Shown here: in pieces, positions 1 through 64,000 of the stretch | Layout: every line of letters begins with the position of its first letter | Position numbering within the stretch: the stretch's first letter is position 1 | Source: Callorhinchus milii | Lineage: Eukaryota | Direction: 5' to 3' | Length of the DNA stretch: 64,000 nucleotides | Assembly (NCBI RefSeq): GCF_018977255.1 | Contig: NW_024704755.1 | Location: 15,190,001 to 15,254,000 of the forward strand | Notes under the pieces: generated by a model | What the model was told of the DNA's origin: nothing | The model's input: the letters and a program-made list of their open reading frames with translations, nothing else | The model's database searches: none | Made by a program: the position numbers and the translations under genes

Positions 1-340
1 TTTGCGAGTGCTAGATACTAATATTGGGGGCTTAAAATATTCCACTTGCTTCCAGGCCTTTGGACCACTCAGTTCCAGTTCTGACCCAATCCCAAACTGT
101 GGGCTGTTCTGTAACTTGGCATTTGTAAGGATTTGAGTGTAACAAAGGTTCAGTTACCAATTCACCACCACTGGAGGTCACTGTTTCATTCATTTAGCAG
201 CAACTTGTGCAACATCCTCTCACAGAAGAGGGATGGAGCTGGTTACTAAGATGGTAGCATGGAGCCCTGCTTCTGATATCACACAGCCACATTTATCATG
301 TTAACCTTGTCCCTTATATTGTGCCCTCTTCTCATTTTAG

Positions 341-454
341 GAACAAATTCTTTACGACTGGATCAGTCCGATCTACATGGACATGCAAACACAGGCCCAG
401 GTCCAAGAGGAGTTTGAGGAGAAGTCGGCGATGCTCCTGAAGAATTTTCTGAAG
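341..454 (+). CDS. OGFOD1: OGFOD1 internal coding exon ([38 protein letters not shown]); gene begins upstream of the window
   Basis: ttttag acceptor and gtaaga donor, phase 0-0; peptide matches the human OGFOD1 C-terminal domain as recalled (EILYDWINPTYLDM..QEEFEE..LLKEFLK). Confidence 0.95.
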
Positions 455-486
455 GTAAGAACTCGACAGTGATCAGTTAGAAGGTA

Positions 487-805
487 ATAATAATAATAGT
501 CCTTGCATTTGAAATAGTTCTTTTCATGTCTTCTAGATTTCTCAAAGCGGTTTACAGAATATACTGTAAAGTGAGTTGACTATATATTTGTGGAGAAACG
601 TGGTAGCCAATTGCGCACAGCAGTGTCCCACAAACATTCGTGGATTGATGTGACCAATTGTATTATTTTTTTTTTTTTCTTGAGGGATTATTATCAGGCG
701 TGTGGAGTAAGGAAGTTTACCCAAAGTTTCACCTTGCTGGGAATCAAACCCAGGTCTCTCGCTTGTGAGATGATTGCTCTAACCACTGAGTTACAGGACT
801 CCTGA
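487..805 (-). mobile_element. tRNA-head / Deu-domain / L2-tail SINE
   Basis: gtcctgtaactcagtggttagagc head, gtgggacactgctgtgcgcaattggct core, gcaagg(a)+(TTA)n tail. Confidence 0.85.
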
Positions 806-1319
806 ACTGAAGGATAATAACTAATAAATGTTGGCTTGGTGTAAAGTAATGTATTTTTATAGTCACTTTGTTCTAAATTTGTCCCATGTATTACCATGCA
901 CAACTAGCTCACAAGATCTTGCCTGTACCCATTGTAAATGGTCAACAATTACCTCCTCAGTGTAGTTTGGCTTACTCTTAAATATTGGTGTGGGTCCAAC
1001 ATGTCCAGTATGCAGGTTACCACTGACTGGTGACATATGTGCCAGTCAGGACGGAATTCATTTACCTGTTGTGTAATGTACAAGTATAGGGATTAACACA
1101 TCTGTGGTCCACTCTTGAGAACCATTACAACACCAGACGGGGGTGATTTTTGCCATTACCTGAAGTGCGCTACATGTGTAGTGGAGCTGGCACAGAGATG
1201 CTCTCAAGACATACCAGATGAGAATGAAGTTTTCCCTTTAAACTGTTGCTTAAGATTACAATGGCATTGATATACCCCCCGGATTGAATAGAACCTCTGT
1301 GTTTGTCTTCATTGTGCAG

Positions 1320-1399
1320 AAAGAGAAGTTTCAGATGGTGTGTGAGGCTCTGCACAGCACGGACATGAAATGGAAGAGAAAGGGACCTGCTAACAAGAG
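1320..1399 (+). CDS. OGFOD1: OGFOD1 exon (KEKFQMVCEALHSTDMKWKRKGPANKR)
   Basis: tgcag/gtaggt, phase 0-2; matches EKF..VCEAL....EW...GPPNKR. Confidence 0.93.
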
Positions 1400-1838
1400 G
1401 TAGGTGTAGCACTTCTCTTGAGAATGTTCGCTCGCTCAATTCAACTTCCAAATCGTAGAGAGACGGAGACTAAAGGCGAGTCCTGCTGGTGGCATTGATA
1501 TATGTGAATGGTCCTGCTGATGATGAGGTGTGTGACAAGTCTAGATTGTTCAAAACATTGGGCCAGTTTCCTTACTCCACATGCCTGTTTCCCTCGCAGT
1601 AAGTAGGATTCCAGTTGGTTAGTTGATGGGGGGATAATTCCTTCAAAAAAAATAATAATTTGGTCGTTAAACCCACGACTCTTTGTGGGACACTGCTGTG
1701 TGCAATTGGCTGCCATGTTTCGCCCACAAAAGATACACAGTCAATTCACTTTACAGTATATTCTGTGAAGCGTTTTGAGATGTCACAAAGATGTATATCA
1801 AATGCAAGGATTATTATTATTATCTGTTTGTTTTATAG

Positions 1839-2161
1839 ATGCTATCATCAAGCAGATGAAGATGGCCTCCCTGACATTCTTGCCCAGTGTATGAAGCTGT
1901 TTCGCTCCGAAGCCATGTTTCTGCTCCTGTCCAATTTCACCGGCTTAAAACTGCACCTCCTTGCAGCCTCAAACGAGGATGAGGAGGAGGAGGAGGAGAC
2001 AGGCGAGACCTCTTCAGAGACTAAGTCGTCTGCTATCAATGGACATGAGTGCTCCAGCACAGAAATAGACGGCAAGCCTGAAGCAATGGACCAGAGAGAG
2101 GATGAGATTGGAGATGGGGAAAGTGGAACAAAGGAAAACGAAGAATCTGGAGAGAAGAAAA
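1839..2161 (+). CDS. OGFOD1: OGFOD1 exon ([39 protein letters not shown] + acidic linker)
   Basis: tatag/gtatgt, phase 2-1; [22 protein letters not shown] motif; lies within ORF 1660..2199. Confidence 0.95.
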
Positions 2162-2814
2162 GTATGTTTGATGTGAAGCGCTTTGATGTTTCCTTCTAAC
2201 ATAAAAGGGCTATACATAATGTAAGAATTGTTATTTTTATCTCCAGTTCACTTGATAAGTTGACTCTATGTTCAATGGAACTGAGAAGTTGAGGGGAGAA
2301 ATGTAATTTGAGGTTTTCAATATTATGAATGGTTTTCATAACGCAAATAAAGACTGCATTTAGAAACAGGAGAGCGTAAATTGAGGAAACAGAAATACTT
2401 TTGCACAGAGGTGATTAAAGTGTGGATTGCGTTACCACAAAGCACTGTTGAAGCTGTTGAGTCCATAAGTCAATTTGAAGGAGAATTGAAAAACCATATG
2501 AAAGATTACAGAAAAAGAGCAGAGGAATGGGATTGGAGTAGATAACTCAATTGGGAATTGAGCATCAATACAGACTCCATGTGACAAATGGCCTCCTGTG
2601 CTGTAACCATTCTTTATACTCAGTTTATACTCCAAATTCCTGACTGTCCAGGTCCTTTGGACGTCCTCCCGACATGAAAGGTGCTATACAAATGTAATTT
2701 GTTTTTTTTACTAAATTATTATACAATGTTAAGGTTCTGTTGGGGTTGAAACTGTATATACATTGTAAACACCTGTAAATGCTCTGATGAAATCACCTTG
2801 CTTTTTGTCCCCAG

Positions 2815-2943
2815 AGCCCAGTGTTCCTATGTGCCGGGGTGAGTTACGGCACTGGAGAAATGGCTACTACACCCTTATCCATGACACCAATGTGGAAAAT
2901 TCCGAGTTTGCACTCGATCTGCTGCTGTTTTGCAGGTGCAAAG
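2815..2943 (+). CDS. OGFOD1: OGFOD1 exon ([42 protein letters not shown])
   Basis: cccag/gtacag, phase 1-1; VPMC.GELRHW..G.YTLIHD motif. Confidence 0.95.
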
Positions 2944-5084
2944 GTACAGGTTCTTACTTACATTTGAGAACGAGCTGCAGCACCTTCAGAAAACAGCTTG
3001 TGTAGAGACACAGCACTATCCGGGGGTGGGGTTGTTGTAGAGGTAGAGTGTTTGGTGGTGTCTCTGGAGGTACAGAATCTTCTGCCTTCTGACTGAGGAA
3101 GATATTTCGACTGGGAGGAACAATAAAATGGGTGAAAATGGAAAGCTATCCTTTGGGCAATGTGTATTTGTGTTAGACACGATCCTTTCAGGGACCATAG
3201 ATAAGTATTTATGTCAAGCATGAAATTCACCTCATAGATTGAGGGTGGTGTTTGCTATGCCGGCAGCTTTGTGCCAAAGAAAATTTATTTTAAAATAACT
3301 TTCAAATCAGCTTTCTGAAATAGCATGTGACAGCTGGAATAAAGAGAGGAAGCAAAATAAAAACATTTAAATAATGAAATAACTGGCACTTTTGTAGCAT
3401 CGGTAGGTTTGAAACATTTCCGAACACTTCACAGTAATTGTTGTCTGGTCGAGGTACTGTTTTTGTGAGCTGTTGAATAGTATTGTAAGATTTTTAACAT
3501 TCCCCTGACAGGCAGACAAGAGTTTGGTTAATATCAATGCATGTATGAATAGTACCACAAGGTGCTGGCTAATATTAGTTGCTGAGGCTTGTGGTGTGAG
3601 GAGCTAAATTAACATTGGTGAGGTTGCAGTTAAAACATGAGAGGTGTTACTGAGCTTGATAGAATGACATAGATGGAAAATTAACAGGTTCGAGATGTGG
3701 TTAGTAATGCAGGGTGCTGACTGAAAGGTGTTAAAACAACAGTTTGCATTTACACAATTGGCTCCCTTGTTTTGCCCACAAAATATACAGTCAATTCACT
3801 TTCCAGCAGCAACACAAACTTGCATTTGTATTGCGCCCTTCACGTGGGATAGAGTTACAGAGACTGAGCCTGAGATGGTTGCAAAATGGGGGCAGAGGAG
3901 ATTGCATATAGCCTTGTATTGGAGGAAATACTGATCTTATTGCAAGAAATTAACATCTGCGGAGATACAGTCAGTAATACAGGCTCGGAGGGGTTACTGA
4001 ACCTTATTGCTTGATGCAGGTTAAGTTAAAATCAGCACAGTGGTGCAATATTTAGCAACGCAGGATGCTGCCTGGGAGGAGCTGACAGGTTGCAGTTCTA
4101 GCTAGTGATACTGGACTCTAGCGGTTTACGGTTACTAATCTGGAAAGTATGACTGAAACAGATTAACATCAGACATACTGTCAGTGATGCACAACAATGG
4201 CTGGGAGGAGTAAATGAAACATGCGATAGCATTAAATTAGTAAGATGTGGTTGATGGAGCTGTCGCCGGCTCAGACACAAATAGACCAAATAGTCTCCTT
4301 CTGTGTAGTAAACAAGTAAAAAGGCTGGCTGCCACATTTCGCCCACAAATTTACAGTCTATTCACTTTACAGTCTATTGAGACATCTAGAAGACGTGGAA
4401 AGCGCTATATCAAATGCAAGGATTATTATTATTATAAACCTATGATTCTTTCTACTATTTGATCCCAGCCAACAATCCCTCAAATAAAATTGGTCATTCA
4501 CTTCATGGCTATTTGTGGGACATTGCTATGTGCAAATTGGCTACTGCATTTGCCAACAAATCTAGTTACTACACACAATCATAAAATCCTGTGAAGTTCA
4601 TTGAAATGTCTAGATGATGTGATAAGGCGCTATATCAACAAAGGTTATTATTTTTACTGATAATGGTTCAGTTCCACAACATTTGGCCTGATTCAAGCCA
4701 GCATCCTTACCATGTCGTCAGGTTACAATATAATAAGAGGAATATTATCTCAATGAATTTAACGTAGTTTCCTTCCGCTTGCACCACCTAATATTATCTG
4801 AACAATCTTACATGGAATAAGCACAGCTCTTCACGTGAAGGATTTGTGATCAGACCATCAGTGTCATGAACAAGTAGCTTTAGTGCTGAAATCCGTGCTT
4901 AGGGCTGTTGTGTTTCCTGATCTTATTGGGGAGGTAAAGAACTGTATATTGAAGGAGGAAAAGCTTCAGGATCAGTTCTGTAATAGGTAAAGGCTGTGAT
5001 GCAGGTGGGTGGATGAGGACATAACAGCAGAGGTAAGCGTTGAGAGCTCGGACAAGCAACTAAAAAGCAGTGTTTGTGTTTCAG

Positions 5085-5143
5085 GCTGGGACGCGGAATT
5101 TGGCGGAGTTACTTCATATATCGCTAAAGGGGAAGATGAAGAG
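5085..5143 (+). CDS. OGFOD1: OGFOD1 exon (GWDAEFGGVTSYIAKGEDEE)
   Basis: tttcag/gtacgt, phase 1-0; GW..E.GG.TSYIAKGEDEE motif. Confidence 0.95.
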
Positions 5144-5969
5144 GTACGTTGGGTTGATCCATTCTTTTGATCTCTGTTATATATTGCTGGATCAGTAACT
5201 CAAGTGGAGTGTGCTTGCCAGTTAAGTAGAAGCTTGAGAGTAGGAACTACAGAATATGCCTGTTAAAAGGATATCAGCTGTAGCTAATTAGGATTCTGCG
5301 CACACCATTGACATGTTCAGTTCTGGGGTGTTAAAACTGACACTGCCTCTAATTGAGTATGGGCTTGAGTTTGGGAATTAAAGAGAAGTCCTGGAGAGAG
5401 ACCAAAATAAAACAGTAGATTGGGTTGGCACAGTGGCGTGTTATATTGAGGCACTTGTTTTGGGGTCAGAAGATTGTCGGCTTGTTAGAGGCAGAAAAGG
5501 TACTTCTCTTTTCAAGTAGTGCCACGGGATCTTTAACATCCACCGACAAGATCTCGGTTTATGCGTCTCCTAGCAGCCCACTGGTGTGAACTATTAGCTC
5601 AAGGTCCCAAAATTGGGCTTGACCCTCCGCTCCACCTCTCTCTCCCCCCCCCCCCCGTCTTGAATTGAACTGAATTCAAACCTCAATGGTAACATTTACA
5701 ATTCTAAACACAGGGAATCTCTAAGTTTATCATATCACAGTGAGGAAGCCCGATGCCATCACAGGGAAGCACTGGAAGAAGGCCACAGAGAGAGAAAATC
5801 AGAGTGAATCACCTGCATCCCTGTGGTGCTCTATCCAGCAGATAGCAGAGTGACATTGTAGTCCAAGGGCTAGGAGAAGGCAACATGAGAAAGGAAATAA
5901 AAGAAAATTGGGAATGATCTTGTAAAAAGAATGATCAGTAACCTGGGAACCTCTCTTGCTGTGTTTCAG

Positions 5970-6131
5970 TTACTTACGCTTTCTCCAGAAGAAAACTCCT
6001 TGGCTCTGATCTACCGAGATAAGGAAACACTGAAGTTTGTGAAACACATTAACCAGCGAAGTGTGAGCCAGTGTCTGAGCGCCTCTGAGAAGAACGGATT
6101 CTGGGACTTTTCCTTTGTGTATTACGAATGA
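5970..6131 (+). CDS. OGFOD1: OGFOD1 last coding exon ([30 protein letters not shown]...[11 protein letters not shown])
   Basis: tttcag acceptor, phase 0, TGA at 6129-6131; characteristic GFWDFSF.YYE C-terminus. Confidence 0.96.
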
Positions 6132-6614
6132 CTGCAGGAGCTTTGATGCCCCTTTTGTGTTTAAAGGAAGAGCTATGATCCTCTTTCTAAATCATCCACA
6201 CAAACTTGCCTGTGATATGTGGAGTGAAAATGTCAAAATACACACATTGGTTTTAAAACCTGAACCCCGCTTTTCATAGTGTGAGTGTTGGTCATTTAAA
6301 ACGAGTCAGACCTGGTGCAGCGGATGGGACCGTGTAATACTCAGCACAGAAGCCAGGGGTCAGCATGTCAACGTTTAATCCCTTTTCACCATCACTTAAG
6401 AGATTTGTGAGCTTTGCATATATTCCTTCATTTAAAGAGGCCTCATTCTGCCTGGAACTGGGGCTGACAGTGACCTCACCTACTGCCATTCCAGTCACAA
6501 ATAATGATCAAATTATGGTTTTAAACTTCCATTGCTACATTTTATTAAAGACCGTGAAAATGATGAGGGATGTACATGCATAGTTAGCTTCAATTTCCTT
6601 TCACCCTCGGAATT

Positions 6615-6770
6615 AATGATTGATTGATAGCTTGATTGGTTGCTTTCTTGATTGCTTGATTGACTGATGAGTTGGTTGCTTGATTGGTTGATTGGTTGGT
6701 TGATTGATTGGTTGACGGTCGGTTACCGGACTGTGGGTTGACGGACGGTCGGTCGGTCGACGGATGGATT
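6615..6770. repeat. Compound tetranucleotide repeat (TTGA/TTGG grading to GGTC/GACG)
   Basis: Seen directly. Confidence 0.85.
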
Positions 6771-8819
6771 CAATACAGTGCCTACAGTGGAGCCATGCGA
6801 GTGAGAGTACTTGCTCTCTGATCTCACGGGTAAATGGAATTAGGTTAGAAGATCAGCCATGATCTTATTAAATGGTGAGGCAGGGTTGAGGGGCTGAATG
6901 GCCTAAGCCTGCTCCTATTTCTTATGTTCTAGTACTATTGTTGTATATGACTGGTTGGGTCCAAGGGTTTTCTGACGATTGATTGATTATCAGGGATCAG
7001 TCGTTGATCCGAGTGGATGTTTGCATTTGTAACAGTGTCATTTTGGAGAGATTCTCTCTTTATTTTTCAAGTATTTATCTATCTTGTGTGGTCTCCCCTG
7101 TGCTGACTGCCCTCTGGCAAAGCTGCTATACAGCGGTTTCCTTTGGAGTTACGCAAGAGCAGCCTGGAACGACTAGTTCTTGGAAGTGTTATTGCTCGAC
7201 TTCCTGCTAAAGATAGAATCTGCCATTTCCGTTATAAATCCAAGGCTACAATCACTGGGTTTAACACTAATTCCATAAACTGAGAATCTTAAACACTCAC
7301 AAATTCTTGGATGTATTTTGAAGGAGTCCATTTCAGTATGGATAGTTATACTACAGGCATTGATTCAATACTGTGCCTGCCCTGGAGCCATGCGTGTGAG
7401 AGAACCAGCTGCACCTCGCTCTCTGATCTCACCGCCGAAACATGCAATATTCGCTAATGGGAGCCAAATCCAGATGCATTGTTAAAATGTATTAAATTGA
7501 TGGAAGTTTTGAAATAAGAAACTTTCACATGAGGGAATAGGTTTATTACTAACTGTTTGCCACCTTCTCGATGCCTCAAAGCGCTTCATAGAATACACTG
7601 TAAAGTGAGTTGACAATATTTGGTTGGAGAAACATGCAGCCTGTTCCCCAAACAGTCGTGGATCGAGTGGCAATTTGATGGCAATTTTTTTTTGAACACC
7701 AAATGATGGCTAGAAACAAACTGCCCAACCGATGTCACTTCAAGACGGAAATCGAACTGGAACTGTGTAATACGATTGGCGTAACAAGCTATGAATTGAT
7801 GGAATCACTGGAGTTTCCATGTGAGCAGCACAACTCTGCCTGATCTTTATCAGTGCCATCAATGTAGAGACCTTTTGATGCTCCTCAGAATTAAGCTGTG
7901 CAAACTCATGCATTTGATAAATTGTCTTTTTTAATGTGAAGTCAAATTGTTCTAACAAACATGGGATTCATTTACAAGTGAGGTTGTGTGTTTATCCAGT
8001 GAATGCTATTGCTTTTTTTGCAGTTCTGATGGAAACTGAAATGAAAGTTTTGTTAAGGTGTTCTAAGTGGAGGATTCGGAGGGTTGGCACACTGTTCTCT
8101 CTTTTCTGGTCGCTGGCTTTGAATCCTGTCAACCAATGGGCTGGAAACTGTCCTTGTGCCTGCACATATGGAGTCTCAAACCAGTCCGTGCTGTACATAA
8201 TCTCAGCCCAGACCTCTCATCATTTAGCACAACTACTATTTGATTCATCTCATCTTCTCTCCTGATCTTGAACCTTGGTGACTCCTTACACTGGGAGTTT
8301 TAGCTCTTTCCTCTCGGTTTCTCAAAAAAAGATGCTTGAAAAGTGCAGTACCAATTTAACACTTAAGTGCTAATGGATACAAGTTAATGTAGAGCACCAA
8401 GGAGCCCAGCCCATCACCAATGTGGACAGAAGAATTGAGAAGAGTCACAAAAAATAATTTCGTTTTCTATAATTCTAACTTGGTTTTCTAGAGAATTTCA
8501 CATAAAATAAATGTCTCTTTGCTCTTCACAAAATATAATTAATTATATTTTGGAATCCTGTAGCATTTTAGTTAGAGCACTCGCCTCACAAGTGAGAGGA
8601 ACTGGGTTTGATTTGTCAAGGTGGTGAGATTCCATCTACCCCTGACTCCACACGGAGAAGGGGTCTTATATCAGTGTCATACCTCTGGTTACTTAGTGAT
8701 ATGTGACAAATTTTATGTGAGACTTCCTATCCCACAAGATGGAATTAGTGGAAGGTGTGGGTAAGAGTTTATCCTTACTTTAGGTTTTGGTAAAATCGCT
8801 AAGACTTCTGAGACATTGA

Positions 8820-9920
8820 TCCTTTCTAAGTTCCTGGAATGAAATATTGCTTCCCAGCTTCGCTCCTTCCTCTCCCACCACTCCCTTCACAAACCCTTCC
8901 AATTGGGTTTTGGCGCCGCCCACAGCACAGGAACAGCTTTAGTCAAAAGGGGCAAATGTCTCTCTGCAATCATGGCTCCCTTTGGCTCCTCGATCTCCTT
9001 GACCTCTCTGCTGCCTTCGATACATTGACCAGTCTGTCCTCCTCCACCGCCTCTCCTCACCCTTCATGGTTCACACCGGCTCCAATTCATCTCCCCAAAG
9101 GTTTCTCCTCTAGCCGACACACCGTCTCATGCAGGGTTCCCCAGGGCTGTGTCATTGGTCCCCTCCTATTCAATATCTCTATACTCCTTCTTGGTGACAT
9201 CATCCACAGATATGGGGTTAATTTCCACATGTATGTGGATGACACCCAACTCTATCTCTCTGTCTCCAACCTTGACTTCAGGACCTCAGCTGTCCTGACA
9301 GAATGTCTGTCAGACATCAAGTCCTAGATGAGAACTATGTTTCTACAGTTGAACATCAACAAGACCGAGGTCCTCTGGATTTGCTCCCATCAGCGTCTGT
9401 ACACCTCAAGCGCTGATAGTATCACCATCCAAGGATTCACACTCCACCTCACTGAGCCACTCTTGAACCTTGGCATCTTGTTTGACCCTCAACTATCCTT
9501 TCTATCCCATCTCCATGCCATGACCAGCTCTGCCTTGCCCCATGTACACAACATCGCCTAGCTCCACCAGTGTCTTACACCACAGGCCACCGTGACCCTC
9601 ATACACACATTCATAACATCAAGGCTGGACTATGCAAACTCCTTGCTTCTCAGCCTCCCCAACTCCTCCCTCCGTAGACTGCAGATCATCCAGAACTCTG
9701 TAGCCTGTGTCTTCTCCTGCACCAGGCTCCATGACCCTATCACCCCCATCATCGCCCGACTCCACTGGTTTCCCGTCAAACTGAGGATACAGTTCAAGAT
9801 CCTACACCCCTCCGATCCCAACCCCCAGCTTTGGTCCAAAACATTGATTGTCCAGTGCCTTGGGATGTCCTCCCAACATGAAAGGCGCTATCCAAATGTA
9901 CAAATCTGATTATGTTGATG
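8820..9920 (+). mobile_element. 5'-truncated L2 LINE (RT remnant: LLDLSAAFDT, VPQGCVIGPLLF, YVDDTQLY) with 3' tail
   Basis: RT motifs with stops; ttgggatgtcctccc..aaaggcgctat tail. Confidence 0.9.
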
Positions 9921-9921
9921 T

Positions 9922-10635
9922 TTAAGTTTGAGTCCTGTCCTTTCTCCCCCACATCTGTGCCATGACCGGCACTGCCTACCACCACCTCTGCAACATTGCC
10001 AAAATCCGCCACTGCCTCACCCCTCAGGCTGCTGAAACCCTCACCCATGCATTTGTCACCTCAAGGCTTGATTGTGGGAACTCCCTCCTCATCGCCCTTC
10101 CCAAATCTTCCCTTCACAAGCTGCAGATCATCCAAAACTCAGCAGCTCGTGTACTCTCACGCACTAGGCTCCATGACCCCATCACTCCCACCCTCGCCCA
10201 ACTCCACTGGCTCCCCATTCCCCAGAGGATTGAGTTCCAGATCCTCGTCCTCACCTTCAAGGCCATCCATGGCCTTGACCCCTCCTACCTCTCTGACCTG
10301 CTGACTCCCTACCAACCTGCTCACTCCCTCCGTTCAGCGAGCTCCAGCCTGCTCCATGTCTCCCGCCCGATCCGCCCTACCATTGGTGGCCGGTCTTTCA
10401 GCCTCTCTGCCCCCACACTCTGGAACTCCATCCCACGGTCCCTTTGCCTCACTGCCTCCCTCGCCTCCTTCAAGGCCGGTCTCAAGACCCTTCTCTTCGA
10501 CCGTGCCTTTGGTCTCCCTCCCACCTCTCTGCCTTCCCTCACCCCTACACCACCACTCCTCCTTGCTTGGGCCCCGACACCTGACTGTACAGCGCTTTGG
10601 GACGTCCTCCCGGCATGAAAGGCGCTCTATAAATG
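9922..10635 (+). mobile_element. Second 5'-truncated L2 LINE, tandem to the first
   Basis: ORF2 C-terminus (AFVTSRLD..LQIIQNSAARVL..LHWLP) and (TTG)n tail. Confidence 0.9.
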
Positions 10636-10842
10636 TCATTTTGTTGTTGTTGGATTGTTGGGCGGGGGAGAGAGCAAGGGGGGGATGACAGAGTGGATAG
10701 AGAGAGGGGCTTTGTCTAGCACTGATGTCTTTTCTATATAAGGAGGGGAGGTAGCAGGAATCAAATAAAAATGTTTCGAATTATGTAATTTTACAATCCT
10801 ACAAATTCACAGAATTTGGTGAATAACGGATGAAGTTCCATA

Positions 10843-11196
10843 AGATAGTGGGTAGAGCACTCGTCTCGCAAGTGAAAGGACCTGGGTTTGATTCCTGGGC
10901 GGGGTGAAACCTTTGGCAAGTTTCTTTACTCCACACACACATGCCTCTGTTTACCTACAGGAAGTTGGAACCCACTTGTTAGTCGATTGGCGGATCGCTT
11001 TCTGGGGCTAATTCATTAAAAAATATACATTTGGTCACTCAATGCACGACCGCTTGTGGGACACTGCTGTGGGCAATTGGCTGCTGCGTTCCTCTCACAA
11101 AACACAGGGTCACTTTACGGTGTATTCTGTGAAGCGCTTTGTGATGTCTCGAAGATGTGATAAGGTGCTATATCAAATACAAAGATTATTATTATG
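10843..11196 (+). mobile_element. tRNA/Deu SINE, full length
   Basis: Head, Deu core and tail present. Confidence 0.8.
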
Positions 11197-12440
11197 CAAA
11201 AGAACTTCTGTCTGGGGATCATGTTACTTTAGGGGTGAAAAAGGACCAGCAACCATCCGATCATTTCACTTTGGCTACAACAGAATTAGAAAGTGGACAT
11301 TATAATTATAACTACAGCACTTCATTTAGCTCAACTGCAAGATTCACGGCACTGCTTCAATGAGGAGCTTTTCTCTCGTTAAATGTATTGTATGCAAATT
11401 AAACCAAATTCACTTAATCCCTGTCGCTAACACTAAAACTGGACTCTACCTACAAACAGTGCCTGTAGACATAAGACACCTAAGTGTGAATATGACTTGT
11501 GTGATATAATCATCAGGACCTGTTTTTTTCCCCTTTTCAAACAATGTAAAAAAATATTCAACAGAGATTTTAATAACTATAAAATGCTGAGAAGCTGTGG
11601 GATTTTAGAGCTTTCAACACAAAATTAGTGTGTTGTGTGTGTTTGTGGAGGTGGGGGAGGTAGTGTTGAAAAATACCGACTATCACCTCAGAGTGCCTTG
11701 GTGTATTTCAAACAGCAACTGAATGTCCCAGAAGGTTTGATAGTTAAATGGTTAAAAGTAGCTTTGCTGGACGGGCTGAGGTTAGCTCCTGATTACATTT
11801 CATATTTTCCTGAGAAGATGTTCACTCCTCTGAGATAATGAGCAATCGAGTCCTTGAGCATAGATATAAGAACGATGGACCACAGTAAAAAAAGGCTTCA
11901 GCCTCAGTCACCTGCCTATCTCAAGGCTGTGAAAGGCTGTCCAGAAGTTGTCCACATCTCTCTCTGTGCAAAGCAGTCGGCGAAGAGTGGGGGCTATCTG
12001 TGTGGCCAGGGGAGATGGAGTTAGAAACACATAAAGGAAAGATGTAACTTTTAAATAGTAGAAGTTGTGTAGAGGGTCAGTGGAATTGATATTAATTCTA
12101 CTGTATCTATGTATATGTACAGGGGTGAGGGAATTTACCTGCAGTAAGAAAGTGACCATTAAAAGTGAAAGAGGAGAAGTGGTCGGCAGTACGAGAGAGG
12201 TTCTGGGCTAACAGCTGATTGTTCCTGTTGGGTTTCCAGGCGCCACTCTCTGTGATTCTGTGATAGTTCTGTGATCTCTCCAGTGTATGTCAAGGTGTGA
12301 TCCCAGGTCTACTGTTTTGTCTGGAGTACGAAACAATGACTGGATACGTGTTGTCCTCCCTGTATCGTCCGTAACATATTCAAAACTGACATTGATAGAT
12401 TTTTAAAAGCTAAAGGAATTAAGGGATGTGGGGAAAGGGC

Positions 12441-14150
12441 GGGTAAATGGAATCAGATTAGAAGATCAGCCATGATTAAATGGTGGGGCAGGGTCGAGGG
12501 GCTGAATGGCCTACGCCTGCTCCTATTTCTTATGTTCTTATGTTCTAGTACTACTGTTGTTGTTTTAGACTGATTGCGCCCAAGGGTTTACCGGACCCCA
12601 GTCCCAGTTTACTGTTGATATTGTGAGAGTCGGTTGCATCTGAGGTGTAATTCCAGAGGCTGATCTCTGGGCAGAAGTTTGTTAAAGTATAATCTTGGGT
12701 GTCGACCGACCGCCCGATGATCGACTGACGTGGAGGCATGCGTGTGAGAGTACCAGCTGCACCTCGCTCTCTGATCTCACCACTGAAACATGCAATATTC
12801 GCTAATGGGAGCCAAATCCAGGTGTATTGTTAAAATGTATTAAATTGATGGACGTTTTGAAATAAGAAACTTTCACATGAGGGAATGGGTTTATTACTAA
12901 CTGTTTGCCATCTTCTCGATGCCTCAAAGCGCTACATAGAATACACTGTAAAGTGAGTTGACAATATTTGGTTGGAGAAACATGCAGCCAATTACTCACA
13001 GCTGTGTTCCCCAAACAGTCATGGATCGAGTGACCAATTTTTTTGAAGGCAATTGTTTTTTGAACACCAAATGACGGCTAGAAACGAACTGCACAATCAA
13101 TGTCACTTCAAGATGGAAATCGAATTGTTCTAAATGGAGGATTTGGAGGGTTGGCGCACTGGTCTTTCTCCTCTGGGAGCTGACTTTGAATCCTGTCAAC
13201 CAATGGGCTGGAAACTTTCTGTCATTGTACCTGCACATATGCAGTCTCAAACCAGCATGTACATAGCCTCAGCCCAGACCTCTCATCATTTAGCACAATC
13301 CACTGCTATTTGATTCATCGCATCTCCTCTCCTGATCTTGAACCTTGGTGACTCCTTACACTGGGGGTTTTAGCTCTTTCCTCTCGGTTTCCCCAAAAAA
13401 GAAGCTTGAAAAGTACAGTACCAATTTAACACTAAGTGCTGATGGATACAAGTTAATGTAGAGCACCAAGGAGCCCAGCCCATCACCAATGTGGACAGAA
13501 GAAACTAGAAGAGTCAGAAAAATGTATCTGTTTTTGTATCATTCTGTCTTATAATTCTAACCTGGTTATCTAGAGAATTTCACATAAAATAAATGTCTCT
13601 TTGCTCTCCACAAAATATAACTAATTATATTTTGGAGTCCTGTAGCATAGTGGTTAGGCCGCTTGCCTCTATGAAGCGCTTTCAGATGTCTCAAAAAAGT
13701 GATAAGGGGCTATATCAAATACAACGATTATTATTATTATTAACCAAAAGATCCTCTGTCTGGCGATCATGCGGCTTTAGTGGTGACAAAGGATCAGCAA
13801 CCATCTGGTCATTTCACTTTGGCTACCACAGAATTAGAAAGTGGACATTATAATTATAACTACAGCGCTTCATTTATCTCAGCGGCAAGATTCACCGCAC
13901 TGCTTCAATGAGGAGCTTTTCTCTCATTAAATGTATTGTATCCAAATTAACCCAAATTCACTTAATCCCAGTCGCTAACGCTAAAACAGGACTCTACTTA
14001 AAACCGTGCCTAAAGAGATAAGGCATTTAACTGTGAATGTGACCTGTTTTTTTCCCCATCTCAAAAAATGTAAAAACACATATACAATAGAGATTTTAAT
14101 GACCACCATAAAAGTGCTGAAAAGCTGCAGGGTTTAAGAGCTCTCAACAT
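12441..14150. repeat. Local duplication copy 2, immediately upstream of the gene A promoter
   Basis: See copy 1; lacks about 2.5 kb and about 0.3 kb present in copy 1. Confidence 0.85.
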
Positions 14151-14505
14151 AAAATAAATATGTTAATCTCTCTCTCTATATATATATATAAAAAATAAAA
14201 TCTGCTGGTGAATTGGCAAGTTTGCATTTGTCTCGATCTAACCTGTCAACAGAACATTTCAGTCGACAATCTATAGCTGTTATCTTCTAAACCGATCTCA
14301 GAGCTTTGGGGCTGTAGTTTCGTAGCCAGGAAACCTCGATTTATTGGAAACTGCAGTCACAAGACGTGACATCCGTTTTGGGTGTATGTGTGAGAGAGTA
14401 ACAGATTTCAGATTAAGCGCAAAACATACAAAAAAATTCCCAAATTAACTTGGAGTCCCATTTCCCTGTCCAGGCGAAGACGTCCATTCAATTCAGTTGT
14501 CTAAC

Positions 14506-14560
14506 ATGTTTGCGAGGAGCTCGGTTCATTGGGCATTCACCTTGGGGATGATTTACACAG
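14506..14560 (+). CDS. Gene A leader exon (MFARSSVHWAFTLGMIYT)
   Basis: ATG, 55 nt, phase-1 donor gtcagt; same length as the gene B leader; signal-peptide-like. Confidence 0.75.
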
Positions 14561-14858
14561 GTCAGTCCTTCCAAATGAAGCATTCAATAAATAGTTAAGT
14601 AAATAATTATTAAGAGCGACTCTATTAAATAATGATAATTCTCCAAACGATTGATTTGAGAATAAAGCATGGTCTCTGTAGGAATTGTATATGGATTTCT
14701 TATCGCCTCGTTGAGACGTCTCCAAGCGCTTCATAGGATACACTAAAGTGAATTAACGGTGCAGTTTGTGGGGAAACGCGGCAGCCAAATTGGTTTTAAT
14801 TATTAACTGTATTTATATTCGATGGTCTTTATATATTGATGTTTTCGGTTCTTCACAG

Positions 14859-15164
14859 TTGTTGGGGATACCTTAGTGAATCAACCACCTCGTCTGGAAA
14901 GTGAGAAAGGTGAACGCGTAATATTTTACTGCATCGTTCCCCTCGTTCGGGCAACAAATGCAATCAGGGTCCATTGGTGGAAAGACGATGATCATAACTT
15001 CTTAGACGCAAAGAAAGATTCCCGACAAATATTCAAAATTCCGAACAGGGCAAGTGCAACTTTTACGCTCGAGAGGTTGAGAGTGAGTGATGCGGGAGTC
15101 TATTACTGCAGAGTCCAGGGCGAGATCACTGGCAATGGAACAGGTACTACACTTCAGGTCTCTG
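14859..15164 (+). CDS. Gene A germline-joined VJ-type Ig V exon (..RVIFYC..VHWWKD..DAGVYYCRVQGEITGNGTGTTLQVS)
   Basis: cacag/gtgagt, phase 1-1; B-strand Cys, C-strand Trp, DxGxYxC, J-like GxGT-x-L-x-V in the same exon. Confidence 0.93.
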
Positions 15165-17472
15165 GTGAGTGTTACACACTTGGTAATCACACACTTTATT
15201 TGTAAAAATCTTCCGTTTTTTGCTGTTTTCTATTATGTATATATATACACACACATATTATATATATATGTACACATATGTTTATATATATCGTACACAT
15301 ACTTATGTGTATATAATTTACTTTCCAATAGTGGGTTGTCATCGTATCCACAACTCACTGAAAACAATTCAATTTATCTTCCAAAACGGATCTCGCAGCC
15401 CCAAAGACACCTCACATTTGATCGCATTTGGTAGCTATTTGCGCAAAAAAACATGTCACTGACGCTGCTGTTATTTCAGATAATTTTCTACCGTTTAACG
15501 ACTGAGCTGATCTGAGCCCTACAAAAAAATACATATGCAGGTGTGTGAGAAAGATTGCTCGTTGTACCTTATTGCACAACATTCGTTGCATTCGCCCACC
15601 AACCACACGTACCATATATACAAACGTGTTTCGAAATCGATTCTGTTTACGCATCTGAGGAGGTGAAAAGTTTTGAGAGATGATTTCAAAATCCACTGAA
15701 TCTGTACCGTTAAGAAGTGTCACAATAAGCATCAGAGAAATAGCAAACCCAGTAAAGCACGAGGAGCTATTTCTGTGTTCCCTTTACAAAGAGATATGCA
15801 TTAAAATTAAATTTAATAAATCTGGCTCTGAATGAACGAGAGGGGAAATCATTATTCTTACTACTCTCTTATTTTTATTTGAAATTAAATCAGATCCTTT
15901 ACCCTGTTATTTATTTGAAGGTTTTAACTTTTAACTCGGGTCAAACATAGTTTCAAATAATCACATTCACTTTAGTAGAACGGTCCCCTACTTTTGAGCT
16001 TTAGTTGATGTAAAACGATTTATTTCATTTGTATCAAAAAAAATCGCCCCGATCTCACTGCAACTAATTTAAAGGCAGGATTCAAAATACCTTGTGAATG
16101 TACTGTATAATCAGATACCACTAGGTATCCGAGTTAAGTAGTTTAACCTAAACAGAACATTTAAGATGATACTATTTACTAATAATAATCCTTGCATTTG
16201 ATACATTGCCTTTTAAGTCCAGAGGATGTCTCAAAAGCACTTCACAGGATTTTATCACAATAATAATGATTATACAGTACATTTTCATGTCAGCAGGACA
16301 TCTCAAAGTGCTTCACAAGATTTATTATAAATGTACTGACTGTGTATTTCATAGGAGAACGCACTTGTCAATTTGCACATATCGTGAAACAAACAATCAA
16401 TTTAACTGGAGGTTATCAGACAGAGCAGAAATTCATAATCATAATGCCTCCAAAAAGATTGTTGTCATCTAGTTAGTACAAGCAGTCTAAATTTCAACCC
16501 ACATAAAAAGTAAATCTGCCGAAATCTGAATTAAAACTGTTTGTGGGTCACTGCTGTGCACAATTAGCTGCAGCATTTTGCCCACAAAATACACAGTCAG
16601 CTGACTTCACAGTATATTATGTGAAGCATTTTGAGACGTCTGTTAACATTTATTTTAAATAAATGTAAAATCACGCCCCAAAGAAAAAGTGAAAGTTTGG
16701 GAAATTTTTACAACAAAAAGAATCAACATCCTAATTGCCTCTGTGGGAAATTCCTTTAAGTTTCCTTTCTCTTTAGGTAATGAGCTTAAATGTATGCAAA
16801 ATTTTAGACAATATTTATTATTGCCTTTAGTATTTAGTAACAGTTTACAGCTGCTGCAAACTTTTTTTGACAAACATTAATTTGTATAGTTTACACAGAT
16901 TGCACTTAACTTCGCTAGCATCATGCCCAACAAAGATCATTTTAATGGTATAATAGAGCTGGTGAGGTAGATGATGTTTGGAGATGATATGAGGAGTTTA
17001 TTGCATATGTGCAAATAATGATATAACAATCCTTGCATTTGGTACTACGCCTTTCTGTCAGGAGGACGTCTCAAAGTGGATGTTACAGAATTTTACTGCT
17101 AAATGGAGTGACTGAATTTTTCGACTAACACTGCAGCCCAATAGCACACAGCAAAGTCCCATAAACAGCCATAAAACACATGACTAATTTTATTTTGGAT
17201 TGTTGGCCAGAACGCCGGGAGAAGCTTCCTTTGTTGGTTGAGAAGTACTTTGAGATGTTTCTAAGTTATAGTACTTTGAGATGTTTCTAATAAACTTTAC
17301 GTTTATTCTTTCATAGATGAAGGGACTTTCTACCATTATCCTGGCACACAATGCTCCAGAGAACCAAAATGTCACTCTCTTCATGGTTGTTTGTGGGATA
17401 CTGCTGTGCATAAACCGGCTGCAAGATTTGCCTACAAATATCCGGTCACTACATTTCAGAGAAAATTCTGTG

Positions 17473-17533
17473 AATGATTATTTTTATGTGAAAGAGCACT
17501 AATACAGTGCACTTTCACATAAAAATAATCATT
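17473..17533. repeat. Inverted repeat: 22 bp perfect + 1 mismatch + 5 bp, 5-nt loop
   Basis: aatgattatttttatgtgaaag ... ctttcacataaaaataatcatt. Confidence 0.9.
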
Positions 17534-17832
17534 AGTATTATATTAGTATATTAATATAATATTATATTAGTGCCGTAGCCCCTTGGGACATCCTCACGAC
17601 TTGAAAGGCGCTTTACAAATGTAATTTTGTTGTTGTTGTATCAAGTGCAATTTTTTTTCATACTGTTTATGAACTTTCTGACTCAAACAAAAATGTTAAC
17701 ATAAGTAATAATGGAGTTATAAAATACGACAAAGTAAATTAGCATTGTGATACCCAGCAAAATATAATACAAAACACATTATTTTATGTTCAAAATGGAT
17801 AACTATTTTCTTGTTTGTTAACTTCTTTAAAG

Positions 17833-18126
17833 CTCCACCATCTGCTCCGAAGATTTTCTCCATGGGTTCATCGGATTCTCCAATATATGGGTGTACAACA
17901 ACTGGCTATTACCCCGATGACTTAAAAATGGAGTTCTTTAAAAACGACATTAAACTAACTGAGTTAAAAGAAGATAAACAACTGACAGCAGAAGGAGAGT
18001 ATAATTTTTCTAGTACTGTGGAAGAAAAAGAGCCTGTCCCGATTGGGACCACATATTCCTGTACGGTATCTCACCCCACCCTCAAAAATTCGCCTAAGGC
18101 GGTCAATTATACAGTCATTCCTGAAG
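17833..18126 (+). CDS. Gene A C1-set Ig exon (APPSAPKIF..YGCTTTGYYPDDLKMEF..YSCTVSHPTL..)
   Basis: taaag/gtaatg, phase 1-1; CxxxG(F/Y)YP and YxCxVxHxxL C1 motifs; the usual C-strand Trp is replaced by Phe. Confidence 0.92.
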
Positions 18127-18357
18127 GTAATGGAAACATATTGTTGGAAATACTATGATATTTTTATGATAGTACAAAGTACAATGCAATATTTCAATGA
18201 GACACCACAGCATTGCTGATGACAGACCGGCCAGTACTGGGGGCAGGGATTCTTCCCATACAGCTACTGTTAACCCTGTAAGCCAAAGCCCTAACAAGTA
18301 GGGTGTTACTAGCTGGAGCAACAGCAGGGAGCTTGCCAGAAAGTGCTTTCAATGGCA

Positions 18358-18387
<30 letters not shown>
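18358..18387. repeat. (TAT)10 microsatellite inside an old interspersed repeat
   Basis: Seen directly. Confidence 0.9.
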
Positions 18388-18388
<1 letters not shown>

Positions 18389-18536
18389 AGCAATGCGGTT
18401 TTAATTGGTTAAACTCCAGCAATCATCAATCCTTGGCTCTTGCCAACCTGTGCTTAATACTCTCCAGAATTCAATATTCAGGCTTTCAGTGTGATTTTAT
18501 ATATGAAAATAAATTAGCTTTATGTTTCCATTTCAG

Positions 18537-18641
18537 AAAAAGGACTTAATGACTCTTTTGCCTGGTGGATCTATGTCTGTGTAGGGGCTGGAGCTCTTCT
18601 TCTGCTGCTCCCGATAGTAATATGTGCCTGTAAATGCAGAA
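18537..18641 (+). CDS. Gene A transmembrane exon (EKGLNDSFAWWIYVCVGAGALLLLLPIVICACKCR)
   Basis: tttcag/gtaaga, phase 1-1; uncharged hydrophobic stretch followed by a basic, Cys-rich stop-transfer segment. Confidence 0.88.
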
Positions 18642-19303
18642 GTAAGAGTATTTCATTGACCATTATTAGATTTGTTTTAATAAGCATAATAACTTGCAAT
18701 TAATATAGTGCTTATAACAACAAAGCTGCTCAAATGTTTCACAGGCAATTGTTGGCAAGAAAAGGAACAGTTCAATTGTAGCTAAATATTTTGATTAAAC
18801 TCCAGCAGTCACCAAGCCTTGGCTCATGCTAACCTGTGCTTAATACTCTCCGGAATTTGGTACTCTGGATGGGTCACTCCAGGAAGAATTTTGCGCATAG
18901 CAAGGTTCACTTCAGTGAACGGCCAATTCATCTGTTGTTGCCCATGACAATGGGAAAAGCTCCCTTTCCTTTTTTGATTTGTGTCAGGAGAATCTTTCGT
19001 GGCCACCTGACCAGGTGGACAAGACCTCAGTTTAACATCTCACTGAAGGAAGGCACCTCCGATAATTCAGCACCCCCTCAGTACTTCATAGGGGTGTTAG
19101 CCCTGGACTATGATCTGAAGTTCAACTAACAATCTTCTGACCCAGTTAATCTGGTGTTTGGATCATGCCACAGCGCCAATTCTTACCAAAAGTATACAGG
19201 ATTGCACTACATAACAACATTCAATATTAAGTTCACTATCATTTATTTCCAGATCAACATTTTTTAAAGAAATTTGAATCACTAGTTTCTGTCTGCCTTG
19301 CAG

Positions 19304-19347
19304 AATCATCCACACGCACTGCTATTTCAAAGAAATATGACGTTTTT
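19304..19347 (+). CDS. Candidate gene A short cytoplasmic linker exon (KSSTRTAISKKYDVF); donor uncertain (19341, 19347 or 19353)
   Basis: Strong pyrimidine acceptor; a phase 1-0 exon of this size exists in B and C, but all available donors here are weak. Confidence 0.3.
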
Positions 19348-20296
19348 GTCCTGGTTTCCTGTCTTGCATTCCCTCCTCATCCAAATTCATTCCCCAAAGT
19401 CCCAAAATGAATCCTCTGCACTCCCGTTAGTTTTGCTTTGTGTATCAGGGTGGCTCAGTTGGTAGCACACTCACCTCTAAGTCAAGTGGTTGTGGGTTCA
19501 AGTGTCATGTTGGGGCTTTGAACTCACAACTCTTGGCTGACACTCCAGTGCATTGCTGGGGCTGGGCTGCATTGTTGAAGGTGCCATCATTTGGATGAGA
19601 TATTATCCACTGTCTGCCTGTTTATGTGGACATCAAACATCCCATACACTATTAAGCATTATTAAGAGCTTTGAGACGTCTCGAGGATGCGATAAGGCGC
19701 TATATCAAATGCAGGGATTATTAGTATATTATTCAAAAAGAGGAGCTTCTTCCTGTGTCCTGCCAACAATCTCTGTAATAAAATTGATGACTCACTTCAG
19801 CATTCGGAGCCACTAACCTGTCTGAAGGATGCTATATAAATGCAAGTTGTTGTGTTCATGGATGTTTGTGGGAGATTGCTGTGCACAATCTTTGGCTGCT
19901 GCATTCACTTACAAAATACAGTCACTACATTTTACAGTATATCTTGTGAAGCCTTTTGAGACATCTTCCCTACATGAAAGGCAATGATTCAAATGTAAGG
20001 ATTATGCTTTATTTAGTTTCCATGACAATGGAAGGTAAATGTGGAATTCTCAGTCTGGTTTGGAGCTTGTAAGTTTGTCTTTTCATTTGGTCAGCCAGGT
20101 ATCTGACACATGCAGAAACCATCCCTATGTTTAATAGTATCCAAACCAGACTGTGAGTTCCATGTGTCTAAGGCTGTAAAACCTTTTTTTAAATCTGCAA
20201 ACAGCATAAGAAGAGCTAATGGTTCTGGCTTATTCATATTATCAAAGTACAATTCTTTACATTTGTGATTCCAAAGTTTTTGCTATTTTCATACAG

Positions 20297-20499
20297 TTCG
20301 AGCCAAGAGACGTAAATCGGAGATCTGTGTACGTTGCTCTGGATTGAAAACGGCAAAACCCCAAAGCAAGAAAGAGGAAGCAGGCAGTCAAGTCACCCAG
20401 AAGCCAAAAACAAATGTGAACAAAGGAACAAAAGCTAAGAACAAAGCACCAAGAACCCAGAAGCACCGTACGAGAGATAAGGATGCCATCGTTGAATGA
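20297..20499 (+). CDS. Gene A terminal cytoplasmic exon: phase 0 gives FEPRDVNRRSVYVALD* (ITIM, stop at 20347); phase 1 gives a 66-codon basic Tyr-free tail (stop at 20499)
   Basis: catacag acceptor; Tyr at codon 12 as in the paralogous exons; ATTAAA at 20556-20561. Confidence 0.7.
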
Positions 20500-20946
20500 A
20501 TTAATTAAGAAAACAGTCTTGATTAACAGATTAATTGAACATTATTTTCCATTGTATTAAAGTACATGTCATTAGCAATTAAATATTTTCAAAATATATT
20601 CAGCTTTGGTAATGGTTCTGCTTTCCTCTCAAATAACCAATTTGTACTATCATTGACTCTTTGATTTCTACCAGCCCAGGATACTTTTCTCTTTCATTTT
20701 GCTCTTCATTTACGTGAGTGACCTCCTTCGCTTTATCCAACCCAAGGCACTCCTTTTCACATGATTCCACTCTATGTTCATTGAATTCATTCAGCATGCA
20801 AATGCTCAGTGCACACAACCACCCTTTTCTTGCAGAGTAACAGTTGAACAGAAATTGGTAAATAATATTTGTTTCTTTGAAATCCTCCAAAAACATAGTT
20901 TCTCCAAATCTCCGACCAGACTAACTGACAGCTGCTTATCTCTTAT

Positions 20947-21039
20947 CGTTGGCTCTACCCTACTTCTTTATCTTTACACATTAGGCACACATATGGAGTG
21001 CCTAATGTGTAAAGATAAAGAAGTAGGGTAGAGCCAACG
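20947..21039. repeat. Perfect 42-bp inverted repeat with 9-nt loop
   Basis: cgttggctctaccctacttctttatctttacacattaggcac and its exact reverse complement. Confidence 0.95.
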
Positions 21040-23654
21040 GTAGCTACAACTATATGAATATATTTTGAAGGTAGCTACAACTATTTGATGGACATTGCCG
21101 TGTGAAATTGGCTGCCGCGTTTGACTCACAAAATGATCAGTCACTACATTTTACAGTATATTCTGCGAAGTACTTTGGGATGTCTCGAAGATGTGATAAG
21201 GTGCTGTATTTTAATTTTAATTGTTTTTTAAAGGATTAATACCCCCAGAAAGTGATCTGCCAATTGACTAAAAAACGGGTTCCTACCTACTGCTAGGTAA
21301 ATAGAGGCATGTAGAGTAAATAAACTTGCCTAAGGTTTCGCCCCACCCGGGAATCGAACCCAGCTCCTCTCCTTGCGAGGCGAGTGCTCTAACCAATAAG
21401 CTGCAGGACTCCCACAAGTGCTGTATTTTATAGACAAATGTTGTAGCCAATTTGTGCACAGCAATATTCCACAAAAAGCCCTGAAATTAATGACCAATTT
21501 TATTTGGGAGATTGGTAACCAGTACACCAGGAAGAAATTCCTTTCTATTTTTGAATAATACCACATGATCTTTAATGTCCAATTTCACAGACAGATTAAC
21601 ATCTCATCTGAAGGTCTGCATTTCCAACAATGCAGCACGACCCCAACACTGCACTGTTTCGCTCTCTCGGGATTCAAATCCAGGTCTCTCGCTTCTGAGG
21701 CGAGTGCTCTGACCACTGAACTAGAGGATTGTATGTGCAGATACAACAAAAAAAAATCCTTGTGTTTGAAAAAGCACCTTTTACATTAGGAGGATATCTT
21801 ACTGCTGAATGAACAACTCAAAGCGATTAACACTGATGCTTCAATGCACTGTAAAGTGCAAAGGTTGTATTTTTTGGTTAATTTTGTGCACTATTAACTA
21901 TGTGGCCATAGAGGTAAATAGGTTAATACTGAAATATTATTTACTATTGAGTATTATTTAATACAGAGGTATTGTTTTTTTTGTATGTATATATTCCTAT
22001 GAGAATTACTTTTACAGCAAAGATGTTGTTTTTCCACTTTGATTCTTTTTACTATATATTGCGCAATTCAATGTTGCAATGTGTTTTGTTAAGATAACTA
22101 TCTCAGGGTAAGAGAGGAAATGATTGTTTTGCTTCTTGGGTCAAGCTTTGAATTTAGGCTGATTGATTGCAACACAATGGAAAAGTGGTCAATGGTCTTT
22201 GCGAGTGAGATCACGCTTCAGTCTGCTGCAACACTGTTGATGGACTTGAAAGAGATTTTGCACATAACAAAGGTCACAACAACATGTTTGCTCTCAGGCT
22301 GAACAGCAATTTTTATACCCGAAACACAGTATCAAGCGAAATGAGATATTGAGACGTGCAAAGATTTATAACAAATAGAGTTAGAGGGGATATTCAATGC
22401 AATATGCTAACTCTTTAAGTAAACACCTGTGGCACAAAGATATTTGTTAAATATTATGCATAAAACGAATTATAATGCTTATCGTTCTCACTTTTAATCT
22501 GATACTCAAAACCTATCTCTTTGACTGCGCTTTCCGCCAACTGTCCCCTCCCTACCTAATTTGGATCCCACCCTCAGCTTGGGTGCCAAATAGGTCCTGT
22601 TAATGGTTTGGGATGTCCTCCTTACTGGAAAGGCACTGTATTTCATACCAACAACGTTGCAAATTCTCAAAGCACTTCACAGGAAATAAAATGCTTCACA
22701 GGGGGTCATAGAGCCATCTCAAAATGCTTCATATACAAATGCTGTGAAGAGACTACATGTTTCTAGTCAATTACAGCAGCTAATTTGCACATAACAAGGT
22801 CCAAACAACATAACAACAAACAGCTATGAGGCAAATGACCATTTTATCTGAAGGACTGTTGTGCAGGACACTGAGAGAAGCTCTTCAAGTAGTGTGAAGG
22901 GCTCTTTAAAAATAATAATCCCTAGTCGTTTAATTTGATGTTGCACCTTATCACACCGACATATCTAAAGCCTTTCACAGGGGGATTTTTCTGTAAAGTG
23001 TACTGACTGTATTTGGAGGTCAATGTGACAGCTAAATTTGCACCCCAACATCCCAGAAATAGGCAGGAAATGAATAAATACATATTAGCCAGTACAATTG
23101 GAAGAAATTTCCTAAACTCTTTTAAAACAGTAGACATAGCAACTTATTTAGTAGTAATCCATTTAGTAGGCAGATGGGATTTTCGTTTTAAAGTCTCATC
23201 CAAAGAAGGGCACTTACAACAATTTAGTACTTCTCCGGCATTACATTCGAGTAAGAGCTCAAAGCCCTGACATCAGACATCAACCCGTGACCTTCTGATC
23301 CAGGGCCAAAAGTACTACTATCTAAGACAAGCTGAAACTTGTACCAAGTGTAGTGACTACTTTTGTAAACAAATGTAGCGGCCATGTTGGGCACAGCAAG
23401 ATTCTACAAAGAGCCATGAGAGAAAACAATAAACTTTGCTCTCGGAGTACTAATTGCCAATAAATCCACATTGATTTGACTAAATATCTGAAGCTAATCT
23501 ACTATTAAATATCTAGAGCCAATGATTTCCTGTAATGAGGCCTTCTTCCTACAAATTGCACTCCCTCCAAATATTTGCTACCAGTTTTAATTCTAAATAT
23601 TCAACTTTAAAATGCAGAAATGATTGAACCAATTTTGAGGTGTATTAGTTCAGG

Positions 23655-23925
23655 GTATTCTCTACAATAAAGCTGGAGCCGGAGACTGTAACAGTTCTTG
23701 AAGGATCCAGAGCAAAGTTGTGTGGTTTGCTTAAACGGTTGTAACAGTTATGTGACCAGCTGTAAGACTGAAACATGCATTCTCCTGACGGAAGAGGAGA
23801 ACAGTCTCCGCAAGAAACGGCAGTTCAGTGACATCAACCTTAACAGATGTTCATCGGAGATGTGGTTTACTCCACGATCCTTGTTATTCGTTCATTTTCA
23901 AAAGCGATGTATTTAATAAAGCTAT
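23655..23925 (+). pseudogene. Degenerate Ig V(J)-like remnant
   Basis: IKLEPETVTVLEGSRAKLC, then SSVTSTLTDVHR / GDVVYS and FSKAMYL at V-domain spacing; several stops and frameshifts. Confidence 0.4.
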
Positions 23926-24107
23926 GTTTTTGAGGGAGTTTTTATTTAATATGACCAAATAGAAACATTGAGAAAGATTTATTTTACGATACTGTTTCTC
24001 CTTTCCTTCCCTGGTACCTGTCTCTTTCAGAAAAAAAAACACACAGGATAAAATATACAACTGCTGTAGCTCTTCACTTGACAATGTTGCATTTGGAAAC
24101 CAATAAT

Positions 24108-24426
24108 ATTAATAATAATAATCCTTGCATTTGATATAGCCCTTTTCACGTCAGGAGGACGTCCCAAAGCACTTTACAGAATACACTGTAAAGTGAATTG
24201 ACTGTATATTTGTGGGCGAACGCGGCAGCCAATTGCGCACAGCAATGTCCCACAAACAGTCGTGGATTGAAAGTGACCAATTTATTATTGTTTTGGGCTT
24301 TTGAGGGATTATTATTAGTCGTGTGGAGTAAGGAAAGGTTTTGCCCAAGGTTTTGCCCTGCCTGGAATTGAACTCAGGTCTCTCGCTTGCAAAGCGAGTG
24401 CTCTAACCACTGAGCTACAGGACTCC
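24108..24426 (-). mobile_element. Young full-length tRNA/Deu SINE
   Basis: Intact tRNA-Ala(TGC)-like head; near-identical to the copies at 38451, 41250 and 48465. Confidence 0.9.
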
Positions 24427-25109
24427 AATATGTAACACTCATGTGAATTCCAATGTAATGGGTATTGCTACCACACGTGTGAAACACGCTCCAATCGTAT
24501 CTATTCTAAGCACGGATTTAACAAAAAAACAGGATGTTATAAAACAGGAAATCATTTCACAGAGTCCAACTGACCTCCAGTGCTGATTATCTATATGTGT
24601 TTTTTTTAAAAAAATCTACATTTGTATTTCTACAGGCTCAAGACAGTTACTGTTCAAGATAAAGGGAAGAAAAATGTAGAGCGAACAATAGTTAGAAGAA
24701 CAACAGTCCTACATAAAAGCAGTTGAAGATACCCAATATTAGTCATACTCATGGCACACTAGATTGGATTTACAACGAGAGGCTTACAGTAAGGTTTAAG
24801 CTGAGTGCAATGCCCCTCTACTGTTCGAGGAATTTGACCTCACTTCCGGTTGTGAAAAGATTGGGAGTAAATTAGCCACGAAGGGGGAATATAGATCAAG
24901 ATAATCAGAAGGAAAATGCCAAAATGTCACTATTTTAATGATTTCGAAGGCTAGAGGGGAATTAGAGGAATTCCAAATCAATTCGGATCTGGAAAGGATT
25001 CCTGGCTTAGGTATCAGGTATATATGTGTTCAATCTTGGCATGGCAGTTGCATTTACACATTACATCAAATCTAATTCGGAGTTAATTCTCACTATGATG
25101 CTTTTCCTG

Positions 25110-26600
25110 TAATCGGAATATAACGCTACTCTGCTGTCTGGCCTCATCACTGCTCTCCCTGGACCCATCACTGCTCTCAAACTACTCCCCCATCTCCAAC
25201 CTCCCTTTCCTCTCCATGGTCTGGAATGAGTTGTTGTTTCCCAGCTTCACTCCTTCCTCGCCCACTGCTGCCTTCACAAAACCCTCCAATAGGGTTTCCG
25301 TGCTGCCCACAGACAAGTGACAAATTACATTCTGTCTATCTGTAACCAGGCCTCACTCTGCCTCCTTGTCCTCCTTGACCTCTCTGCTGCCTTTGACCCG
25401 TTGACCACTCTATCCTCATCCACTACATCTCTTCTCACCTCAACCTTCACGGCTCTGTCCTTGGCTGGTTCAGATCTTACCTCTCACACCACCTGCAGTT
25501 CATCTCCACAAATGGTTTCTGCTCTTGTCCATCTTGTGCAACATTCCTCAGGGCTCTGTCCTTGGTCCCCTCTTCTTCAATATCTATATGCTCCCTCTTG
25601 GTGATATCATCCGCAGACATGGGGTCAACTTAGACGTGTATGTGGATGACATCCAACTCTACCACTCTGTCTCCATCTTTGACTCCAGGACCACTGTTGT
25701 CCTGACAGAATGTCTGTCAGACAACAAGTCCTGGATGGGAGCTAACTTTCTCCAGTTGACCAAGGCCCTCCTGCATTGCTCCAGTCAGCACCTCCATAAG
25801 TCAGACATGGACAGCATCACCATTCATGAATGCACTCTACACATCATGGAGCCAATACAGAACATTGGCATAATGTTCGATCCTCAACTGTCCTTCATTC
25901 CCCATATCCGTGCCATGATCCGCTCCACCTTTCCCCACCTCCACAACATCACCCGGCTCCCCCACAGTCTCACATCTCAGGCCACCGGAACCTTCATGCA
26001 TGCATTCATAACATCCAGGCTCGACTATGCAAACTCCTTGCTTGTCAGCCCCCCAAATCTTCACTCCATGGGCTGCAGATCATCCAGATCTCTGCAGCTC
26101 GTGTCCTCTCCCACACTAGGCTCTGTGGCCCTGTCACCCCCATTCTCGCCCGACTCCGCTGGCTTCCCATCACACAGGGGATACAGTTCAAGATCCTGTT
26201 CCTCACCTTCAAAGCCCTCCATGGTCTTGCTCCCCCCTACCTCTGCGACCTCCTCACCCCCGACCATCCTGCTTGCTCCCTCCGCTCCGTGGGCTCCGAC
26301 CTGCTCCACGTCCCCTGGCTTGCCTGCCCCACCATCGGCAGGCAAGCCTTTACCCACTCTACCCCCACCCTCTGGAATTCCATCCCGCAGTCCCTCCACC
26401 TCATGCCCCCCCGTACCTTGCCTCCTTGAAGACCCATTTCAAAACCCTCCTCTTTGACCGTGCTTTTGATCACTCTGATTTTCCCTCCTGCCCCTACCCT
26501 CCCCATTCGCACCCCCCTTGGGTCCGAAACATTGACTGTCCAGCACCTTTGGACGTCCTCCTGAAGTGAAAGGCACTATACAAATGTAATGTTGTTGTTG
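25110..26600 (+). mobile_element. 5'-truncated L2 LINE with RT remnant
   Basis: LVLLDLSAAFD, PQGSVLGPLFF.IYM, YVDDIQLY motifs; frameshifts; (TTG)n tail. Confidence 0.92.
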
Positions 26601-28081
26601 TCTGGAGTGACTCCTCTGTTTTCTGAATTATACTGGAAAACCAGGAAAGGAATTTCTTTCAGTATCCTGGTGAATAGTCTTTAAGCACAGAGTGACATTT
26701 AGAAACTTTATATTCTAATCAAATAAAGGTACAGATAAAGAAACACAACTTCCAGATAATCTGGTGCATCATGAAATTGCAATGAACAGAGAATGATCTG
26801 TGATAGGACATGGACTTCATCAACCGCTGGAGGGCACTCAAGTGATGTATTCAATCTTTGCTTCAGGTTTCTTACATTTATTTCACAGTGAAAACACTGC
26901 AATCGCGATTTTCACTGTTTTCAAAAATAATTTGGTAATTATCTGCACTACGTAAAAAGCGTCAGCAATAAGATCAAATTACTACTGGAATCCACCGCAA
27001 AGTATATAAGTATTGCGGTGGTTCCCAGGTGGGTCAGATTTCGGGAACCCAGTGTGAAAGCGAGCCACACACACCAGGAAGCTCCCACATCCCACTATGT
27101 GCTGAAGACCCTGATCGCAACCATGTAAACCTGGTTGACTTCATTGCCCTCAGAGATGAAGGAAGGGAAAAAACAATCATTGATTCCGCTTATTTCAGTT
27201 ATATGCTGACCACTGCGAGGTGTGGATGTCCAGTTATGCCTTTTGTTATGATGCTGTTGATAGTGAATTAGCCTGCACACGTACACACACAACACACGCT
27301 GTCTATCTCGCCAGTGAAGAATGGCCTTTGACCATGCTATGGAGGGAATAGAGGGCAGCATCCAATAACAGATACAACAACTTTCATTTATAAATCGCAC
27401 CTCACGCAGGGTAGCGTCCCAGGGCGCTTAAACATGCTGGAGGGAGAACATAGAATGAAACCATGTTTCAAAATTCATCCTACCCCCTCAAATGTTTTAA
27501 TAATTTCAGTAATATTTGTAAACTGAACTTCCCCCCCCCCATCCCCTAATTTACAACTTATTTGAATAATGAGCATTGTAGCAGTGTATTTGTGAATCAA
27601 ATAGGTCAGTTGGAATTTTTGTCTAGTAAAATTAAATAGCAAAGCTTTTTGCGTCCTTAATTTGAATCCAGTCTAAAATGATGAGATTAAAGCCCCCAAT
27701 AAAGCATGCCACACAAAATGATTTGATTAATAAGCACACAGCATAAAACTAGTTACAAAAGCTAGGACAAATTGTAATGAAATTGGAAGGTAAGTCCACA
27801 ATATTGAATCGCTGGGATTTGAGAAATTACACCAGTGATTACTGGGAATTCTCCAATAATTATTTTTATATTTGTGGCATACTGAGTTTTTAAACAAAAC
27901 ATAATCTTCAAATAATATAGTACTAAGAAAGAATCAAACATTAACTTTGAATAAAGATTTCTAAAGCAAACCTCCTAAAGTGGCATTCTTGACAGAGATG
28001 AATGTGTTTCTGACCTATGCTAACTATGGTATTACATTAAGCACACATCAGTACATCAGTAAAAAGCAACTGCATCAATAT

Positions 28082-28246
28082 CTAATATAATTGTACTCTT
28101 CCATCTATGCAGACAGCCCGTGGCTCCCTATTCATCATTATATCAGTGTACATCGTACATTGTTTTCATTAGGTATGTTTCCATTTTCTCAAGAACCGGT
28201 CAGGTCTAACGTACATCAACTTCTTCTTAATTGTTCACTGCATGAT
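28082..28246 (-). pseudogene. Gene B terminal exon with decayed ITIM/ITSM (IMQ*TIKKKLMYVRPD..KHT**KQCTMYTDI..); translation stops at 28235
   Basis: ctaac branch point and ttccag acceptor, phase 0; 165 nt like the last exon of C, Tyr at codon 12; three internal stops. Confidence 0.72.
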
Positions 28247-29229
28247 CTGGAAGGTAATGAGTTATGCAGTTAGTTTATTGTCTTCACCATTTGGCAAAAC
28301 AAAATTATCATTGGCAGCATTTTTAAAAGTTATCATAATGCAGTTATTAAAAATTGCACCCCATTTCTTTTTGGCTTATTGACTCAGCTTATTGGCTTAT
28401 AGTATATATATATAGTGTCTCTAAATATATAGAGCCTTTTTGCTCTTTTTGGAGGTTTGTGGTACAGGAATGCTGGAGCTTATCCAGATAATACTGCTTA
28501 GTTTGCTACTAGAATACTTCCCACTGCTTGGCCAACTAGTACCACCCTACCCAACTGGGCTTTTGCTTGCTGAGTTAATAAGAGCTGAATGAGACAAATC
28601 GTTGCCTCTCTAAGTCTTGTTGACCAGCCAGGTTGGCTGTTCTTCATCAGTGGACAAACATATCTCAGGAAATGTGGACAAACGTATCTCAGGAACAGAA
28701 CTGCTGAGATTGCCATAGAGAATTGGCTGAATTCCAATATTCTGATGCCAAGCATATAATCTTGGAACAGGGTCAGCTCCATGGAGAATCTGCCTATAGC
28801 CCATTCTCCTCACAGATAATAATAACCATCCTTGCATTTCATATAGTGCCTTATCACATCATTAAGATGGCTCAAAGTGCTTCATAGGATATACTGTAAA
28901 GTGGATTGACCGTGCATTTTGTCAGCGAAATGGTGCAGCCAGTTGCATACAGCAAGATCCTACAAAAGCAAAGGAGTGAGTGACCAATTTTTTATTTAGG
29001 TGATTGTTGGCCAGGACACTGGGAGAAACCCCCTTCTCTTTTCGAATATTGCCATGGGATCTTAAAATCCACCTAAACAGGCAGATAGGACCTGTAGACA
29101 TAATGTAAAAGCAACACATCTTAGAGTAAATTGTAGAATATTTTACAGAAAATAGATTTGCAAAGATACATTGATCACATTACTATGACACATTTGACAC
29201 AGCTACAGAGATGAATGATACAAACATAC

Positions 29230-29270
29230 CGGATCTTCGCAATGCTGAGATTGCCTTTTTTTCTCTTTTC
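29230..29270 (-). CDS. Gene B cytoplasmic linker exon (GKEKKRQSQHCEDP)
   Basis: ttctag/gtatgt, phase 1-0; parallels the gene C linker ending KLEDQ. Confidence 0.8.
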
Positions 29271-30685
29271 CTAGAAATCACAACATGAACATATTTACAA
29301 TAAATCATTGTCTCTGGAAGTAAGTCACAAACTAAGCCAACTCCTACTCAGAATAGCATCTAACATGCCTTCCCAGGGCACAATTCCAGGGAATCTCACT
29401 AATTCCTTTCAATACTGCATTATAATTTCTTCAATGCTTTGCAATCAATAATCGCTGGATAGTTATTAATCCAAATCTGTTACTTTAATGATAATGAGCA
29501 CAATGGTGAAATTCTTTTAGAAATGTCCATTAATTTTCAACTTCATTCTATGAGTCTCTTGACTTGAAGAACTGCAAACCCATTGTACTAATTGATAACT
29601 ATCAAATTTCTCATGGCATCAAAATCTTACTGTCAACACATTGGAAACCACAACTTTCCATTCTCTCGAAGGATCTTTCAATAATCTATTCCTTCTCATT
29701 ACAGTTTGGATTAGTTGATAGCATGCTTGTCTCTGAGTCAAAAGGTTGTGGGTTTAATGACAACAACTTGCATTTACATAGCACGCTTCATGCGGGTAGC
29801 ATCCTGGCGTGCTTAAAACTGGTCTGGTTTGAAGCTGAGCTGGAAAGTGAGGGGAGGTAAATGAAAGGACAGTTGGAGGGGACAATCTTCTGGTGTGATT
29901 TCAAGATTAGCAAAGAGGGGACAAAATGGAGTGATTGAGGCAGACATTCGGAGCATAGTGTGTAAAGTATGGCCACCAATAGTGGAACAGCGGGGATGAG
30001 TGATATCCATATGACTCAAGCCAGCTGAGTGAGGGCAGGGCAGTGGGTAAAAATAATAAAATATCCTTGCATTTGATATAGCACTTTTCATATCTTTTAG
30101 ATATCTCAAAGTGCTTCACAGAATATATTATAAAGCAAATTGACTGTATATTTTGTGGGTGAAGCAGAGTGTAGTGGAGAGGAGTGTGAGCAGATTGGAG
30201 ATGGAGAGAGGTGATAGGGTGTACAGTGATTTGAAAGTGAGAGTGAGGACCTTGAAATCGATCCATTCTCACCAGGGTGCCAATAGAGTCTGGCTGTCAA
30301 CAGGAAGCCGGTAGAGTCTCGCAAGACCAAATTGATGGTTGAACTCATATAGCCTAGAATGGGGGGTTGCGTTGTTGGAGGTGCTGTCCTTCGTGTGAGA
30401 TATTAAATTGAATTCCCACCCATCTCTTCAGATGGATGATAAGGATCCCATGCCACTACTCCAAAAGAGGAGGAAGTTTCTTCTGGTTTCCTGGCCAGCA
30501 ATCAACCAAACATAGTTTATCATTCACTTTGTGGCTGTTTGTTGGACAACATTGTAGGCAGATGGGATGCCATGTTTGCCTACTAATTACACAATAACTA
30601 CACTTTATAGTAAAAATATGTGAAGTGCTTTAAGACATCACTGCGATGTGAAAGGCACGAAATGCAAGGATTATTAATAACTTAC

Positions 30686-30799
30686 CTCTACAGTTGTTGA
30701 ATTGACATTGTTTCCAAATGATGAAGAGTAGGACAAGAAATGCAAACCCAGCACCTCCACATCCAGAAATCCACAAGCAAAGGGGAATATCCTCACTGG
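30686..30799 (-). CDS. Gene B transmembrane exon (ASEDIPLCLWISGCGGAGFAFLVLLFIIWKQCQFNNCR)
   Basis: tttatag/gtaagt, phase 1-1, 114 nt; homologous to the gene C TM exon. Confidence 0.9.
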
Positions 30800-31169
30800 C
30801 TATAAAACCAAATATGAAATATAACATTTTTTTAACCTCAATAGTGGCCTGCACCACGACTTTGGCTCTTAAATTAGAATTCATCATTAAACAATGCAGC
30901 ATTGCAGCAGCACATGATAATCCCTCCAAAACCAAAAACAATAATAAATTGGTCATTTCCAATCTACGACTGTTTGTGGGACATTAATGTGCACAATTGG
31001 CTGCCGCGTTCGCCCACAAATATACAGTCAATTCACTTTACAGTGTGTTCTGTGAAGCGCTTTGGGATGTCCTCCCGACGTGAAAAGCGCTATATCAAAT
31101 GCAAGGATTATTATTATATTGTTATTAGGATCTAAGATATCTCCTTTCAATTTTTCACATGTAGCAATC

Positions 31170-31720
31170 AGATCTTGGAGAAATCGAGCAGAGACAGAGG
31201 AGGGCAACCAAAATGATTGAGGGAATGGAGGGACTGGACTACGAAGAGCGACTAAATAAATTAGGCATGTTCACGCTGGGTAAGAGAGGTGACATGATTG
31301 CTATCTTTAAGATTTTAAAGGGGCAAGACAATATAGATTCAGCGCCTTGGGACGTCCTCCCAACGTGAAAGGTGCTCTATAACTGTAATTTGTTGTTGTT
31401 GTAGATCAGGACAGGCTCTTTCAACTTGTCCAGAATAGTAAAACCAGAGGACAAGGCTTGTGATTGAAGTGGGTGGGGTGGAAGTGGGGGGCGGGTGGGG
31501 GTCTAAATTCAGAATGAATCTATGCAAACTCTCTTTCAGTGAGCGAATAGTGAACCTTTGGAACAGGATCCCTAAGGAGATGGTTGAAGCTTAAAGTGTT
31601 GATTCTTTCAAACACACAGTAGATAGTTTTCTTTTAGAAAATAACATTATGGGATATAATACATAAGTAGTTTGGGACTTATGTACATGTACATATTAAT
31701 ATTATTAGATTTAGATTACT
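31170..31720 (+). mobile_element. CR1 LINE 3' fragment carrying a nested L2 tail (about 31338-31402)
   Basis: QRRATKMIEGMEGLDYEERL.KLGMFTL.KR-type CR1 ORF2 end. Confidence 0.85.
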
Positions 31721-32847
31721 CATGAACAGGGACAAAGTACAGTCAAGGGTGAAAATGCTTGACTGGAAAAGGACTAATTTTGATGGGCTGAAGAGTGGGG
31801 GGAAGAGGAATAGTAGGAATATGACTTGCAATATGAAATATCATAATTTGAATTCATTAAATTAATTAAAATTAATCTCACAGAATATGCACATTAGGCA
31901 GATTGTTTTCTTTATAATTGTTTGCCTGGTGCAGTGTTAGCACTCTGGCCTCTGAATCACAACTTTGCGGGTTCAAGCCCCAGGTTGCTTGAGAATCTCA
32001 ACCAAGCTGAGATTTTCATGCTTCCTACCAACACACGGTAGATTGTTGGAATGGAATGCGTACTCTCTCCATGGAGGGATGCATCCTGCTTAGCTAATTC
32101 AGCTCCAAGGATACCCTGTTTAGTAATGTGTTGCATTGTCAGAGGCGGCGTTCTTCAGATGAGATTTTAAACCGAGTTTCCAACTGCCTGTTCGGGTGGC
32201 TGTTAAAGATCCAATGGCATACTTCAAAAGAGAATGGAGCTTCTCTCAGTGTCCTGGCCATCTTCCAAGTAAAATTGCTCACTCACTCCATGGCTGTTTG
32301 TGGAACACTGCTGTGCGCAGTGAATATAAGTGAATAAGTGAATATCTGAGGGATGTTTACGTGCACCTGGATAAAGTCTCTTCTCTTATCCAATGATGTC
32401 ATGGGATCTTTAACATCAACCTCAACAAGCAGAGGGGACGTCCTCAGTTCAAGCTTTTACCCTCCAACAATGCAGAATTCAGAGAGACACTGAGAGAAAC
32501 TCCCTTCTCTTTTTGAATATTACCACAAAATCTTTTAACATCCACCTGTACAGGCCGATGGAACCTCGGTTTAACATCTCATCTGAAGGATGGCACCCCT
32601 GACAATACAACACAACACTTAGTGAAGTCTCCTTGGAGCTGAACTGACTCCAATATGACATGCCTGGCAGTGGATTGTCAGAATCGAGTCAGCCCTCGGT
32701 GGCAGTCTCGGTAGTCTGGTTCCTGATCCAGGCGGGCTCTCAGTATTCCAGGGCACTGCTCACCCCAGCAACGCACTGAAGTTAGCCTAGGCTATAAAAC
32801 CAATGATACAATAGACGTCTATGTTTAGAGAAATAAAACAATCGTAC

Positions 32848-33150
32848 CTTGTTTAGAAACAGGAACAGAGTAAATAGCGATGATTGGAGACTTGAGGCTT
32901 AGGTGAGATACCACACAGATGTAAACAGCCCCACTCCTCACGGGCTGTGTCTCTTCCAAGGAGCTCGAAACTTGATAACCTCTCCCATCTCTCCCAAGCT
33001 GCTTTCTTTTATTTACAGTGAAAACATTCTTATCATCTTTATACCAAGTGACACTGATATCCTCTGGGTAAAACCCATCCGTTTCACAAACTAGAGTCAG
33101 AGAAGTGGTCGAGTTCCCATCAGACACGATGTTAGGTTGCATCGGGGGAG
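32848..33150 (-). CDS. Gene B C1-set exon (APPMQPNI..TLVCETDGFYPEDISVTWYKD..YICVVSHLSLKSP..)
   Basis: cacag/gtacga, phase 1-1, open frame; canonical C1 motifs. Confidence 0.94.
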
Positions 33151-33641
33151 CTGTGAAAAAACAGATTAGAGAAAAAACGTGCAAATCATATAATTTCTGA
33201 AACTGGAACATCTATTCTCTGTCATATTCCATCCTTCCAGTGCAGTATAATGATTTAGGCTGTAATATTTATGGGAACTGTTGACATTTCCTTCAGGAAT
33301 ATCTTGAATTTAAATTGCTAATACTAACATTTATGGAAATAATTTTACTATTTTGCAACATTTAATGAGACAGCTATAAGAGGCAGTCATGCACTAACAG
33401 TCATGACAGAATGGTCAACTGGGAAATAGAGTTTCATGACTGTTAATCGATGTATTCTATTACAGGACTACATTACGAGGCTACATGCTTGAATGAAATT
33501 GCGAGGTTGGTAAGGTTGATTAAATGATGAGACATCCTCCCCATATGAAAGATGCAATATGCAGTAAATATAAATTGGATTTTGTTCTCAAAAACACGCC
33601 GAGGTTCAATGTGCATTATTTTATATTTGTAATTTGTATAT

Positions 33642-33990
33642 TTAGAGCACTCTCCTCGCACGAGACCTGGGTTTGATTCCCGGTAGGGCGAATTGTTGGG
33701 CAAGTTTCCTTACTTCACACACTTCTGTTTTCCGAGCAGTAAGTAGGAACCTGGTTGTTAGTCGATTGGTGGATTGCTTTACTGGGGATAATAATTATTT
33801 CCAAAAAAATAATAACAATAAATTGGTCACTTCAATCCATGGCTATTTGTGGGACGCTGCTGTGCGCAATTGGCTGCCGCGTTTTCACCCACAAAATATA
33901 CAGTCAATTCACTTTACAGTATACTCTTTGAGACACCTCGAAGACATGACTAGGCGATATATCAAATGCAAGGATTATTATTATTGTTAT
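33642..33990 (+). mobile_element. tRNA/Deu SINE in the gene B V-C1 intron
   Basis: Head, core and tail present. Confidence 0.85.
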
Positions 33991-34174
33991 TTAGGGAATT
34001 TCATTTAGTTTAACACTAAAAGGTAAAGTGCAATACTAAATATAAATTGGCTTCACATATTTATGGTATTTAATTTGTGCTGTGATATTGAAAAAAAGAG
34101 GTAATCAAAAACCCTGTCCTCTGGTTATTTACATTGAGATATATTTAGAACAATAGCAGCGACCACTTACTTAC

Positions 34175-34489
34175 CATGAACAACCAGTGATGATCCAGTT
34201 CCATTTGTCATTCCTCTTCCTCGATATCTCACTCCACAGTAATAGGCTGCTGAGTCCTGGAGGTTGACACTCAGGAGCTGAAGGGAAGCTTCCCCACTCT
34301 GGGTAAGGAACCGTTTCCTGCTGTCTGAGCCCGGCTGGAGAAACTCATTCTCGCCCAGTTTCCACCACTCAACAGTCACAGCAGAATTATCAGAAGGGGA
34401 GAAAATGCATCTGAAGGTAACGTTGGCAGCTACGATCGCAATAGGGCTTTCAAGGGTTTGGGTCACTGTGAGGCGAGCATTGGCGGCAA
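34175..34489 (-). CDS. Gene B germline-joined VJ-type V exon (..NVTFRC..VEWWK..DSAAYYCGVRYRGRGMTNGTGSSLVVH)
   Basis: gacag/gtaagt, phase 1-1, open frame; Cys-Trp-Cys core and J-like GTG-x-x-L-V-V. Confidence 0.94.
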
Positions 34490-34573
34490 CTGTCAAAGAT
34501 GAATACAAATGTTATGTAAACGCATGTGACAAAAAATATAGAAGATATCGATCGAGAGAATAATATCAAATAC

Positions 34574-34628
34574 CTGTGCCAATAGTGAGAATTACTAGGT
34601 ACAGAAACACAATCTGTTTCAAAATCAT
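34574..34628 (-). CDS. Gene B leader exon (MILKQIVFLYLVILTIGT)
   Basis: ATG, hydrophobic core, phase-1 donor gtattt. Confidence 0.88.
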
Positions 34629-34711
34629 TTTGCTCAATGTCAGATGACGCTGGCTCCAAATAAATTCGAAGCTCTGATGGGTTTGGAAAAACTCAGTTTG
34701 CGTTTAATCAG

Positions 34712-34719
34712 ATGCAAAT
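34712..34719 (-). promoter_or_regulatory. Octamer ATTTGCAT 84 nt upstream of the gene B ATG
   Basis: Perfect octamer in Ig-light-chain orientation; mutated in paralog E. Confidence 0.4.
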
Positions 34720-37700
34720 CGAGATGCAGTGATATATGATATCACAGTAGGAAAACCGCGAAACTGATGAACGAGCTTAAGAGGGTGAGATGTGCAGATG
34801 TAAATGTCCTTATTGGGCTACAACGTAATCTCAAAAGTTTGAAATCCATTCACTCTGATCCCTGCTGTATTTGGTATACCTGATGGAAAATATCTAAAAG
34901 CAAGTTGATCGGGCGGAAATATTTTGTTTTTGACGCCTTTGATCAAATGAATTAATTGGGTAACTGCGATCCATTGGCAACCACGATTACCTATAGTAGA
35001 AATATATTTCACAATGCCCCTTCACACTTTTACGTAGCCAACCAAATATTTGGAAAATATATTACTTATTATGATTTTGTGTGCGCAGGTGTCGCCAACC
35101 TTCTTTCTAGAAACAACCACGTGTCAATAATTCTAGCTACAAGAACACTATGAGTTCAATTGTGGTGCCTCACCCCAACTAAATAACTTCAGCTTCTTTT
35201 AAACAGGAAATTGATCCATATCTGGGTTCAACTAGTTTTTGTGGTGTATTTCTCCCACAAAATATACAATCAACTCACTTTACAGTATATTCTGTGAAGT
35301 GCTTTCAGACACTTCGAAACCGTGATAACCAAAAAAACAAAATAAAATTTTCAAAGAGCCTTTCACTTCAGGAGAATGTCCCAATACACTGGATAATCAG
35401 TGTTTTGGACCAATTTTCTGCATATTCTGCATGGATACTCTGGAGGTTGAACAGAACAGCATTGTGATGAGGAATTCTGTATTGCCTTATTCAGCTTAAT
35501 AGTCAGGATAATTGTGTTCTATTACTTGTTAGAGAGTCAAACAACATGTCCCAGAAACTCTAATCACATACTGGTAGTTCCTTGGTTCAAATAAATTGGG
35601 ATTAGTAATGGTAACGTTTATTAGACTAACTGAAGCCTGCAGAAGAAAGACATTGTAAGGTAAATCTGCTGCTTATATAATTCTCATGTTGCCCTAGTTC
35701 CTTCTGTCCTCCTGATCTTTTATAATAATTATCCTTTCATTTCAAATTTTTCACATCAGGAGGATATATCATAGTGTTTCAAGTGATTTTTTGAAAGCAA
35801 CAGTTGGTAAACAGTGTGTTATATACAGTCAAACAAATCTTCATCAAACACCCAGGCGACAAAATATAAGGGTGAGTTAGGGTTCTTTGGTGTGCAAACC
35901 GGGCTGTTTCAGGAAGGATGTTAACTGGGGGCGATTGCTGAATGGAGGTGATTGTTTGTTCAGGTTTGATTCATACAGAATGATAAATGCCAGTTATTGA
36001 CTTCAACTGAAACCCTGATGATATTGGTAGAATTGTGGCATAATATTCGGCAGATCAGTTGATGCCAACAACTACAATAGTAGTTATTGGCATCAGCGTC
36101 TTGTGTAGAACCAGATGCTTCATTGTAAAATTAGGAGACAATATATGTCCCAGATTACAATTATAACTGAGAGCTGTAAATATTTTACAATGTATGACCT
36201 AATGTGGAAAAGGTGGCATGTGTACTGTTTAAAGAATGAAATGGACAAGCACCTAAACAAACCCCAAAGGATTGCAAAATGGAGGCAGCATAGTTTACAA
36301 GTAAGAATGCAACAAAATCCACATCTTTAATGGATGTGAAGTTGATATATAGATTGGAGGAACCGTACTCATATTATCTTTGATGTTATAACATTTTATT
36401 TGGAACTGGCAATATTTAGAAATATTCTTTTCTTTAGAGCAGCCTGGTGTCTGACACATGTGGAAACCCATCACCATGTTTAAGTGTATCCAAACTAGAC
36501 TGAGGGTTCAACATATACACCACACCTAAATATGGGATTTTTCTTGTGTTTGGAAAGGAAGGCATACTATCTCCCTTGAGGATCTGACACTGGTTAACTA
36601 ATTCTGGGGAGGTTTATGCAGGGGTTGACAGAAGCCAAGATTTGGGGACCTCAGAGTGAAGGTGGGTTACTGCTGGAGTTTAACCTGCTAAAAATCGCAT
36701 AGCTTGCCATTTAGTGCACAGTCTGGCAAACTTGCCACTGCTTATCCAGCTAGGACCACCTACTCGGTAGAGCTTTGACTTGCTGGGTTAACAGAAACTG
36801 AGTGGAAGAATCCCTACTCCCAGGAGGAATATTCTTGACCAAATGAATATGGGAAATGAATGCCTGATCCAGTGAATTCACGCAGAAGGTGACTGGATGC
36901 AACAACACTCTTTGTGGGTTGGACCGGGAAAGAGACATACACAAAAATAGATCATATAATAGTAATCATAATGATATAGCACCTTTTCACATAATTGAGA
37001 TGTCTCAAAGCATCTTACAGAATATATTGTAAAGGGAATTCACTGGGTATTTGTGGACAAAACGAGACAGCAAATTACCCTAAGCAGTTTCTTAAACAGT
37101 CTTGGATTGAGCGAGCAATTTTATATCTATCTATCTATTAGTCCAGCTATTTCCCTATGTACAATTCACATACAAAATGAACAAGTATTACAGATACATT
37201 GCAATAATATATTGTTAGAGCCATACAAAGGTATAATTAATTTTTTTAATGACTGTTAGTTTGTAGCTTGCACAATCAAACAGGGACAAAATGTTGCTTC
37301 ACATTTACCATCTCTGAATACGTGCTGGTCCAAACGTGAAAAACAAAGTCAGTGATGTGAGTGTCTGTCACACAACAACTATATTATGGTGCCTCGGGGA
37401 CCAATATGAATCCTTGCTCATTGCTTTAATTGCAGTGAATCGTTTCCTGAGCTGAGGTGGCATCTGAGATATTCTATCAATCAGCGCCAGTATACAATCA
37501 TGTAACCATAATCTAAGTACCTGCTGGGCATCAAAATCAAAGACACTTGTGCTGTTTCATGGATTGATTCCACCTTTTGACCACTGGCTGTATTTGTTTA
37601 TCTTACTGAATACTTTGGGTGCTGTCGCCCATCCTGTGACTTTCATCTATCTTTAGATTTGGAGGATTCAACCTCCACTTGGATTTCAGTGAAGATGTTT

Positions 37701-37972
37701 CACAATGGGATGGGGATTCATCCAAAGCTGTTTCAACAAGCTTTATACCATTAATTGCTGGGTACGATTTGGAGGCCAGGGCATTATAGTCCTCTTATGT
37801 TAAAATACTAAACCCTAATGAACATCAAGGCACACCGATTAATACATATTTAATGATAAACCATGGATATGGAGGAGAAAAACTCTAATACTCAGATGCC
37901 ATGGATTTGACAGCACAGCCCCGACAGTGGCAACATGATTGGGGATTTACAAAGACTTACAAAGGGGACAAA

Positions 37973-38103
37973 AACAGAAGTCACTGGGAACACTCAGCAG
38001 GTCAGGCAGCAACTAGGAAAAAGGAAAATGAGTCAACGTTTTGGATCCAATACCCTTTGTCAGATGCTGCCTGACCTGCTGAGTGTTCCCAATGACTTCT
38101 GTT
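37973..38103. mobile_element. Penelope-type short foldback element: 39-bp arms with 1 mismatch, 53-nt spacer
   Basis: cactcagcaggtcaggcagca ... tgctgcctgacctgctgagtg; related fragment at about 50715-50800. Confidence 0.6.
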
Positions 38104-38450
38104 GTAGTTTCAGATTGCCAATATCTACAGTATTTTGCGTTTTGTTTATAAAAGGGACATTGGATTGTGGAGAACATTCACCATTCGTGTCATTGAATGG
38201 GAGTCCCTTAAGATCAGCCTTGGGAAGTTGTGTGCAAGATACTCCACAAATCAATTTTGATACCATTTTATGCAACTGTCCATAATGCATGCCCCTATAA
38301 ACAATACCACAGCGATCCTGCTTAAGTCTTCAAGAAATTCAATTTAATTTAACACAGTGAATAGGTACATAAACACGTCTCTTATAATATCTGTTTTTTT
38401 AAGAAAAAAACAAGATTTGCATTGATTCTATCAAATGGAATGTTGCTTTG

Positions 38451-38759
38451 TAATAATAATAATAATAATCCTTGCATTTGATAAAGAGCTTTTCACATCT
38501 TCTCGACATCTCAAAGCACTTCACTGAAAAGTGAATTGACCATATATTTGTGGGCGAAATGCAGCAGCCAATTGCACACAGCAGTGTCCCACAAACAGTC
38601 GTGGATTGAAAATGACCAATTTATTATTGTTTTGTTTTGGAGGGATTATTATTAAGCGTGTGGAGTAAGGAAACTTGCCCAAGGTTTCGCCCTGTCTGGA
38701 ATTGAACCAGTTGTCTCGCTTGCAAAGCGAGTGCTCTAACCACTGAGCTACAGGACTCC
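38451..38759 (-). mobile_element. Young full-length tRNA/Deu SINE
   Basis: Near-identical to 24108-24426. Confidence 0.9.
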
Positions 38760-39733
38760 ACAGTGAAATATAGAAACAGATGAAAAAATTAAATGAGGCA
38801 CACAGACTTTACTGATGGCCAACAGGAAGCTTTGTGGTATGAGAGTGTTTCCGTTATATACATATGTATATTTAGATATATATGTGTGAAATTGCAACAA
38901 ATATCCACCGCTCGCACCATCAGCTGATGTATTGCATGAATTACCAGTGAAGGGAGATAATCGTGTTCTTCATTTATTGCCGGTACAGCAGAGACATGGG
39001 TAAAAAAAGATTGTTGCTTCATTTTAGCTGGAGTTTTTGCACATACTGCATAACGCCCACACAATAACCTTTTCATTGCGGCAGATCAATTGCATCCCAT
39101 TTTCTTAGAATGTTTCTAAGGTAATTTATGTCACTTTACTTCTAATTTGAGACTCTGTGCGTTACTGTCATCAGATGAGGTAACAAAATATAAATGAAAC
39201 AAAACATTACCCTCACAGCACACACTGAGCTGCTGAATATTTACTTGGCGCTGTGTGTAATGCAGAGGACCTGGTATTCAATCTATCAGATTCAGCCATG
39301 AAGGAGCCACCCTGAGCAGAGGCTTGCTAACTTTTAAATGTGACCGACTGAGAAATGGTTTTAGAATTGATCATGAAATCTACATACAAATGTTGTGGGT
39401 ATTCAACCGGATATTTGTTGTTGAAATTGGCTCCACGGTCAATGGAATGATGATAGCAGGGATCAACTAAAGGGGCAGCTCTTCGGGCAATCATTCAATT
39501 AGTGACTAATACATAAAATGTTTGGATTTCCCAGAGAGAGAGAGAAACATTACTGAACGTTAAAGAATCATCATAATCTATGTCTGAAGCCCAGCAGTAA
39601 GTACTTGGCTAAGCTCCATCTGAAACAACGCTTAAGAATTCCATTTTATAGTTTTTGATTTAATTTTATCGGATTCTATCGAAGATATAGATTGAACAAA
39701 TCAAACCCAACACATTACGTTTCATAACTTTTG

Positions 39734-39739
39734 TTTATT
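39734..39739 (-). terminator. Probable polyadenylation signal (AATAAA) of gene C
   Basis: About 345 nt downstream of the gene C stop, in AT-rich sequence. Confidence 0.5.
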
Positions 39740-40082
39740 GAAAGTCGACAAAAACGTTTCACAGTCTTACAAACTATTAGAAACTGGTTCTAGATTTGTA
39801 TTGGTATATTTTGTTCCAGTGATATAATAGCTTCTTAGATTTTATAAATTATTATAGTTTATAGCGCAGAGACATTATCAGATTAGTATTAAAAAAATTT
39901 GAAGTTGAAATTGCATTGACTTGATAAATGATAGGTAATACAAACTAATCAAACATTATGTCTTCCTGCAGTGTCAGAGCAGTGACACAATAACACACCA
40001 CATTGATGTACACACTGTAACTAGTCTACATTAGAAGGGAACTGTGAGGAATCTGCATCAATAATTGTCTATTATTGTGACA

Positions 40083-40247
40083 TTATGCGGTTCCTGACTC
40101 CATGAAAGTGCCATCTTCGTAGTTTCTGATCTTTACCTCGGAATACTCTGAATTCTTGTCGCTGTGTTTAGCTTTTCCTGTATTTTTGGAGCGAGGCAAA
40201 TCCAGAGCAGCGTATGTCAGCTTGTTAGCGGCTGCTCCTCGCTTGGT
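40083..40247 (-). CDS. Gene C last exon (TKRGAAANKLTYAALDL..NSEYSEVKI..*) with ITIM LTYAAL and SEYSEV
   Basis: ttttcag acceptor, phase 0, TAA at 40083-40085. Confidence 0.9.
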   Translation of the reverse strand, partial: TKRGAAANKLTYAALDLPRSKNTGKAKHSDKNSEYSEVKIRNYEDGTFMESGTA

Positions 40248-40949
40248 CTGAAAAAACAACGTTTGGTTTGTCTTTGTGCTCGTTCCACAGAGAGATGTAC
40301 ATAGAATGGTACAGGAACTGACCATCCGGTGTTTATACTTCACACGAGCTCCATCCCTTCCTATTTTCTCTATAACTCTCTTATCTCTTCCCCTCATGTA
40401 TGCAACACATTTTACATTACATTATTCCAAACCCTTCACCCCAAGGACGATTGATATTGCAAACTGCGATATGTAGCTGCAGATTTAAGGGCTGTAGATC
40501 TCAACGATGAGCTGACAACTGCTTTCATGGGTTGGCGAAGATCAGTTAATGATGCAATTCCTGATTGCTCTGTGGGACATTGACATCTCAGGATGTCTGG
40601 ATCGGAATATATCTGATCCTTGTTAATTTATTTGCTGAATTGTTGATTCGATTATAAAGATAAAGTACTAGAACTATATTGCCCAGAAGACCAGACGGCC
40701 CATCGTACACGTGCTGTCTGTTTGAAAGAATAATCTATTGAGTCCCATTTACCCGCCTTTTCCCCAATACTCTTTAAAATTGATCCGTTTTACATATCTT
40801 CATTATCTTTAGAAAAAGAAATGATATTGGTTGAATCTTGGAAAGCTGAAAATGTTCCACAACCAAATGCAGCATCGAAAACGAGGTAGAAGATTGGAGG
40901 AGGGGACAAAATAATAACGATGAAAATCAATGAACCCAATTTACCAAAC

Positions 40950-41093
40950 CTGTTCAATACAAGATTTCTCTATGCTGTGTACCTGGGCGTATACTGTCCT
41001 GTCTTCCTGATGTTTATTTCTTGGAGTTTTATTGGAACTTCTCAAATCCAATGTTACATAAGCCACGTTGTCACCCGCTGCTGCCTCCCCCGC
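40950..41093 (-). CDS. Gene C cytoplasmic exon (AGEAAAGDNVAYVTLDL..DRTVYAQ[VHSIEKSCIEQ]) with ITIM VAYVTL and ITSM TVYAQV; alternative donor at 40983
   Basis: ttttacag acceptor, phase 0; two in-phase donors. Confidence 0.85.
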
Positions 41094-41249
41094 CTGTAAA
41101 ACAAAGGTACGTGGTTGTTCCGTTGCCTTTCTTGGTCTGTCATCTTTGACCATGGTATTGAATAAGTAGTGGGTTTAAGGAAAAAAAAGTGTCTGCTATG
41201 AAGTTCAAATAGCTAAAGAAATATAACATTCAGTATGTAGATCGAGTTA

Positions 41250-41494
41250 ATAATAATAATAATAATAATCCTTGCATTTGATATAGCGCTTTTCATGTCG
41301 GGAGGACGTCCCAAAGTGCTTCACAGAAAACACTGTAAAGTGAATTGACTGTATATTTTTGTGGGCGAACGTGGCAGCCAATTGCGCACAGCAATGTCCC
41401 ACAAACAGTCGTGGATTGAAAATGACCAATTTATTATTGTTTTGTTTTTTGGAGGGATTATTATTAGGCGTGTGGAGTAAGGAAACTTGCCCAA
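41250..41494 (-). mobile_element. Young tRNA/Deu SINE, head truncated, in a gene C intron
   Basis: Near-identical core and tail. Confidence 0.88.
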
Positions 41495-42137
41495 GAGTTC
41501 TGTCAAGAGGCAGTGAAATTCATTTTTCCAATTGATGTTTTTAAATCCACCCCGTGAAAAAATGTTGCATATCTGATTAGATGGATCAAACAACAATTAT
41601 CACTTAAAATATTATCATTTAAAATATGCTGGGACTCCTCGTGTTCCTTGACATATGCCAGACTCGGAAGGATTACCAGAAAGTTAAATTATTGCCAGCA
41701 AACCGTGTTTATTTACGTAACAACTTAATCCTGAAACGGGAAATAAATAGGTCTGTAATTCTGGAGGAATGATGTTAAGGTTGGAAACTTTCAGCTCATA
41801 GTCCGAGTCAACATGAGCTCTATCTTGTTGGAGGTGGGTTGGTAAACCAAGTTCCTGTACTCTTATTTCGGTTTACGTTTAAGATTATTGGAGAATACTC
41901 TAACACAGAATAAGGCTTGTCCGGTGTCCTCGCGAATGGTAATCATGATAAATTGGCAGAACACTTCATGAAGGTTTATCGGACTATATTGTGTGTAAGT
42001 TGGTTCGACCAAATAGAGTCGCTACAAAGACAACGATTGTTCATGAAGCATTTTAAGATGTTTGGAATGATACCGGCCACAATGATAATCACTGAGTTGG
42101 TCCATTGGTCACCCAAATAATTTGGTGACAAACTTAC

Positions 42138-42181
42138 CTGATCTTCAAGTTTGCCCAATTGAGTCAGGTTTCCCTTTGATC
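42138..42181 (-). CDS. Gene C cytoplasmic linker exon (GSKGNLTQLGKLEDQ)
   Basis: ttttag/gtaagt, phase 1-0. Confidence 0.85.
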
Positions 42182-42901
42182 CTAAAATGAATTAAATTTA
42201 CTGAATTAAATATTTACTCAATTTCAGTATTAACACTAGAATAATATTATTGTTCTACATTTCAGGATGAGTGAAATAGAAATATTCGCCTGCACCCTTT
42301 TCCTTCTCTCTGAATCTCCCCTTCACTCATACTTTCTGAAATCCTCAAAACGGAGGAACTGTTTCCCTTGAACATTTTCAATTTCAAACTTGGCGACGCC
42401 TATCCACTATTCCTCAATCCTTTTTGTTTTTTCTCTTGGCCGAGGCCACTCACCTGGGACTCTCCATAATAAAAACATATTGTTGATGACACCATTTGAA
42501 TATAATGTTTAAGTGAATTCTATTGCTAGTAAACATACATCTACTGTGAATTCTTGCATTTATTTGACGCCATTCATCACGATGACTTGCAAATAAATGC
42601 ACGTAATTCGTCATATTTAAAGCGGATTGCAATATGTTAGACCAGACATTGGATGTTGTAAAAAGTCAAATTCTGCAATACTAAAGTTCACCATGTGAAA
42701 TGATTACAGTGCTGAATCTGTTGCAATAACTACTAGCATTTGGTATTGTATAACCGTGGCATTACAGAACTCAACCTTCAAATTTGAAGTAACAATCAAG
42801 ATGCTTTTATCCCCATTTTTCTAACCCAGTGGTGCTTTCTGTAGTTTTGTATCAATGTGTAATATTTACAATTAATTGCAATGAAATCAGAATTTTCTTA
42901 C

Positions 42902-43015
42902 CGTTTTTCTTTTTTAATTGGCATCGCTTCCCAATAATGATCACAAGCGCCAGAAATGCGAAACCACCCGCTGCACATCCAGCCCACAATAAATATCGGA
43001 TTACATTTTTACTGT
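42902..43015 (-). CDS. Gene C transmembrane exon (DSKNVIRYLLWAGCAAGGFAFLALVIIIGKRCQLKKKN)
   Basis: ctccag/gtaaga, phase 1-1, 114 nt. Confidence 0.92.
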
Positions 43016-44167
43016 CTGGAGAAACAGTGTAAACTGAGGTGAAACATTGTGCAGCGCAACGATTTATAGTTCCAGTCATTGAAGTGGAATATAAATTTTA
43101 TGCATATCAGTTATGAATTATATTGGTAGTGATTTAGACAAATATTAAGCAAAATGAGCGGTTTAAATATTACAAATCTAATCTTAATCTTTGTATTTAT
43201 TGAAATAAGAATAAAAATGATAAGAGCATCATTGAAAACAGTTTGTTATTTTGTAGTGTAACTAATGACATCTGATCGCGTGTATTTTTATTAATGCTCT
43301 TGATTTTATTACACAGGCGAGGTGACGCGCAGAACACACAGACACCAAAACGTACCATTGATTTTCACAAAATACAAACCATAAATTGTAGAGTAAGACG
43401 GCTGTACCCAGTGACATCTCATCACAAGCAATGAAACGTGCTCACTTGTTATTAATAAAATGAGGGAACATTATGGAATAAAATTACATTTTGTGATCAA
43501 ACGCCTTGTGTTAAAAAGAGTTTGAAAATTAGACCGCTTTATGATGCTATATTATGTTAAGTTATTATACGTATATAATATGCGTTAGGTTTAGCAAAAC
43601 CTTCACACCAAAAGATACAATGTATTATATGACCATCATCCACAACTCCCTCACCACCATTCTCAACACTTTGGTCTCCCATCATATCAGCCATCGCTTC
43701 CTATCCCCTCAGGTTCCCCAGGACAACAGTCACACTCCATCCCTCAAGACACAGGTAGGTGCTGCTGAACATTGGATGTTCCTCCTGGCTCTATCCTCGG
43801 TCCTCTGCTCTTCACTATCTATCCCACTTGGCGACATCACTGTAGACATGTATTGCATGTTCACATGTACAGTGATGAAACCCAACTCTCCCATCTTCCT
43901 CCACACTCGACCTCCAACTTCGACCCGATTGCTGTCAGACATCAAGTGATGAGATCCGACGTTCTTCCGCTGAACATTAATAATAATCCATGCATTTTAT
44001 ACTGCGACTGATATATCGAATGCAAGGATTAATATTATTATTATTATCACATAATTGTTGTCTCAAATTGCTTCAGACAATTTACTTAATGAATCAATGC
44101 AACTGAACATCCCTATGAAAATTCAATTAACAACAGTTGACTTTTTAATAATCTTTTAGCATCTTAC

Positions 44168-44488
44168 CTGCTTTAGATTTTGGGAAAGCGAAGGTGGCAA
44201 TAGCTGAAGTCTTGAGGCTGATGTGAGACACCAGACAGTTATAAACAGATCCATTCTGGCCAGACTGTGTGACTTCGATAGAGCTCGAGGCCTTATAGAG
44301 ATCCTCTGAGTTCTGCTTCTCAGTGGAACCTGACTCTTCCAGCTTTATTTCTGGTGTTGGCACAATTTCGGTGCCATCTTTATACCAAGTGAAGGTGATT
44401 TCCTTTGGGTGAAACAAAGCAGTTTCACACACAAGAGTCTGAGGCTTAGGTGAATTCCTAGAGAAAATCTTCAGTGGAGTTGGGGGAA
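44168..44488 (-). CDS. Gene C C1-set exon (VPPTPLKIF..TLVCETALFHPKEITFTWYKDG..YNCLVSHISLKT..)
   Basis: ctgcag/gtaaga, phase 1-1, open frame; C1 motifs. Confidence 0.94.
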
Positions 44489-45092
44489 CTGCAGAAAAGA
44501 TAATGGAGGAGAATTGTATTCATTTTGATCAATCAGCAGGAGAAACTTTATTTTAATTTGTATCCAATACATTTCTTTGCAAACTCCTGATTCCTGAGTA
44601 CAATTGGAGGTTTGTTTAGATACACAAATATCCCTCTCACAGCAGCATCGCCTTCCTCCTGCTTTAACTACATTGTGGCTTTGTCAAGTAATATTTATTC
44701 ATAATCTTTATCTTGCATATTATTACTAACTTTGATGATTGGCAGGTGCAAATGATCACTTAAAAATGTCTGTTCAATAGGTTGAACCCGCGAACAATAG
44801 AGGATTCCTGGCAGAGGTGTGCACACTGTGTTAGTGTGGCTCAGTTGGTTGTACTTTCGGCTCTGAGATAGAATTTCGCTTCTGCTGACCGCTGCCGAAC
44901 GGTGGTGATAAAATAATCATTGCATTTGAAAATAGCACCTTATCACATCTTCGAGATGTCTCAAAGCACTTTAAAAACTAGATTGTGAAAGTTATAATGT
45001 ACAAACAATATAAATAACGATATAGCATTCACCGCATTTATTACTTTTCATGTAATTTCTAAATGCCAATTTCGCTCTTCATTCACACTCAC

Positions 45093-45413
45093 CGCACACA
45101 GTTAATCGCGATCCAGATCCTGTTCCGATTATTGATCCCTGACGGACCACTACACAGCGATAGACTCCAGAGTCCTGTGAAATCACATTCAAGAACTGGA
45201 AGAAGCTGCTTCCTTTAGTTTTTACACCAAATAGTTTCCTGTTATCCTCCTTTGTATCCAAATAGCCACTCTCACCCTTCTTATTCCACTGCACCTCCAC
45301 TTCTGAACCGTCTTGAGAGAAGGGGAAGATACAGCGGAAGGTAACATTTGTTCCTCTGATGGCAGCCACATGGTCGGGGATTTGAGTCACTTTCACGGAA
45401 GAATCGCCATCAA
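45093..45413 (-). CDS. Gene C germline-joined VJ-type V exon (..NVTFRC..VQWNK..DSGVYRCVVVRQGSIIGTGSGSRLTVC)
   Basis: tgacag/gtgagt, phase 1-1, open frame. Confidence 0.94.
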
Positions 45414-45576
45414 CTGTCAGAAAATAAAGTCAAACACTGACTTCTCAGGTGGTGAGCCATTGAGAAAACAAATGAGTAAAAGAGGAATAAACGTAAGTAT
45501 GTAAGATAAATGTCACATGGAAACAAGTTTGCAAGTATTTCATAGAATAACCGAACTATAGAATGAACATATATAC

Positions 45577-45628
45577 CTGTTGAAATAATGTGTAAGGCAG
45601 ACAGGTACAGGAAGACAACACTCCCCAT
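45577..45628 (-). CDS. Gene C leader exon (MGSVVFLYLSALHIIST)
   Basis: ATG, phase-1 donor gtatat; encodes the same peptide as the D leader. Confidence 0.88.
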
Positions 45629-45703
45629 GTCTGACTCTGGCTCTGATGGTCTGTCACAAGTGAACGTGGATTATTTGATGCAGAGTAGGTCGCTGTGACA
45701 CTG

Positions 45704-45715
45704 ACTTCCTGTTTC
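45704..45715 (-). promoter_or_regulatory. IRF-Ets composite-like element GAAACAGGAAGT upstream of gene C
   Basis: GAAA-NN-GGAA 76 nt upstream of the ATG, with a CAGGTG E-box nearby. Confidence 0.45.
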
Positions 45716-47689
45716 TTTGGGTTCGCGAAATGTAACAGGTGTGGAGAACGCAATTTGAAATCAGTTTGGCATTAAAATTATGAAAATACTAACCCACCCT
45801 GTTAAGAGCAGAAAAAAGCTTAGTGTATCAAAACTTTAAAAAAATGCTCTGTTTAGCATCATAAATAGATTGTGGTGCTTTGTCCAATCGTAAATGTTGG
45901 TTTGGGCATCAACTCGTGGAACCAGTTGTGTCAGAAACATTCAAATCTGACGAAAAATGTCTTCTACTTTTATCCAGCTGTCCCCTTTTATAGAAATTAA
46001 CCTTTCCTTCTCTTCTGGCATAGTGCTCTGCTTCAAAATCACTCCATCAAAAGGTGTACCCCAGTCCCTCTAAACTCTCCAATTATTGGCCCATCTCCAA
46101 CTTGCCCTTGGTAGCCAAAGTTCTGGCCACTCAACTTTGCTTCCACCATTTTCTACACGCGGTCTGGAAACCATCCTCCTTGTCTTCTGCCAACATCTTC
46201 TGTCTCCAATGGCTTGCTGCACCCTCTCTGCATCACCATCAGTGGCTAAACCTTCAGTTCTTTGTCCACAAAATAAACACAATCATACGAGTTCACAATA
46301 TATCCTGCAAAACTCTTTTGAAACATCTCAACAACATAATAAGGTGATATATCAATCAAGGATTGTACTGTAATTATTATTAGATTCCTATACCCTATCT
46401 TTTGCAAATCCCTCCACCTCGCAATTTGTCTCACTCTTTCCCAATCCGTCTTTGTCCTGACTCAATTCCTACCTCTTGAAACATATCTATCTCCAGCTCT
46501 CTCCCCGCTGCCTTTCCCTTACTTAGTGTCCCACCGAAATGCTTTGAAGCCCACCAAGATTATAGGCTATGCGAAGGATGCCATGATGTAATATTAATCC
46601 TTGTGCCTTATTACGTCTTCAAAACGTCTCAAAACGCTTCACAGAATATACTGTTAAGTGAATTGAATTGATGCTGCATAAATGTGAATTGTTGTTGTTC
46701 ATAGGTAACAAGTAATCTGATAAATGCAGGACATTTTCTTACACAAATCTATGCAAATTATATATTGTAGGGACATAATGGTGATTTGCCAGGTGGCGAT
46801 GCAGACTACATCATATTTATAATATGAAAAGCTATAATCTATCCTTTTGTTTCCCTCGTTCACTGTTGTACCTTTGTTTGACTCGCTCAGGATTTCTGTG
46901 GATTCCTGATACCTCTACTGCCCCTTCAAGCTATTTCTGCCTCAATCCCTGTACCACACTTTCTTTTTAAGTGTCTTCAAATCACATTTGAAGATTTTCC
47001 TCTTCGCCTGTGCCTATGGTCAATTTGCCAGACAGACACATTCACCCACAAAACACACACCACTTCATGTAGTAAGAATGCATATCTGTTTTACATAAAT
47101 AATGATATATTGTGTAGGTACAACCACTTTACTGCAAGATGCACAGCCTAATTGATGGCAAATGTTAATAAGCCATGCACTATATATAATGTGAGTGAGC
47201 GAGACTCTTGTAATGGAATTATCCTTTGACATTTACAAATACAGCAGAACGATTGGTGTTTTTATACTGAGTTGTTTCATGTTAGGTGTATTTTTAGCCA
47301 TTACGTGAAAAGTTCGACGCCCACGCTTCAACTTTTGCACTGTGTTGGACGAATTGCGCCACACTTTGTTGGCCTGCTTTTAAGTTAGCCTGTACCAAGT
47401 GTTGTTTCATTAGTACTGAAGAAACAATGCGTCAAACTGGTCGATATGAGCTAGTTGCTAGTTTGATTCACTGTACATGTCACCAGACATCACCTGATGG
47501 GAATTTTGATTGCACAGCATCCTCAGTCTATCTGTGGATAATGCTCATGGATAGTGTTCGGTGGTGGTCAGCAAAGCAAAATATATGTATGTTTTGGAGG
47601 ATTAGACTTTAAATCCTAGAAGTTCCACACAAAATATTCAACAGGCTATGTTTCATGAATTGTGCACAACCTTGATGTTGCTATTAGTA

Positions 47690-48030
47690 GCGGAAATGGT
47701 CATAGTCATGGAGCCCTGGGTTGAGCAACAGGTCACTTACTTGGCATTTAAGGCTGATCAAACTTGAGCGCGTGAGAAACTGGGATTGTTCAATTGGAGA
47801 AAAGAAGAAGGGGTTATCTTCTTGGTGTTTTCCGAATACAAAGAGTATAAATAAACTGTCCTCAAATAATATGTTTGATGAAGAAAAAGAATGATGCAGA
47901 GGAAGGTGATATTTGTCTCTCTGATGGCAATCACACATTCTGGGATTAATGTTACTTTGACCGAAAAATTACTAATAAGTATTAGAAAAACAAAGACAGA
48001 TTGGTACAGTAACATAACATCCCCTCTCAT
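47690..48030 (-). pseudogene. Locus F: degenerate leader+V of the gene C type (MRGDVMLLYQSVFVFLILISNFSVKVTLIPECVIAIRETNITFLC..)
   Basis: Aligns to the C 5'UTR, leader and V start; C-strand Trp and second Cys lost; stop at 47758. Confidence 0.75.
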
Positions 48031-48464
48031 GATTCTGAGCAGTTTTGACCGTGATGGTCTGTAACAAGCTGATCTGCAACAAGGCTGCACAAATGTTTTG
48101 CCGCAAAAAACGTTTCTGTGTCATTTGACTTCCTGTCTTTGAGGGTTCAGGAAGTTGTGTTTGTGTCTGAGGGCAGTTTGTAAGCACATGTGATCCTTGA
48201 AGTTATGACGAGTTTAACCCAATACAAGTTGACAGACAAATGCAGCAAAACATCGGGGGGAGTGCGGGAGAGAAATAAACATGCATTGTCCAGGATACTG
48301 TACTGACCAAGACCTAAAATCCCACCTATTATTAGAGTGAAAACACATTTTTAATGTACATCAAGCAAAATTGTGAAAAGTTCTTAAAATTAGCCGTCAT
48401 TTGTAAGTCAGTTTTACGCAGTAAACCAACAGAATAATAATAATAAATAAGCTGCCTACTAATA

Positions 48465-48797
48465 ATAATATTAATAATCCTTGCATTTGTTATAGCGCTT
48501 TTCACATCGGGAAGACGTCCCAAAGCGCTTCACAGAATATACTGTAAAGTGAATTGACTGTATATTTGTGGGCGAACGCGCAGCCAATTGCGCACAGCAA
48601 TGTCCCACAAACAGTCGTAGATTGAAAATGACCAATTTATTATTGTTTTTGGTTTTGGAGAGATTATTATTAGGCTCTGTGTGGAGTAAGGAAACTTGCC
48701 CAAGGTCTCACCCTCTGCCTGGAACTGAACTCAGGTCTCTCGCTTGCAAAGCGAGTGCTTAACCACTGAGCTACAGGACTCCACTGAGCTACAGGAC
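48465..48797 (-). mobile_element. Young full-length tRNA/Deu SINE with an 18-nt tandem duplication at its 5' end
   Basis: ccactgagctacaggact occurs twice. Confidence 0.9.
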
Positions 48798-49916
48798 TTA
48801 ACTGACTAAATTCAGATAAGATGGTGTTCCTCGTTGATGAGAGCTGAGCCATGGGTTATGCATTTGAGGCAATGAAGGACTTTAACCAGCTAACACTGTG
48901 TTCTGTACCATTGAAAACGCTGTTTGGAAGCTACATATTGTTTGTTTAGTGAGGAACATCCTATCACTTAGGGATTTTCTCTTGTAGGAATAAATGGTCG
49001 TCGAATAGGAAGGATCCCTGTCACCAGACTGACCTTCCAAATCCCACTCTGAGACAATAAAAATGGTCTTAGAGACCTGATGGGATTTTTCGCCTCTGAT
49101 GACCACACAAATGCAGTTTTTTTGGCAAGAGTCAGTGGGTAATGATGAAGAGAAGGCACCCTGACTTATTATCCCCTCACTATCCCAGGTGGTGAACGCA
49201 AAATGCACACTCTGGGGTCCACAAGTCTTGCATACTAGCACTTAAAGCACCTAATATTCTCAGGAACTGAGTAAACAGAACGCCTCTCGCCGAGGAGAGT
49301 GTGCATTCTATTGCAGGCAGAGATTTCCATGTGTAGGTGGAGCTCCAAGTCTAGTTTTGATATCCTAAGCATGCAATTGAGATTCTGCATGTGTATGATG
49401 GCTAACTGACCAAAAAAAATTGGTAATGGCAGCCAGATGAGGAGATACCTTGTGATGTCCTATGCAGTCCAGTAGGATGTCGATACTCATTGCCAGTGCT
49501 TACAAAAGAATAAGTTCCACTTTGGGCATGATATTGGGGAAAACCAGCAACAATGGACGCAAATCCCAGAATGAAGAGACCGTGGCTTAGAAGTGAAGAT
49601 GTATACCAATCATAAGGTAATTTTAAAACAATGAAACCATGAAAGGTTTGTTCCAGTAGGTGTGAATTCTCAATCTTCAGTGCCATAGAAGTAGTTTCTC
49701 TGTTTTATCTGGAGACAATATGCTCACTGTCTCTATGTACATTTGAATATAGTTGCACAGTAACAACATAATGAATGCAATTGAAAATTTAAAGGAAAGC
49801 CCAATATAATACGTTGAAAATACTGAAGGGAGATTTTTGGTATCCCAACTCCCAGTGTTCGAGTCAAAAGACCAGACAATAAAGTTTTGTGGCTAACTCA
49901 GTTTATTCAAATATAA

Positions 49917-50808
49917 TGTTAGAATATAGAAGTTATAGTCTAGTAATAATGAAATATTAAACAAGTGTAGAATGGAGAAAATAGTGACAGTCATGGGGTA
50001 GGACACATCTGTTTTACTCTGTTTCTGAAGACAGCCTTGGGAAAGAGCAGGAGGTCACCACTTATCAGTAAATAACAACAAAACCTACAGAGGTAACAGT
50101 CCAAGGTACAGGTCGACACAGTATCTCAGCTTAGCAATAAGTCTCTAGATTCTGACAGGGCCTACCAAGCGAGAGAAGGCAACCCTCAAGAATAACGAAC
50201 TAACGAGCAAGTTGTTCAAACTGGAGGCCTTTGGTACCATCCCGGGATACTGATAAGAAATAACCATTCACTTAAAAGGAAGACAGTAATGATCCCACAT
50301 ATCAAAATAACAAGCACCAGATACAGCCCTAAACTGAACAATCTCCTATCTTAGACAGGAGAAAGGGAAGACCTCGTGGAGACTCAGTCAGGCTGGCACC
50401 AAGCCAAATGATTGATTAACCTGAGTACGTGACTGTATCAGAAGTAGTTAGAGGGGCCCAAGGAAGGCCACTTGGAGAAAGGGTATAACTACTGTACCTC
50501 TAGGTGAGAACGGTTAAAAAGACAGGAAGGCCAGAGAGAGAGAGAGACCAGTGTGGAGAGGTCCCTTTCAGAATTACAGGGACGGTGATCTCTGACGTTC
50601 TGTGACTGTCTACAAAGCCTGGTGGTATAATTTGTTAGACATTTGTAGTAACTTGTCAATGCATGTTGTGTTCACTCTGATCAGAATAAACCTTGCTACA
50701 CCATATTGTGATTGTCGTGTCATATTTCGAACTTTTCCCAGCTCTCTCTGTTTTTGTCTCAGATTTCCAGCATCTGCAATATTTTGTGTTTTGTTTATGT
50801 TATTAACA
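49917..50808 (+). mobile_element. Possible solo LTR
   Basis: TGTTA...TAACA termini, TATA-like sequence, AATAAA at 50685; no target-site duplication seen. Confidence 0.35.
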
Positions 50809-51139
50809 GATGTTGAGTGATGGTTTGAGTACAAAATCGTGTTATCTGCCATTTTGATTCATATCAACAAGATTAAAAACTTAACGTTTACAATTTTATG
50901 CAGCTCTGCCTCATAGTGTTTCATTACATATATCATATTCTAACAAGATCTAGAGAAAATATAAAATAATGATTTAAATGTAAAAACAACAATCGCTAGA
51001 TGTGGTATTGTGCCTTTCAAGTCGGGAGGACATCTCAATCACAAGACAAATTGTAAAGGGTAGTGACTGTGTGTTTTGTCGTCGAATATGGCAGCCAATT
51101 TGCAAACAGCAATGATGCACAAACAGTCATGAAAAGAGT

Positions 51140-51340
51140 TGAGCGGATGATTGAGAGAAAGAGAAAGAGTGACTGAGGAGAGAGAAAGAGAGAGAGAGCG
51201 GAGGGAGCGGGGGAAAGAGAGATAGTGATGGAGAGAGAGTGTGCGCGAGTGATTGAGGGGAAAGAGAGAGAGTGATTTTGGAGAGAAAGAGGGGAGAGAG
51301 AGGGAAGAAAATTAGTGATTGAAAGAGAGAGAGAGAAATT
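51140..51340. repeat. GA-rich low-complexity repeat
   Basis: Seen directly. Confidence 0.85.
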
Positions 51341-52214
51341 GTGTGAGCCTCCCTCGGCCACTGCGGAGGGACCGAGGACAGACACCAAATGACGTGCTGT
51401 GCAGTTCCCTCACAGAAAGTTACCTCTTTCCCCAGTGAGAAACTCCTCTAGGTTCTTCATCCCACTTCCAATCCTACCACTTCAACCTGCTGACCAGGCT
51501 GTTCTATTTGCAGAGCTCCCCCTCCCTTTCCACCCCATCTGCCCCAACATCGCCATTTGCCGCTGCTCTCAGGATCTCCATTTTCGGAGTCCCTCCCCTC
51601 TTTCAAGGCACATCAAGAGATCTTGGATACGCTTTCGGTCATCGTTTCCTCTCCCCACCTCCTCCCTTAGTTCCCTCCTCCGGCTCAGGTGCCCAGACAG
51701 TAGTGTCGAGTGTATTCTGCAAAGCGCATTGAGACATCTTGGTGACGTGATGAGGCGCTATATGAAATGCAAGGATTATTATTATTATCCAGTGCTCAGC
51801 AGCCAAAAGGTTGAACCACCCAGTCTTAGATTATGATTTCTAAGTCCCGACACTGGGCTTGAATTGACAAACTTCTGACTCAGAGGTGGGAGTGCTACCA
51901 AATGAGCCAGTCTGATACACAACATATGGTTCACTTCGCACTCCTCAGCGCACTCACTTGAGCTATTTGGATGTATTTTTAAAATGAATGGCTACAAATA
52001 TAACAAATAGTCACTGAACGGATGCCACTTCAATTCAGATAAAAGCTTAACTAGTAGTTTAATAAATTACATTCTCAACATCTTAACATTAGCTTTATGC
52101 AATATCATCGAATCTAACTCGAATGAATGAAATAAGTGGAGTACCAAACACTCTGAGTCACAATATAAATGCAAGCTGGTAAGGCACAATAGTGTTTGGT
52201 AAATATGAGTAAGG

Positions 52215-52925
52215 CAAACCAGAATGTATTAAAAGAGCAATATTGAACCAAAATAGTGGGGTAATTTTGCCACTTTATAAGTCACTGGTGTAACCGCACT
52301 TGGAATACTGTATGCAGTTCTGGTCACCACAATATAAAAAGAGTATTGTAGCAATTGATAGGACCCATAGGAGGGCAACCAAAATAATTGAGGGGATGGA
52401 GGACCTGGACGACAATTAGATAAACTGTGTGTGTTCACGCTGGAGACGAGAGGGGGCAATATGATTACGGTCTTTAAGATTCTGAAGGGGCGAGATAATA
52501 CAGACCATGATAAGCTGTTATATCTTATAGTGAACAGTAGAACGAGAGAACTAAGCCTGTGATTGAAGTGGGGAGGGGGTAAATTCAAAACAAGTCAATA
52601 GAAACACTACTTCATTGAGCGAGTGATAATAATAATAATAATAATCCTTGCATTTGATATAGCGCTTTTCACGTCTTCTCGATGTCTCAAAGCGCTTCAC
52701 AGGATATGCTGTAAAGTGAATAACCGTATATTTGTGGGCAAAACGCGGCAGCCAATTACGTACAGCAAGTGATAAAGTGATGAGCGAGTGATAAACTTAT
52801 GGAACAGGCTACTAATGGAGACAGTGGGGGCAGAAAGCATAGTTTGTTTCAAGCAGAAATTAGATAGATTTCTGCAGGAAAACACCACCTCAGGATATAT
52901 GTAGTTTATAATTTGGCACATATAC
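52215..52925 (+). mobile_element. CR1 LINE 3' fragment with a nested antisense SINE fragment (about 52625-52770)
   Basis: CR1 ORF2 end (LEYCMQFWSP.YKK..QRRATK-like) and 3' tail. Confidence 0.85.
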
Positions 52926-54767
52926 CAAGGAATGCTCGGGTGGTGGAAGGAAGATATACCTTGGGCTTCTTTCGCCTTGCAACTTCTTATCTTCTTAAAT
53001 TGTTGTTGCCAATATTAAAGGTACATTGGAAAATATACCTAAAAATATTTCTCAATGCAAAGATTGGAAGCATATAATAGAAATCCCCTTGTCCTAGACA
53101 TTGCATTCCCCTGAGGCATGGAAAACCGATGATTGACTAAATTACCACTTTAAACCTCATTGAACACTTTATTTAATGCAATTCAAAATGATGAAATCAA
53201 AGCTGTTATGTTCAATTATACTACACGATACAATGAACTTCATTTGTGATTTTAGGCGAGTGATATTTGAAATATCCCACAAAAGTACAATAAGACCTTT
53301 ATTTGTTGCAAAGTCATAGCTGTCATGCTTGCTGAACACCAATAGCTTTATTTTAACATAATAAAATATGTTATTTATGAGACTTGGCGATCAAGTCTCT
53401 GTCGTTCACACACGCAATGCGAAATGTAAAAACAAAAACTTTAAATTTGGGGTAGAATGAAAACTTGACTCAGTTTTCTGGTGCCAAATTTGAAAGTTTG
53501 CCAATCTGGAAACAAATAACATAATAATCCGGGATGCTTTAAGCTAAGAGAGACAAATATTTTATTTTTAAAATGCTGAAAAATATGAAGTGTTCACAGT
53601 GAAATGAACAGTGAAATCACGCAAAGGGAATATAGCTCGAAGTGCAGGTGCTTTCTGGATCCTTTTGTGGATAAGGTTTTGTGGCTTCTGATACATAGAT
53701 TTATTGAAACCATCAACATCATTTTCAGCAGCGGTCAAAAAAATCAAAACATGACTTACTATTGATGTACAACTGACTTGATGATATGTCCCACAATTAT
53801 TTAAAAAACATTATATTGGTTGCGTTTGATATATTAGTAATTGTCATTTAATTGGAGCCAAATCGACCAAGCTGAAATTGCTAATATTTAACGTGTGAAA
53901 AACAAGTAAGAGACGATATTCTAGGTATATGCCAACACCTTAATGGTATAAATCAAAGGCACTCAAATATGTTTGATACAGTATACCAGTTCATAATTTA
54001 CAATCTTCTGTTTCTTCCTATTTCCATCAGCACAATTCAATCACCTCTAATCTTTTCTTCCTTATTTCATCTATAACAAAACAAGTAGTGCAACTGTGAA
54101 TATCACCAATCCTTCGATTCTATGATAAATTGTAATAATTGCTGATTTTCACACAAACAAATTGATGCTTCAATCTGAAATGTTTACCACGAGACTGCAA
54201 ACATAAAATGTTTAGTTTTATTCTAAACGGTTGTTAAACTTATTCAGATAACACGATTTGCAGTTAGATCGCCTTTCACGTTAGAAGGACGTCTGAAAGC
54301 GCTTGGCTCTGTTTGTTGGGCACCGGAGCTGGAGACGGAAGTCAAAGTATTCCATGTGACTGTCTAACATCATTTGTCTCTAAGACAATATCCATTTATT
54401 ATAACACTGGATATATTTTCAACTTATCTTCAAGAATATTCAGCCTCAGGGAAGCAGAGCTTATGAATGACGATATTAACGTTAATATGATAACCAAGTA
54501 ACAGATATGGAAGCGATTGCATGAATATATTGTTCAATATTATTCCAGACACCTGGAAATTTGGAGGAGATATTTATATAACCATTGATTACTTCGGAAT
54601 CCTCCAACACAACAAAACGTAATTTCCCCCTTCTAAACCATTCTATGTCCTGGTTACCAGCGAACAACATGAACTAGTTTCCTGTTCATTGATAATTTCA
54701 TGGATTACGATATCAATACAATAATTGTAAATGAAACAGTATTATTTTGAAACAAAGAATGTCTTAC

Positions 54768-54882
54768 CGTTCAAGTGGTTTGATTCTAATGTGGTCAACA
54801 ATGAAGACTGTCAACACTATCACTACCAAGAAACATAAAATAAACCGAAAAATCATCATATTGTTGAACATTGGACTGGAAT
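54768..54882 (-). CDS. Orphan Arg-containing transmembrane exon (DSSPMFNNMMIFRFILCFLVVIVLTVFIVDHIRIKPLE), activating-receptor type
   Basis: tttgttttccag acceptor and gtaaga donor; phase-1 start; 115 nt; read-through gives ..LER* at 54764. Confidence 0.75.
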
Positions 54883-55729
54883 CTGGAAAACAAATATCGG
54901 ACTGTAAAATGTTTACGTGCAATTTACTGAATAACGACTGTATTGGGAAAATCCACACATTCTTCATCAATTGATATTGGAAGCTACAATGAGACGGACG
55001 AATATTATAAACTGTGCATTCAATTGATTGGAAAATAGCAGCGAATTGTTGTGAATGTCATCGAGCAAACACTTTATTAGTGATGTTAAAGATGTACGGT
55101 TATATATGTTATGGTATCTGTTCCCCTGAGACTGTTTGCTCAGCTTCAAATGTACCAGATTTAACACCTGTACCGACCCGAGCCATCGAGAGGTGGACAC
55201 CATCGTCATCAAACTCATCGCGTTGGACATCTACTATTGTGTGGAAAACTCTATAAAACAACTAAACGAGTTTTATTTTAAGTGCAGTAATTGTTGTTAT
55301 AAAGGAAAAGCAGCAGAAGATTGGCTCCAAAATGTCCCGAGTAAATGGAACGGATTAATGAACGAATATTATTTGTGTTTTATTTGTGAACATACATCAA
55401 TCCAAAAGTCCAATTTCTGATTTCAAACCTAATTGCGTGTGGAACCCGCAGCACTATTGCACTTTAGAAGTTAGTAAATGACAAAAAATAACATTTTGTA
55501 GGAGACATATGTAGTATATAATAACAAAACAAGAACATCCCCAGTTTGAGCTATTTTTCGATTCAAAGACTATATATCTCCAGTTGATTGTGTTGTATAT
55601 ATAGATATATACACACATGGAGTTTACAGCGAGAAACTTGTATGACTATCAATTGCAGCGTCAATAAATGTAAATATAATTCCAGTAACAAGGTGTTTAA
55701 CAACAAAAGACAGAAAGACAAGATGTTTC

Positions 55730-56084
55730 CTGCCATACAATCCCGTGTCGGGTTTACAAACTGTGTCGCTGCGACTCCGGGAGTCCGGAGGTGCCGTGAG
55801 ATGTCAGACAGCAATAACCAGCCCCGCGCTGTCCCGGCGGTATCTCTTCTCTGTGGCTACAGAGCTCGAAACTTCATAAAGTCCCTTTGAATTCTTTCCT
55901 TTATTACAACGTATCCCCAATTTAACTTCACTGCCATCTTTATTCCAAGTGAGTTTGATATCTCCGGGTACAACCCACCCATATCACTCACAATGTGTTC
56001 ACGTCTTCTATTCGGAATAATTCGTTCAGTTTAGGGCAATAAACAGTTTGTGATATACCAGCCCCGGGGGGGGGGGGGGGGGGG
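55730..56084 (-). pseudogene. Decayed C1-set exon (GLYP/GDIKLTWNKDG..GLYEVSSSV..YCCLTSH..LRTPG)
   Basis: tttgtag acceptor; C1 motifs across frameshifts; 19-nt G run at the start; probable donor reads GA instead of GT. Confidence 0.8.
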
Positions 56085-56297
56085 CTACAAACAGTGAGAC
56101 ATAATCTGAACATTGTGGCTAAACCGCTCAGAAGTGATGTGGAACCTTTCTCTTCACGTGGAATTTCGGAATCCACTCAGATAAATAGCCTTAAATGTAG
56201 ATTCAAGTGGGATATTTAAAAGCAAGTTAGGTAATAGCTTTACGGGATACAGAAAGTAGCACAGAAATGGTAATGAAAATTCTGCCACCATCCTCCA

Positions 56298-56633
56298 TCA
56301 ACAACAACCTGCATTTATATAGCATCCCTCAAGCAGGAGAAGACAGGACATTTCACTATAAGTAAAGATATAAGCAGAACCTCCCCATTCGCACCACAAT
56401 TGCGCACAGCGGTGCCCCACAAACAGTCGTGGATCGAGTGACCAAACTACTATTATTATTCCTTATTATTATTATTATTATTATTCCTTAAAAAGAAGAT
56501 GTTTGAAGGAATTATTAACCTTGGAAAAGCGATCCGAGAATCAACTAACAACTGGGTTCCTACTTACTGCCGGTAAACAGATGCCCAGCGTTTCGCCCTG
56601 ACCGGGAATCGAACCCAGGTCCCCTCGCATTGC
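56298..56633 (-). mobile_element. tRNA/Deu SINE, internally deleted
   Basis: Head, partial core and tail present. Confidence 0.75.
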
Positions 56634-57846
56634 ATTGGATTGTCAGTGACATTGGGGTAATCGCAATAAATGCATTCAGGATGGAATAAAATCTTGGGTA
56701 AACATTCTGGTTACGGCGCTATTGAGGGATATAAATGTTTGAAAGCGTTGTTAACTTTAGACATTGATGTATACATTTGATTGATACTATTTTAATGTAC
56801 GTATTAAGCACAATAACTGGTTTAAATATTATATCTAATCTCAAGCTGTGTATTTATTTATTGAAATCAGAATGAAAATTACGAGGAAATCAGAACTGAA
56901 AACACTTTGATATTTTGTAGCTTAAGATAGGTGTAGCTAATGACATCTGATCACATTTATTGTTATGATTACTGTTGGTTTTAATACACGGACGAAGGTG
57001 ACACACGGGAAACCAAAACGGACACCTGATATTCAGAGGAAACCCACAAAATAAAATCCATAATTTGTAGAGTAAGACGGCTGTACCTATTGATATATGA
57101 TTGCAGCGATGAATCATACTCACTTGTTATTAATAAAAGGAGGGAACATTATGGGATGGAAAGTCATTTTGTGATCAAGTGTATTGTGCTAACACCAAGG
57201 GTTTTGAAAATGATGCGGGTTTAGGAGCTCCCACTGAGATGATATCGGTGAGGCTGAACAAAACGTTTGGTGATTCACATCAAATGTTTCACTTTCAAAC
57301 AGTATAATGCAGTTGATCATCACCATGCACAGCCCACTCACCACCATTCACCGTACCCGTGGCTCCCATCAAGTCTCGCACCGCTTCCTCTCCCCTCAGT
57401 ACCCCCAGACCCGCAGTCACATTCCATCCCTCAAGTCATGGGTAGTTGCTGCTAAACATTGTATGTTCCTCAGGGCTCTAATCTCGATCCTCACTATCTA
57501 TATGCTCCCAGTTGTTGATACCATCCGTAGAATGTCGACATTTATAATTATGAAACCCAACTCTCCCATCTTCCCCCACACTCGACCTCCACCTTCGACC
57601 CGATTGGTCTCAGGCGTCAAGTTCTTGATGAGCTCTGACATTCTTCAGCTGAATAATAATTATCCTTGCATTTCATATAGTGACATACATATCAAATTCA
57701 AGGATTAATATTATTATGATTATTAACTCATTATTGTCATCTCAGATCACTTCAGACAATTTATTATATGAATTAATGCAACTGAACATTCGGATGAGAA
57801 TTCAGTTGACAACAGTTGACTTTTTAAAAATCTTTCAGTACCTTAC

Positions 57847-58158
57847 CTGCTTTAGGTTTTGGGATTGTGTACATGGTGATAGCTGAAGTCTTGAGGCTGA
57901 CGCGAGAAACTTGACAGGTGTAAACAGACTCTATCTGTGCATCTTCAATAGAGCTCGAGGCCTTATAGAGATCCTCTGAGTTCTGCTTCTCACTGGAACC
58001 TCTCTTTTCCAGCTTTATTTCTGTTGTTGGCGCAATTTTGGTGCCATCTTTATACCAAGTGAAGGTGATTTCCCTTGGGTGAAACAAGGCAGTTTCACAA
58101 AAAAGAGACTGAGACATAGATGAATTCCTAGAGAAAATCTTCAGTGGAGTTGGGGGAA
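57847..58158 (-). CDS. Locus D C1-set exon, intact paralog of the gene C C1
   Basis: Open frame, intact ctgcag/gtaagg sites, near-identical to 44168-44488 with a net 9-nt deletion. Confidence 0.8.
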
Positions 58159-58725
58159 CTGCAGAACAGATAATGGAGAAGAATCGTATTAATTTTGGTC
58201 AATGGGCAGGACAAACCTGATTTTGACTTTATTTTGATTTGTATCTGACACATTTCGTTGCAAACTCCTGAATTCTGAGTGCAAATGGAGGTTTGTTTAC
58301 ATACACAAATATCCCTTTCACAGCAGCATTGGCCTTCCTCCTGCTTTAAATACATTGTGGTTTTATCAAGTAATATTTATTCATAGCCTTTATCTTGCAT
58401 TTCATTACTAACTTTGATGATTGGCAGGTGGAAATGATCACTAAGAAATGCCTATTCAATATGTTGAACTGTCAAACAGAGGAGATAGAGGATTCCTGGC
58501 AGAGGTGTGCACACTGTGTTAGTGTAGCTCAGTTGATTGTATTCTGGCCTTTGTGTTAGAATTTCTCTTCTACTGACCGCTGCCGAACGATGGTGATAAA
58601 ATAATCATTGCATTTGAATGTAATGCTATATTGTCATTTGTATTGTTTGTTCATTAATAACTTTTGCATTCCAGTTTTTAGAATGATTTGAGACATCTCC
58701 AAAATGTGGTAAGGCACATTTTGGA

Positions 58726-58781
58726 GATGGCAGCCACATGGTCGGGGATTTGAGTCACTTTCACCGAAGAATCGCCATCAA
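58726..58781 (-). pseudogene. Locus D truncated V exon (VDGDSSVKVTQIPDHVAAI only)
   Basis: Matches the first 56 nt of the C V exon; the remainder, including both Cys and the donor, is deleted. Confidence 0.9.
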
Positions 58782-58944
58782 CTGTCAGAAAATAAAGTCA
58801 AACACTAATTTCTCAGATGATGAGCCAGTGAGAAAACAAATGAGTAAAAGAGGAGAAAACGTAAACGTATAAGTTAAATGTCACATGGAAACAAGTTTGC
58901 ACATATTTCATAGAAGAACTGAATTATAGAATGAACATATATAC

Positions 58945-58996
58945 CTGTTGAAATAATATGTAAGGCCGACAGGTAGAGGAAGACAACACTCCCCAT
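58945..58996 (-). CDS. Locus D leader exon (MGSVVFLYLSALHIIST), intact
   Basis: Paralog of 45577-45628; donor intact. Confidence 0.75.
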
Positions 58997-59561
58997 GTCT
59001 GGCTCTGGCTCTGATGGTCTGTAACAAATGAACGTGGATTATTTGATACAGAGTAGTTTGCTGTGACACTGACGTCCTGTTTCTTTGGGTTTGTGAAATG
59101 TAGCAGGTGTGGAGAATGCAATTCGAAATCACACTTTTGCATCACAATTATGAAAATAATAACCCATCTTATTGAGGGCAGAAAAAAGCTAATCATATAT
59201 AACCTTAAAAAAAACACTGATTAGCGTCATTAATCATTTGATGCTGCTTTCTCCCAACCTAAATGTTGGTTTGAGCATCAACTCGGAGAATCAGTTATGT
59301 CAGAAACATTCCAATCTGATGAAAAATCTCTTCTTGTACTTCTATCCAACTGTCCCCTATTGATGGAAAGTAACCTTTCCCTCTCTTCTGGCACAGTGCT
59401 CCCCTTTAAAACCACTGTCATCACTCCATCAAAAAGTGTCTCCCCACGCCTCTTTTAATATTTGTAAAAATAGTCTGCAATTGGATTCGCAAGTTCAGTG
59501 GCTATATTTACAGACAAAACCAAGGTAATGAAGGTGGTAGATTGTGAAGATGAATAAGGTA

Positions 59562-60250
59562 GGTCACAGGAGGTTTTGAACATTCTTGGCAATTGGGTGG
59601 ATCGGTGGCAGATGAACTTCAATGTGGAGACATGTAAAGTACTTCACAGATGGACAAAAAATCTGTAAGGGAAATGGAAAGGACCTGGGGTTCCTGATTG
59701 ACAGTACCTTGAAGCTCTCCCAACAATACTCAGTGGCATTGAGTGAAGCAAACCAGTTGTTGATATGTATGAAAAGGTCAATATGAAGTGGAAATCCTGC
59801 CACTGTATAAATCAGTGGTGAGATCATACTTAGCGTACTGTGTACAGCTCGGGTCACCGCAGTACAAAAAAGATATTAGAGAAATCGAGAAGAGACAGAA
59901 GAGGGCAACAAAAATGATTGAGCGAATGGAGGGACTTGACTATGAGGAGTGACTAAGTAAATTGTACATGTTCATGCTGGGTAAGAGAAGATTGAGAGGT
60001 GATATGATTGGTGTCTTTAACAGTCTAAAGGGGAAGACAATATAGATCAGGACAGGCTGTGGAACAGGCTCCCTTGGGAGACTGTTGAAGCAGGAAATGT
60101 TGATCCTTTCAAACACAGATTAGATAGTTTTCTTTTTTTTCTTTAACATTATGGGACATCGCATATATGTAGTTCAGGACATATGTGCATGCGATCACCA
60201 GGAAGGTGGAAGGCGAACCAGATGGACCTTGGTCTTTTTCCGTCTAGCAT
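59562..60250 (+). mobile_element. CR1 LINE 3' fragment at the D/E junction
   Basis: WQMNFNV.TCKVLH..DLGFLID motifs; 3' part is paralogous to 31170-31720. Confidence 0.88.
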
Positions 60251-61182
60251 CTTTTATTTTCTTATATACAATGGTAGCAATGAATCTACGCGTCAAACCA
60301 AGTTGTTTATCGGATGAGGAGATTTATTTTGAATCCAATGCGGGGGAAGAGGGATAGGAGGAATGCGATTTCTAATATGAATCATCATAATTTGAATTTA
60401 TTAAATTAGTTTAAATTAATCCCACAGAATATGCACATTGGGCAGATTGCTTTCTTTGTAATTGTTTACCTGTTGCAGTGTTAGCACTCTGGCCTCTGAG
60501 TCACAACATTGTGGGTTCAAGCTCCAGGTTGCTTGAGAATCTCAACCAAGCTGAGATTTCCATGCTTCCTACCAACACACGGAAATCCCTGAGATTGATT
60601 GTTGGAGTGGAATGTGCACTCTCAGAGTATGCATTGGGTTAAATGCTGAATTCTAATCAACTAAAACCACATAACTTGCCATTGATATTGCTGTCTGGCC
60701 AGCTTTCTCGCTGCTCTTCCATCTAAGATGACATTCTATTGCCAGGAATATCACCTTGGAGTCAGTTCAGCTCTAAGGATACCCTGTTTAGAAGGTGTTG
60801 CATTGTTAGAGTTGGCATTCTTCAGATGAGATGTTAAACCAAGTTTCCATCTGCCTGTTCATTTGGCTGTTGAAGATTAGTGGCATATTTGAAAAGAGAA
60901 TGGAGTTTCTCTCAGTGTCCTGACCATCTTCCAATGGCAATGCAACACACCACTTAGTGAGGTCTCCTTGGAGCTGAACTGGCCTCAATATGACATGCCT
61001 GGCAGTGGAATGTCGGAATCGTGTCCGCCCTCGGTGGAAGCCTCGTTAGTCCGGTTCCTGATCCAGGCGGGTTCTCAGTATTCCAGGCCACTGCTCACCC
61101 CAGTATTGCACTGAATTGAGCCTAGGCTGTTAGCCCAAAGGTTCAATAGACATCTATACTTAGAGAAATAAAACAATCATAC

Positions 61183-62195
61183 CTTGTTTAGCATCAGATA
61201 CAGGGTAAATCGCGATATTGGAGTCTTGAGGCATATGTGAGATACCAGACAGGTGTAAACAGCCCTACTCCAGACAGGTTGTATCTCTTCCAAGGAGCTT
61301 GAAGCATTATAAACTCTCCCATCTCTCCCAAGTTGCTTGCTTGTATTGACAAACAAATCATTTTTATCATCTTTATACCAAGTGGCAATGATATCCTCTG
61401 GGTAAACACTGCTGTGCTGCCTCATTTCACTCACAAAGTATGCAGTCAATTCACTTGACAGTATATTCTGTGAAGCAGTTTCAGACGTCTCAAAGATGAG
61501 ATTAGGCAATATACCAAATGCAAAGATTATTATTATTATTAAATATTATTATTATTATTTAGGGAATTTCATTTACATTAACACTAAAAGATATAGTGCA
61601 ATAATAAATGCAGATTGGCTGCAAATACTTATGATATTTAATTTATGCTGCGGTATTGAAAAAAAGTAGGATTGAAGACCCCTGTCATCTGGTTATTTAA
61701 GTTGAGATATATGTGGAAGAATAGGAGCCGTCACTTACTTACCATGGATAAGTGGTTATGATCCAGTTCCATTTGTAATTTCTCTTCTTCGATATGTCAC
61801 TGCACAGTAATAGGCTCCTGAGTCCTGGAGGTTGACACTAAGGAACTGCAAGAAAGCTTTCCCACTCTGGGTAAGGTATCATTTCCTGCTGTCTGAGCCC
61901 GGCTGGAGAAATTCATTCTCGCCCAGTTTCCACCATTCAACAGTCACACCAGAATTATCAGAAGGGGATAAAAAGTATCTGAAGGTAACATTGGCAGCTA
62001 CGATCACAGTAGAGCTTTCAGGGGTTCGGTCACTGTGAGGTGAGCAATGGTAACAACTATCAAAGATGAATACAATCCTTATGTTAAGTGTATGTAACAA
62101 AAATATAGAAAATATGGATTGAGAAAACAATATCAAATACCTGTGCGAATGGTGAGAATTACAAGCTACAGAAACACAATATGTTTCAAAATCAT
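61183..62195 (-). pseudogene. Locus E: pseudogene copy of gene B (leader 62141-62195, V 61743-62056, partial C1 61183-61407)
   Basis: TAG at leader codon 10; 1-nt deletion plus TGA (61879) and TAA in V; 5' part of C1 and its acceptor deleted; no TM exon found. Confidence 0.93.
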
Positions 62196-63579
62196 TTGCT
62201 CAATGTCAGTTGACGCTTGCTCCAAATAAATTCGAAGCTCCGATGGGTTTAGAAAAACTCAGTTTGTGTTTAATCGGATGCGAATCATAACGCAATTACA
62301 TGTGATATCACAGTAGTAAAACTGCGAAGCTGATGAATGAGTTTAAGAGGGTGAGATGCGCAGATGTAGATGTCCTTATTGGGCAATGTCCTTATTGTCC
62401 CAAGGCACTGGACAACCAATGCTTGAGACCAATGTTCTGTATATTCTGATGCATACTCTGGAGGTTGAACAGAATACAGCATTGTTATCAGGAACTCTGT
62501 ATTGCCTTAATCAACAACAAACAACAACAAAATTACATTTTTATAGCACCTTTCACGTCCCAAGGTGCTGAATCAGCTTAGTAGTCAGGATAATTGTGTT
62601 CTTTTACTTGTTAGAGAGTCAAATAAACATGTTCTGGAAGCTCTAATCACATACCGGAAGTTCCTTGTTTCAAATCAATTGGGATTAGTAATGGTACTGT
62701 TTATTATACTGACCGTAGCCCACAGAAGAAAGACATTGTAAGGTAAATCTGCTGCTCATATAATTCTCACATTGCCCAAGTGCCTTCCATAATCCTGAAC
62801 TTTCATAATAATTATCCTTTGATTTGAAATTTTTCACATCATGAGAACATAACATCGCGCTTCAGGTGATTTTTTGAAAGGAACAGTAGGTAAACAGTGT
62901 GTTATATACAGTCAAACCAATCTTCATCAAACACCCAGGGGCCTAAATATAAGGGTTTCTTCTGAATTAGGGTTCATTGTTGAGTGAACCGGGTTGTTCC
63001 AGGGCAGTTGTTAACTGGGGGTGTTTGCTGAATGGAGGTGGTTGCTTGAACAGGTTTGATTTACACAGAATGATAAATGCCAGTTATTGACTTCAACTGA
63101 ACCCTGATTACATTGGTACAATTGGGGCAATATATTTAGCGGATTAGTTGATGCCAAAAACTACAATAGGGAAGTCAGTGTCTTGGATAGAACCACATAG
63201 TTGATTGTAAAATTAGGAGACAATATATGTCCTAGATTACAATCATCACTGAGAGCTGTAAATATGGTATAATATAAGCTGTAAATAATGTATTGCCTAA
63301 CATGGCAAATGTAACATGTGTAATATTTAAAGAAAGAAATGGACAAGCTCCAAATCTTCTCCCCATGTTAAAGTGTACCCAAACCTGACTGAGGTTTCAA
63401 CATCTATACCACACCTAAGTATGGGAATTTTCCTGTGTCTGGAAAGGAAGGTATGCTGTCTCCCTTGAGGATCCTACACTGTTTACTTAATTCCATGGAG
63501 GTTTTAGCAGAGGTTGACAGAAGCCAGGATTTGGGGACCAGAATGAATGTTGGTTACTGCTGGAGATTAAACTGCTAAA

Positions 63580-64000
63580 ACAACAACAACAAGATTGCAT
63601 TTATAGAGCGCCTTTCACATCGGGAGGACGTCCCAAGGCGCTGGACTGTTGGGTCGGGACACGAGCAGGGGGGGCAATGGTCAGGGTGAGGGGAGGGAAG
63701 GGAGGGAGCGAGGAGGGAGTAGAGAGTCGAGAGGGGAGCTGAAGGCACGGTTGAAGAGAAAGGTCTTGAGACTGGCCTTGAAGGAGGAAAGGGAGGAAGC
63801 GGCGAAGGCACTGGGGGATGGAGTTCCAGAGCCTCGGGGCTGAGAGGCTGAAAGGGTGGTTAGGGCGTGGGATGTGGAGCAGACTGGAACCAGAGGAAGG
63901 GAGGGTACGGGCAGGTAAGTAAGGGGATAGTAGGTCGGAGAGGTAGGAGGCCGTAAAGGGCCTTCTAGGTGAGGATGAGGATCTTGAGTTCGATCCTCTG
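63580..64000 (-). mobile_element. L2 LINE 3' end, running out of the window
   Basis: Reverse complement of the L2 ORF2 C-terminus and (TTG)n tail. Confidence 0.9.

Follow-up and report, generated by a model that had tools for sequence, protein, structure and literature searches.

The V-C1 genes described here form a tandem cluster of antibody-like, non-rearranging cell-surface receptors that occurs across all cartilaginous fish. The reading that we favour, and consider probable, is that they make up a SIRP-alpha-like inhibitory family with one C1 domain, present throughout these fish, which works like SIRP-alpha while orthology to SIRP is not established. The window analysed, a stretch of 64,000 nucleotides from Callorhinchus milii scaffold MU249845.1 (~15.19-15.25 Mb), contains three intact genes (A, B and C) of germline-joined V(J)-C1-TM type, along with four pseudogene fragments.

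Locus and family range

OGFOD1 adjoins the cluster, and the window is the OGFOD1-proximal end of an array that in C. milii spans 15.20 to at least 15.56 Mb, the resulting 360 kb being a lower bound. The neighbour visible beside it is OGFOD1, with no marker of the MHC or of the antigen-receptor complex. The original prediction, made from the letters of the window, had supposed a probable cartilaginous fish as host, which C. milii is, and had proposed a look in other chondrichthyans, where we find the family in sharks, skates and rays (batoids) as well as in chimaera. The genes are already in public automatic annotations, under inconsistent NCBI labels (SIRP-alpha-like, tapasin-related-like, NCR3LG1-like, Ig-lambda-like and TCR-beta-like), and no published description was found in the accessible literature, whose coverage was partial with some candidate papers outside it. 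The cluster has apparently never been described before in the literature.

Exon anatomy

Pfam assigns V-set and C1-set domains to the open frames of A, B and C. Splice junctions are AG/GT throughout, and leader, V, C1 and TM exons end in phase 1 without exception, which bears out both the open L-V-C1-TM frames and the common phase-1 exon structure proposed earlier. Because each domain has its own phase-1 exon, whole domains can be skipped or shuffled in frame. The array consists of non-rearranging, germline-joined V-J-C1 genes, as had been claimed: V domain and J-like strand are contained in one exon, and RSS-like signals in the V-C1 genes are not above chance. The V signature noted in all three, [FY]L-x4-D-[SN]-R, is part of the family consensus WWKxGExxFLxxKxDxRK.

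Gene C

Gene C (minus strand) has seven exons and 375 aa, one of the two lengths originally given (375 or 386), and without its C1 exon it equals the NCBI model P0002 exactly. Its leader (MGSVVFLYLSALHIIST; 45577..45628, splice-junction check) is followed by the V domain with J-like strand (..YRCVVVRQGSIIGTGSGSRLTVC) and a terminal unpaired Cys (45093..45413; Pfam V-set, junctions), the C1-set domain (44168..44488; Pfam C1-set) that NCBI isoform P0002 skips, the stalk and TM (YLLWAGCAAGGFAFLALVIIIGKRCQLKKKN; 42902..43015), where the AF2 model has a helix at residues 231-263, and a juxtamembrane spacer (GSKGNLTQLGKLEDQ; 42138..42181) identical to that of P0002. Four Tyr motifs had been predicted, and these are arranged as two ITIM/ITSM pairs, VAYVTL with TVYAQT 23 residues later in exon 6 (40983..41093; tail profile 52 bits), and LTYAAL with SEYSEV 23 residues later in exon 7, before the stop (40083..40247; 65 bits). 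The AF2 model shows two Ig domains, both predicted with confidence, followed by a helix for the TM and a tail that is disordered.

Gene C, the best-preserved member, resembles a SIRP-alpha-type inhibitory receptor. From its motifs, and by analogy with ITIM receptors, SIRP-alpha among them, we infer an inhibitory mechanism in which the membrane-distal VJ-type V domain would bind a putative ligand, Src-family kinases would then phosphorylate the two tandem ITIM/ITSM pairs, and the tandem SH2 domains of SHP-1/SHP-2 would dock on the phosphorylated tyrosines and so dampen activation of the receptor-bearing leukocyte.

Gene B

Gene B, also on the minus strand, comprises a leader (MILKQIVFLYLVILTIGT; 34574..34628, splice-junction check), a V domain with J-like strand (..YYCGVRYRGRGMTNGTGSSLVVH; 34175..34489, Pfam V-set, AG/GT), a C1-set domain (32848..33150; Pfam C1-set E=2.5e-14, AG/GT) and a stalk and TM exon (..LWISGCGGAGFAFLVLLFIIWKQCQFNNCR; 30686..30799, tblastn E ~6e-7, tail/TM profile 28 bits, E=3e-7) that ends in a consensus donor, AGAG/GTAAGT. 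These exons hold 262 codons, or ~280 aa with read-through of the TM exon, in keeping with the 279 aa originally given; the NCBI call (231 aa) terminates by read-through of the C1 exon. Neither tblastn nor a profile search of six-frame translations found a tail exon downstream, which agrees with the earlier claim that gene B has lost the Tyr motifs. The sequence has no runs of N, and the missing tail could, in principle, be an assembly or annotation gap. The best match of gene B is the ITIM-bearing Heptranchias protein P0012, the tree pairs both at 89/91 support, and the shark orthologues retain ITIM tails. By these matches gene B is an ancient lineage with elasmobranch orthologues, and loss of its tail exons in the elephant shark would leave it either as a receptor that does not signal or serves as a decoy, or as a gene that is decaying.

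Gene A

Gene A lies on the plus strand and has five exons: the leader (MFARSSVHWAFTLGMIYT, phase 1; 14506..14560, with ATG and GT donor, matching P0016/P0021), the V domain with J-like strand (..YYCRVQGEITGNGTGTTLQVS; 14859..15164, Pfam V-set, AG/GT, phase 1), the C1-set domain (17833..18126; Pfam C1-set E=5.5e-8, AG/GT), the stalk and TM (FAWWIYVCVGAGALLLLLPIVICACKCR; 18537..18641), whose TM is conserved in elasmobranch orthologues, and the tail with stop (IRAKRRKSEICVRCS...KDAIVE; 20297..20499, from the five-exon CDS translation). At 320 aa it has the predicted length, and differs from database protein P0016 by one residue; isoform P0021 skips the TM exon 4 and is probably secreted. The tail is Cys/Lys-rich, basic and free of Tyr, and is conserved across the gene A lineage. 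The best matches, at 37-46% identity with TM and tail included, are elasmobranch P0026/P0024/P0028, and identity to C. milii paralogues is at most 33%. On these sequence comparisons gene A is a separate, old and conserved lineage with elasmobranch orthologues, outside any paired set; speculatively, it is more likely to be a ligand or adhesion-type molecule than an ITIM receptor.

Remnants and array evolution

The remnants D, E and F of the original prediction are real, E and F belonging together as V and C1 of one B-like pseudogene, and two further fragments were found (V at 48.0 kb and C1 at 55.9 kb). All are on the minus strand, and were placed by tblastn and reading frames unless stated. 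The first of the additional fragments is a C-like V exon (47851..48024) of which only the first ~30 codons remain, and the second a partial, P0004/P0006-like C1 exon (55763..55974), both pseudogene remnants. Remnant D has a leader exon (58945..58996; reading frames) whose peptide is identical to the gene C leader, a V exon truncated after ~20 codons (58681..58781) and a C1 exon with an open frame in which Arg takes the place of the conserved His (CQVSRVSL; 57827..58162); no TM or tail follows this C1 exon. The E/F pseudogene (61192..62195) has a stop in its leader (~62141-62195), two in-frame stops and a Cys->Tyr change in its V (61702-62076), and a C1 disrupted in its 5' part (61192-61419). 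These pseudogene fragments, together with a copy ~40 kb from gene C whose V exon is identical and whose C1 exons differ at 6/318 nt, suggest that the array evolves through birth and death of its genes, duplication or gene conversion having taken place very recently.

An Arg-TM exon had been proposed downstream of D, for which the only candidate in the window (SLFLFLSII[R]STLFMTVCASLLF; 51080..51200, minus strand) was rejected: it consists of CT-rich simple sequence and of a dispersed repeat that occurs at least 10 times in the window, and it shows no similarity to any family TM exon. Since this candidate is a simple-sequence and repeat artefact, an activating partner is not supported in the window. 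Of the proposed paired family, an ITIM-bearing member (gene C) and a tail-less one (gene B) are supported, whereas the activating arm in the window and the inclusion of gene A are not.

Tails across the family

When a profile of the TM and tail only was searched against 1.84 billion proteins, ~40 chondrichthyan clusters came first, followed by tetrapod SIRP-alpha tails and teleost ITIM/ITSM receptors. The tetrapod SIRP-alpha tails are collinear with the family over a stretch that starts at the TM and takes in the fourth Tyr (E from 2e-8). The Pfam family SIT (SHP2-interacting adaptor) matches the tail of SIRP-alpha and gives a weak match to one family tail. Of 69 classified family proteins, 55 bear a TM, and 47 of these have ITIM-type tails; a single one (1/69), skate P0029, combines an Arg in the TM with a short tail, of 13 residues, on an ectodomain nearly identical to that of the ITIM-type P0011. 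The same tail cassette is present on unrelated multi-Ig teleost receptors, so that the tail speaks for function and not for family membership.

Discussion

By profile scores the domain affinities of the family are a mosaic, with V nearest Ig light-chain and NKp30 V, C1 nearest B7-H6 C, and the TM and tail collinear with tetrapod SIRP-alpha. It is possible, if doubtful, that these genes are cartilaginous-fish co-orthologues of SIRP-alpha/beta/gamma, with one C1 instead of two and a rearranged chromosomal position. A VJ-type V plus C1, a TM and four-tyrosine tail collinear with bat, bird and lungfish SIRP-alpha, the best pairwise alignment of full-length gene C (to SIRP-alpha, spanning TM and tail), the NCBI name SIRP-alpha-like of many members and the V-C1-C1 skate model P0011 all point this way. 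However, the near identity of both C1 domains in P0011 may mean that an exon was duplicated recently or that the model is an artefact, and the teleost receptors weaken the argument from the tail. Moreover, the family V profile ranks SIRP-alpha d1 (22-26 bits) under NKp30 (33), bird PD-L1 V (39) and Ig light-chain V (~53-54, top among single outside domains), the C1 profile ranks SIRP C1 (29-47) under B7-H6 C (60-63, the best outside C1), the flanking gene is OGFOD1 (human 16q13) and not a 20p13 neighbour, and the tree, whose deep nodes are unresolved, settles no affinity to any outside family.

That same C1 score raises a reading that we think unlikely, in which the family, or at least the gene A lineage, is the counterpart of B7-H6 (NCR3LG1), and hence a ligand of an NKp30-type receptor and not a receptor. 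When the AF2 model is superposed over both domains, B7-H6 also comes first by a wide margin (TM 0.68, rmsd 5.0 A, vs 0.35-0.45 for TCR/Ig chains), although the interdomain geometry of such a model does not count as strong evidence; several members are named NCR3LG1-like by NCBI, the gene A tail is short, basic and without tyrosine motifs, and B7H6 and NKp30 are reported (Flajnik et al. 2012) to exist from sharks to mammals. The family V, however, is VJ-type and scores just 10-12 bits against B7-H6 V, and the majority of members have the long ITIM/ITSM tails that are characteristic of inhibitory receptors. More improbable still is the original prediction itself, that of a paired inhibitory, non-signalling and activating family surviving as a non-rearranging relative of the V-J-C1 chain invaded by the RAG transposon. 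Its antigen-receptor-like overall shape holds: the layout is germline V-J-C1, Foldseek ranks TCR-beta and Ig light chains first by E-value, the sequence of gene B can be aligned with light chains from end to end, and Ig light-chain V leads the V profile. P0029 would suit an activating member, but it is the only one that looks activating, and the supposed Arg-TM exon is repeat and simple sequence. The tree gives no resolved link to Ig/TCR, shark NCR3 (and not this cluster) lies beside AIF1/PRRC2A, and other VJ-C1 relics are known already (SIRP, UrIg, UrIg2, PRARP); with the deep nodes, the mosaic affinities and OGFOD1 as neighbour, we see no specific support for the pre-RAG ancestor link. We keep to a SIRP-alpha-like inhibitory family as the probable reading.

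Relation to known systems

SIRP-alpha (SHPS-1/PTPNS1) shares with the family an N-terminal VJ-type V, then C1-set domain(s), a single-pass TM and a collinear TM and four-tyrosine tail of two ITIM/ITSM pairs ~23-26 residues apart, with the common pattern [IL]TYA[AD]L[DN]. ... [ST]EY[AS].., and the SIRP family likewise forms a multigene cluster with tail-less members, cf. SIRP-gamma. Unlike SIRP, the V-C1 family has one C1 and not two, V and C1 sequences no nearer to SIRP than to other families, and a place beside OGFOD1 outside a SIRP-type neighbourhood; a charged-TM member like SIRP-beta is absent from the window. B7-H6 resembles it in its V-C1 ectodomain, C1 sequence and predicted global superposition, whereas its V is not VJ-type and it is a ligand. 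NKp30 (NCR3) and shark NCR3 have a non-rearranging VJ-type V with a similar F-G region (YxCRV...G.G.GT.L.V), and of the references scored locally NKp30 ranks second as an outside match to V. Human NKp30, for its part, is activating, with an Arg in the TM and no C1 domain, and the white shark NCR3 genes lie in MHC class III.

UrIg and UrIg2 (Flajnik et al. 2023, 2025) are non-rearranging Ig-like genes, likewise of cartilaginous fish, with single-exon VJ, split leader and C1 domains, UrIg2 C1 scoring 48 bits with the family C1 profile. These are described as antibody-like, with multiple C1 domains (nurse shark UrIg2 has nine) and linkage to the MHC or Ig/TCR complex (PMC12227049), in contrast to the one C1, TM and ITIM tails of the V-C1 family. 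PRARP, a set of IgSF genes from chicken (Fu et al. 2019), is cited as a joined-VJ family that does not rearrange, and on that citation would be similar in both respects. Ig light and TCR chains share the V-J-C1 order, whereas in the V-C1 family V and J already adjoin in germline DNA without RSS, the global superposition is poor, and the receptors carry a TM and signalling tail of their own.

Results

Gene organization of the cluster

Reassembling the gene models one exon at a time, we found that this stretch of the elephant shark genome (scaffold MU249845.1 of GCA_018977255.1, Callorhinchus milii; subtracting 15,189,997 from the record coordinate gives the window coordinate; no N runs) carries six open frames that Pfam recognizes as V-set and C1-set domains. 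All junctions are AG/GT, and the leader, V, C1 and transmembrane (TM) exons each end in phase 1. Gene A (14,506-20,499, forward strand) has five exons encoding 320 aa and differs from its UniProt/NCBI entry P0016 by a single residue, while the NCBI isoform P0021 omits the TM exon (18537-18641) through an in-frame skip and is probably a secreted form. Gene B (34,628-30,686, reverse strand) consists of leader, V, C1 and TM exons, the last ending in a consensus donor; no tail exons were found for it by tblastn or by scanning every six-frame translation of the window with a TM+tail profile, a marginal match at 21,957-22,067 was dismissed as noise, and the GenBank call is a 231-aa leader-V-C1 read-through product. 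Gene C (45,628-40,083, reverse strand) has seven exons and encodes 375 aa. Without its C1 exon (44168-44488) it equals the NCBI model P0002 residue for residue, which gives independent support to five of its six junctions. Genes A, B and C, similar to nearly all family proteins, have one C1 exon each, and their TM cores are uncharged.

The V exons run continuously through YYC and a J-like G.G(T/S)..L.V strand up to the splice donor, and the G.G..L.V motif is invariant in the family and lies inside the V exon. Sites resembling the heptamer-spacer-nonamer of an RSS occur at chance level, with 1 site found where 1.15 would be expected, and no such site adjoins a V end. With V and J in one exon and RSS-like sites not above chance, the claim that these genes do not rearrange holds. 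In gene C the last full codon of the V exon (45093-45095) encodes an extra unpaired Cys (..LTVC, followed by VPP), which is common to the paralogues P0007, P0013 and P0014, with His or other residues elsewhere; this Cys might form an interchain disulfide.

The anatomy in the original prediction was largely right. Its remnants are real as well, with one correction, namely that E and F belong to a single B-like pseudogene, of which E is the V and F the C1, with stops in leader and V. Remnant D retains an intact leader, its V exon breaks off after ~20 codons, and its open C1 exon carries Arg in place of the conserved His. Two further fragments were found, a V at 48.0 kb and a C1 at 55.9 kb. What did not survive is an Arg-containing TM exon proposed downstream of D. 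Hydropathy scans allowing one basic residue, tblastn with all family TM/tail segments and the TM+tail profile on six-frame translations yielded only one hydrophobic stretch with an embedded Arg in the window, at ~51.1 kb, and this sole candidate is CT-rich simple sequence plus a dispersed repeat, with no resemblance to any family TM exon.

That repeat is a SINE-like element of ~150 bp present in at least 10 copies at 71-81% identity (e.g. 41257-41413, 30968-31100, 24110-24264, 19855-19983 and 48485-48616), and its translation produces recurrent pseudo-ORFs as well as part of the false candidate. Together with two LINE reverse-transcriptase fragments (Pfam RVT_1; 8839-10688 and 25317-26570, forward strand), both in GC-rich, strongly skewed stretches, it occupies much of the remaining window; the second LINE fragment sits in the 10-kb gap where the tail exons of gene B would be expected. 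The sole non-Ig neighbour visible in the window is OGFOD1, a 2-oxoglutarate/iron-dependent oxygenase whose last exons (1830-2196, 2769-3002 and 5901-6128, forward strand; PDB 4nhx, E=6.5e-45) place its 3' end ~8 kb upstream of gene A.

Distribution, age and turnover of the family

A full-length profile recovered family members from the chimaera, from hexanchiform, heterodontiform and orectolobiform sharks, and from skates, rays and sawfish, to which a tail search added the carcharhiniform shark Mustelus. In C. milii there are additional copies 3-22 kb past the right edge of the window and also at 15.48 and 15.55 Mb, which gives the cluster a span of at least 360 kb. The names given to family members by NCBI's automatic pipeline include SIRP-alpha-like, SIRP-beta-1-like, tapasin-related-like, NCR3LG1-like, NCR3-like, Ig lambda-1 light chain-like and TCR beta chain-like, a spread which indicates that a clear mammalian counterpart is lacking.

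The best matches of gene A are elasmobranch proteins over their full length (37-46% identity, versus at most 33% to elephant shark paralogues), and they share with it both its distinctive TM, PWWIY.C..., and a tail that is rich in Cys and Lys and lacks tyrosine (..CVRCS..KKHRKK..). Gene B is closest to the sevengill shark protein P0012, which has a complete ITIM tail and pairs with it in the tree at 89/91 support, and another B-like protein with a tail is P0076 of Mustelus. Both A and B are therefore old lineages, the latter having lost its tail on the way to the chimaera. Gene C is part of a chimaera-specific expansion. A C-like copy ~40 kb upstream of it and outside the window (locus L006, 10218-10535 and 11143-11460) has a V exon identical to that of gene C over all 318 in-frame nt and a C1 exon differing at 6/318, which points to gene conversion or duplication in the very recent past, or perhaps to a duplication within the assembly. 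Positive selection was not demonstrated between recent C-like copies, where dN/dS is 0.3-0.8 on small counts.

Some public models are composite. NCBI models P0001 (at L006, 489 aa) and P0005 (460 aa) either join neighbouring units into one (V-C1-V-C1-tail) or place tail exons ahead of a different gene, and automatic annotation of the cluster is therefore unreliable. In Heptranchias, P0107 (locus L007, CM068652.1, 19.0 Mb) combines an A-type TM (PWWIYVC) with a tyrosine-containing tail (MVYTAIDF). The B-type gene P0012 is found on that chromosome too, at a distance of 14.5 Mb, and the family is thus dispersed in this species.

The tail module

A putative inhibitory member carrying ITIMs, as had been predicted, is present in the form of gene C, and most family members have such tails. 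The gene C tail bears two pairs of motifs, VAYVTL/TVYAQT and LTYAAL/SEYSEV, with tyrosines 23 residues apart in each pair versus 24 and 26 in SIRP-alpha (counted on P0074). A profile of TM and tail only, which avoids Ig noise, gave 82 significant matches against 1.84 billion representative proteins. About 40 of these are chondrichthyan clusters, and next come tetrapod SIRP-alpha tails (bat, other mammals and corvids; E from 2e-8) that are collinear with the family over the TM and on as far as the fourth tyrosine; a lungfish SIRP-alpha-like protein ranks with them. The matches also include many multi-Ig receptors of teleosts with the same Lys-rich ITIM/ITSM cassette, among them the large proteins P0070, P0088, P0093, P0096, P0097, P0108, P0110 and P0111. 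These observations suggest that the tail is an ancient module spread by exon shuffling; it speaks for a predicted SHP-recruiting inhibitory function and, being such a module, is not a marker of the family. The Pfam SIT family (SHP2-interacting adaptor) just passes threshold on the SIRP-alpha tail and stays below it on a family tail. A reciprocal search with a SIRP-alpha profile was saturated by mammalian and avian SIRP-alpha and was uninformative on sharks.

Affinities of the V and C1 domains

Whole-chain PDB profile searches with V only or C1 only were abandoned as a guide to the nearest family; their rankings were dominated by titin and Ig heavy chains and were misleading because multi-domain proteins accumulate score. 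We instead scored single domains with family V and C1 profiles, using human references verified against PDB, with database sequences scored alongside. Family members reach 80-135 bits per domain. Outside the family the V profile favours Ig light chain (~53-54 bits), followed by bird PD-L1 (39), NKp30 (33), the first domain of SIRP-alpha (22-26) and B7-H6 (10-12, over a partial stretch), with none for the UrIg2 C1 domain. The C1 profile gives its best outside match to B7-H6 (60-63 bits), then Ig-lambda C (51, partial), a UrIg2 C1 domain (48, partial), the C1 domains of SIRP-alpha from lungfish to human (29-47) and bird PD-L1 (17-18), NKp30 having no C domain. Aligned pairwise, A, B and C are in every case 24-31% identical to SIRP-alpha, B7-H6 and PD-L1, and searches of full-length proteins with Pfam and NCBIfam returned only generic Ig families in addition to the sub-threshold SIT match.

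In the AlphaFold model of C, two Ig domains are predicted with confidence and are followed by a TM helix and a disordered tail. By E-value the leading Foldseek matches are TCR-beta and Ig light chains, but with a poor global fit (TM 0.35-0.45); the best two-domain superposition is that with B7-H6 (TM 0.68, rmsd 5.0 A). In a maximum-likelihood tree of V+C1 with human SIRP-alpha and B7-H6, the deep nodes were unresolved and the outgroup branches very long.

Discussion

Our analysis shows how the genes of this family are built, which domains and motifs they contain, and that they are conserved, clustered and subject to decay; the following functions are proposed from these features. In a C-type protein the VJ-type V domain would engage a ligand in a SIRP-alpha-like manner, the two ITIM/ITSM pairs would be phosphorylated, and SHP-1/SHP-2 would then dock via their tandem SH2 domains and inhibit the cell. 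Gene B may be a decoy, a receptor that does not signal, or a gene in decay. Gene A stands apart as a conserved molecule with a membrane isoform and a probably secreted one, its tail suggesting a ligand or adhesion role.

The activating arm of the predicted paired family found no counterpart in the window, where no gene combines a charged TM with a short tail. When 69 family proteins were sorted by their TM and tail, the skate protein P0029 (Leucoraja) was alone in combining a TM Arg with a short tail, of 13 residues; in its ectodomain it is almost the same as P0011 from another skate (Amblyraja), a protein with duplicated C1 and a long ITIM tail. These two proteins are the sole hint of activating/inhibitory pairing in the family, and the paired receptor idea is weak.

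Human OGFOD1 maps to 16q13 and the human SIRP locus to 20p13, where NSFL1C, PDYN, STK35 and SNPH are its neighbours. For synteny with the SIRP locus the single visible flank is OGFOD1, the opposite cluster end being at least 360 kb away, and for linkage to MHC class III (the AIF1/LST1 region) the neighbour seen at one flank, on a scaffold of 18 Mb, is again OGFOD1; in elasmobranchs, OGFOD1 is absent within 10 kb of family genes in Hemiscyllium and Heptranchias. Family loci in these two sharks are at 63.5 Mb of CM036675.1 (Hemiscyllium) and at 4.5 and 19.0 Mb of CM068652.1 (Heptranchias). The locus is so far without a tie to MHC paralogons.

Non-rearranging VJ-C1 genes (SIRP, NKp30, UrIg and PRARP) are the basis for inferring an antigen-receptor precursor that existed before the RAG transposon split the V exon, and cartilaginous fish are the oldest lineage with Ig and TCR. 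With a minimal V-J-C1-TM layout and a SIRP-alpha-type inhibitory tail throughout cartilaginous fish, the family is a useful comparator for such reconstructions. The pre-RAG-ancestor reading itself is neither supported nor excluded by our data. We think it unlikely that this unnamed VJ-C1 family is a sister or ancestral form of SIRP (a prototype with one C1, from which exon shuffling later spread the tail cassette) and/or a surviving non-rearranging relative of the Ig/TCR V-J-C1 chain outside the MHC and the Ig/TCR complex; if true, it would supply an independent data point for reconstructing the pre-RAG receptor. The family would also open a first way into the study of inhibitory signalling through ITIMs in chimaeras and sharks, and as a warning for annotation, at least six unrelated automatic names are in use for one family.

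Whether these genes had been described was left undecided by the original prediction. They are present in public automatic annotations, among them the loci LOC103185896, LOC103185897 and LOC103185949, and ITIM-bearing receptors of the non-rearranging VJ-C1 type are a known concept. Our literature search found no description of the family, although Flajnik 2012 (B7H6/NKp30) may have treated some members as shark B7H6. If the family has already been treated as shark B7H6 or SIRP, the finding shrinks to a well-resolved gene map. Joined-VJ genes listed in previous work, including a 2024 survey (PMC11599192), are CD79, NITR, SIRP, CD8, NKp30, PRARP and UrIg (PMC12227049, PMC10751288, PMC11599192), and the family is unmentioned in these lists.

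Similar to SIRP, the family has a V-set domain with a J-like G strand and, in gene C, a tail of four tyrosines in two ITIM-like pairs; however, SIRP is V-C1-C1 while the family has one C1, and by bits per domain its V and C1 are not closer to SIRP than to other IgSF families. With B7-H6/NCR3LG1 it shares a V-C1 ectodomain and a B7-H6-like C domain, but its V, at the low score that B7-H6 receives, is not B7-type. NKp30/NCR3 differs in being a single VJ domain without a C domain and with a charged TM residue, and whereas the NCR3 genes of white shark lie beside AIF1/PRRC2A in the MHC (PMC10751288), the family cluster adjoins OGFOD1. UrIg and UrIg2 carry several C1 domains after VJ, nine in nurse shark UrIg2 (PMC12227049), unlike the one C1 exon of genes A, B and C. 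Finally, Ig light chains and TCR have separate, RSS-flanked V and J segments, whereas in this family VJ is encoded in one exon.

Follow-up and report, generated by a model that had tools for sequence, protein, structure and literature searches.

The window analyzed here, i.e., the whole stretch of 64,000 nucleotides from Callorhinchus milii, contains no N runs and consists of vertebrate DNA with SINE and LINE debris. Five units carrying V and C1 sequences (genes A to E) were identified in it, and of these, gene C alone is complete and bears a tail (Table 1). The 3' end of OGFOD1 adjoins the left edge of this receptor cluster, which is the only flank seen; the family cluster itself reaches at least 15.57 Mb and spans more than 350 kb. 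The segment singled out in the earlier note, positions 40083–41093 on the minus strand, corresponds to the last two coding exons of gene C, since its limits coincide exactly with the first base of the next-to-last coding exon and the final base of the stop codon.

Table 1. Features identified in the window (TM, transmembrane segment; minus-strand exons of gene C are listed in the order of translation)
Feature	Position	Strand	Description
OGFOD1 3' exons	1627-1960, about 2810-2950	+	match residues 352-413 (E 4e-16) and 448-491 (E 3e-15) of the human OGFOD1 structure 4nhx
LINE reverse-transcriptase fragments (RVT_1)	8830-10615, 25405-26454	+	
Gene A	14885-15166, 17835-18092, about 18560-18650, about 20330-20480	+	divergent paralogue; V exon, C1 exon, TM-like exon FAWWIYVCVGAGALLLLLPIVICAC, decayed ITIM cassette
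Gene B	34490-34173, 33145-32852, 30776-30702	-	V, C1, uncharged TM exon
Gene C, exon 1	45577..45628	-	start codon and signal peptide MGSVVFLYLSALHIIST; ends in phase 1; GT donor
Gene C, exon 2	45093..45413	-	V-set and J-like GTGSGSRLTV in one exon; 321 nt, phase 1-1
Gene C, exon 3	44168..44488	-	C1-set (VPPTPLKI...YNCLVSHISL); 321 nt, phase 1-1
Gene C, exon 4	42902..43015	-	stalk and TM YLLWAGCAAGGFAFLALVIIIG, basic stop-transfer KRCQLKKKN; ends in phase 1
Gene C, exon 5	42138..42181	-	44-nt juxtamembrane linker GSKGNLTQLGKLEDQ, phase 1 to 0; AG acceptor, GTAAGT donor
Gene C, exon 6	40983..41093	-	cassette 1 AGEAAAGDNVAYVTLDLRSSNKTPRNKHQEDRTVYAQ; 111 nt, phase 0-0; AG acceptor, GT donor
Gene C, exon 7 (coding part)	40083..40247	-	cassette 2 TKRGAAANKLTYAALDLPRSKNTGKAKHSDKNSEYSEVKIRNYEDGTFMESGTA (TKRGAAANKLTYAALDL...SEYSEVKIRNYEDGTFMESGTA followed by the stop codon); AG acceptor, starts in phase 0
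V and C1 fragments	47964-47884, 55968-55796	-	isolated
Gene D	58996-58946, 58785-58681, 58159-57848	-	partial duplicate of gene C
Gene E	62022-61759, 61404-61222	-	in-frame stop in V exon

When its seven coding exons are joined at the AG/GT sites, gene C gives an open frame of 375 amino acids with canonical splice sites throughout: the gene is intact, as had previously been claimed. The exons encode, in this order, a signal peptide, a V(J) domain, a C1 domain, a TM segment and a linker, and they end with two homologous phase-0 exons. The NCBI model P0002, located at 15,230,083–15,235,628 on scaffold MU249845.1, is 100% identical to the exons described here, exon 2 included. The product of exon 1 is identical to the N-terminus of both P0002 and another NCBI model, P0001, and the two tail exons are present in both models. 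P0002 skips the C1 exon of gene C and stays in frame because this exon is 321 nt long and begins and ends in phase 1. Phase 1 at the end of the TM exon does not fit phase 0 at the start of exon 6, and a direct join of these two exons was considered and rejected for this reason. The mismatch is resolved by the 44-nt linker exon, which is also part of P0002 but does not appear in the earlier note. A SINE-like element is present at 41250–41600, within the intron that separates exon 5 from exon 6.

The extracellular part consists of a V domain and a C1 domain, in agreement with the V-C1 ectodomain proposed earlier. Exon 2, in which the V-set and the J-like motif are encoded together, is a non-rearranging VJ exon and shows Pfam V-set and Ig_3 matches. 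A single C1 exon lies between the V and TM exons: it matches the Pfam C1-set family PF07654 (E 1e-12) and carries the YNCLVSH hallmark. The membrane span contains no charged residue, and a helix was found at residues 233–263 in the structure model. In this low-confidence model (pLDDT 52 overall, about 70–78 in the ectodomain), the top Foldseek matches were Ig light chains and TCR beta chains. When a profile of the ectodomain (14 sequences) was compared with the PDB, Ig chains and the UrIg2 structure 9dmx, which was among the best matches (124 bits), ranked above SIRP-alpha (102 bits). Judged by these profiles, the ectodomain taken alone is a generic VJ-C1 structure, at least as near to Ig or UrIg2 as it is to SIRP.

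In the tail, the tyrosines of each pair are separated by exactly 22 residues and the two pairs by 13 residues. Canonical ITIMs surround three of the four tyrosines: Tyr1 (VAYVTL) in exon 6, and Tyr3 (LTYAAL) and Tyr4 (SEYSEV) in exon 7. The second tyrosine had been assigned to a TVYAQV motif, but the V of this motif is the GTA of the exon 6 splice donor, and the spliced product reads TVYAQ/T, which for this reason lacks the hydrophobic +3 residue of ITIM and ITSM sequences; the same TVYAQT occurs in P0002 and in the orthologues. The four-tyrosine SIRP-alpha-like layout described in the earlier note is therefore correct as regards the positions of the tyrosines, the 22-residue spacing of both pairs and the SEYSEV motif, but not as regards the presence of four canonical motifs. 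SEYSEV is genuine, since the terminal exon reads on after it and the next residues (V/I/L-K/R-I) are conserved in the orthologues. Directly after SEYSE, exon 7 contains a strong-looking splice donor (GAG/GTAAAG at 40137–40132, minus strand); it is probably unused, given that the orthologues keep the read-through residues, and an alternative C-terminus is possible.

The ungapped BLOSUM62 local alignment between exons 6 and 7 has a score of 58, with the tyrosines in register. Shuffled sequences gave 21.0 ± 4.3, and none of 5000 shuffles reached 58. This alignment shows that the two exons are homologous, and the phases (0-0 in exon 6, 0 at the start of exon 7) match the pair of homologous phase-0 exons that had been postulated. 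Exon 6 scored 67.8 bits with the HMM built on cassette 1, and exon 7 scored 80.6 bits with that built on cassette 2. The product of gene C thus shows the features by which ITIM receptors are recognized, namely a type I topology, an uncharged TM segment, the motif (I/V/L/S)xYxx(L/V/I) and a pairing of the tyrosines that is compatible with tandem SH2 domains.

No tail exons were found in the window for the other four V/C1 units, apart from a decayed relic downstream of gene A. This relic is an ITIM cassette broken by stop codons (SVYVALD, directly followed by a stop codon, then ...RTKHQEPRSTVR), and the inhibitory tail of gene A has apparently been lost. For gene B, the window yielded no tail cassette, and this gene possibly belongs to the tail-less members of the family. 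The signal-peptide exon of gene D is identical to that of gene C and its C1 sequence is 73% identical, while its V sequence stops after about 20 residues; gene D is probably a pseudogene. Gene E and the isolated V and C1 fragments point to a birth-and-death turnover in this cluster.

Protein searches yielded dozens of high-scoring relatives of gene C, all of them from cartilaginous fishes. The family has members in Callorhinchus, Heptranchias, Heterodontus, Hypanus, Mobula, Hemitrygon, Scyliorhinus, Chiloscyllium, and Mustelus, and on the basis of these sequences gene C belongs to a multigene family distributed across chimaeras, sharks, and rays. The tail layout, which had been presented as a trait of gene C, is indeed found there, but it is shared by this whole chondrichthyan family rather than peculiar to one gene. 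The full-length members have the V-C1 architecture. Tyr1, Tyr3, and Tyr4 are invariant in the nine members aligned and Tyr2 is present in eight of them; among 18 members, the paired tyrosines are 21–22 residues apart in nearly all cases and the pairs are 12–13 residues apart in most. The fact that this pattern has been conserved over the split between chimaeras, sharks, and rays argues for a function of the tail. The number of cassettes ranges from one to four or more: P0022 has one, most members have two, and P0013, P0019, P0020, P0023, P0048, and P0093 have three or more. Since this number varies among the members, duplication of the exon cassette must have been recurrent. Tail-less forms also exist. 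Outside the window, P0041 of Scyliorhinus canicula was seen to have an Arg inside its TM segment and a short tail devoid of tyrosines; this protein is possibly an activating counterpart that couples to an adaptor, in which case the family would consist of paired receptors like SIRP-alpha and SIRP-beta.

The names given to these genes by NCBI are inconsistent (SIRP-alpha-like, SIRP-beta-like, tapasin-related-like, B7-H6-like, PD-L1-like, and TCR-beta-like). The automatic label "SIRP-alpha-like" is thus already known for genes of this family; no paper describing a shark SIRP-like family was found in the literature searched.

The relationship with SIRP-alpha was analyzed using an HMMER profile of eight full-length members, with which 1.84 billion representatives were searched exhaustively. 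The bat SIRP-alpha P0171 was matched in one stretch (profile positions 123–354 to residues 250–503, 145.7 bits) covering the C1 domain d3, the TM segment and the entire tail. The four human motifs cited for comparison in the earlier note (ITYADL, TEYASI, LTYADL, and SEYASV) are all present in this bat protein, the tyrosines of which are spaced by 23, 16, and 25 residues. In the hhalign comparison between the family profile and SIRP-alpha (probability 99.15%, E 4e-19), Tyr1 to Tyr4 are aligned one to one and in order. SIRP-alpha was also the best non-Ig match in a single-sequence search, and several of the best moderate-length matches looked up outside Chondrichthyes are annotated as SIRP-like (lungfish, frog, sturgeon, and bat). 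The motif VPPTP/VPPTL opens the C1 domain both in the family and in SIRP-alpha d3.

With an HMM restricted to the tail, SIRP-alpha scored 39 bits, in the form of two cassettes (20.2 and 18.3 bits), and was the best match among the ITIM tails tried; the 12 others, which were included for the sole purpose of calibration, gave 18.5–19.0 bits (Siglec-7), 14.4 bits (PZR), 13.0 bits (CD33), and less than 10 bits in the remaining cases. The fact that one cassette of Siglec-7 scored 18.5 bits, about as much as each single SIRP-alpha cassette, means that the similarity per cassette is partly generic to phosphatase-docking motifs. In Pfam, no family specific to the tail was found, and only weak "SIT" matches were obtained for the SIRP-alpha and shark tails alike. 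Both SIRP-alpha cassettes match cassette 2 of the shark family (24.9 and 19.7 bits) and not cassette 1 (5.3 and 2.8 bits); a cassette-by-cassette orthology with SIRP-alpha was therefore considered unsupported. The doubling may have been independent in the two lineages, or cassette 1 of the sharks may have diverged.

In a tree of C1 domains, the family forms a solid clade (support 99/98). It joins the C1 domains of SIRPs from bat, skink, and lungfish as against those of Ig, TCR, MHC, and B2M, with a weak support of 29/76, the Ig, TCR, and MHC outgroups being used for calibration only. As far as the locus is concerned, human OGFOD1 is located on a different chromosome from SIRPA and is not known as one of its neighbors, and the OGFOD1 flank speaks weakly against synteny with SIRPA, as seen from one side of the cluster.

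The number and order of the exons may also be compared with those of the SIRPs. Mouse SIRP-alpha is reported to have eight exons, which encode the signal peptide, the V domain, two C1 domains, the TM segment and three cytoplasmic parts, and its short isoform skips the C1 exons (PMC12324903). By exon count and order, gene C follows this plan minus one C1 exon: each domain has an exon of its own, three further exons are cytoplasmic, and the C1-skipping form has its parallel as well. Between two bat SIRP-alpha isoforms there is a four-residue difference that directly follows REITQ and lies nine residues ahead of Tyr1, which suggests that an exon junction is located there, analogous to the one separating exon 5 from exon 6 in gene C. 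Further common traits are the J-like motif in the V domain and the C1-set sequence after it, the uncharged TM segment, the four tyrosines in two pairs (22/13/22 in the shark family versus 23/16/25 in bat), and the occurrence of multigene clusters including tail-less members and possibly an activating member with an Arg in the TM segment, i.e., P0041. SIRP-alpha differs in having two C1 domains (V-C1-C1) instead of one, TEYASI instead of the non-ITIM TVYAQT at the second tyrosine, two cassettes that both resemble shark cassette 2, and a flanking gene other than OGFOD1.

Other known systems resemble gene C in part. The tails of Siglec-7/CD33, PZR/MPZL1, PECAM-1, PD-1, and BTLA have an ITIM paired with an ITIM or ITSM about 17–29 residues apart and recruit SHP-1 or SHP-2, but they contain one pair only, their ectodomains are devoid of C1-set domains and none of them reaches the total tail score of SIRP-alpha. 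In UrIg and UrIg2 of elasmobranchs, as in gene C, C1-set sequence comes after a VJ exon that does not rearrange; however, UrIg2 is described with nine C1-type domains and no ITIM is mentioned in the text of the paper (PMC12227049), as opposed to the single C1 domain and ITIM tail of the shark family. The identification of gene C as a UrIg was rejected on these grounds. TCR and Ig light chains have the same V(J)-C1(-TM) order, and the resemblance is one of architecture only: the V exon of gene C is germline-joined, its TM segment is uncharged and it has a predicted signaling tail of its own.

Taken as a whole, the sequence data show that gene C is intact and belongs to an old multigene family of the chondrichthyans, the tail of which consists of duplicated "Tyr-22-Tyr" cassettes on phase-0 exons, and they make it probable that gene C encodes a SIRP-like inhibitory receptor with a single C1 domain. 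The SIRPs are best described as the closest recognizable relatives of this family outside Chondrichthyes, and the family looks like the nearest counterpart in cartilaginous fishes of the mammalian "don't-eat-me" receptor SIRP-alpha. Strict orthology is another matter, since three tests (the ectodomain, the cassette match and the flanking gene) fail to back it. It is rather unlikely that the family arose from an independent VJ-C1 lineage, with an antigen-receptor-, UrIg- or B7-like origin for example, in which a generic ITIM cassette was doubled by exon duplication and came to resemble SIRP-alpha under the constraints of tandem-SH2 docking. The preference of both SIRP-alpha cassettes for shark cassette 2 rather than 1 and the lability of the cassette number within the family would fit such a convergence, whereas the single collinear alignment over C1, TM, and all four tyrosines would not. 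The tail score of SIRP-alpha is the highest in the panel, although, taken singly, the cassettes of Siglec-7 and SIRP-alpha have equal scores. An independent origin is likewise consistent with an ectodomain equally near to Ig and UrIg2 and with the weak support of the C1 tree (29/76), but the VPPTP/VPPTL start shared with SIRP-alpha d3 and an exon layout like that of SIRP-alpha, C1-skipping isoforms included, argue against it. The OGFOD1 flank and the inconsistent NCBI names can be set against the SIRP-like annotation of several of the non-chondrichthyan matches. As to the alternative raised in the earlier note, a SIRP relative or a convergent design, the cassette looks homologous to that of SIRP-alpha, and the collinear alignment and the best tail match favor the former; it does not become a clean choice, given the cassette 2 matches, the support of 29/76, and OGFOD1.

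That the tail exons are relics or unused, gene C being effectively a non-signaling or decoy receptor, is very improbable. The paralogues in the window are tail-less or pseudogenes, and gene A carries a decayed ITIM relic, which would fit this explanation; in gene C, however, no stop codon interrupts the frame of the seven exons, their splice sites are canonical, both tail exons are included in P0001 and P0002, and the tyrosines and their spacing are conserved in chimaeras, sharks, and rays.

If gene C is a SIRP-like inhibitory receptor, its V domain would engage a ligand on another cell and Src-family kinases would phosphorylate the tail. The main SHP-2 site of SIRP-alpha is its C-terminal pair. 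In gene C, the C-terminal cassette is the most SIRP-alpha-like unit and the likely phosphatase dock: LTYAAL-22-SEYSEV, the 22-residue spacing of which fits bidentate docking, might bind the tandem SH2 domains of SHP-1, SHP-2, or SHP-2L, whereupon the autoinhibition of the phosphatase would be released and activating signals would be damped, as in the case of SIRP-alpha. SHP-1 and SHP-2, as well as SHP-2L, the latter being a third tandem-SH2 phosphatase, have been reported from sharks to mammals, and their SH2 pockets are conserved and prefer a hydrophobic +3 residue (PMC12151841). Cassette 1 would combine the canonical ITIM VAYVTL with the strongly conserved, non-canonical TVYAQT, which should bind SHP SH2 domains poorly and probably has another SH2 partner or one of lower affinity; an SH2 domain of the Csk or SAP type can be put forward as a speculation. 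As regards gene C itself, we infer the inhibitory function, the recruitment of SHP-1/2 and the binding of CD47 from the sequence.

Apart from a few associated proteins, C1-set domains occur only in the adaptive immune system. The existence in all cartilaginous fishes of a conserved V-C1-TM family that does not rearrange and has a SIRP-type tail would push SIRP-like inhibitory signaling back to the base of the jawed vertebrates, and it would supply a receptor with the domain order of a TCR or Ig light chain. We tentatively propose, as a possibility that is still doubtful, that this family is the cartilaginous-fish descendant of an ancestral non-rearranging VJ-C1 membrane receptor which also gave rise to the SIRPs, and that the last common ancestor of jawed vertebrates already possessed a SIRP-type phosphatase-docking tail, carried by a V-C1 chain resembling an antigen receptor. 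The SIRPs have been proposed to be relatives of the antigen-receptor precursor (PMC2785349), and the present family, if this proposal about its origin is true, would offer a present-day model for the "primitive myeloid V-C1 receptor" that the structure of SIRP-alpha had led others to postulate (PMC2785349). The strict 22-residue spacing of the tyrosines and the conserved, odd TVYAQT motif would provide handles on the evolution of tandem-SH2 phosphatase docking.

What the first reader, a model, noticed from the sequence alone, without database searches (positions are those of the whole stretch)
54764..54884. Activating-type TM exon with an N-terminal Arg and a very short tail
Seen: clean splice sites, phase-1 start, NNMMIFRFILCFLVVIVLTVFIV followed by DHIRIKPLE(R*), with no Tyr. 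Known: FcR-gamma/CD3-zeta-coupled receptors carry Arg near the TM start (NKp46, GPVI, Fc-alpha-RI, LILRA: NLxRxxL..LV), NKp30 has a TM Arg, and TCR-alpha has FRILL. Inference: the activating arm of the family, coupling through FcR-gamma/zeta rather than the DAP12 (Lys) route of SIRP-beta.
Basis: partly seen in the sequence, partly recalled or inferred. Interest (0 to 1): 0.8.

Follow-up and report, generated by a model that had tools for sequence, protein, structure and literature searches.

The report
Arg-transmembrane exon of shark SIRP-like receptor
This is a real, unannotated transmembrane exon of the "activating" type in an elephant-shark cluster of SIRP-like immune receptor genes, and it matches an exon class conserved across sharks; however, the gene copy it sits in has lost its ligand-binding V exon and is probably dead.

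Summary
On the minus strand, 54882-54768 is a 115-nt exon-like unit. It has a pyrimidine-tract/AG acceptor in phase 1, an Arg five residues into a 21-residue hydrophobic segment, a 10-residue Tyr-free tail, and a TAA overlapping a GTAAGA donor.

It is not chance. A generic TM-exon scan finds only this and two other TM exons in the window, one of them annotated (null 0.01 per window at its score class). An HMM built only from elasmobranch proteins hits it at E=1e-11, against a best of 14.7 bits in 100 simulated windows.

The window is Callorhinchus milii MU249845.1:15,190,001-15,254,000, a cluster of SIRP-like V-C1 receptor genes. The exon belongs to a class found here in 15 predicted proteins from 10 shark species: [R/Q], exactly 16 hydrophobic residues, then usually [D/E]H, a very short tail, and often a stop at the donor. 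Paralogues in the same clusters carry uncharged TMs and ITIM tails.

The "activating arm" reading is therefore supported by homology. FcR-gamma/zeta coupling is inferred, not tested.

This copy belongs to B', a gene whose V exon is deleted after 13 codons and whose intron holds a dead C1 exon. No gene model uses the exon. Two more copies lie within about 41 kb.

The parts
54768..54882 (-). Arg-TM exon, 115 nt. It encodes the stalk (D)SSPMFNN, the TM segment MMIFRFILCFLVVIVLTVFIV and the tail DHIRIKPLE(R). It starts in phase 1.
   Evidence: Searches give the sequence, splice sites and scan. Searches give the HMM result: E=1.1e-11, 41.3 bits, null maximum 14.7 bits.
54883..54897 (-). Acceptor: pyrimidine tract tatttgttttcc followed by AG (54884-54883).
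   Evidence: The same ttttccag|AT start is seen in the Heptranchias P0179 exon.
54761..54769 (-). CG|GTAAGACA: the donor GT (54767-54766) overlaps an in-frame CGG TAA stop (TAA at 54766-54764).
   Evidence: GGTAAGACA is identical in the great white shark exon. A stop lies at the donor in Mustelus and Heptranchias and two codons upstream of it in S. canicula.
54845..54847 (-). CGG codon for the intramembrane Arg. It is followed by exactly 16 hydrophobic residues and then Asp-His.
   Evidence: the 16-residue spacing is the same in all 15 elasmobranch members and in both distinct C. milii exon sequences.
55750..55992 (-). Dead C1-set exon with an in-frame stop and a frameshift. It lies in the intron about 870 bp upstream of the TM exon and is a paralogue of the C1 exon of P0018.
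   Evidence: A frameshifted (broken) copy of this exon also sits beside the TM paralogue in L007.
57847..58158 (-). B' C1-set exon. The ORF, both Cys residues and both splice sites are intact. It ends in phase 1.
58726..58781 (-). B' V-exon remnant. The acceptor and the first ~13 mature V codons (VKVTQIPDHVAAI, after a short VDGDSS lead-in) are intact. Homology to the V exon of B then stops, and the reading runs into a stop.
58945..58996 (-). B' leader exon (MGSVVFLYLSALHIIST-), intact, with its donor.
42902..43015 (-). For comparison: the annotated inhibitory-type TM exon of gene B (LOC103185896). It encodes DSKNVIRYLLWAGCAAGGFAFLALVIIIGKRCQLKKKN and is followed by ITIM/ITSM exons at about 41.1 kb and 40.2 kb.
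43366..55610 (-). Block that recurs at 99.08% identity about 41 kb upstream on the minus strand (L007:1-12266). It carries an identical second copy of the TM exon.

Best explanation
The segment is a genuine terminal-coding exon, covering stalk, transmembrane helix and very short tail, of a SIRP-like V-C1 immune receptor gene in the elephant shark.

It belongs to an exon class shared with sharks. In that class an Arg sits about five residues into the helix, followed by exactly 16 hydrophobic residues and usually an Asp/Glu-His pair. The protein then ends after a handful of residues, often at a stop placed on the exon's own splice donor.

Receptors with this exon are the short-tailed, charged-TM partners of paralogues in the same clusters that carry uncharged helices and ITIM/ITSM tails. 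This is the classic activating/inhibitory pair.

By the established rule for such receptors, the buried Arg would dock onto the paired Asp residues of an ITAM adaptor dimer (the FcR-gamma/CD3-zeta type). The adaptor would be needed for surface expression and signalling. This step is inferred.

In this particular copy the exon belongs to gene B'. B' keeps its leader and C1 exons but has lost almost all of its V exon. It is therefore most likely a decayed copy that makes no ligand-binding receptor. The exon itself is still intact.
For: Shown:
- The exon anatomy is as described and is unlikely by chance.
- It is homologous to the elasmobranch TM exon class: HMM E=1.1e-11, while the window's two other TM exons do not score.
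- 15 class members in 10 shark species and both distinct C. milii exon sequences share the [R/Q]-16-polar-pair layout and short tails.
- The phase-1 acceptor, exon length and stop at or near the donor are conserved in four shark genes.
- Inhibitory paralogues with ITIM/ITSM tails lie in the same window and family.
- The unit 'B-type C1, intron with dead C1, Arg-TM exon' occurs twice (window 57.8-53.9 kb and L007:12441-16565). The diverged TM paralogue (82.6% identity) is also 115 nt, has no indel and has a stop at the same place.
- The B' V exon is deleted.
- No gene model covers the exon, and no database protein contains it.

From the literature: an Arg near the top of the TM couples CD89, NKp46 and NKp30 to gamma/zeta dimers, and a central Lys couples receptors to DAP12 (PMC13107469).
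Against: - There is no transcript evidence for any C. milii copy.
- Between the two diverged C. milii paralogues the changes are 17 nonsynonymous to 1 synonymous (pN 0.195, pS 0.042). Codon-level purifying selection is therefore not demonstrable. The only constraint visible is the absence of indels and stops, and the fact that all core changes keep hydrophobicity.
- Two class members have Gln in place of Arg.
- The shark proteins are automated RefSeq predictions, not characterised receptors.
It is a lead only.
Confidence: 0.6

Rival explanations
1. This copy is functional as it stands. B' transcripts would skip the V remnant and the dead C1, since all these exons are phase 1. The product would be a V-less leader-C1-Arg-TM protein of about 160 aa. 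Alternatively, the exon is reached from intact Ig exons further upstream.
For: The leader, C1 and TM exons of B' all keep their ORFs and splice sites. V-less and C1-less isoforms are annotated in this family: P0022 and P0002 in C. milii, and P0171 and P0114 in sharks, the latter two carrying the Arg-TM. The exon scores as well against the class HMM (41-46 bits) as working shark members that were not in the training set (30-56 bits).
Against: The V-remnant acceptor is intact and leads into a stop. No gene model lies between 45.6 kb and 67.3 kb. The next upstream gene (P0001) ends with its own ITIM tail at about 67.3 kb. A' upstream is dead, with stops and lost Cys residues.
Confidence: 0.2
2. 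The Arg-TM class is not an adaptor-coupled activating module. The Arg could be an interfacial residue inherited from the family's juxtamembrane motif (xIRYLL, also present in the inhibitory members). The short-tailed proteins would then be decoys or intracellular or ER-resident partners, as the 'tapasin-related' names hint.
For: Inhibitory members also have an Arg just before the helix (NVIRYLL, ITRYLL). Two class members have Gln instead of Arg. One shark tail ends KEKCN, which fits a KxKxx ER-retrieval motif. No adaptor test exists.
Against: In the inhibitory members 22 hydrophobic residues follow the Arg, so it can sit outside the bilayer. In this class only 16 follow and about four hydrophobic residues precede, so the Arg must be buried. 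The invariant 16-residue spacing across all sequences suggests a fixed helix register. The KxKxx ending is not general across members.
Confidence: 0.13
3. The exon couples to DAP12 or DAP10 rather than to FcR-gamma/zeta.
For: Mammalian SIRP-beta uses DAP12. NKG2D uses an Arg with DAP10 (PMC13107469).
Against: DAP12 partners use a centrally placed Lys. Here the basic residue is an Arg in the top quarter of the helix, as in CD89, NKp46 and TCR-alpha. The R-16-acidic spacing equals that recalled for NKp46, CD89, GPVI and LILRA2 (from memory).
Confidence: 0.06
4. It is a chance open reading frame in T-rich non-coding DNA.
For: The strand is T-rich. SINE-derived ORFs in the window also look hydrophobic.
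Against: HMM E=1.1e-11, against a maximum of 14.7 bits in 6.4 Mb of simulated sequence. The splice-aware scan has a null of 0.01 per window. A diverged paralogue has the same length, phase and stop.
Confidence: 0.01

Closest known systems
Predicted elasmobranch V-C1 receptors with an Arg-TM. Examples: XP_041048274 (Carcharodon, 'NCR3 ligand 1-like'), XP_038662025 (Scyliorhinus canicula, 'SIRP-alpha-like'), XP_067905015 (Heterodontus, 'tapasin-related-like'), XP_072403667 (Chiloscyllium punctatum).
   Same: The TM exon is homologous (HMM E=1e-11). It shares the phase-1 acceptor, the [R]-16-[D/E]H layout, the very short tail and a stop at or near the donor. The conserved GGTAAGACA donor is shared with the great white shark.
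   Different: Those genes have intact leader-V-C1 exons and gene models. This copy has no model and a deleted V exon. It is the first instance of the class seen in a holocephalan within the sets searched here. Six stalk residues and several core residues differ.
Mammalian FcR-gamma/zeta-coupled Ig receptors of the LRC/NCR type (CD89, NKp46, GPVI, LILRA2, PIR-A).
   Same: Type I Ig-domain receptor logic: an Arg near the top of the helix, about 16 hydrophobic residues and then an acidic residue, a short tail with no motif, and ITIM-bearing paralogues in the same cluster (rule from PMC13107469; spacing from memory).
   Different: The ectodomain is V-C1 (SIRP-like), not C2/I-set LRC domains. There is no QNLIR/NLxR stalk motif. 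Sequence similarity of the helix is not significant (about 14 bits, equal to the random maximum). Adaptor binding is untested.
Mammalian SIRP family (SIRP-alpha, -beta, -gamma).
   Same: The cluster's V-C1 ectodomains hit SIRP-alpha and SIRP-gamma best among solved structures (E=2.6e-10 and 3.3e-8). The V domain ends in a J-like GTGS.L.V motif. Inhibitory members carry ITIM/ITSM tails, and the cluster has an activating/inhibitory pair logic. The dead second C1 in the intron is compatible with an older V-C1-C1 layout.
   Different: There is one working C1, not two. The activating helix uses an N-terminal Arg, whereas SIRP-beta uses a Lys with DAP12. Orthology to the mammalian SIRP locus was not tested.

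Membership tests
Chondrichthyan V-C1 receptor Arg-TM exon class | Sequence match to a profile built from members of other species | tested here: met
   The HMM from seven elasmobranch peptides gives 41.3 bits, E=1.1e-11 in a six-frame search. The next hit is E=0.31 and the simulated maximum is 14.7 bits.
Chondrichthyan V-C1 receptor Arg-TM exon class | [R/Q], then exactly 16 hydrophobic residues, then a polar pair (usually D/E-H) | tested here: met
   The exon reads R-FILCFLVVIVLTVFIV-DH. The spacing is the same in all 15 shark members.
Chondrichthyan V-C1 receptor Arg-TM exon class | Separate exon with a phase-1 acceptor; coding ends at or just after the exon's donor | tested here: met
   The acceptor is ag|AT in phase 1, and CGG TAA overlaps the donor. 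Shark genes are compared.
Chondrichthyan V-C1 receptor Arg-TM exon class | Joined in one gene to intact leader, V-set and C1-set exons | tested here: not met
   The B' V exon is deleted after 13 codons. A dead C1 lies in the intron. There is no gene model. The exon is a member of the class, but the gene copy is incomplete.
ITAM-adaptor-coupled activating receptors (FcR-gamma/CD3-zeta type) | Basic residue (Arg) in the upper part of a single TM helix | tested here: met
   The Arg is residue 5 of the 21-residue hydrophobic segment. The rule is stated in PMC13107469.
ITAM-adaptor-coupled activating receptors (FcR-gamma/CD3-zeta type) | Short cytoplasmic tail without a signalling motif | tested here: met
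   The tail is DHIRIKPLER, with no Tyr. Class tails are mostly 4-16 aa without Tyr motifs.
ITAM-adaptor-coupled activating receptors (FcR-gamma/CD3-zeta type) | Physical association with an Asp-pair adaptor dimer, and adaptor-dependent surface expression and signalling | not testable with these tools
   This needs co-expression and co-immunoprecipitation. The presence of the adaptor genes in C. milii was also not checked here.
DAP12-coupled receptors (SIRP-beta type) | Centrally placed Lys in the TM helix | tested here: not met
   The helix has no Lys, and the only basic residue is an N-terminal Arg.
SIRP family | V-set domain with a J-like end, plus C1-set domains | tested here: met
   Pfam finds V-set and C1-set in the cluster's exons. 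The best solved-structure hits are SIRP-alpha and SIRP-gamma.
SIRP family | Two C1-set domains, and orthology or synteny with the tetrapod SIRP locus | tested here: inconclusive
   Annotated cluster genes have one C1. A second, dead C1 lies before the TM exon. Synteny was not examined.

The most novel reading that the evidence does not exclude
The Arg-16-acidic transmembrane exon is an ancient, portable 'adaptor-docking' module. It was already present in the common ancestor of chimaeras and sharks, and it may share ancestry with the FcR-gamma-coupling helices of mammalian NKp46, CD89 and GPVI. In the elephant shark it is still being recombined with new ectodomains. About 41 kb away, a 99%-identical copy of the inhibitory receptor's leader-V-C1 has been placed upstream of a paralogue of this exon. 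The junction carries a truncated inhibitory TM exon. That would be a freshly made activating twin of an inhibitory receptor, currently hidden inside a fused gene model.
Probability: 0.25. Interest if true: 0.6.

Novelty: new member of a known kind. Interest (0 to 1): 0.4.

Why it matters
Paired activating and inhibitory receptors are central to innate immune recognition, and their activating halves are often missed by annotation because the last exon is tiny. Three points follow.

- The elephant-shark SIRP-like cluster, annotated only with ITIM-bearing or TM-less models, contains at least three unannotated Arg-TM exons.
- The same exon class runs through sharks with an invariant helix register. 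This dates the design to before the chimaera/shark split.
- Gene models in this region (for example XP 'SIRP-alpha-like' P0001) fuse neighbouring genes and skip TM exons.

The result gives a concrete, testable handle on whether adaptor-coupled signalling of the FcR-gamma/zeta type operates in cartilaginous fish. The particular copy flagged is probably a relic, which limits its own importance.

Tried and rejected
- Self-BLAST of 54400-55300 against the window found no second copy. tBLASTn of the peptide found none either. The copies turned out to lie outside the window.
- A word-index search restricted to the exon's 40 residues found no protein sharing three 5-mers. This shows the exon is unannotated but said nothing about distant relatives. 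Those came from the profile search.
- I tested whether the TM exon belonged to the P0018-type gene whose C1 resembles the dead C1. Homology between the window and the P0018 locus stops at the end of the C1 exon. That locus has no TM-exon candidate or HMM hit within 10 kb.
- I considered assigning the exon to A' because shark Arg-TM receptors of the P0070 group have A-type V domains. I rejected this in favour of B', because the unit 'B-type post-C1 intron, dead C1, Arg-TM' is duplicated as a block.
- Poly(A) signals downstream are uninformative in this AT-rich DNA.
- Codon-level selection between paralogues gave pN/pS above 1 on 18 changes, which is not significant and does not support constraint.
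- Locus look-ups for P0020, P0062 and P0003 were not on record.
- Literature searches for a description of this shark family, or for adaptors in the elephant shark, found nothing specific.
- Pfam finds nothing for the exon peptide.
Full report
**1. What is there**

Read on the minus strand, 54897-54761 is tatttgttttccag|ATTCCAGTCC...CTTGAACG|gtaagaca.

- The exon is 54882-54768, 115 nt.
- Its first two bases complete a codon begun in the previous exon (phase 1). Every Ig exon of the family ends in that phase.
- It encodes (D)SSPMFNN-MMIFRFILCFLVVIVLTVFIV-DHIRIKPLE.
- The donor GT overlaps an in-frame CGG TAA. An unspliced message therefore ends ...KPLER*.
- There is no Tyr.

**2. Chance**

The hydrophobic segment is the third-highest of 14 in six frames. 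The two above it are SINE-derived.

A generic scan required a hydrophobic 21-mer, a phase-1 AG with a pyrimidine tract, and a GTRAG donor. It returns exactly three units in the window:
- this exon;
- the annotated TM exon of LOC103185896 (43015-42902);
- the TM exon of the plus-strand gene (18537-18641).

Locally composition-matched simulations give 0.125 hits per window at the loosest threshold, 0.01 at KD>=2.3 and 0 of 200 at the exon's own score. Those criteria were chosen after seeing the exon, so the independent test in section 4 matters more.

**3. Where the window comes from**

The V and C1 exons of the window are Pfam V-set and C1-set. They hit SIRP-alpha and SIRP-gamma best among solved structures.

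A database search identifies Callorhinchus milii. P0002 (LOC103185896) is encoded exactly by the window. Locus L001 equals window 30083-55628, so the window is MU249845.1:15,190,001-15,254,000 of GCA_018977255.1.

Map of the window:

| Strand | Unit | Exons (window coordinates) |
|---|---|---|
| Minus | A' (dead) | V 62022-61759 with stops and lost Cys; C1 61404-61222 |
| Minus | B' | leader 58996-58945; V remnant 58781-58726; C1 58158-57847 |
| Minus | dead C1 | 55992-55750 |
| Minus | the TM exon | 54882-54768 |
| Minus | decayed V | 48033-47761 |
| Minus | B (inhibitory) | V 45.4 kb; C1 44.4 kb; uncharged TM 43.0 kb; ITIM/ITSM exons 41.1 and 40.2 kb |
| Minus | A | V 34.4 kb; C1 33.0 kb |
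| Plus | V-C1-TM gene | 14.8-18.6 kb |

**4. Homologues**

No paralogue of the exon exists inside the window. No protein among 5.8 billion of 0.55-1.75 times the 249-aa query's length shares three 5-mers with it.

A profile search with TM-less V-C1 family members, followed by inspection of C-termini, revealed a subfamily of shark proteins whose helices look like the exon. Examples:
- INIFRLILGIVVMVLGTAFIVDHLK
- THRFILAFLVILILTTIIVEHLK
- LMIVRLLMAFLVILALTAIIVDHVK

They come from Carcharodon, Cetorhinus, Mustelus, two Scyliorhinus species, two Chiloscyllium species, Heterodontus and Heptranchias.

An HMM built only from seven of these peptides was run on the six-frame translation of the window plus an unrelated C. 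milii locus.
- It hits the exon's ORF at 41.3 bits, E=1.1e-11.
- The next hit is E=0.31.
- The window's two other TM exons do not score.
- The best score in 100 simulated windows is 14.7 bits.

All 15 shark members and both distinct C. milii exon sequences have exactly 16 residues between [R/Q] and a polar pair, usually D/E-H. Arg is present in 13 of the 15 shark members. Tails are mostly 4-16 residues without Tyr motifs.

**5. Exon structure in sharks**

| Species | 3' end of the TM exon |
|---|---|
| Great white shark | Phase-1 exon ending ...TTT AAA G\|gtaagaca, spliced to a last exon of nine codons |
| Mustelus | Coding ends TTT TAA AG\|gtaaga |
| Heptranchias | Coding ends CTC TAA AT\|gtaaga |
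| S. canicula | TGA two codons before the same donor |
| C. milii (this exon) | GAA CGG TAA on the donor |

The C. milii layout is therefore the family's usual one, not a defect. The stalk length (12 residues before the Arg) and the ttttccag|AT acceptor equal those of a Heptranchias member.

**6. Which gene it belongs to, and is that gene alive?**

Homology between B' and B stops at 56802 versus 43143, just short of B's own TM exon.

Locus L007 covers window-equivalent 57.3-96.6 kb. It shows that the stretch from the end of the B' C1 exon, through the dead C1, to beyond the TM exon (window 57827-53874) is itself a duplicated unit, at L007:12441-16565 with 82-96% identity.

The unit contains a paralogous TM exon at L007:15495-15609.
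- It encodes YRGMSNDVMVFRFVLCFFLLIVLTIFIVDCIRAKPLE(W*).
- It is 115 nt with no indel, and its stop is at the same position.
- It is 82.6% identical to the window exon.
- The dead C1 beside it is also frameshifted.

The exon is therefore the TM exon of a B-type 'activating' gene lineage.

In the window copy (B') the V exon is lost after 13 codons and replaced by an inverted intron fragment. The leader and C1 exons keep their splice sites.

No gene is called between 45.6 kb and 67.3 kb.

I conclude that the exon is real but its gene copy is most likely decayed. A V-less product remains possible, because all exons are phase 1 and V-less isoforms are annotated in this family.

Evidence for continuing constraint on the exon is modest.
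- Both diverged copies stay open and indel-free while their flanks are full of indels.
- All core changes keep hydrophobicity.
- However, substitutions are 17 nonsynonymous to 1 synonymous.

**7. Mechanism**

*Shown.* The Arg is buried: four hydrophobic residues precede it and only 16 follow. In the inhibitory paralogues 22 follow a juxtamembrane Arg. The tail is short and has no motif. ITIM-bearing paralogues lie in the same cluster.

*Inferred from established knowledge* (PMC13107469). CD89 binds the FcR-gamma dimer through an Arg near the top of its helix and needs both adaptor Asp residues. NKp46 and NKp30 are taken to use zeta/gamma in the same way. DAP12 partners use a central Lys.

The R-16-acidic spacing equals what I recall for NKp46, CD89, GPVI and LILRA2. 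Those helices score 9-14 bits against the shark HMM, against 2.6 bits for the inhibitory helix of B. Since 14 bits equals the random maximum, this is a lead, not evidence of homology.

Adaptor binding was not and could not be tested. I also did not verify that the adaptor genes exist in C. milii.

**8. Verdict**

It is an activating-type TM exon of a conserved chondrichthyan class, and intact orthologue-type genes exist in sharks. This copy sits in a V-deleted, unannotated gene, and adaptor coupling is inferred.

It is a new member of a known kind, with moderate interest.

Noticed in passing
window 43366-55610 and L007:1-12266 (MU249845.1, about 15,274,300-15,286,562): A 12.3-kb block recurs about 41 kb away at 99.08% identity. 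It holds the TM exon, a decayed V, and the leader, V and C1 exons of gene B. This is either a very recent segmental duplication or an assembly or haplotype artefact.
   Followed up: partly
L007:10001-29291 (gene model P0001, 489 aa): The RefSeq 'SIRP-alpha-like' model joins two neighbouring genes (V-C1 of B2 to V-C1 and tail of B3). It skips both an Arg-TM exon (L007:15495-15609) and an inhibitory TM exon (L007:26613-26726), so the modelled protein has no TM helix at all.
   Followed up: partly
L007:12380-12439: Half of an inhibitory-type TM exon (DSKSVTRYLLWAGCAAGGFA) lies immediately before the point (12441) where the older 'post-C1 intron, dead C1, Arg-TM' unit begins; the 99% block itself ends about 115 bp upstream, at 12266. 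This looks like the scar of an unequal crossover that put an inhibitory receptor's ectodomain in front of an activating TM exon.
   Followed up: partly
window 49728-49822 (-): A second exon-like unit has a phase-1 acceptor, a GTRAG donor and a Lys inside a weaker hydrophobic stretch (FSTYYIGLSFKFSIAFIMLLLCNYIQMYIET, KD 1.70). It lies within the range expected by chance and is also present in the 99% duplicate.
   Followed up: no
window 18537-18641 (+), with V 14849-15166 and C1 17826-18167: The plus-strand V-C1 gene has an uncharged TM exon (…FAWWIYVCVGAGALLLLLPIVICACKCR). This 'WWIY' helix type recurs in other family proteins from the profile search, whose species were not looked up (P0066, P0078, P0092, P0153).
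   Followed up: no
window 32827-34630 and 30684-30911 (-): Gene A is annotated as a 231-aa V-C1 protein with no TM. About 2 kb downstream lies an inhibitory-type TM-like ORF (…CLWISGCGGAGFAFLVLLFIIWKQCQFNNCRG) that fails the splice-site criteria. The V domain of A is the best window match to the shark Arg-TM receptors of the P0070 group.
   Followed up: partly
window 47761-48033 (-): A decayed leader plus V sequence runs without the usual leader-V intron. It may be a processed or rearranged pseudogene fragment.
   Followed up: no
window 52617-52768, 48460-48600, 41240-41394, 24103-24245 and many others: A SINE-like repeat of about 150 bp, with an (ATT)n-type run, translates as …[14 protein letters not shown]… It produces false TM-like ORFs on both strands.
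   Followed up: no
window 8839-10618 and 25525-26457 (+); also 63581-64000: GC-richer stretches with strong negative GC skew encode reverse-transcriptase-like ORFs (…YVDDTQLY…). They are LINE fragments, repeated three times in the window.
   Followed up: no
window 42902-43015 (-) and family proteins: Inhibitory members share a juxtamembrane Arg motif (NVIRYLL, ITRYLL, SSRFLM) just outside a 22-residue helix. The Arg of the activating class may derive from this position after the helix was shortened or shifted.
   Followed up: no
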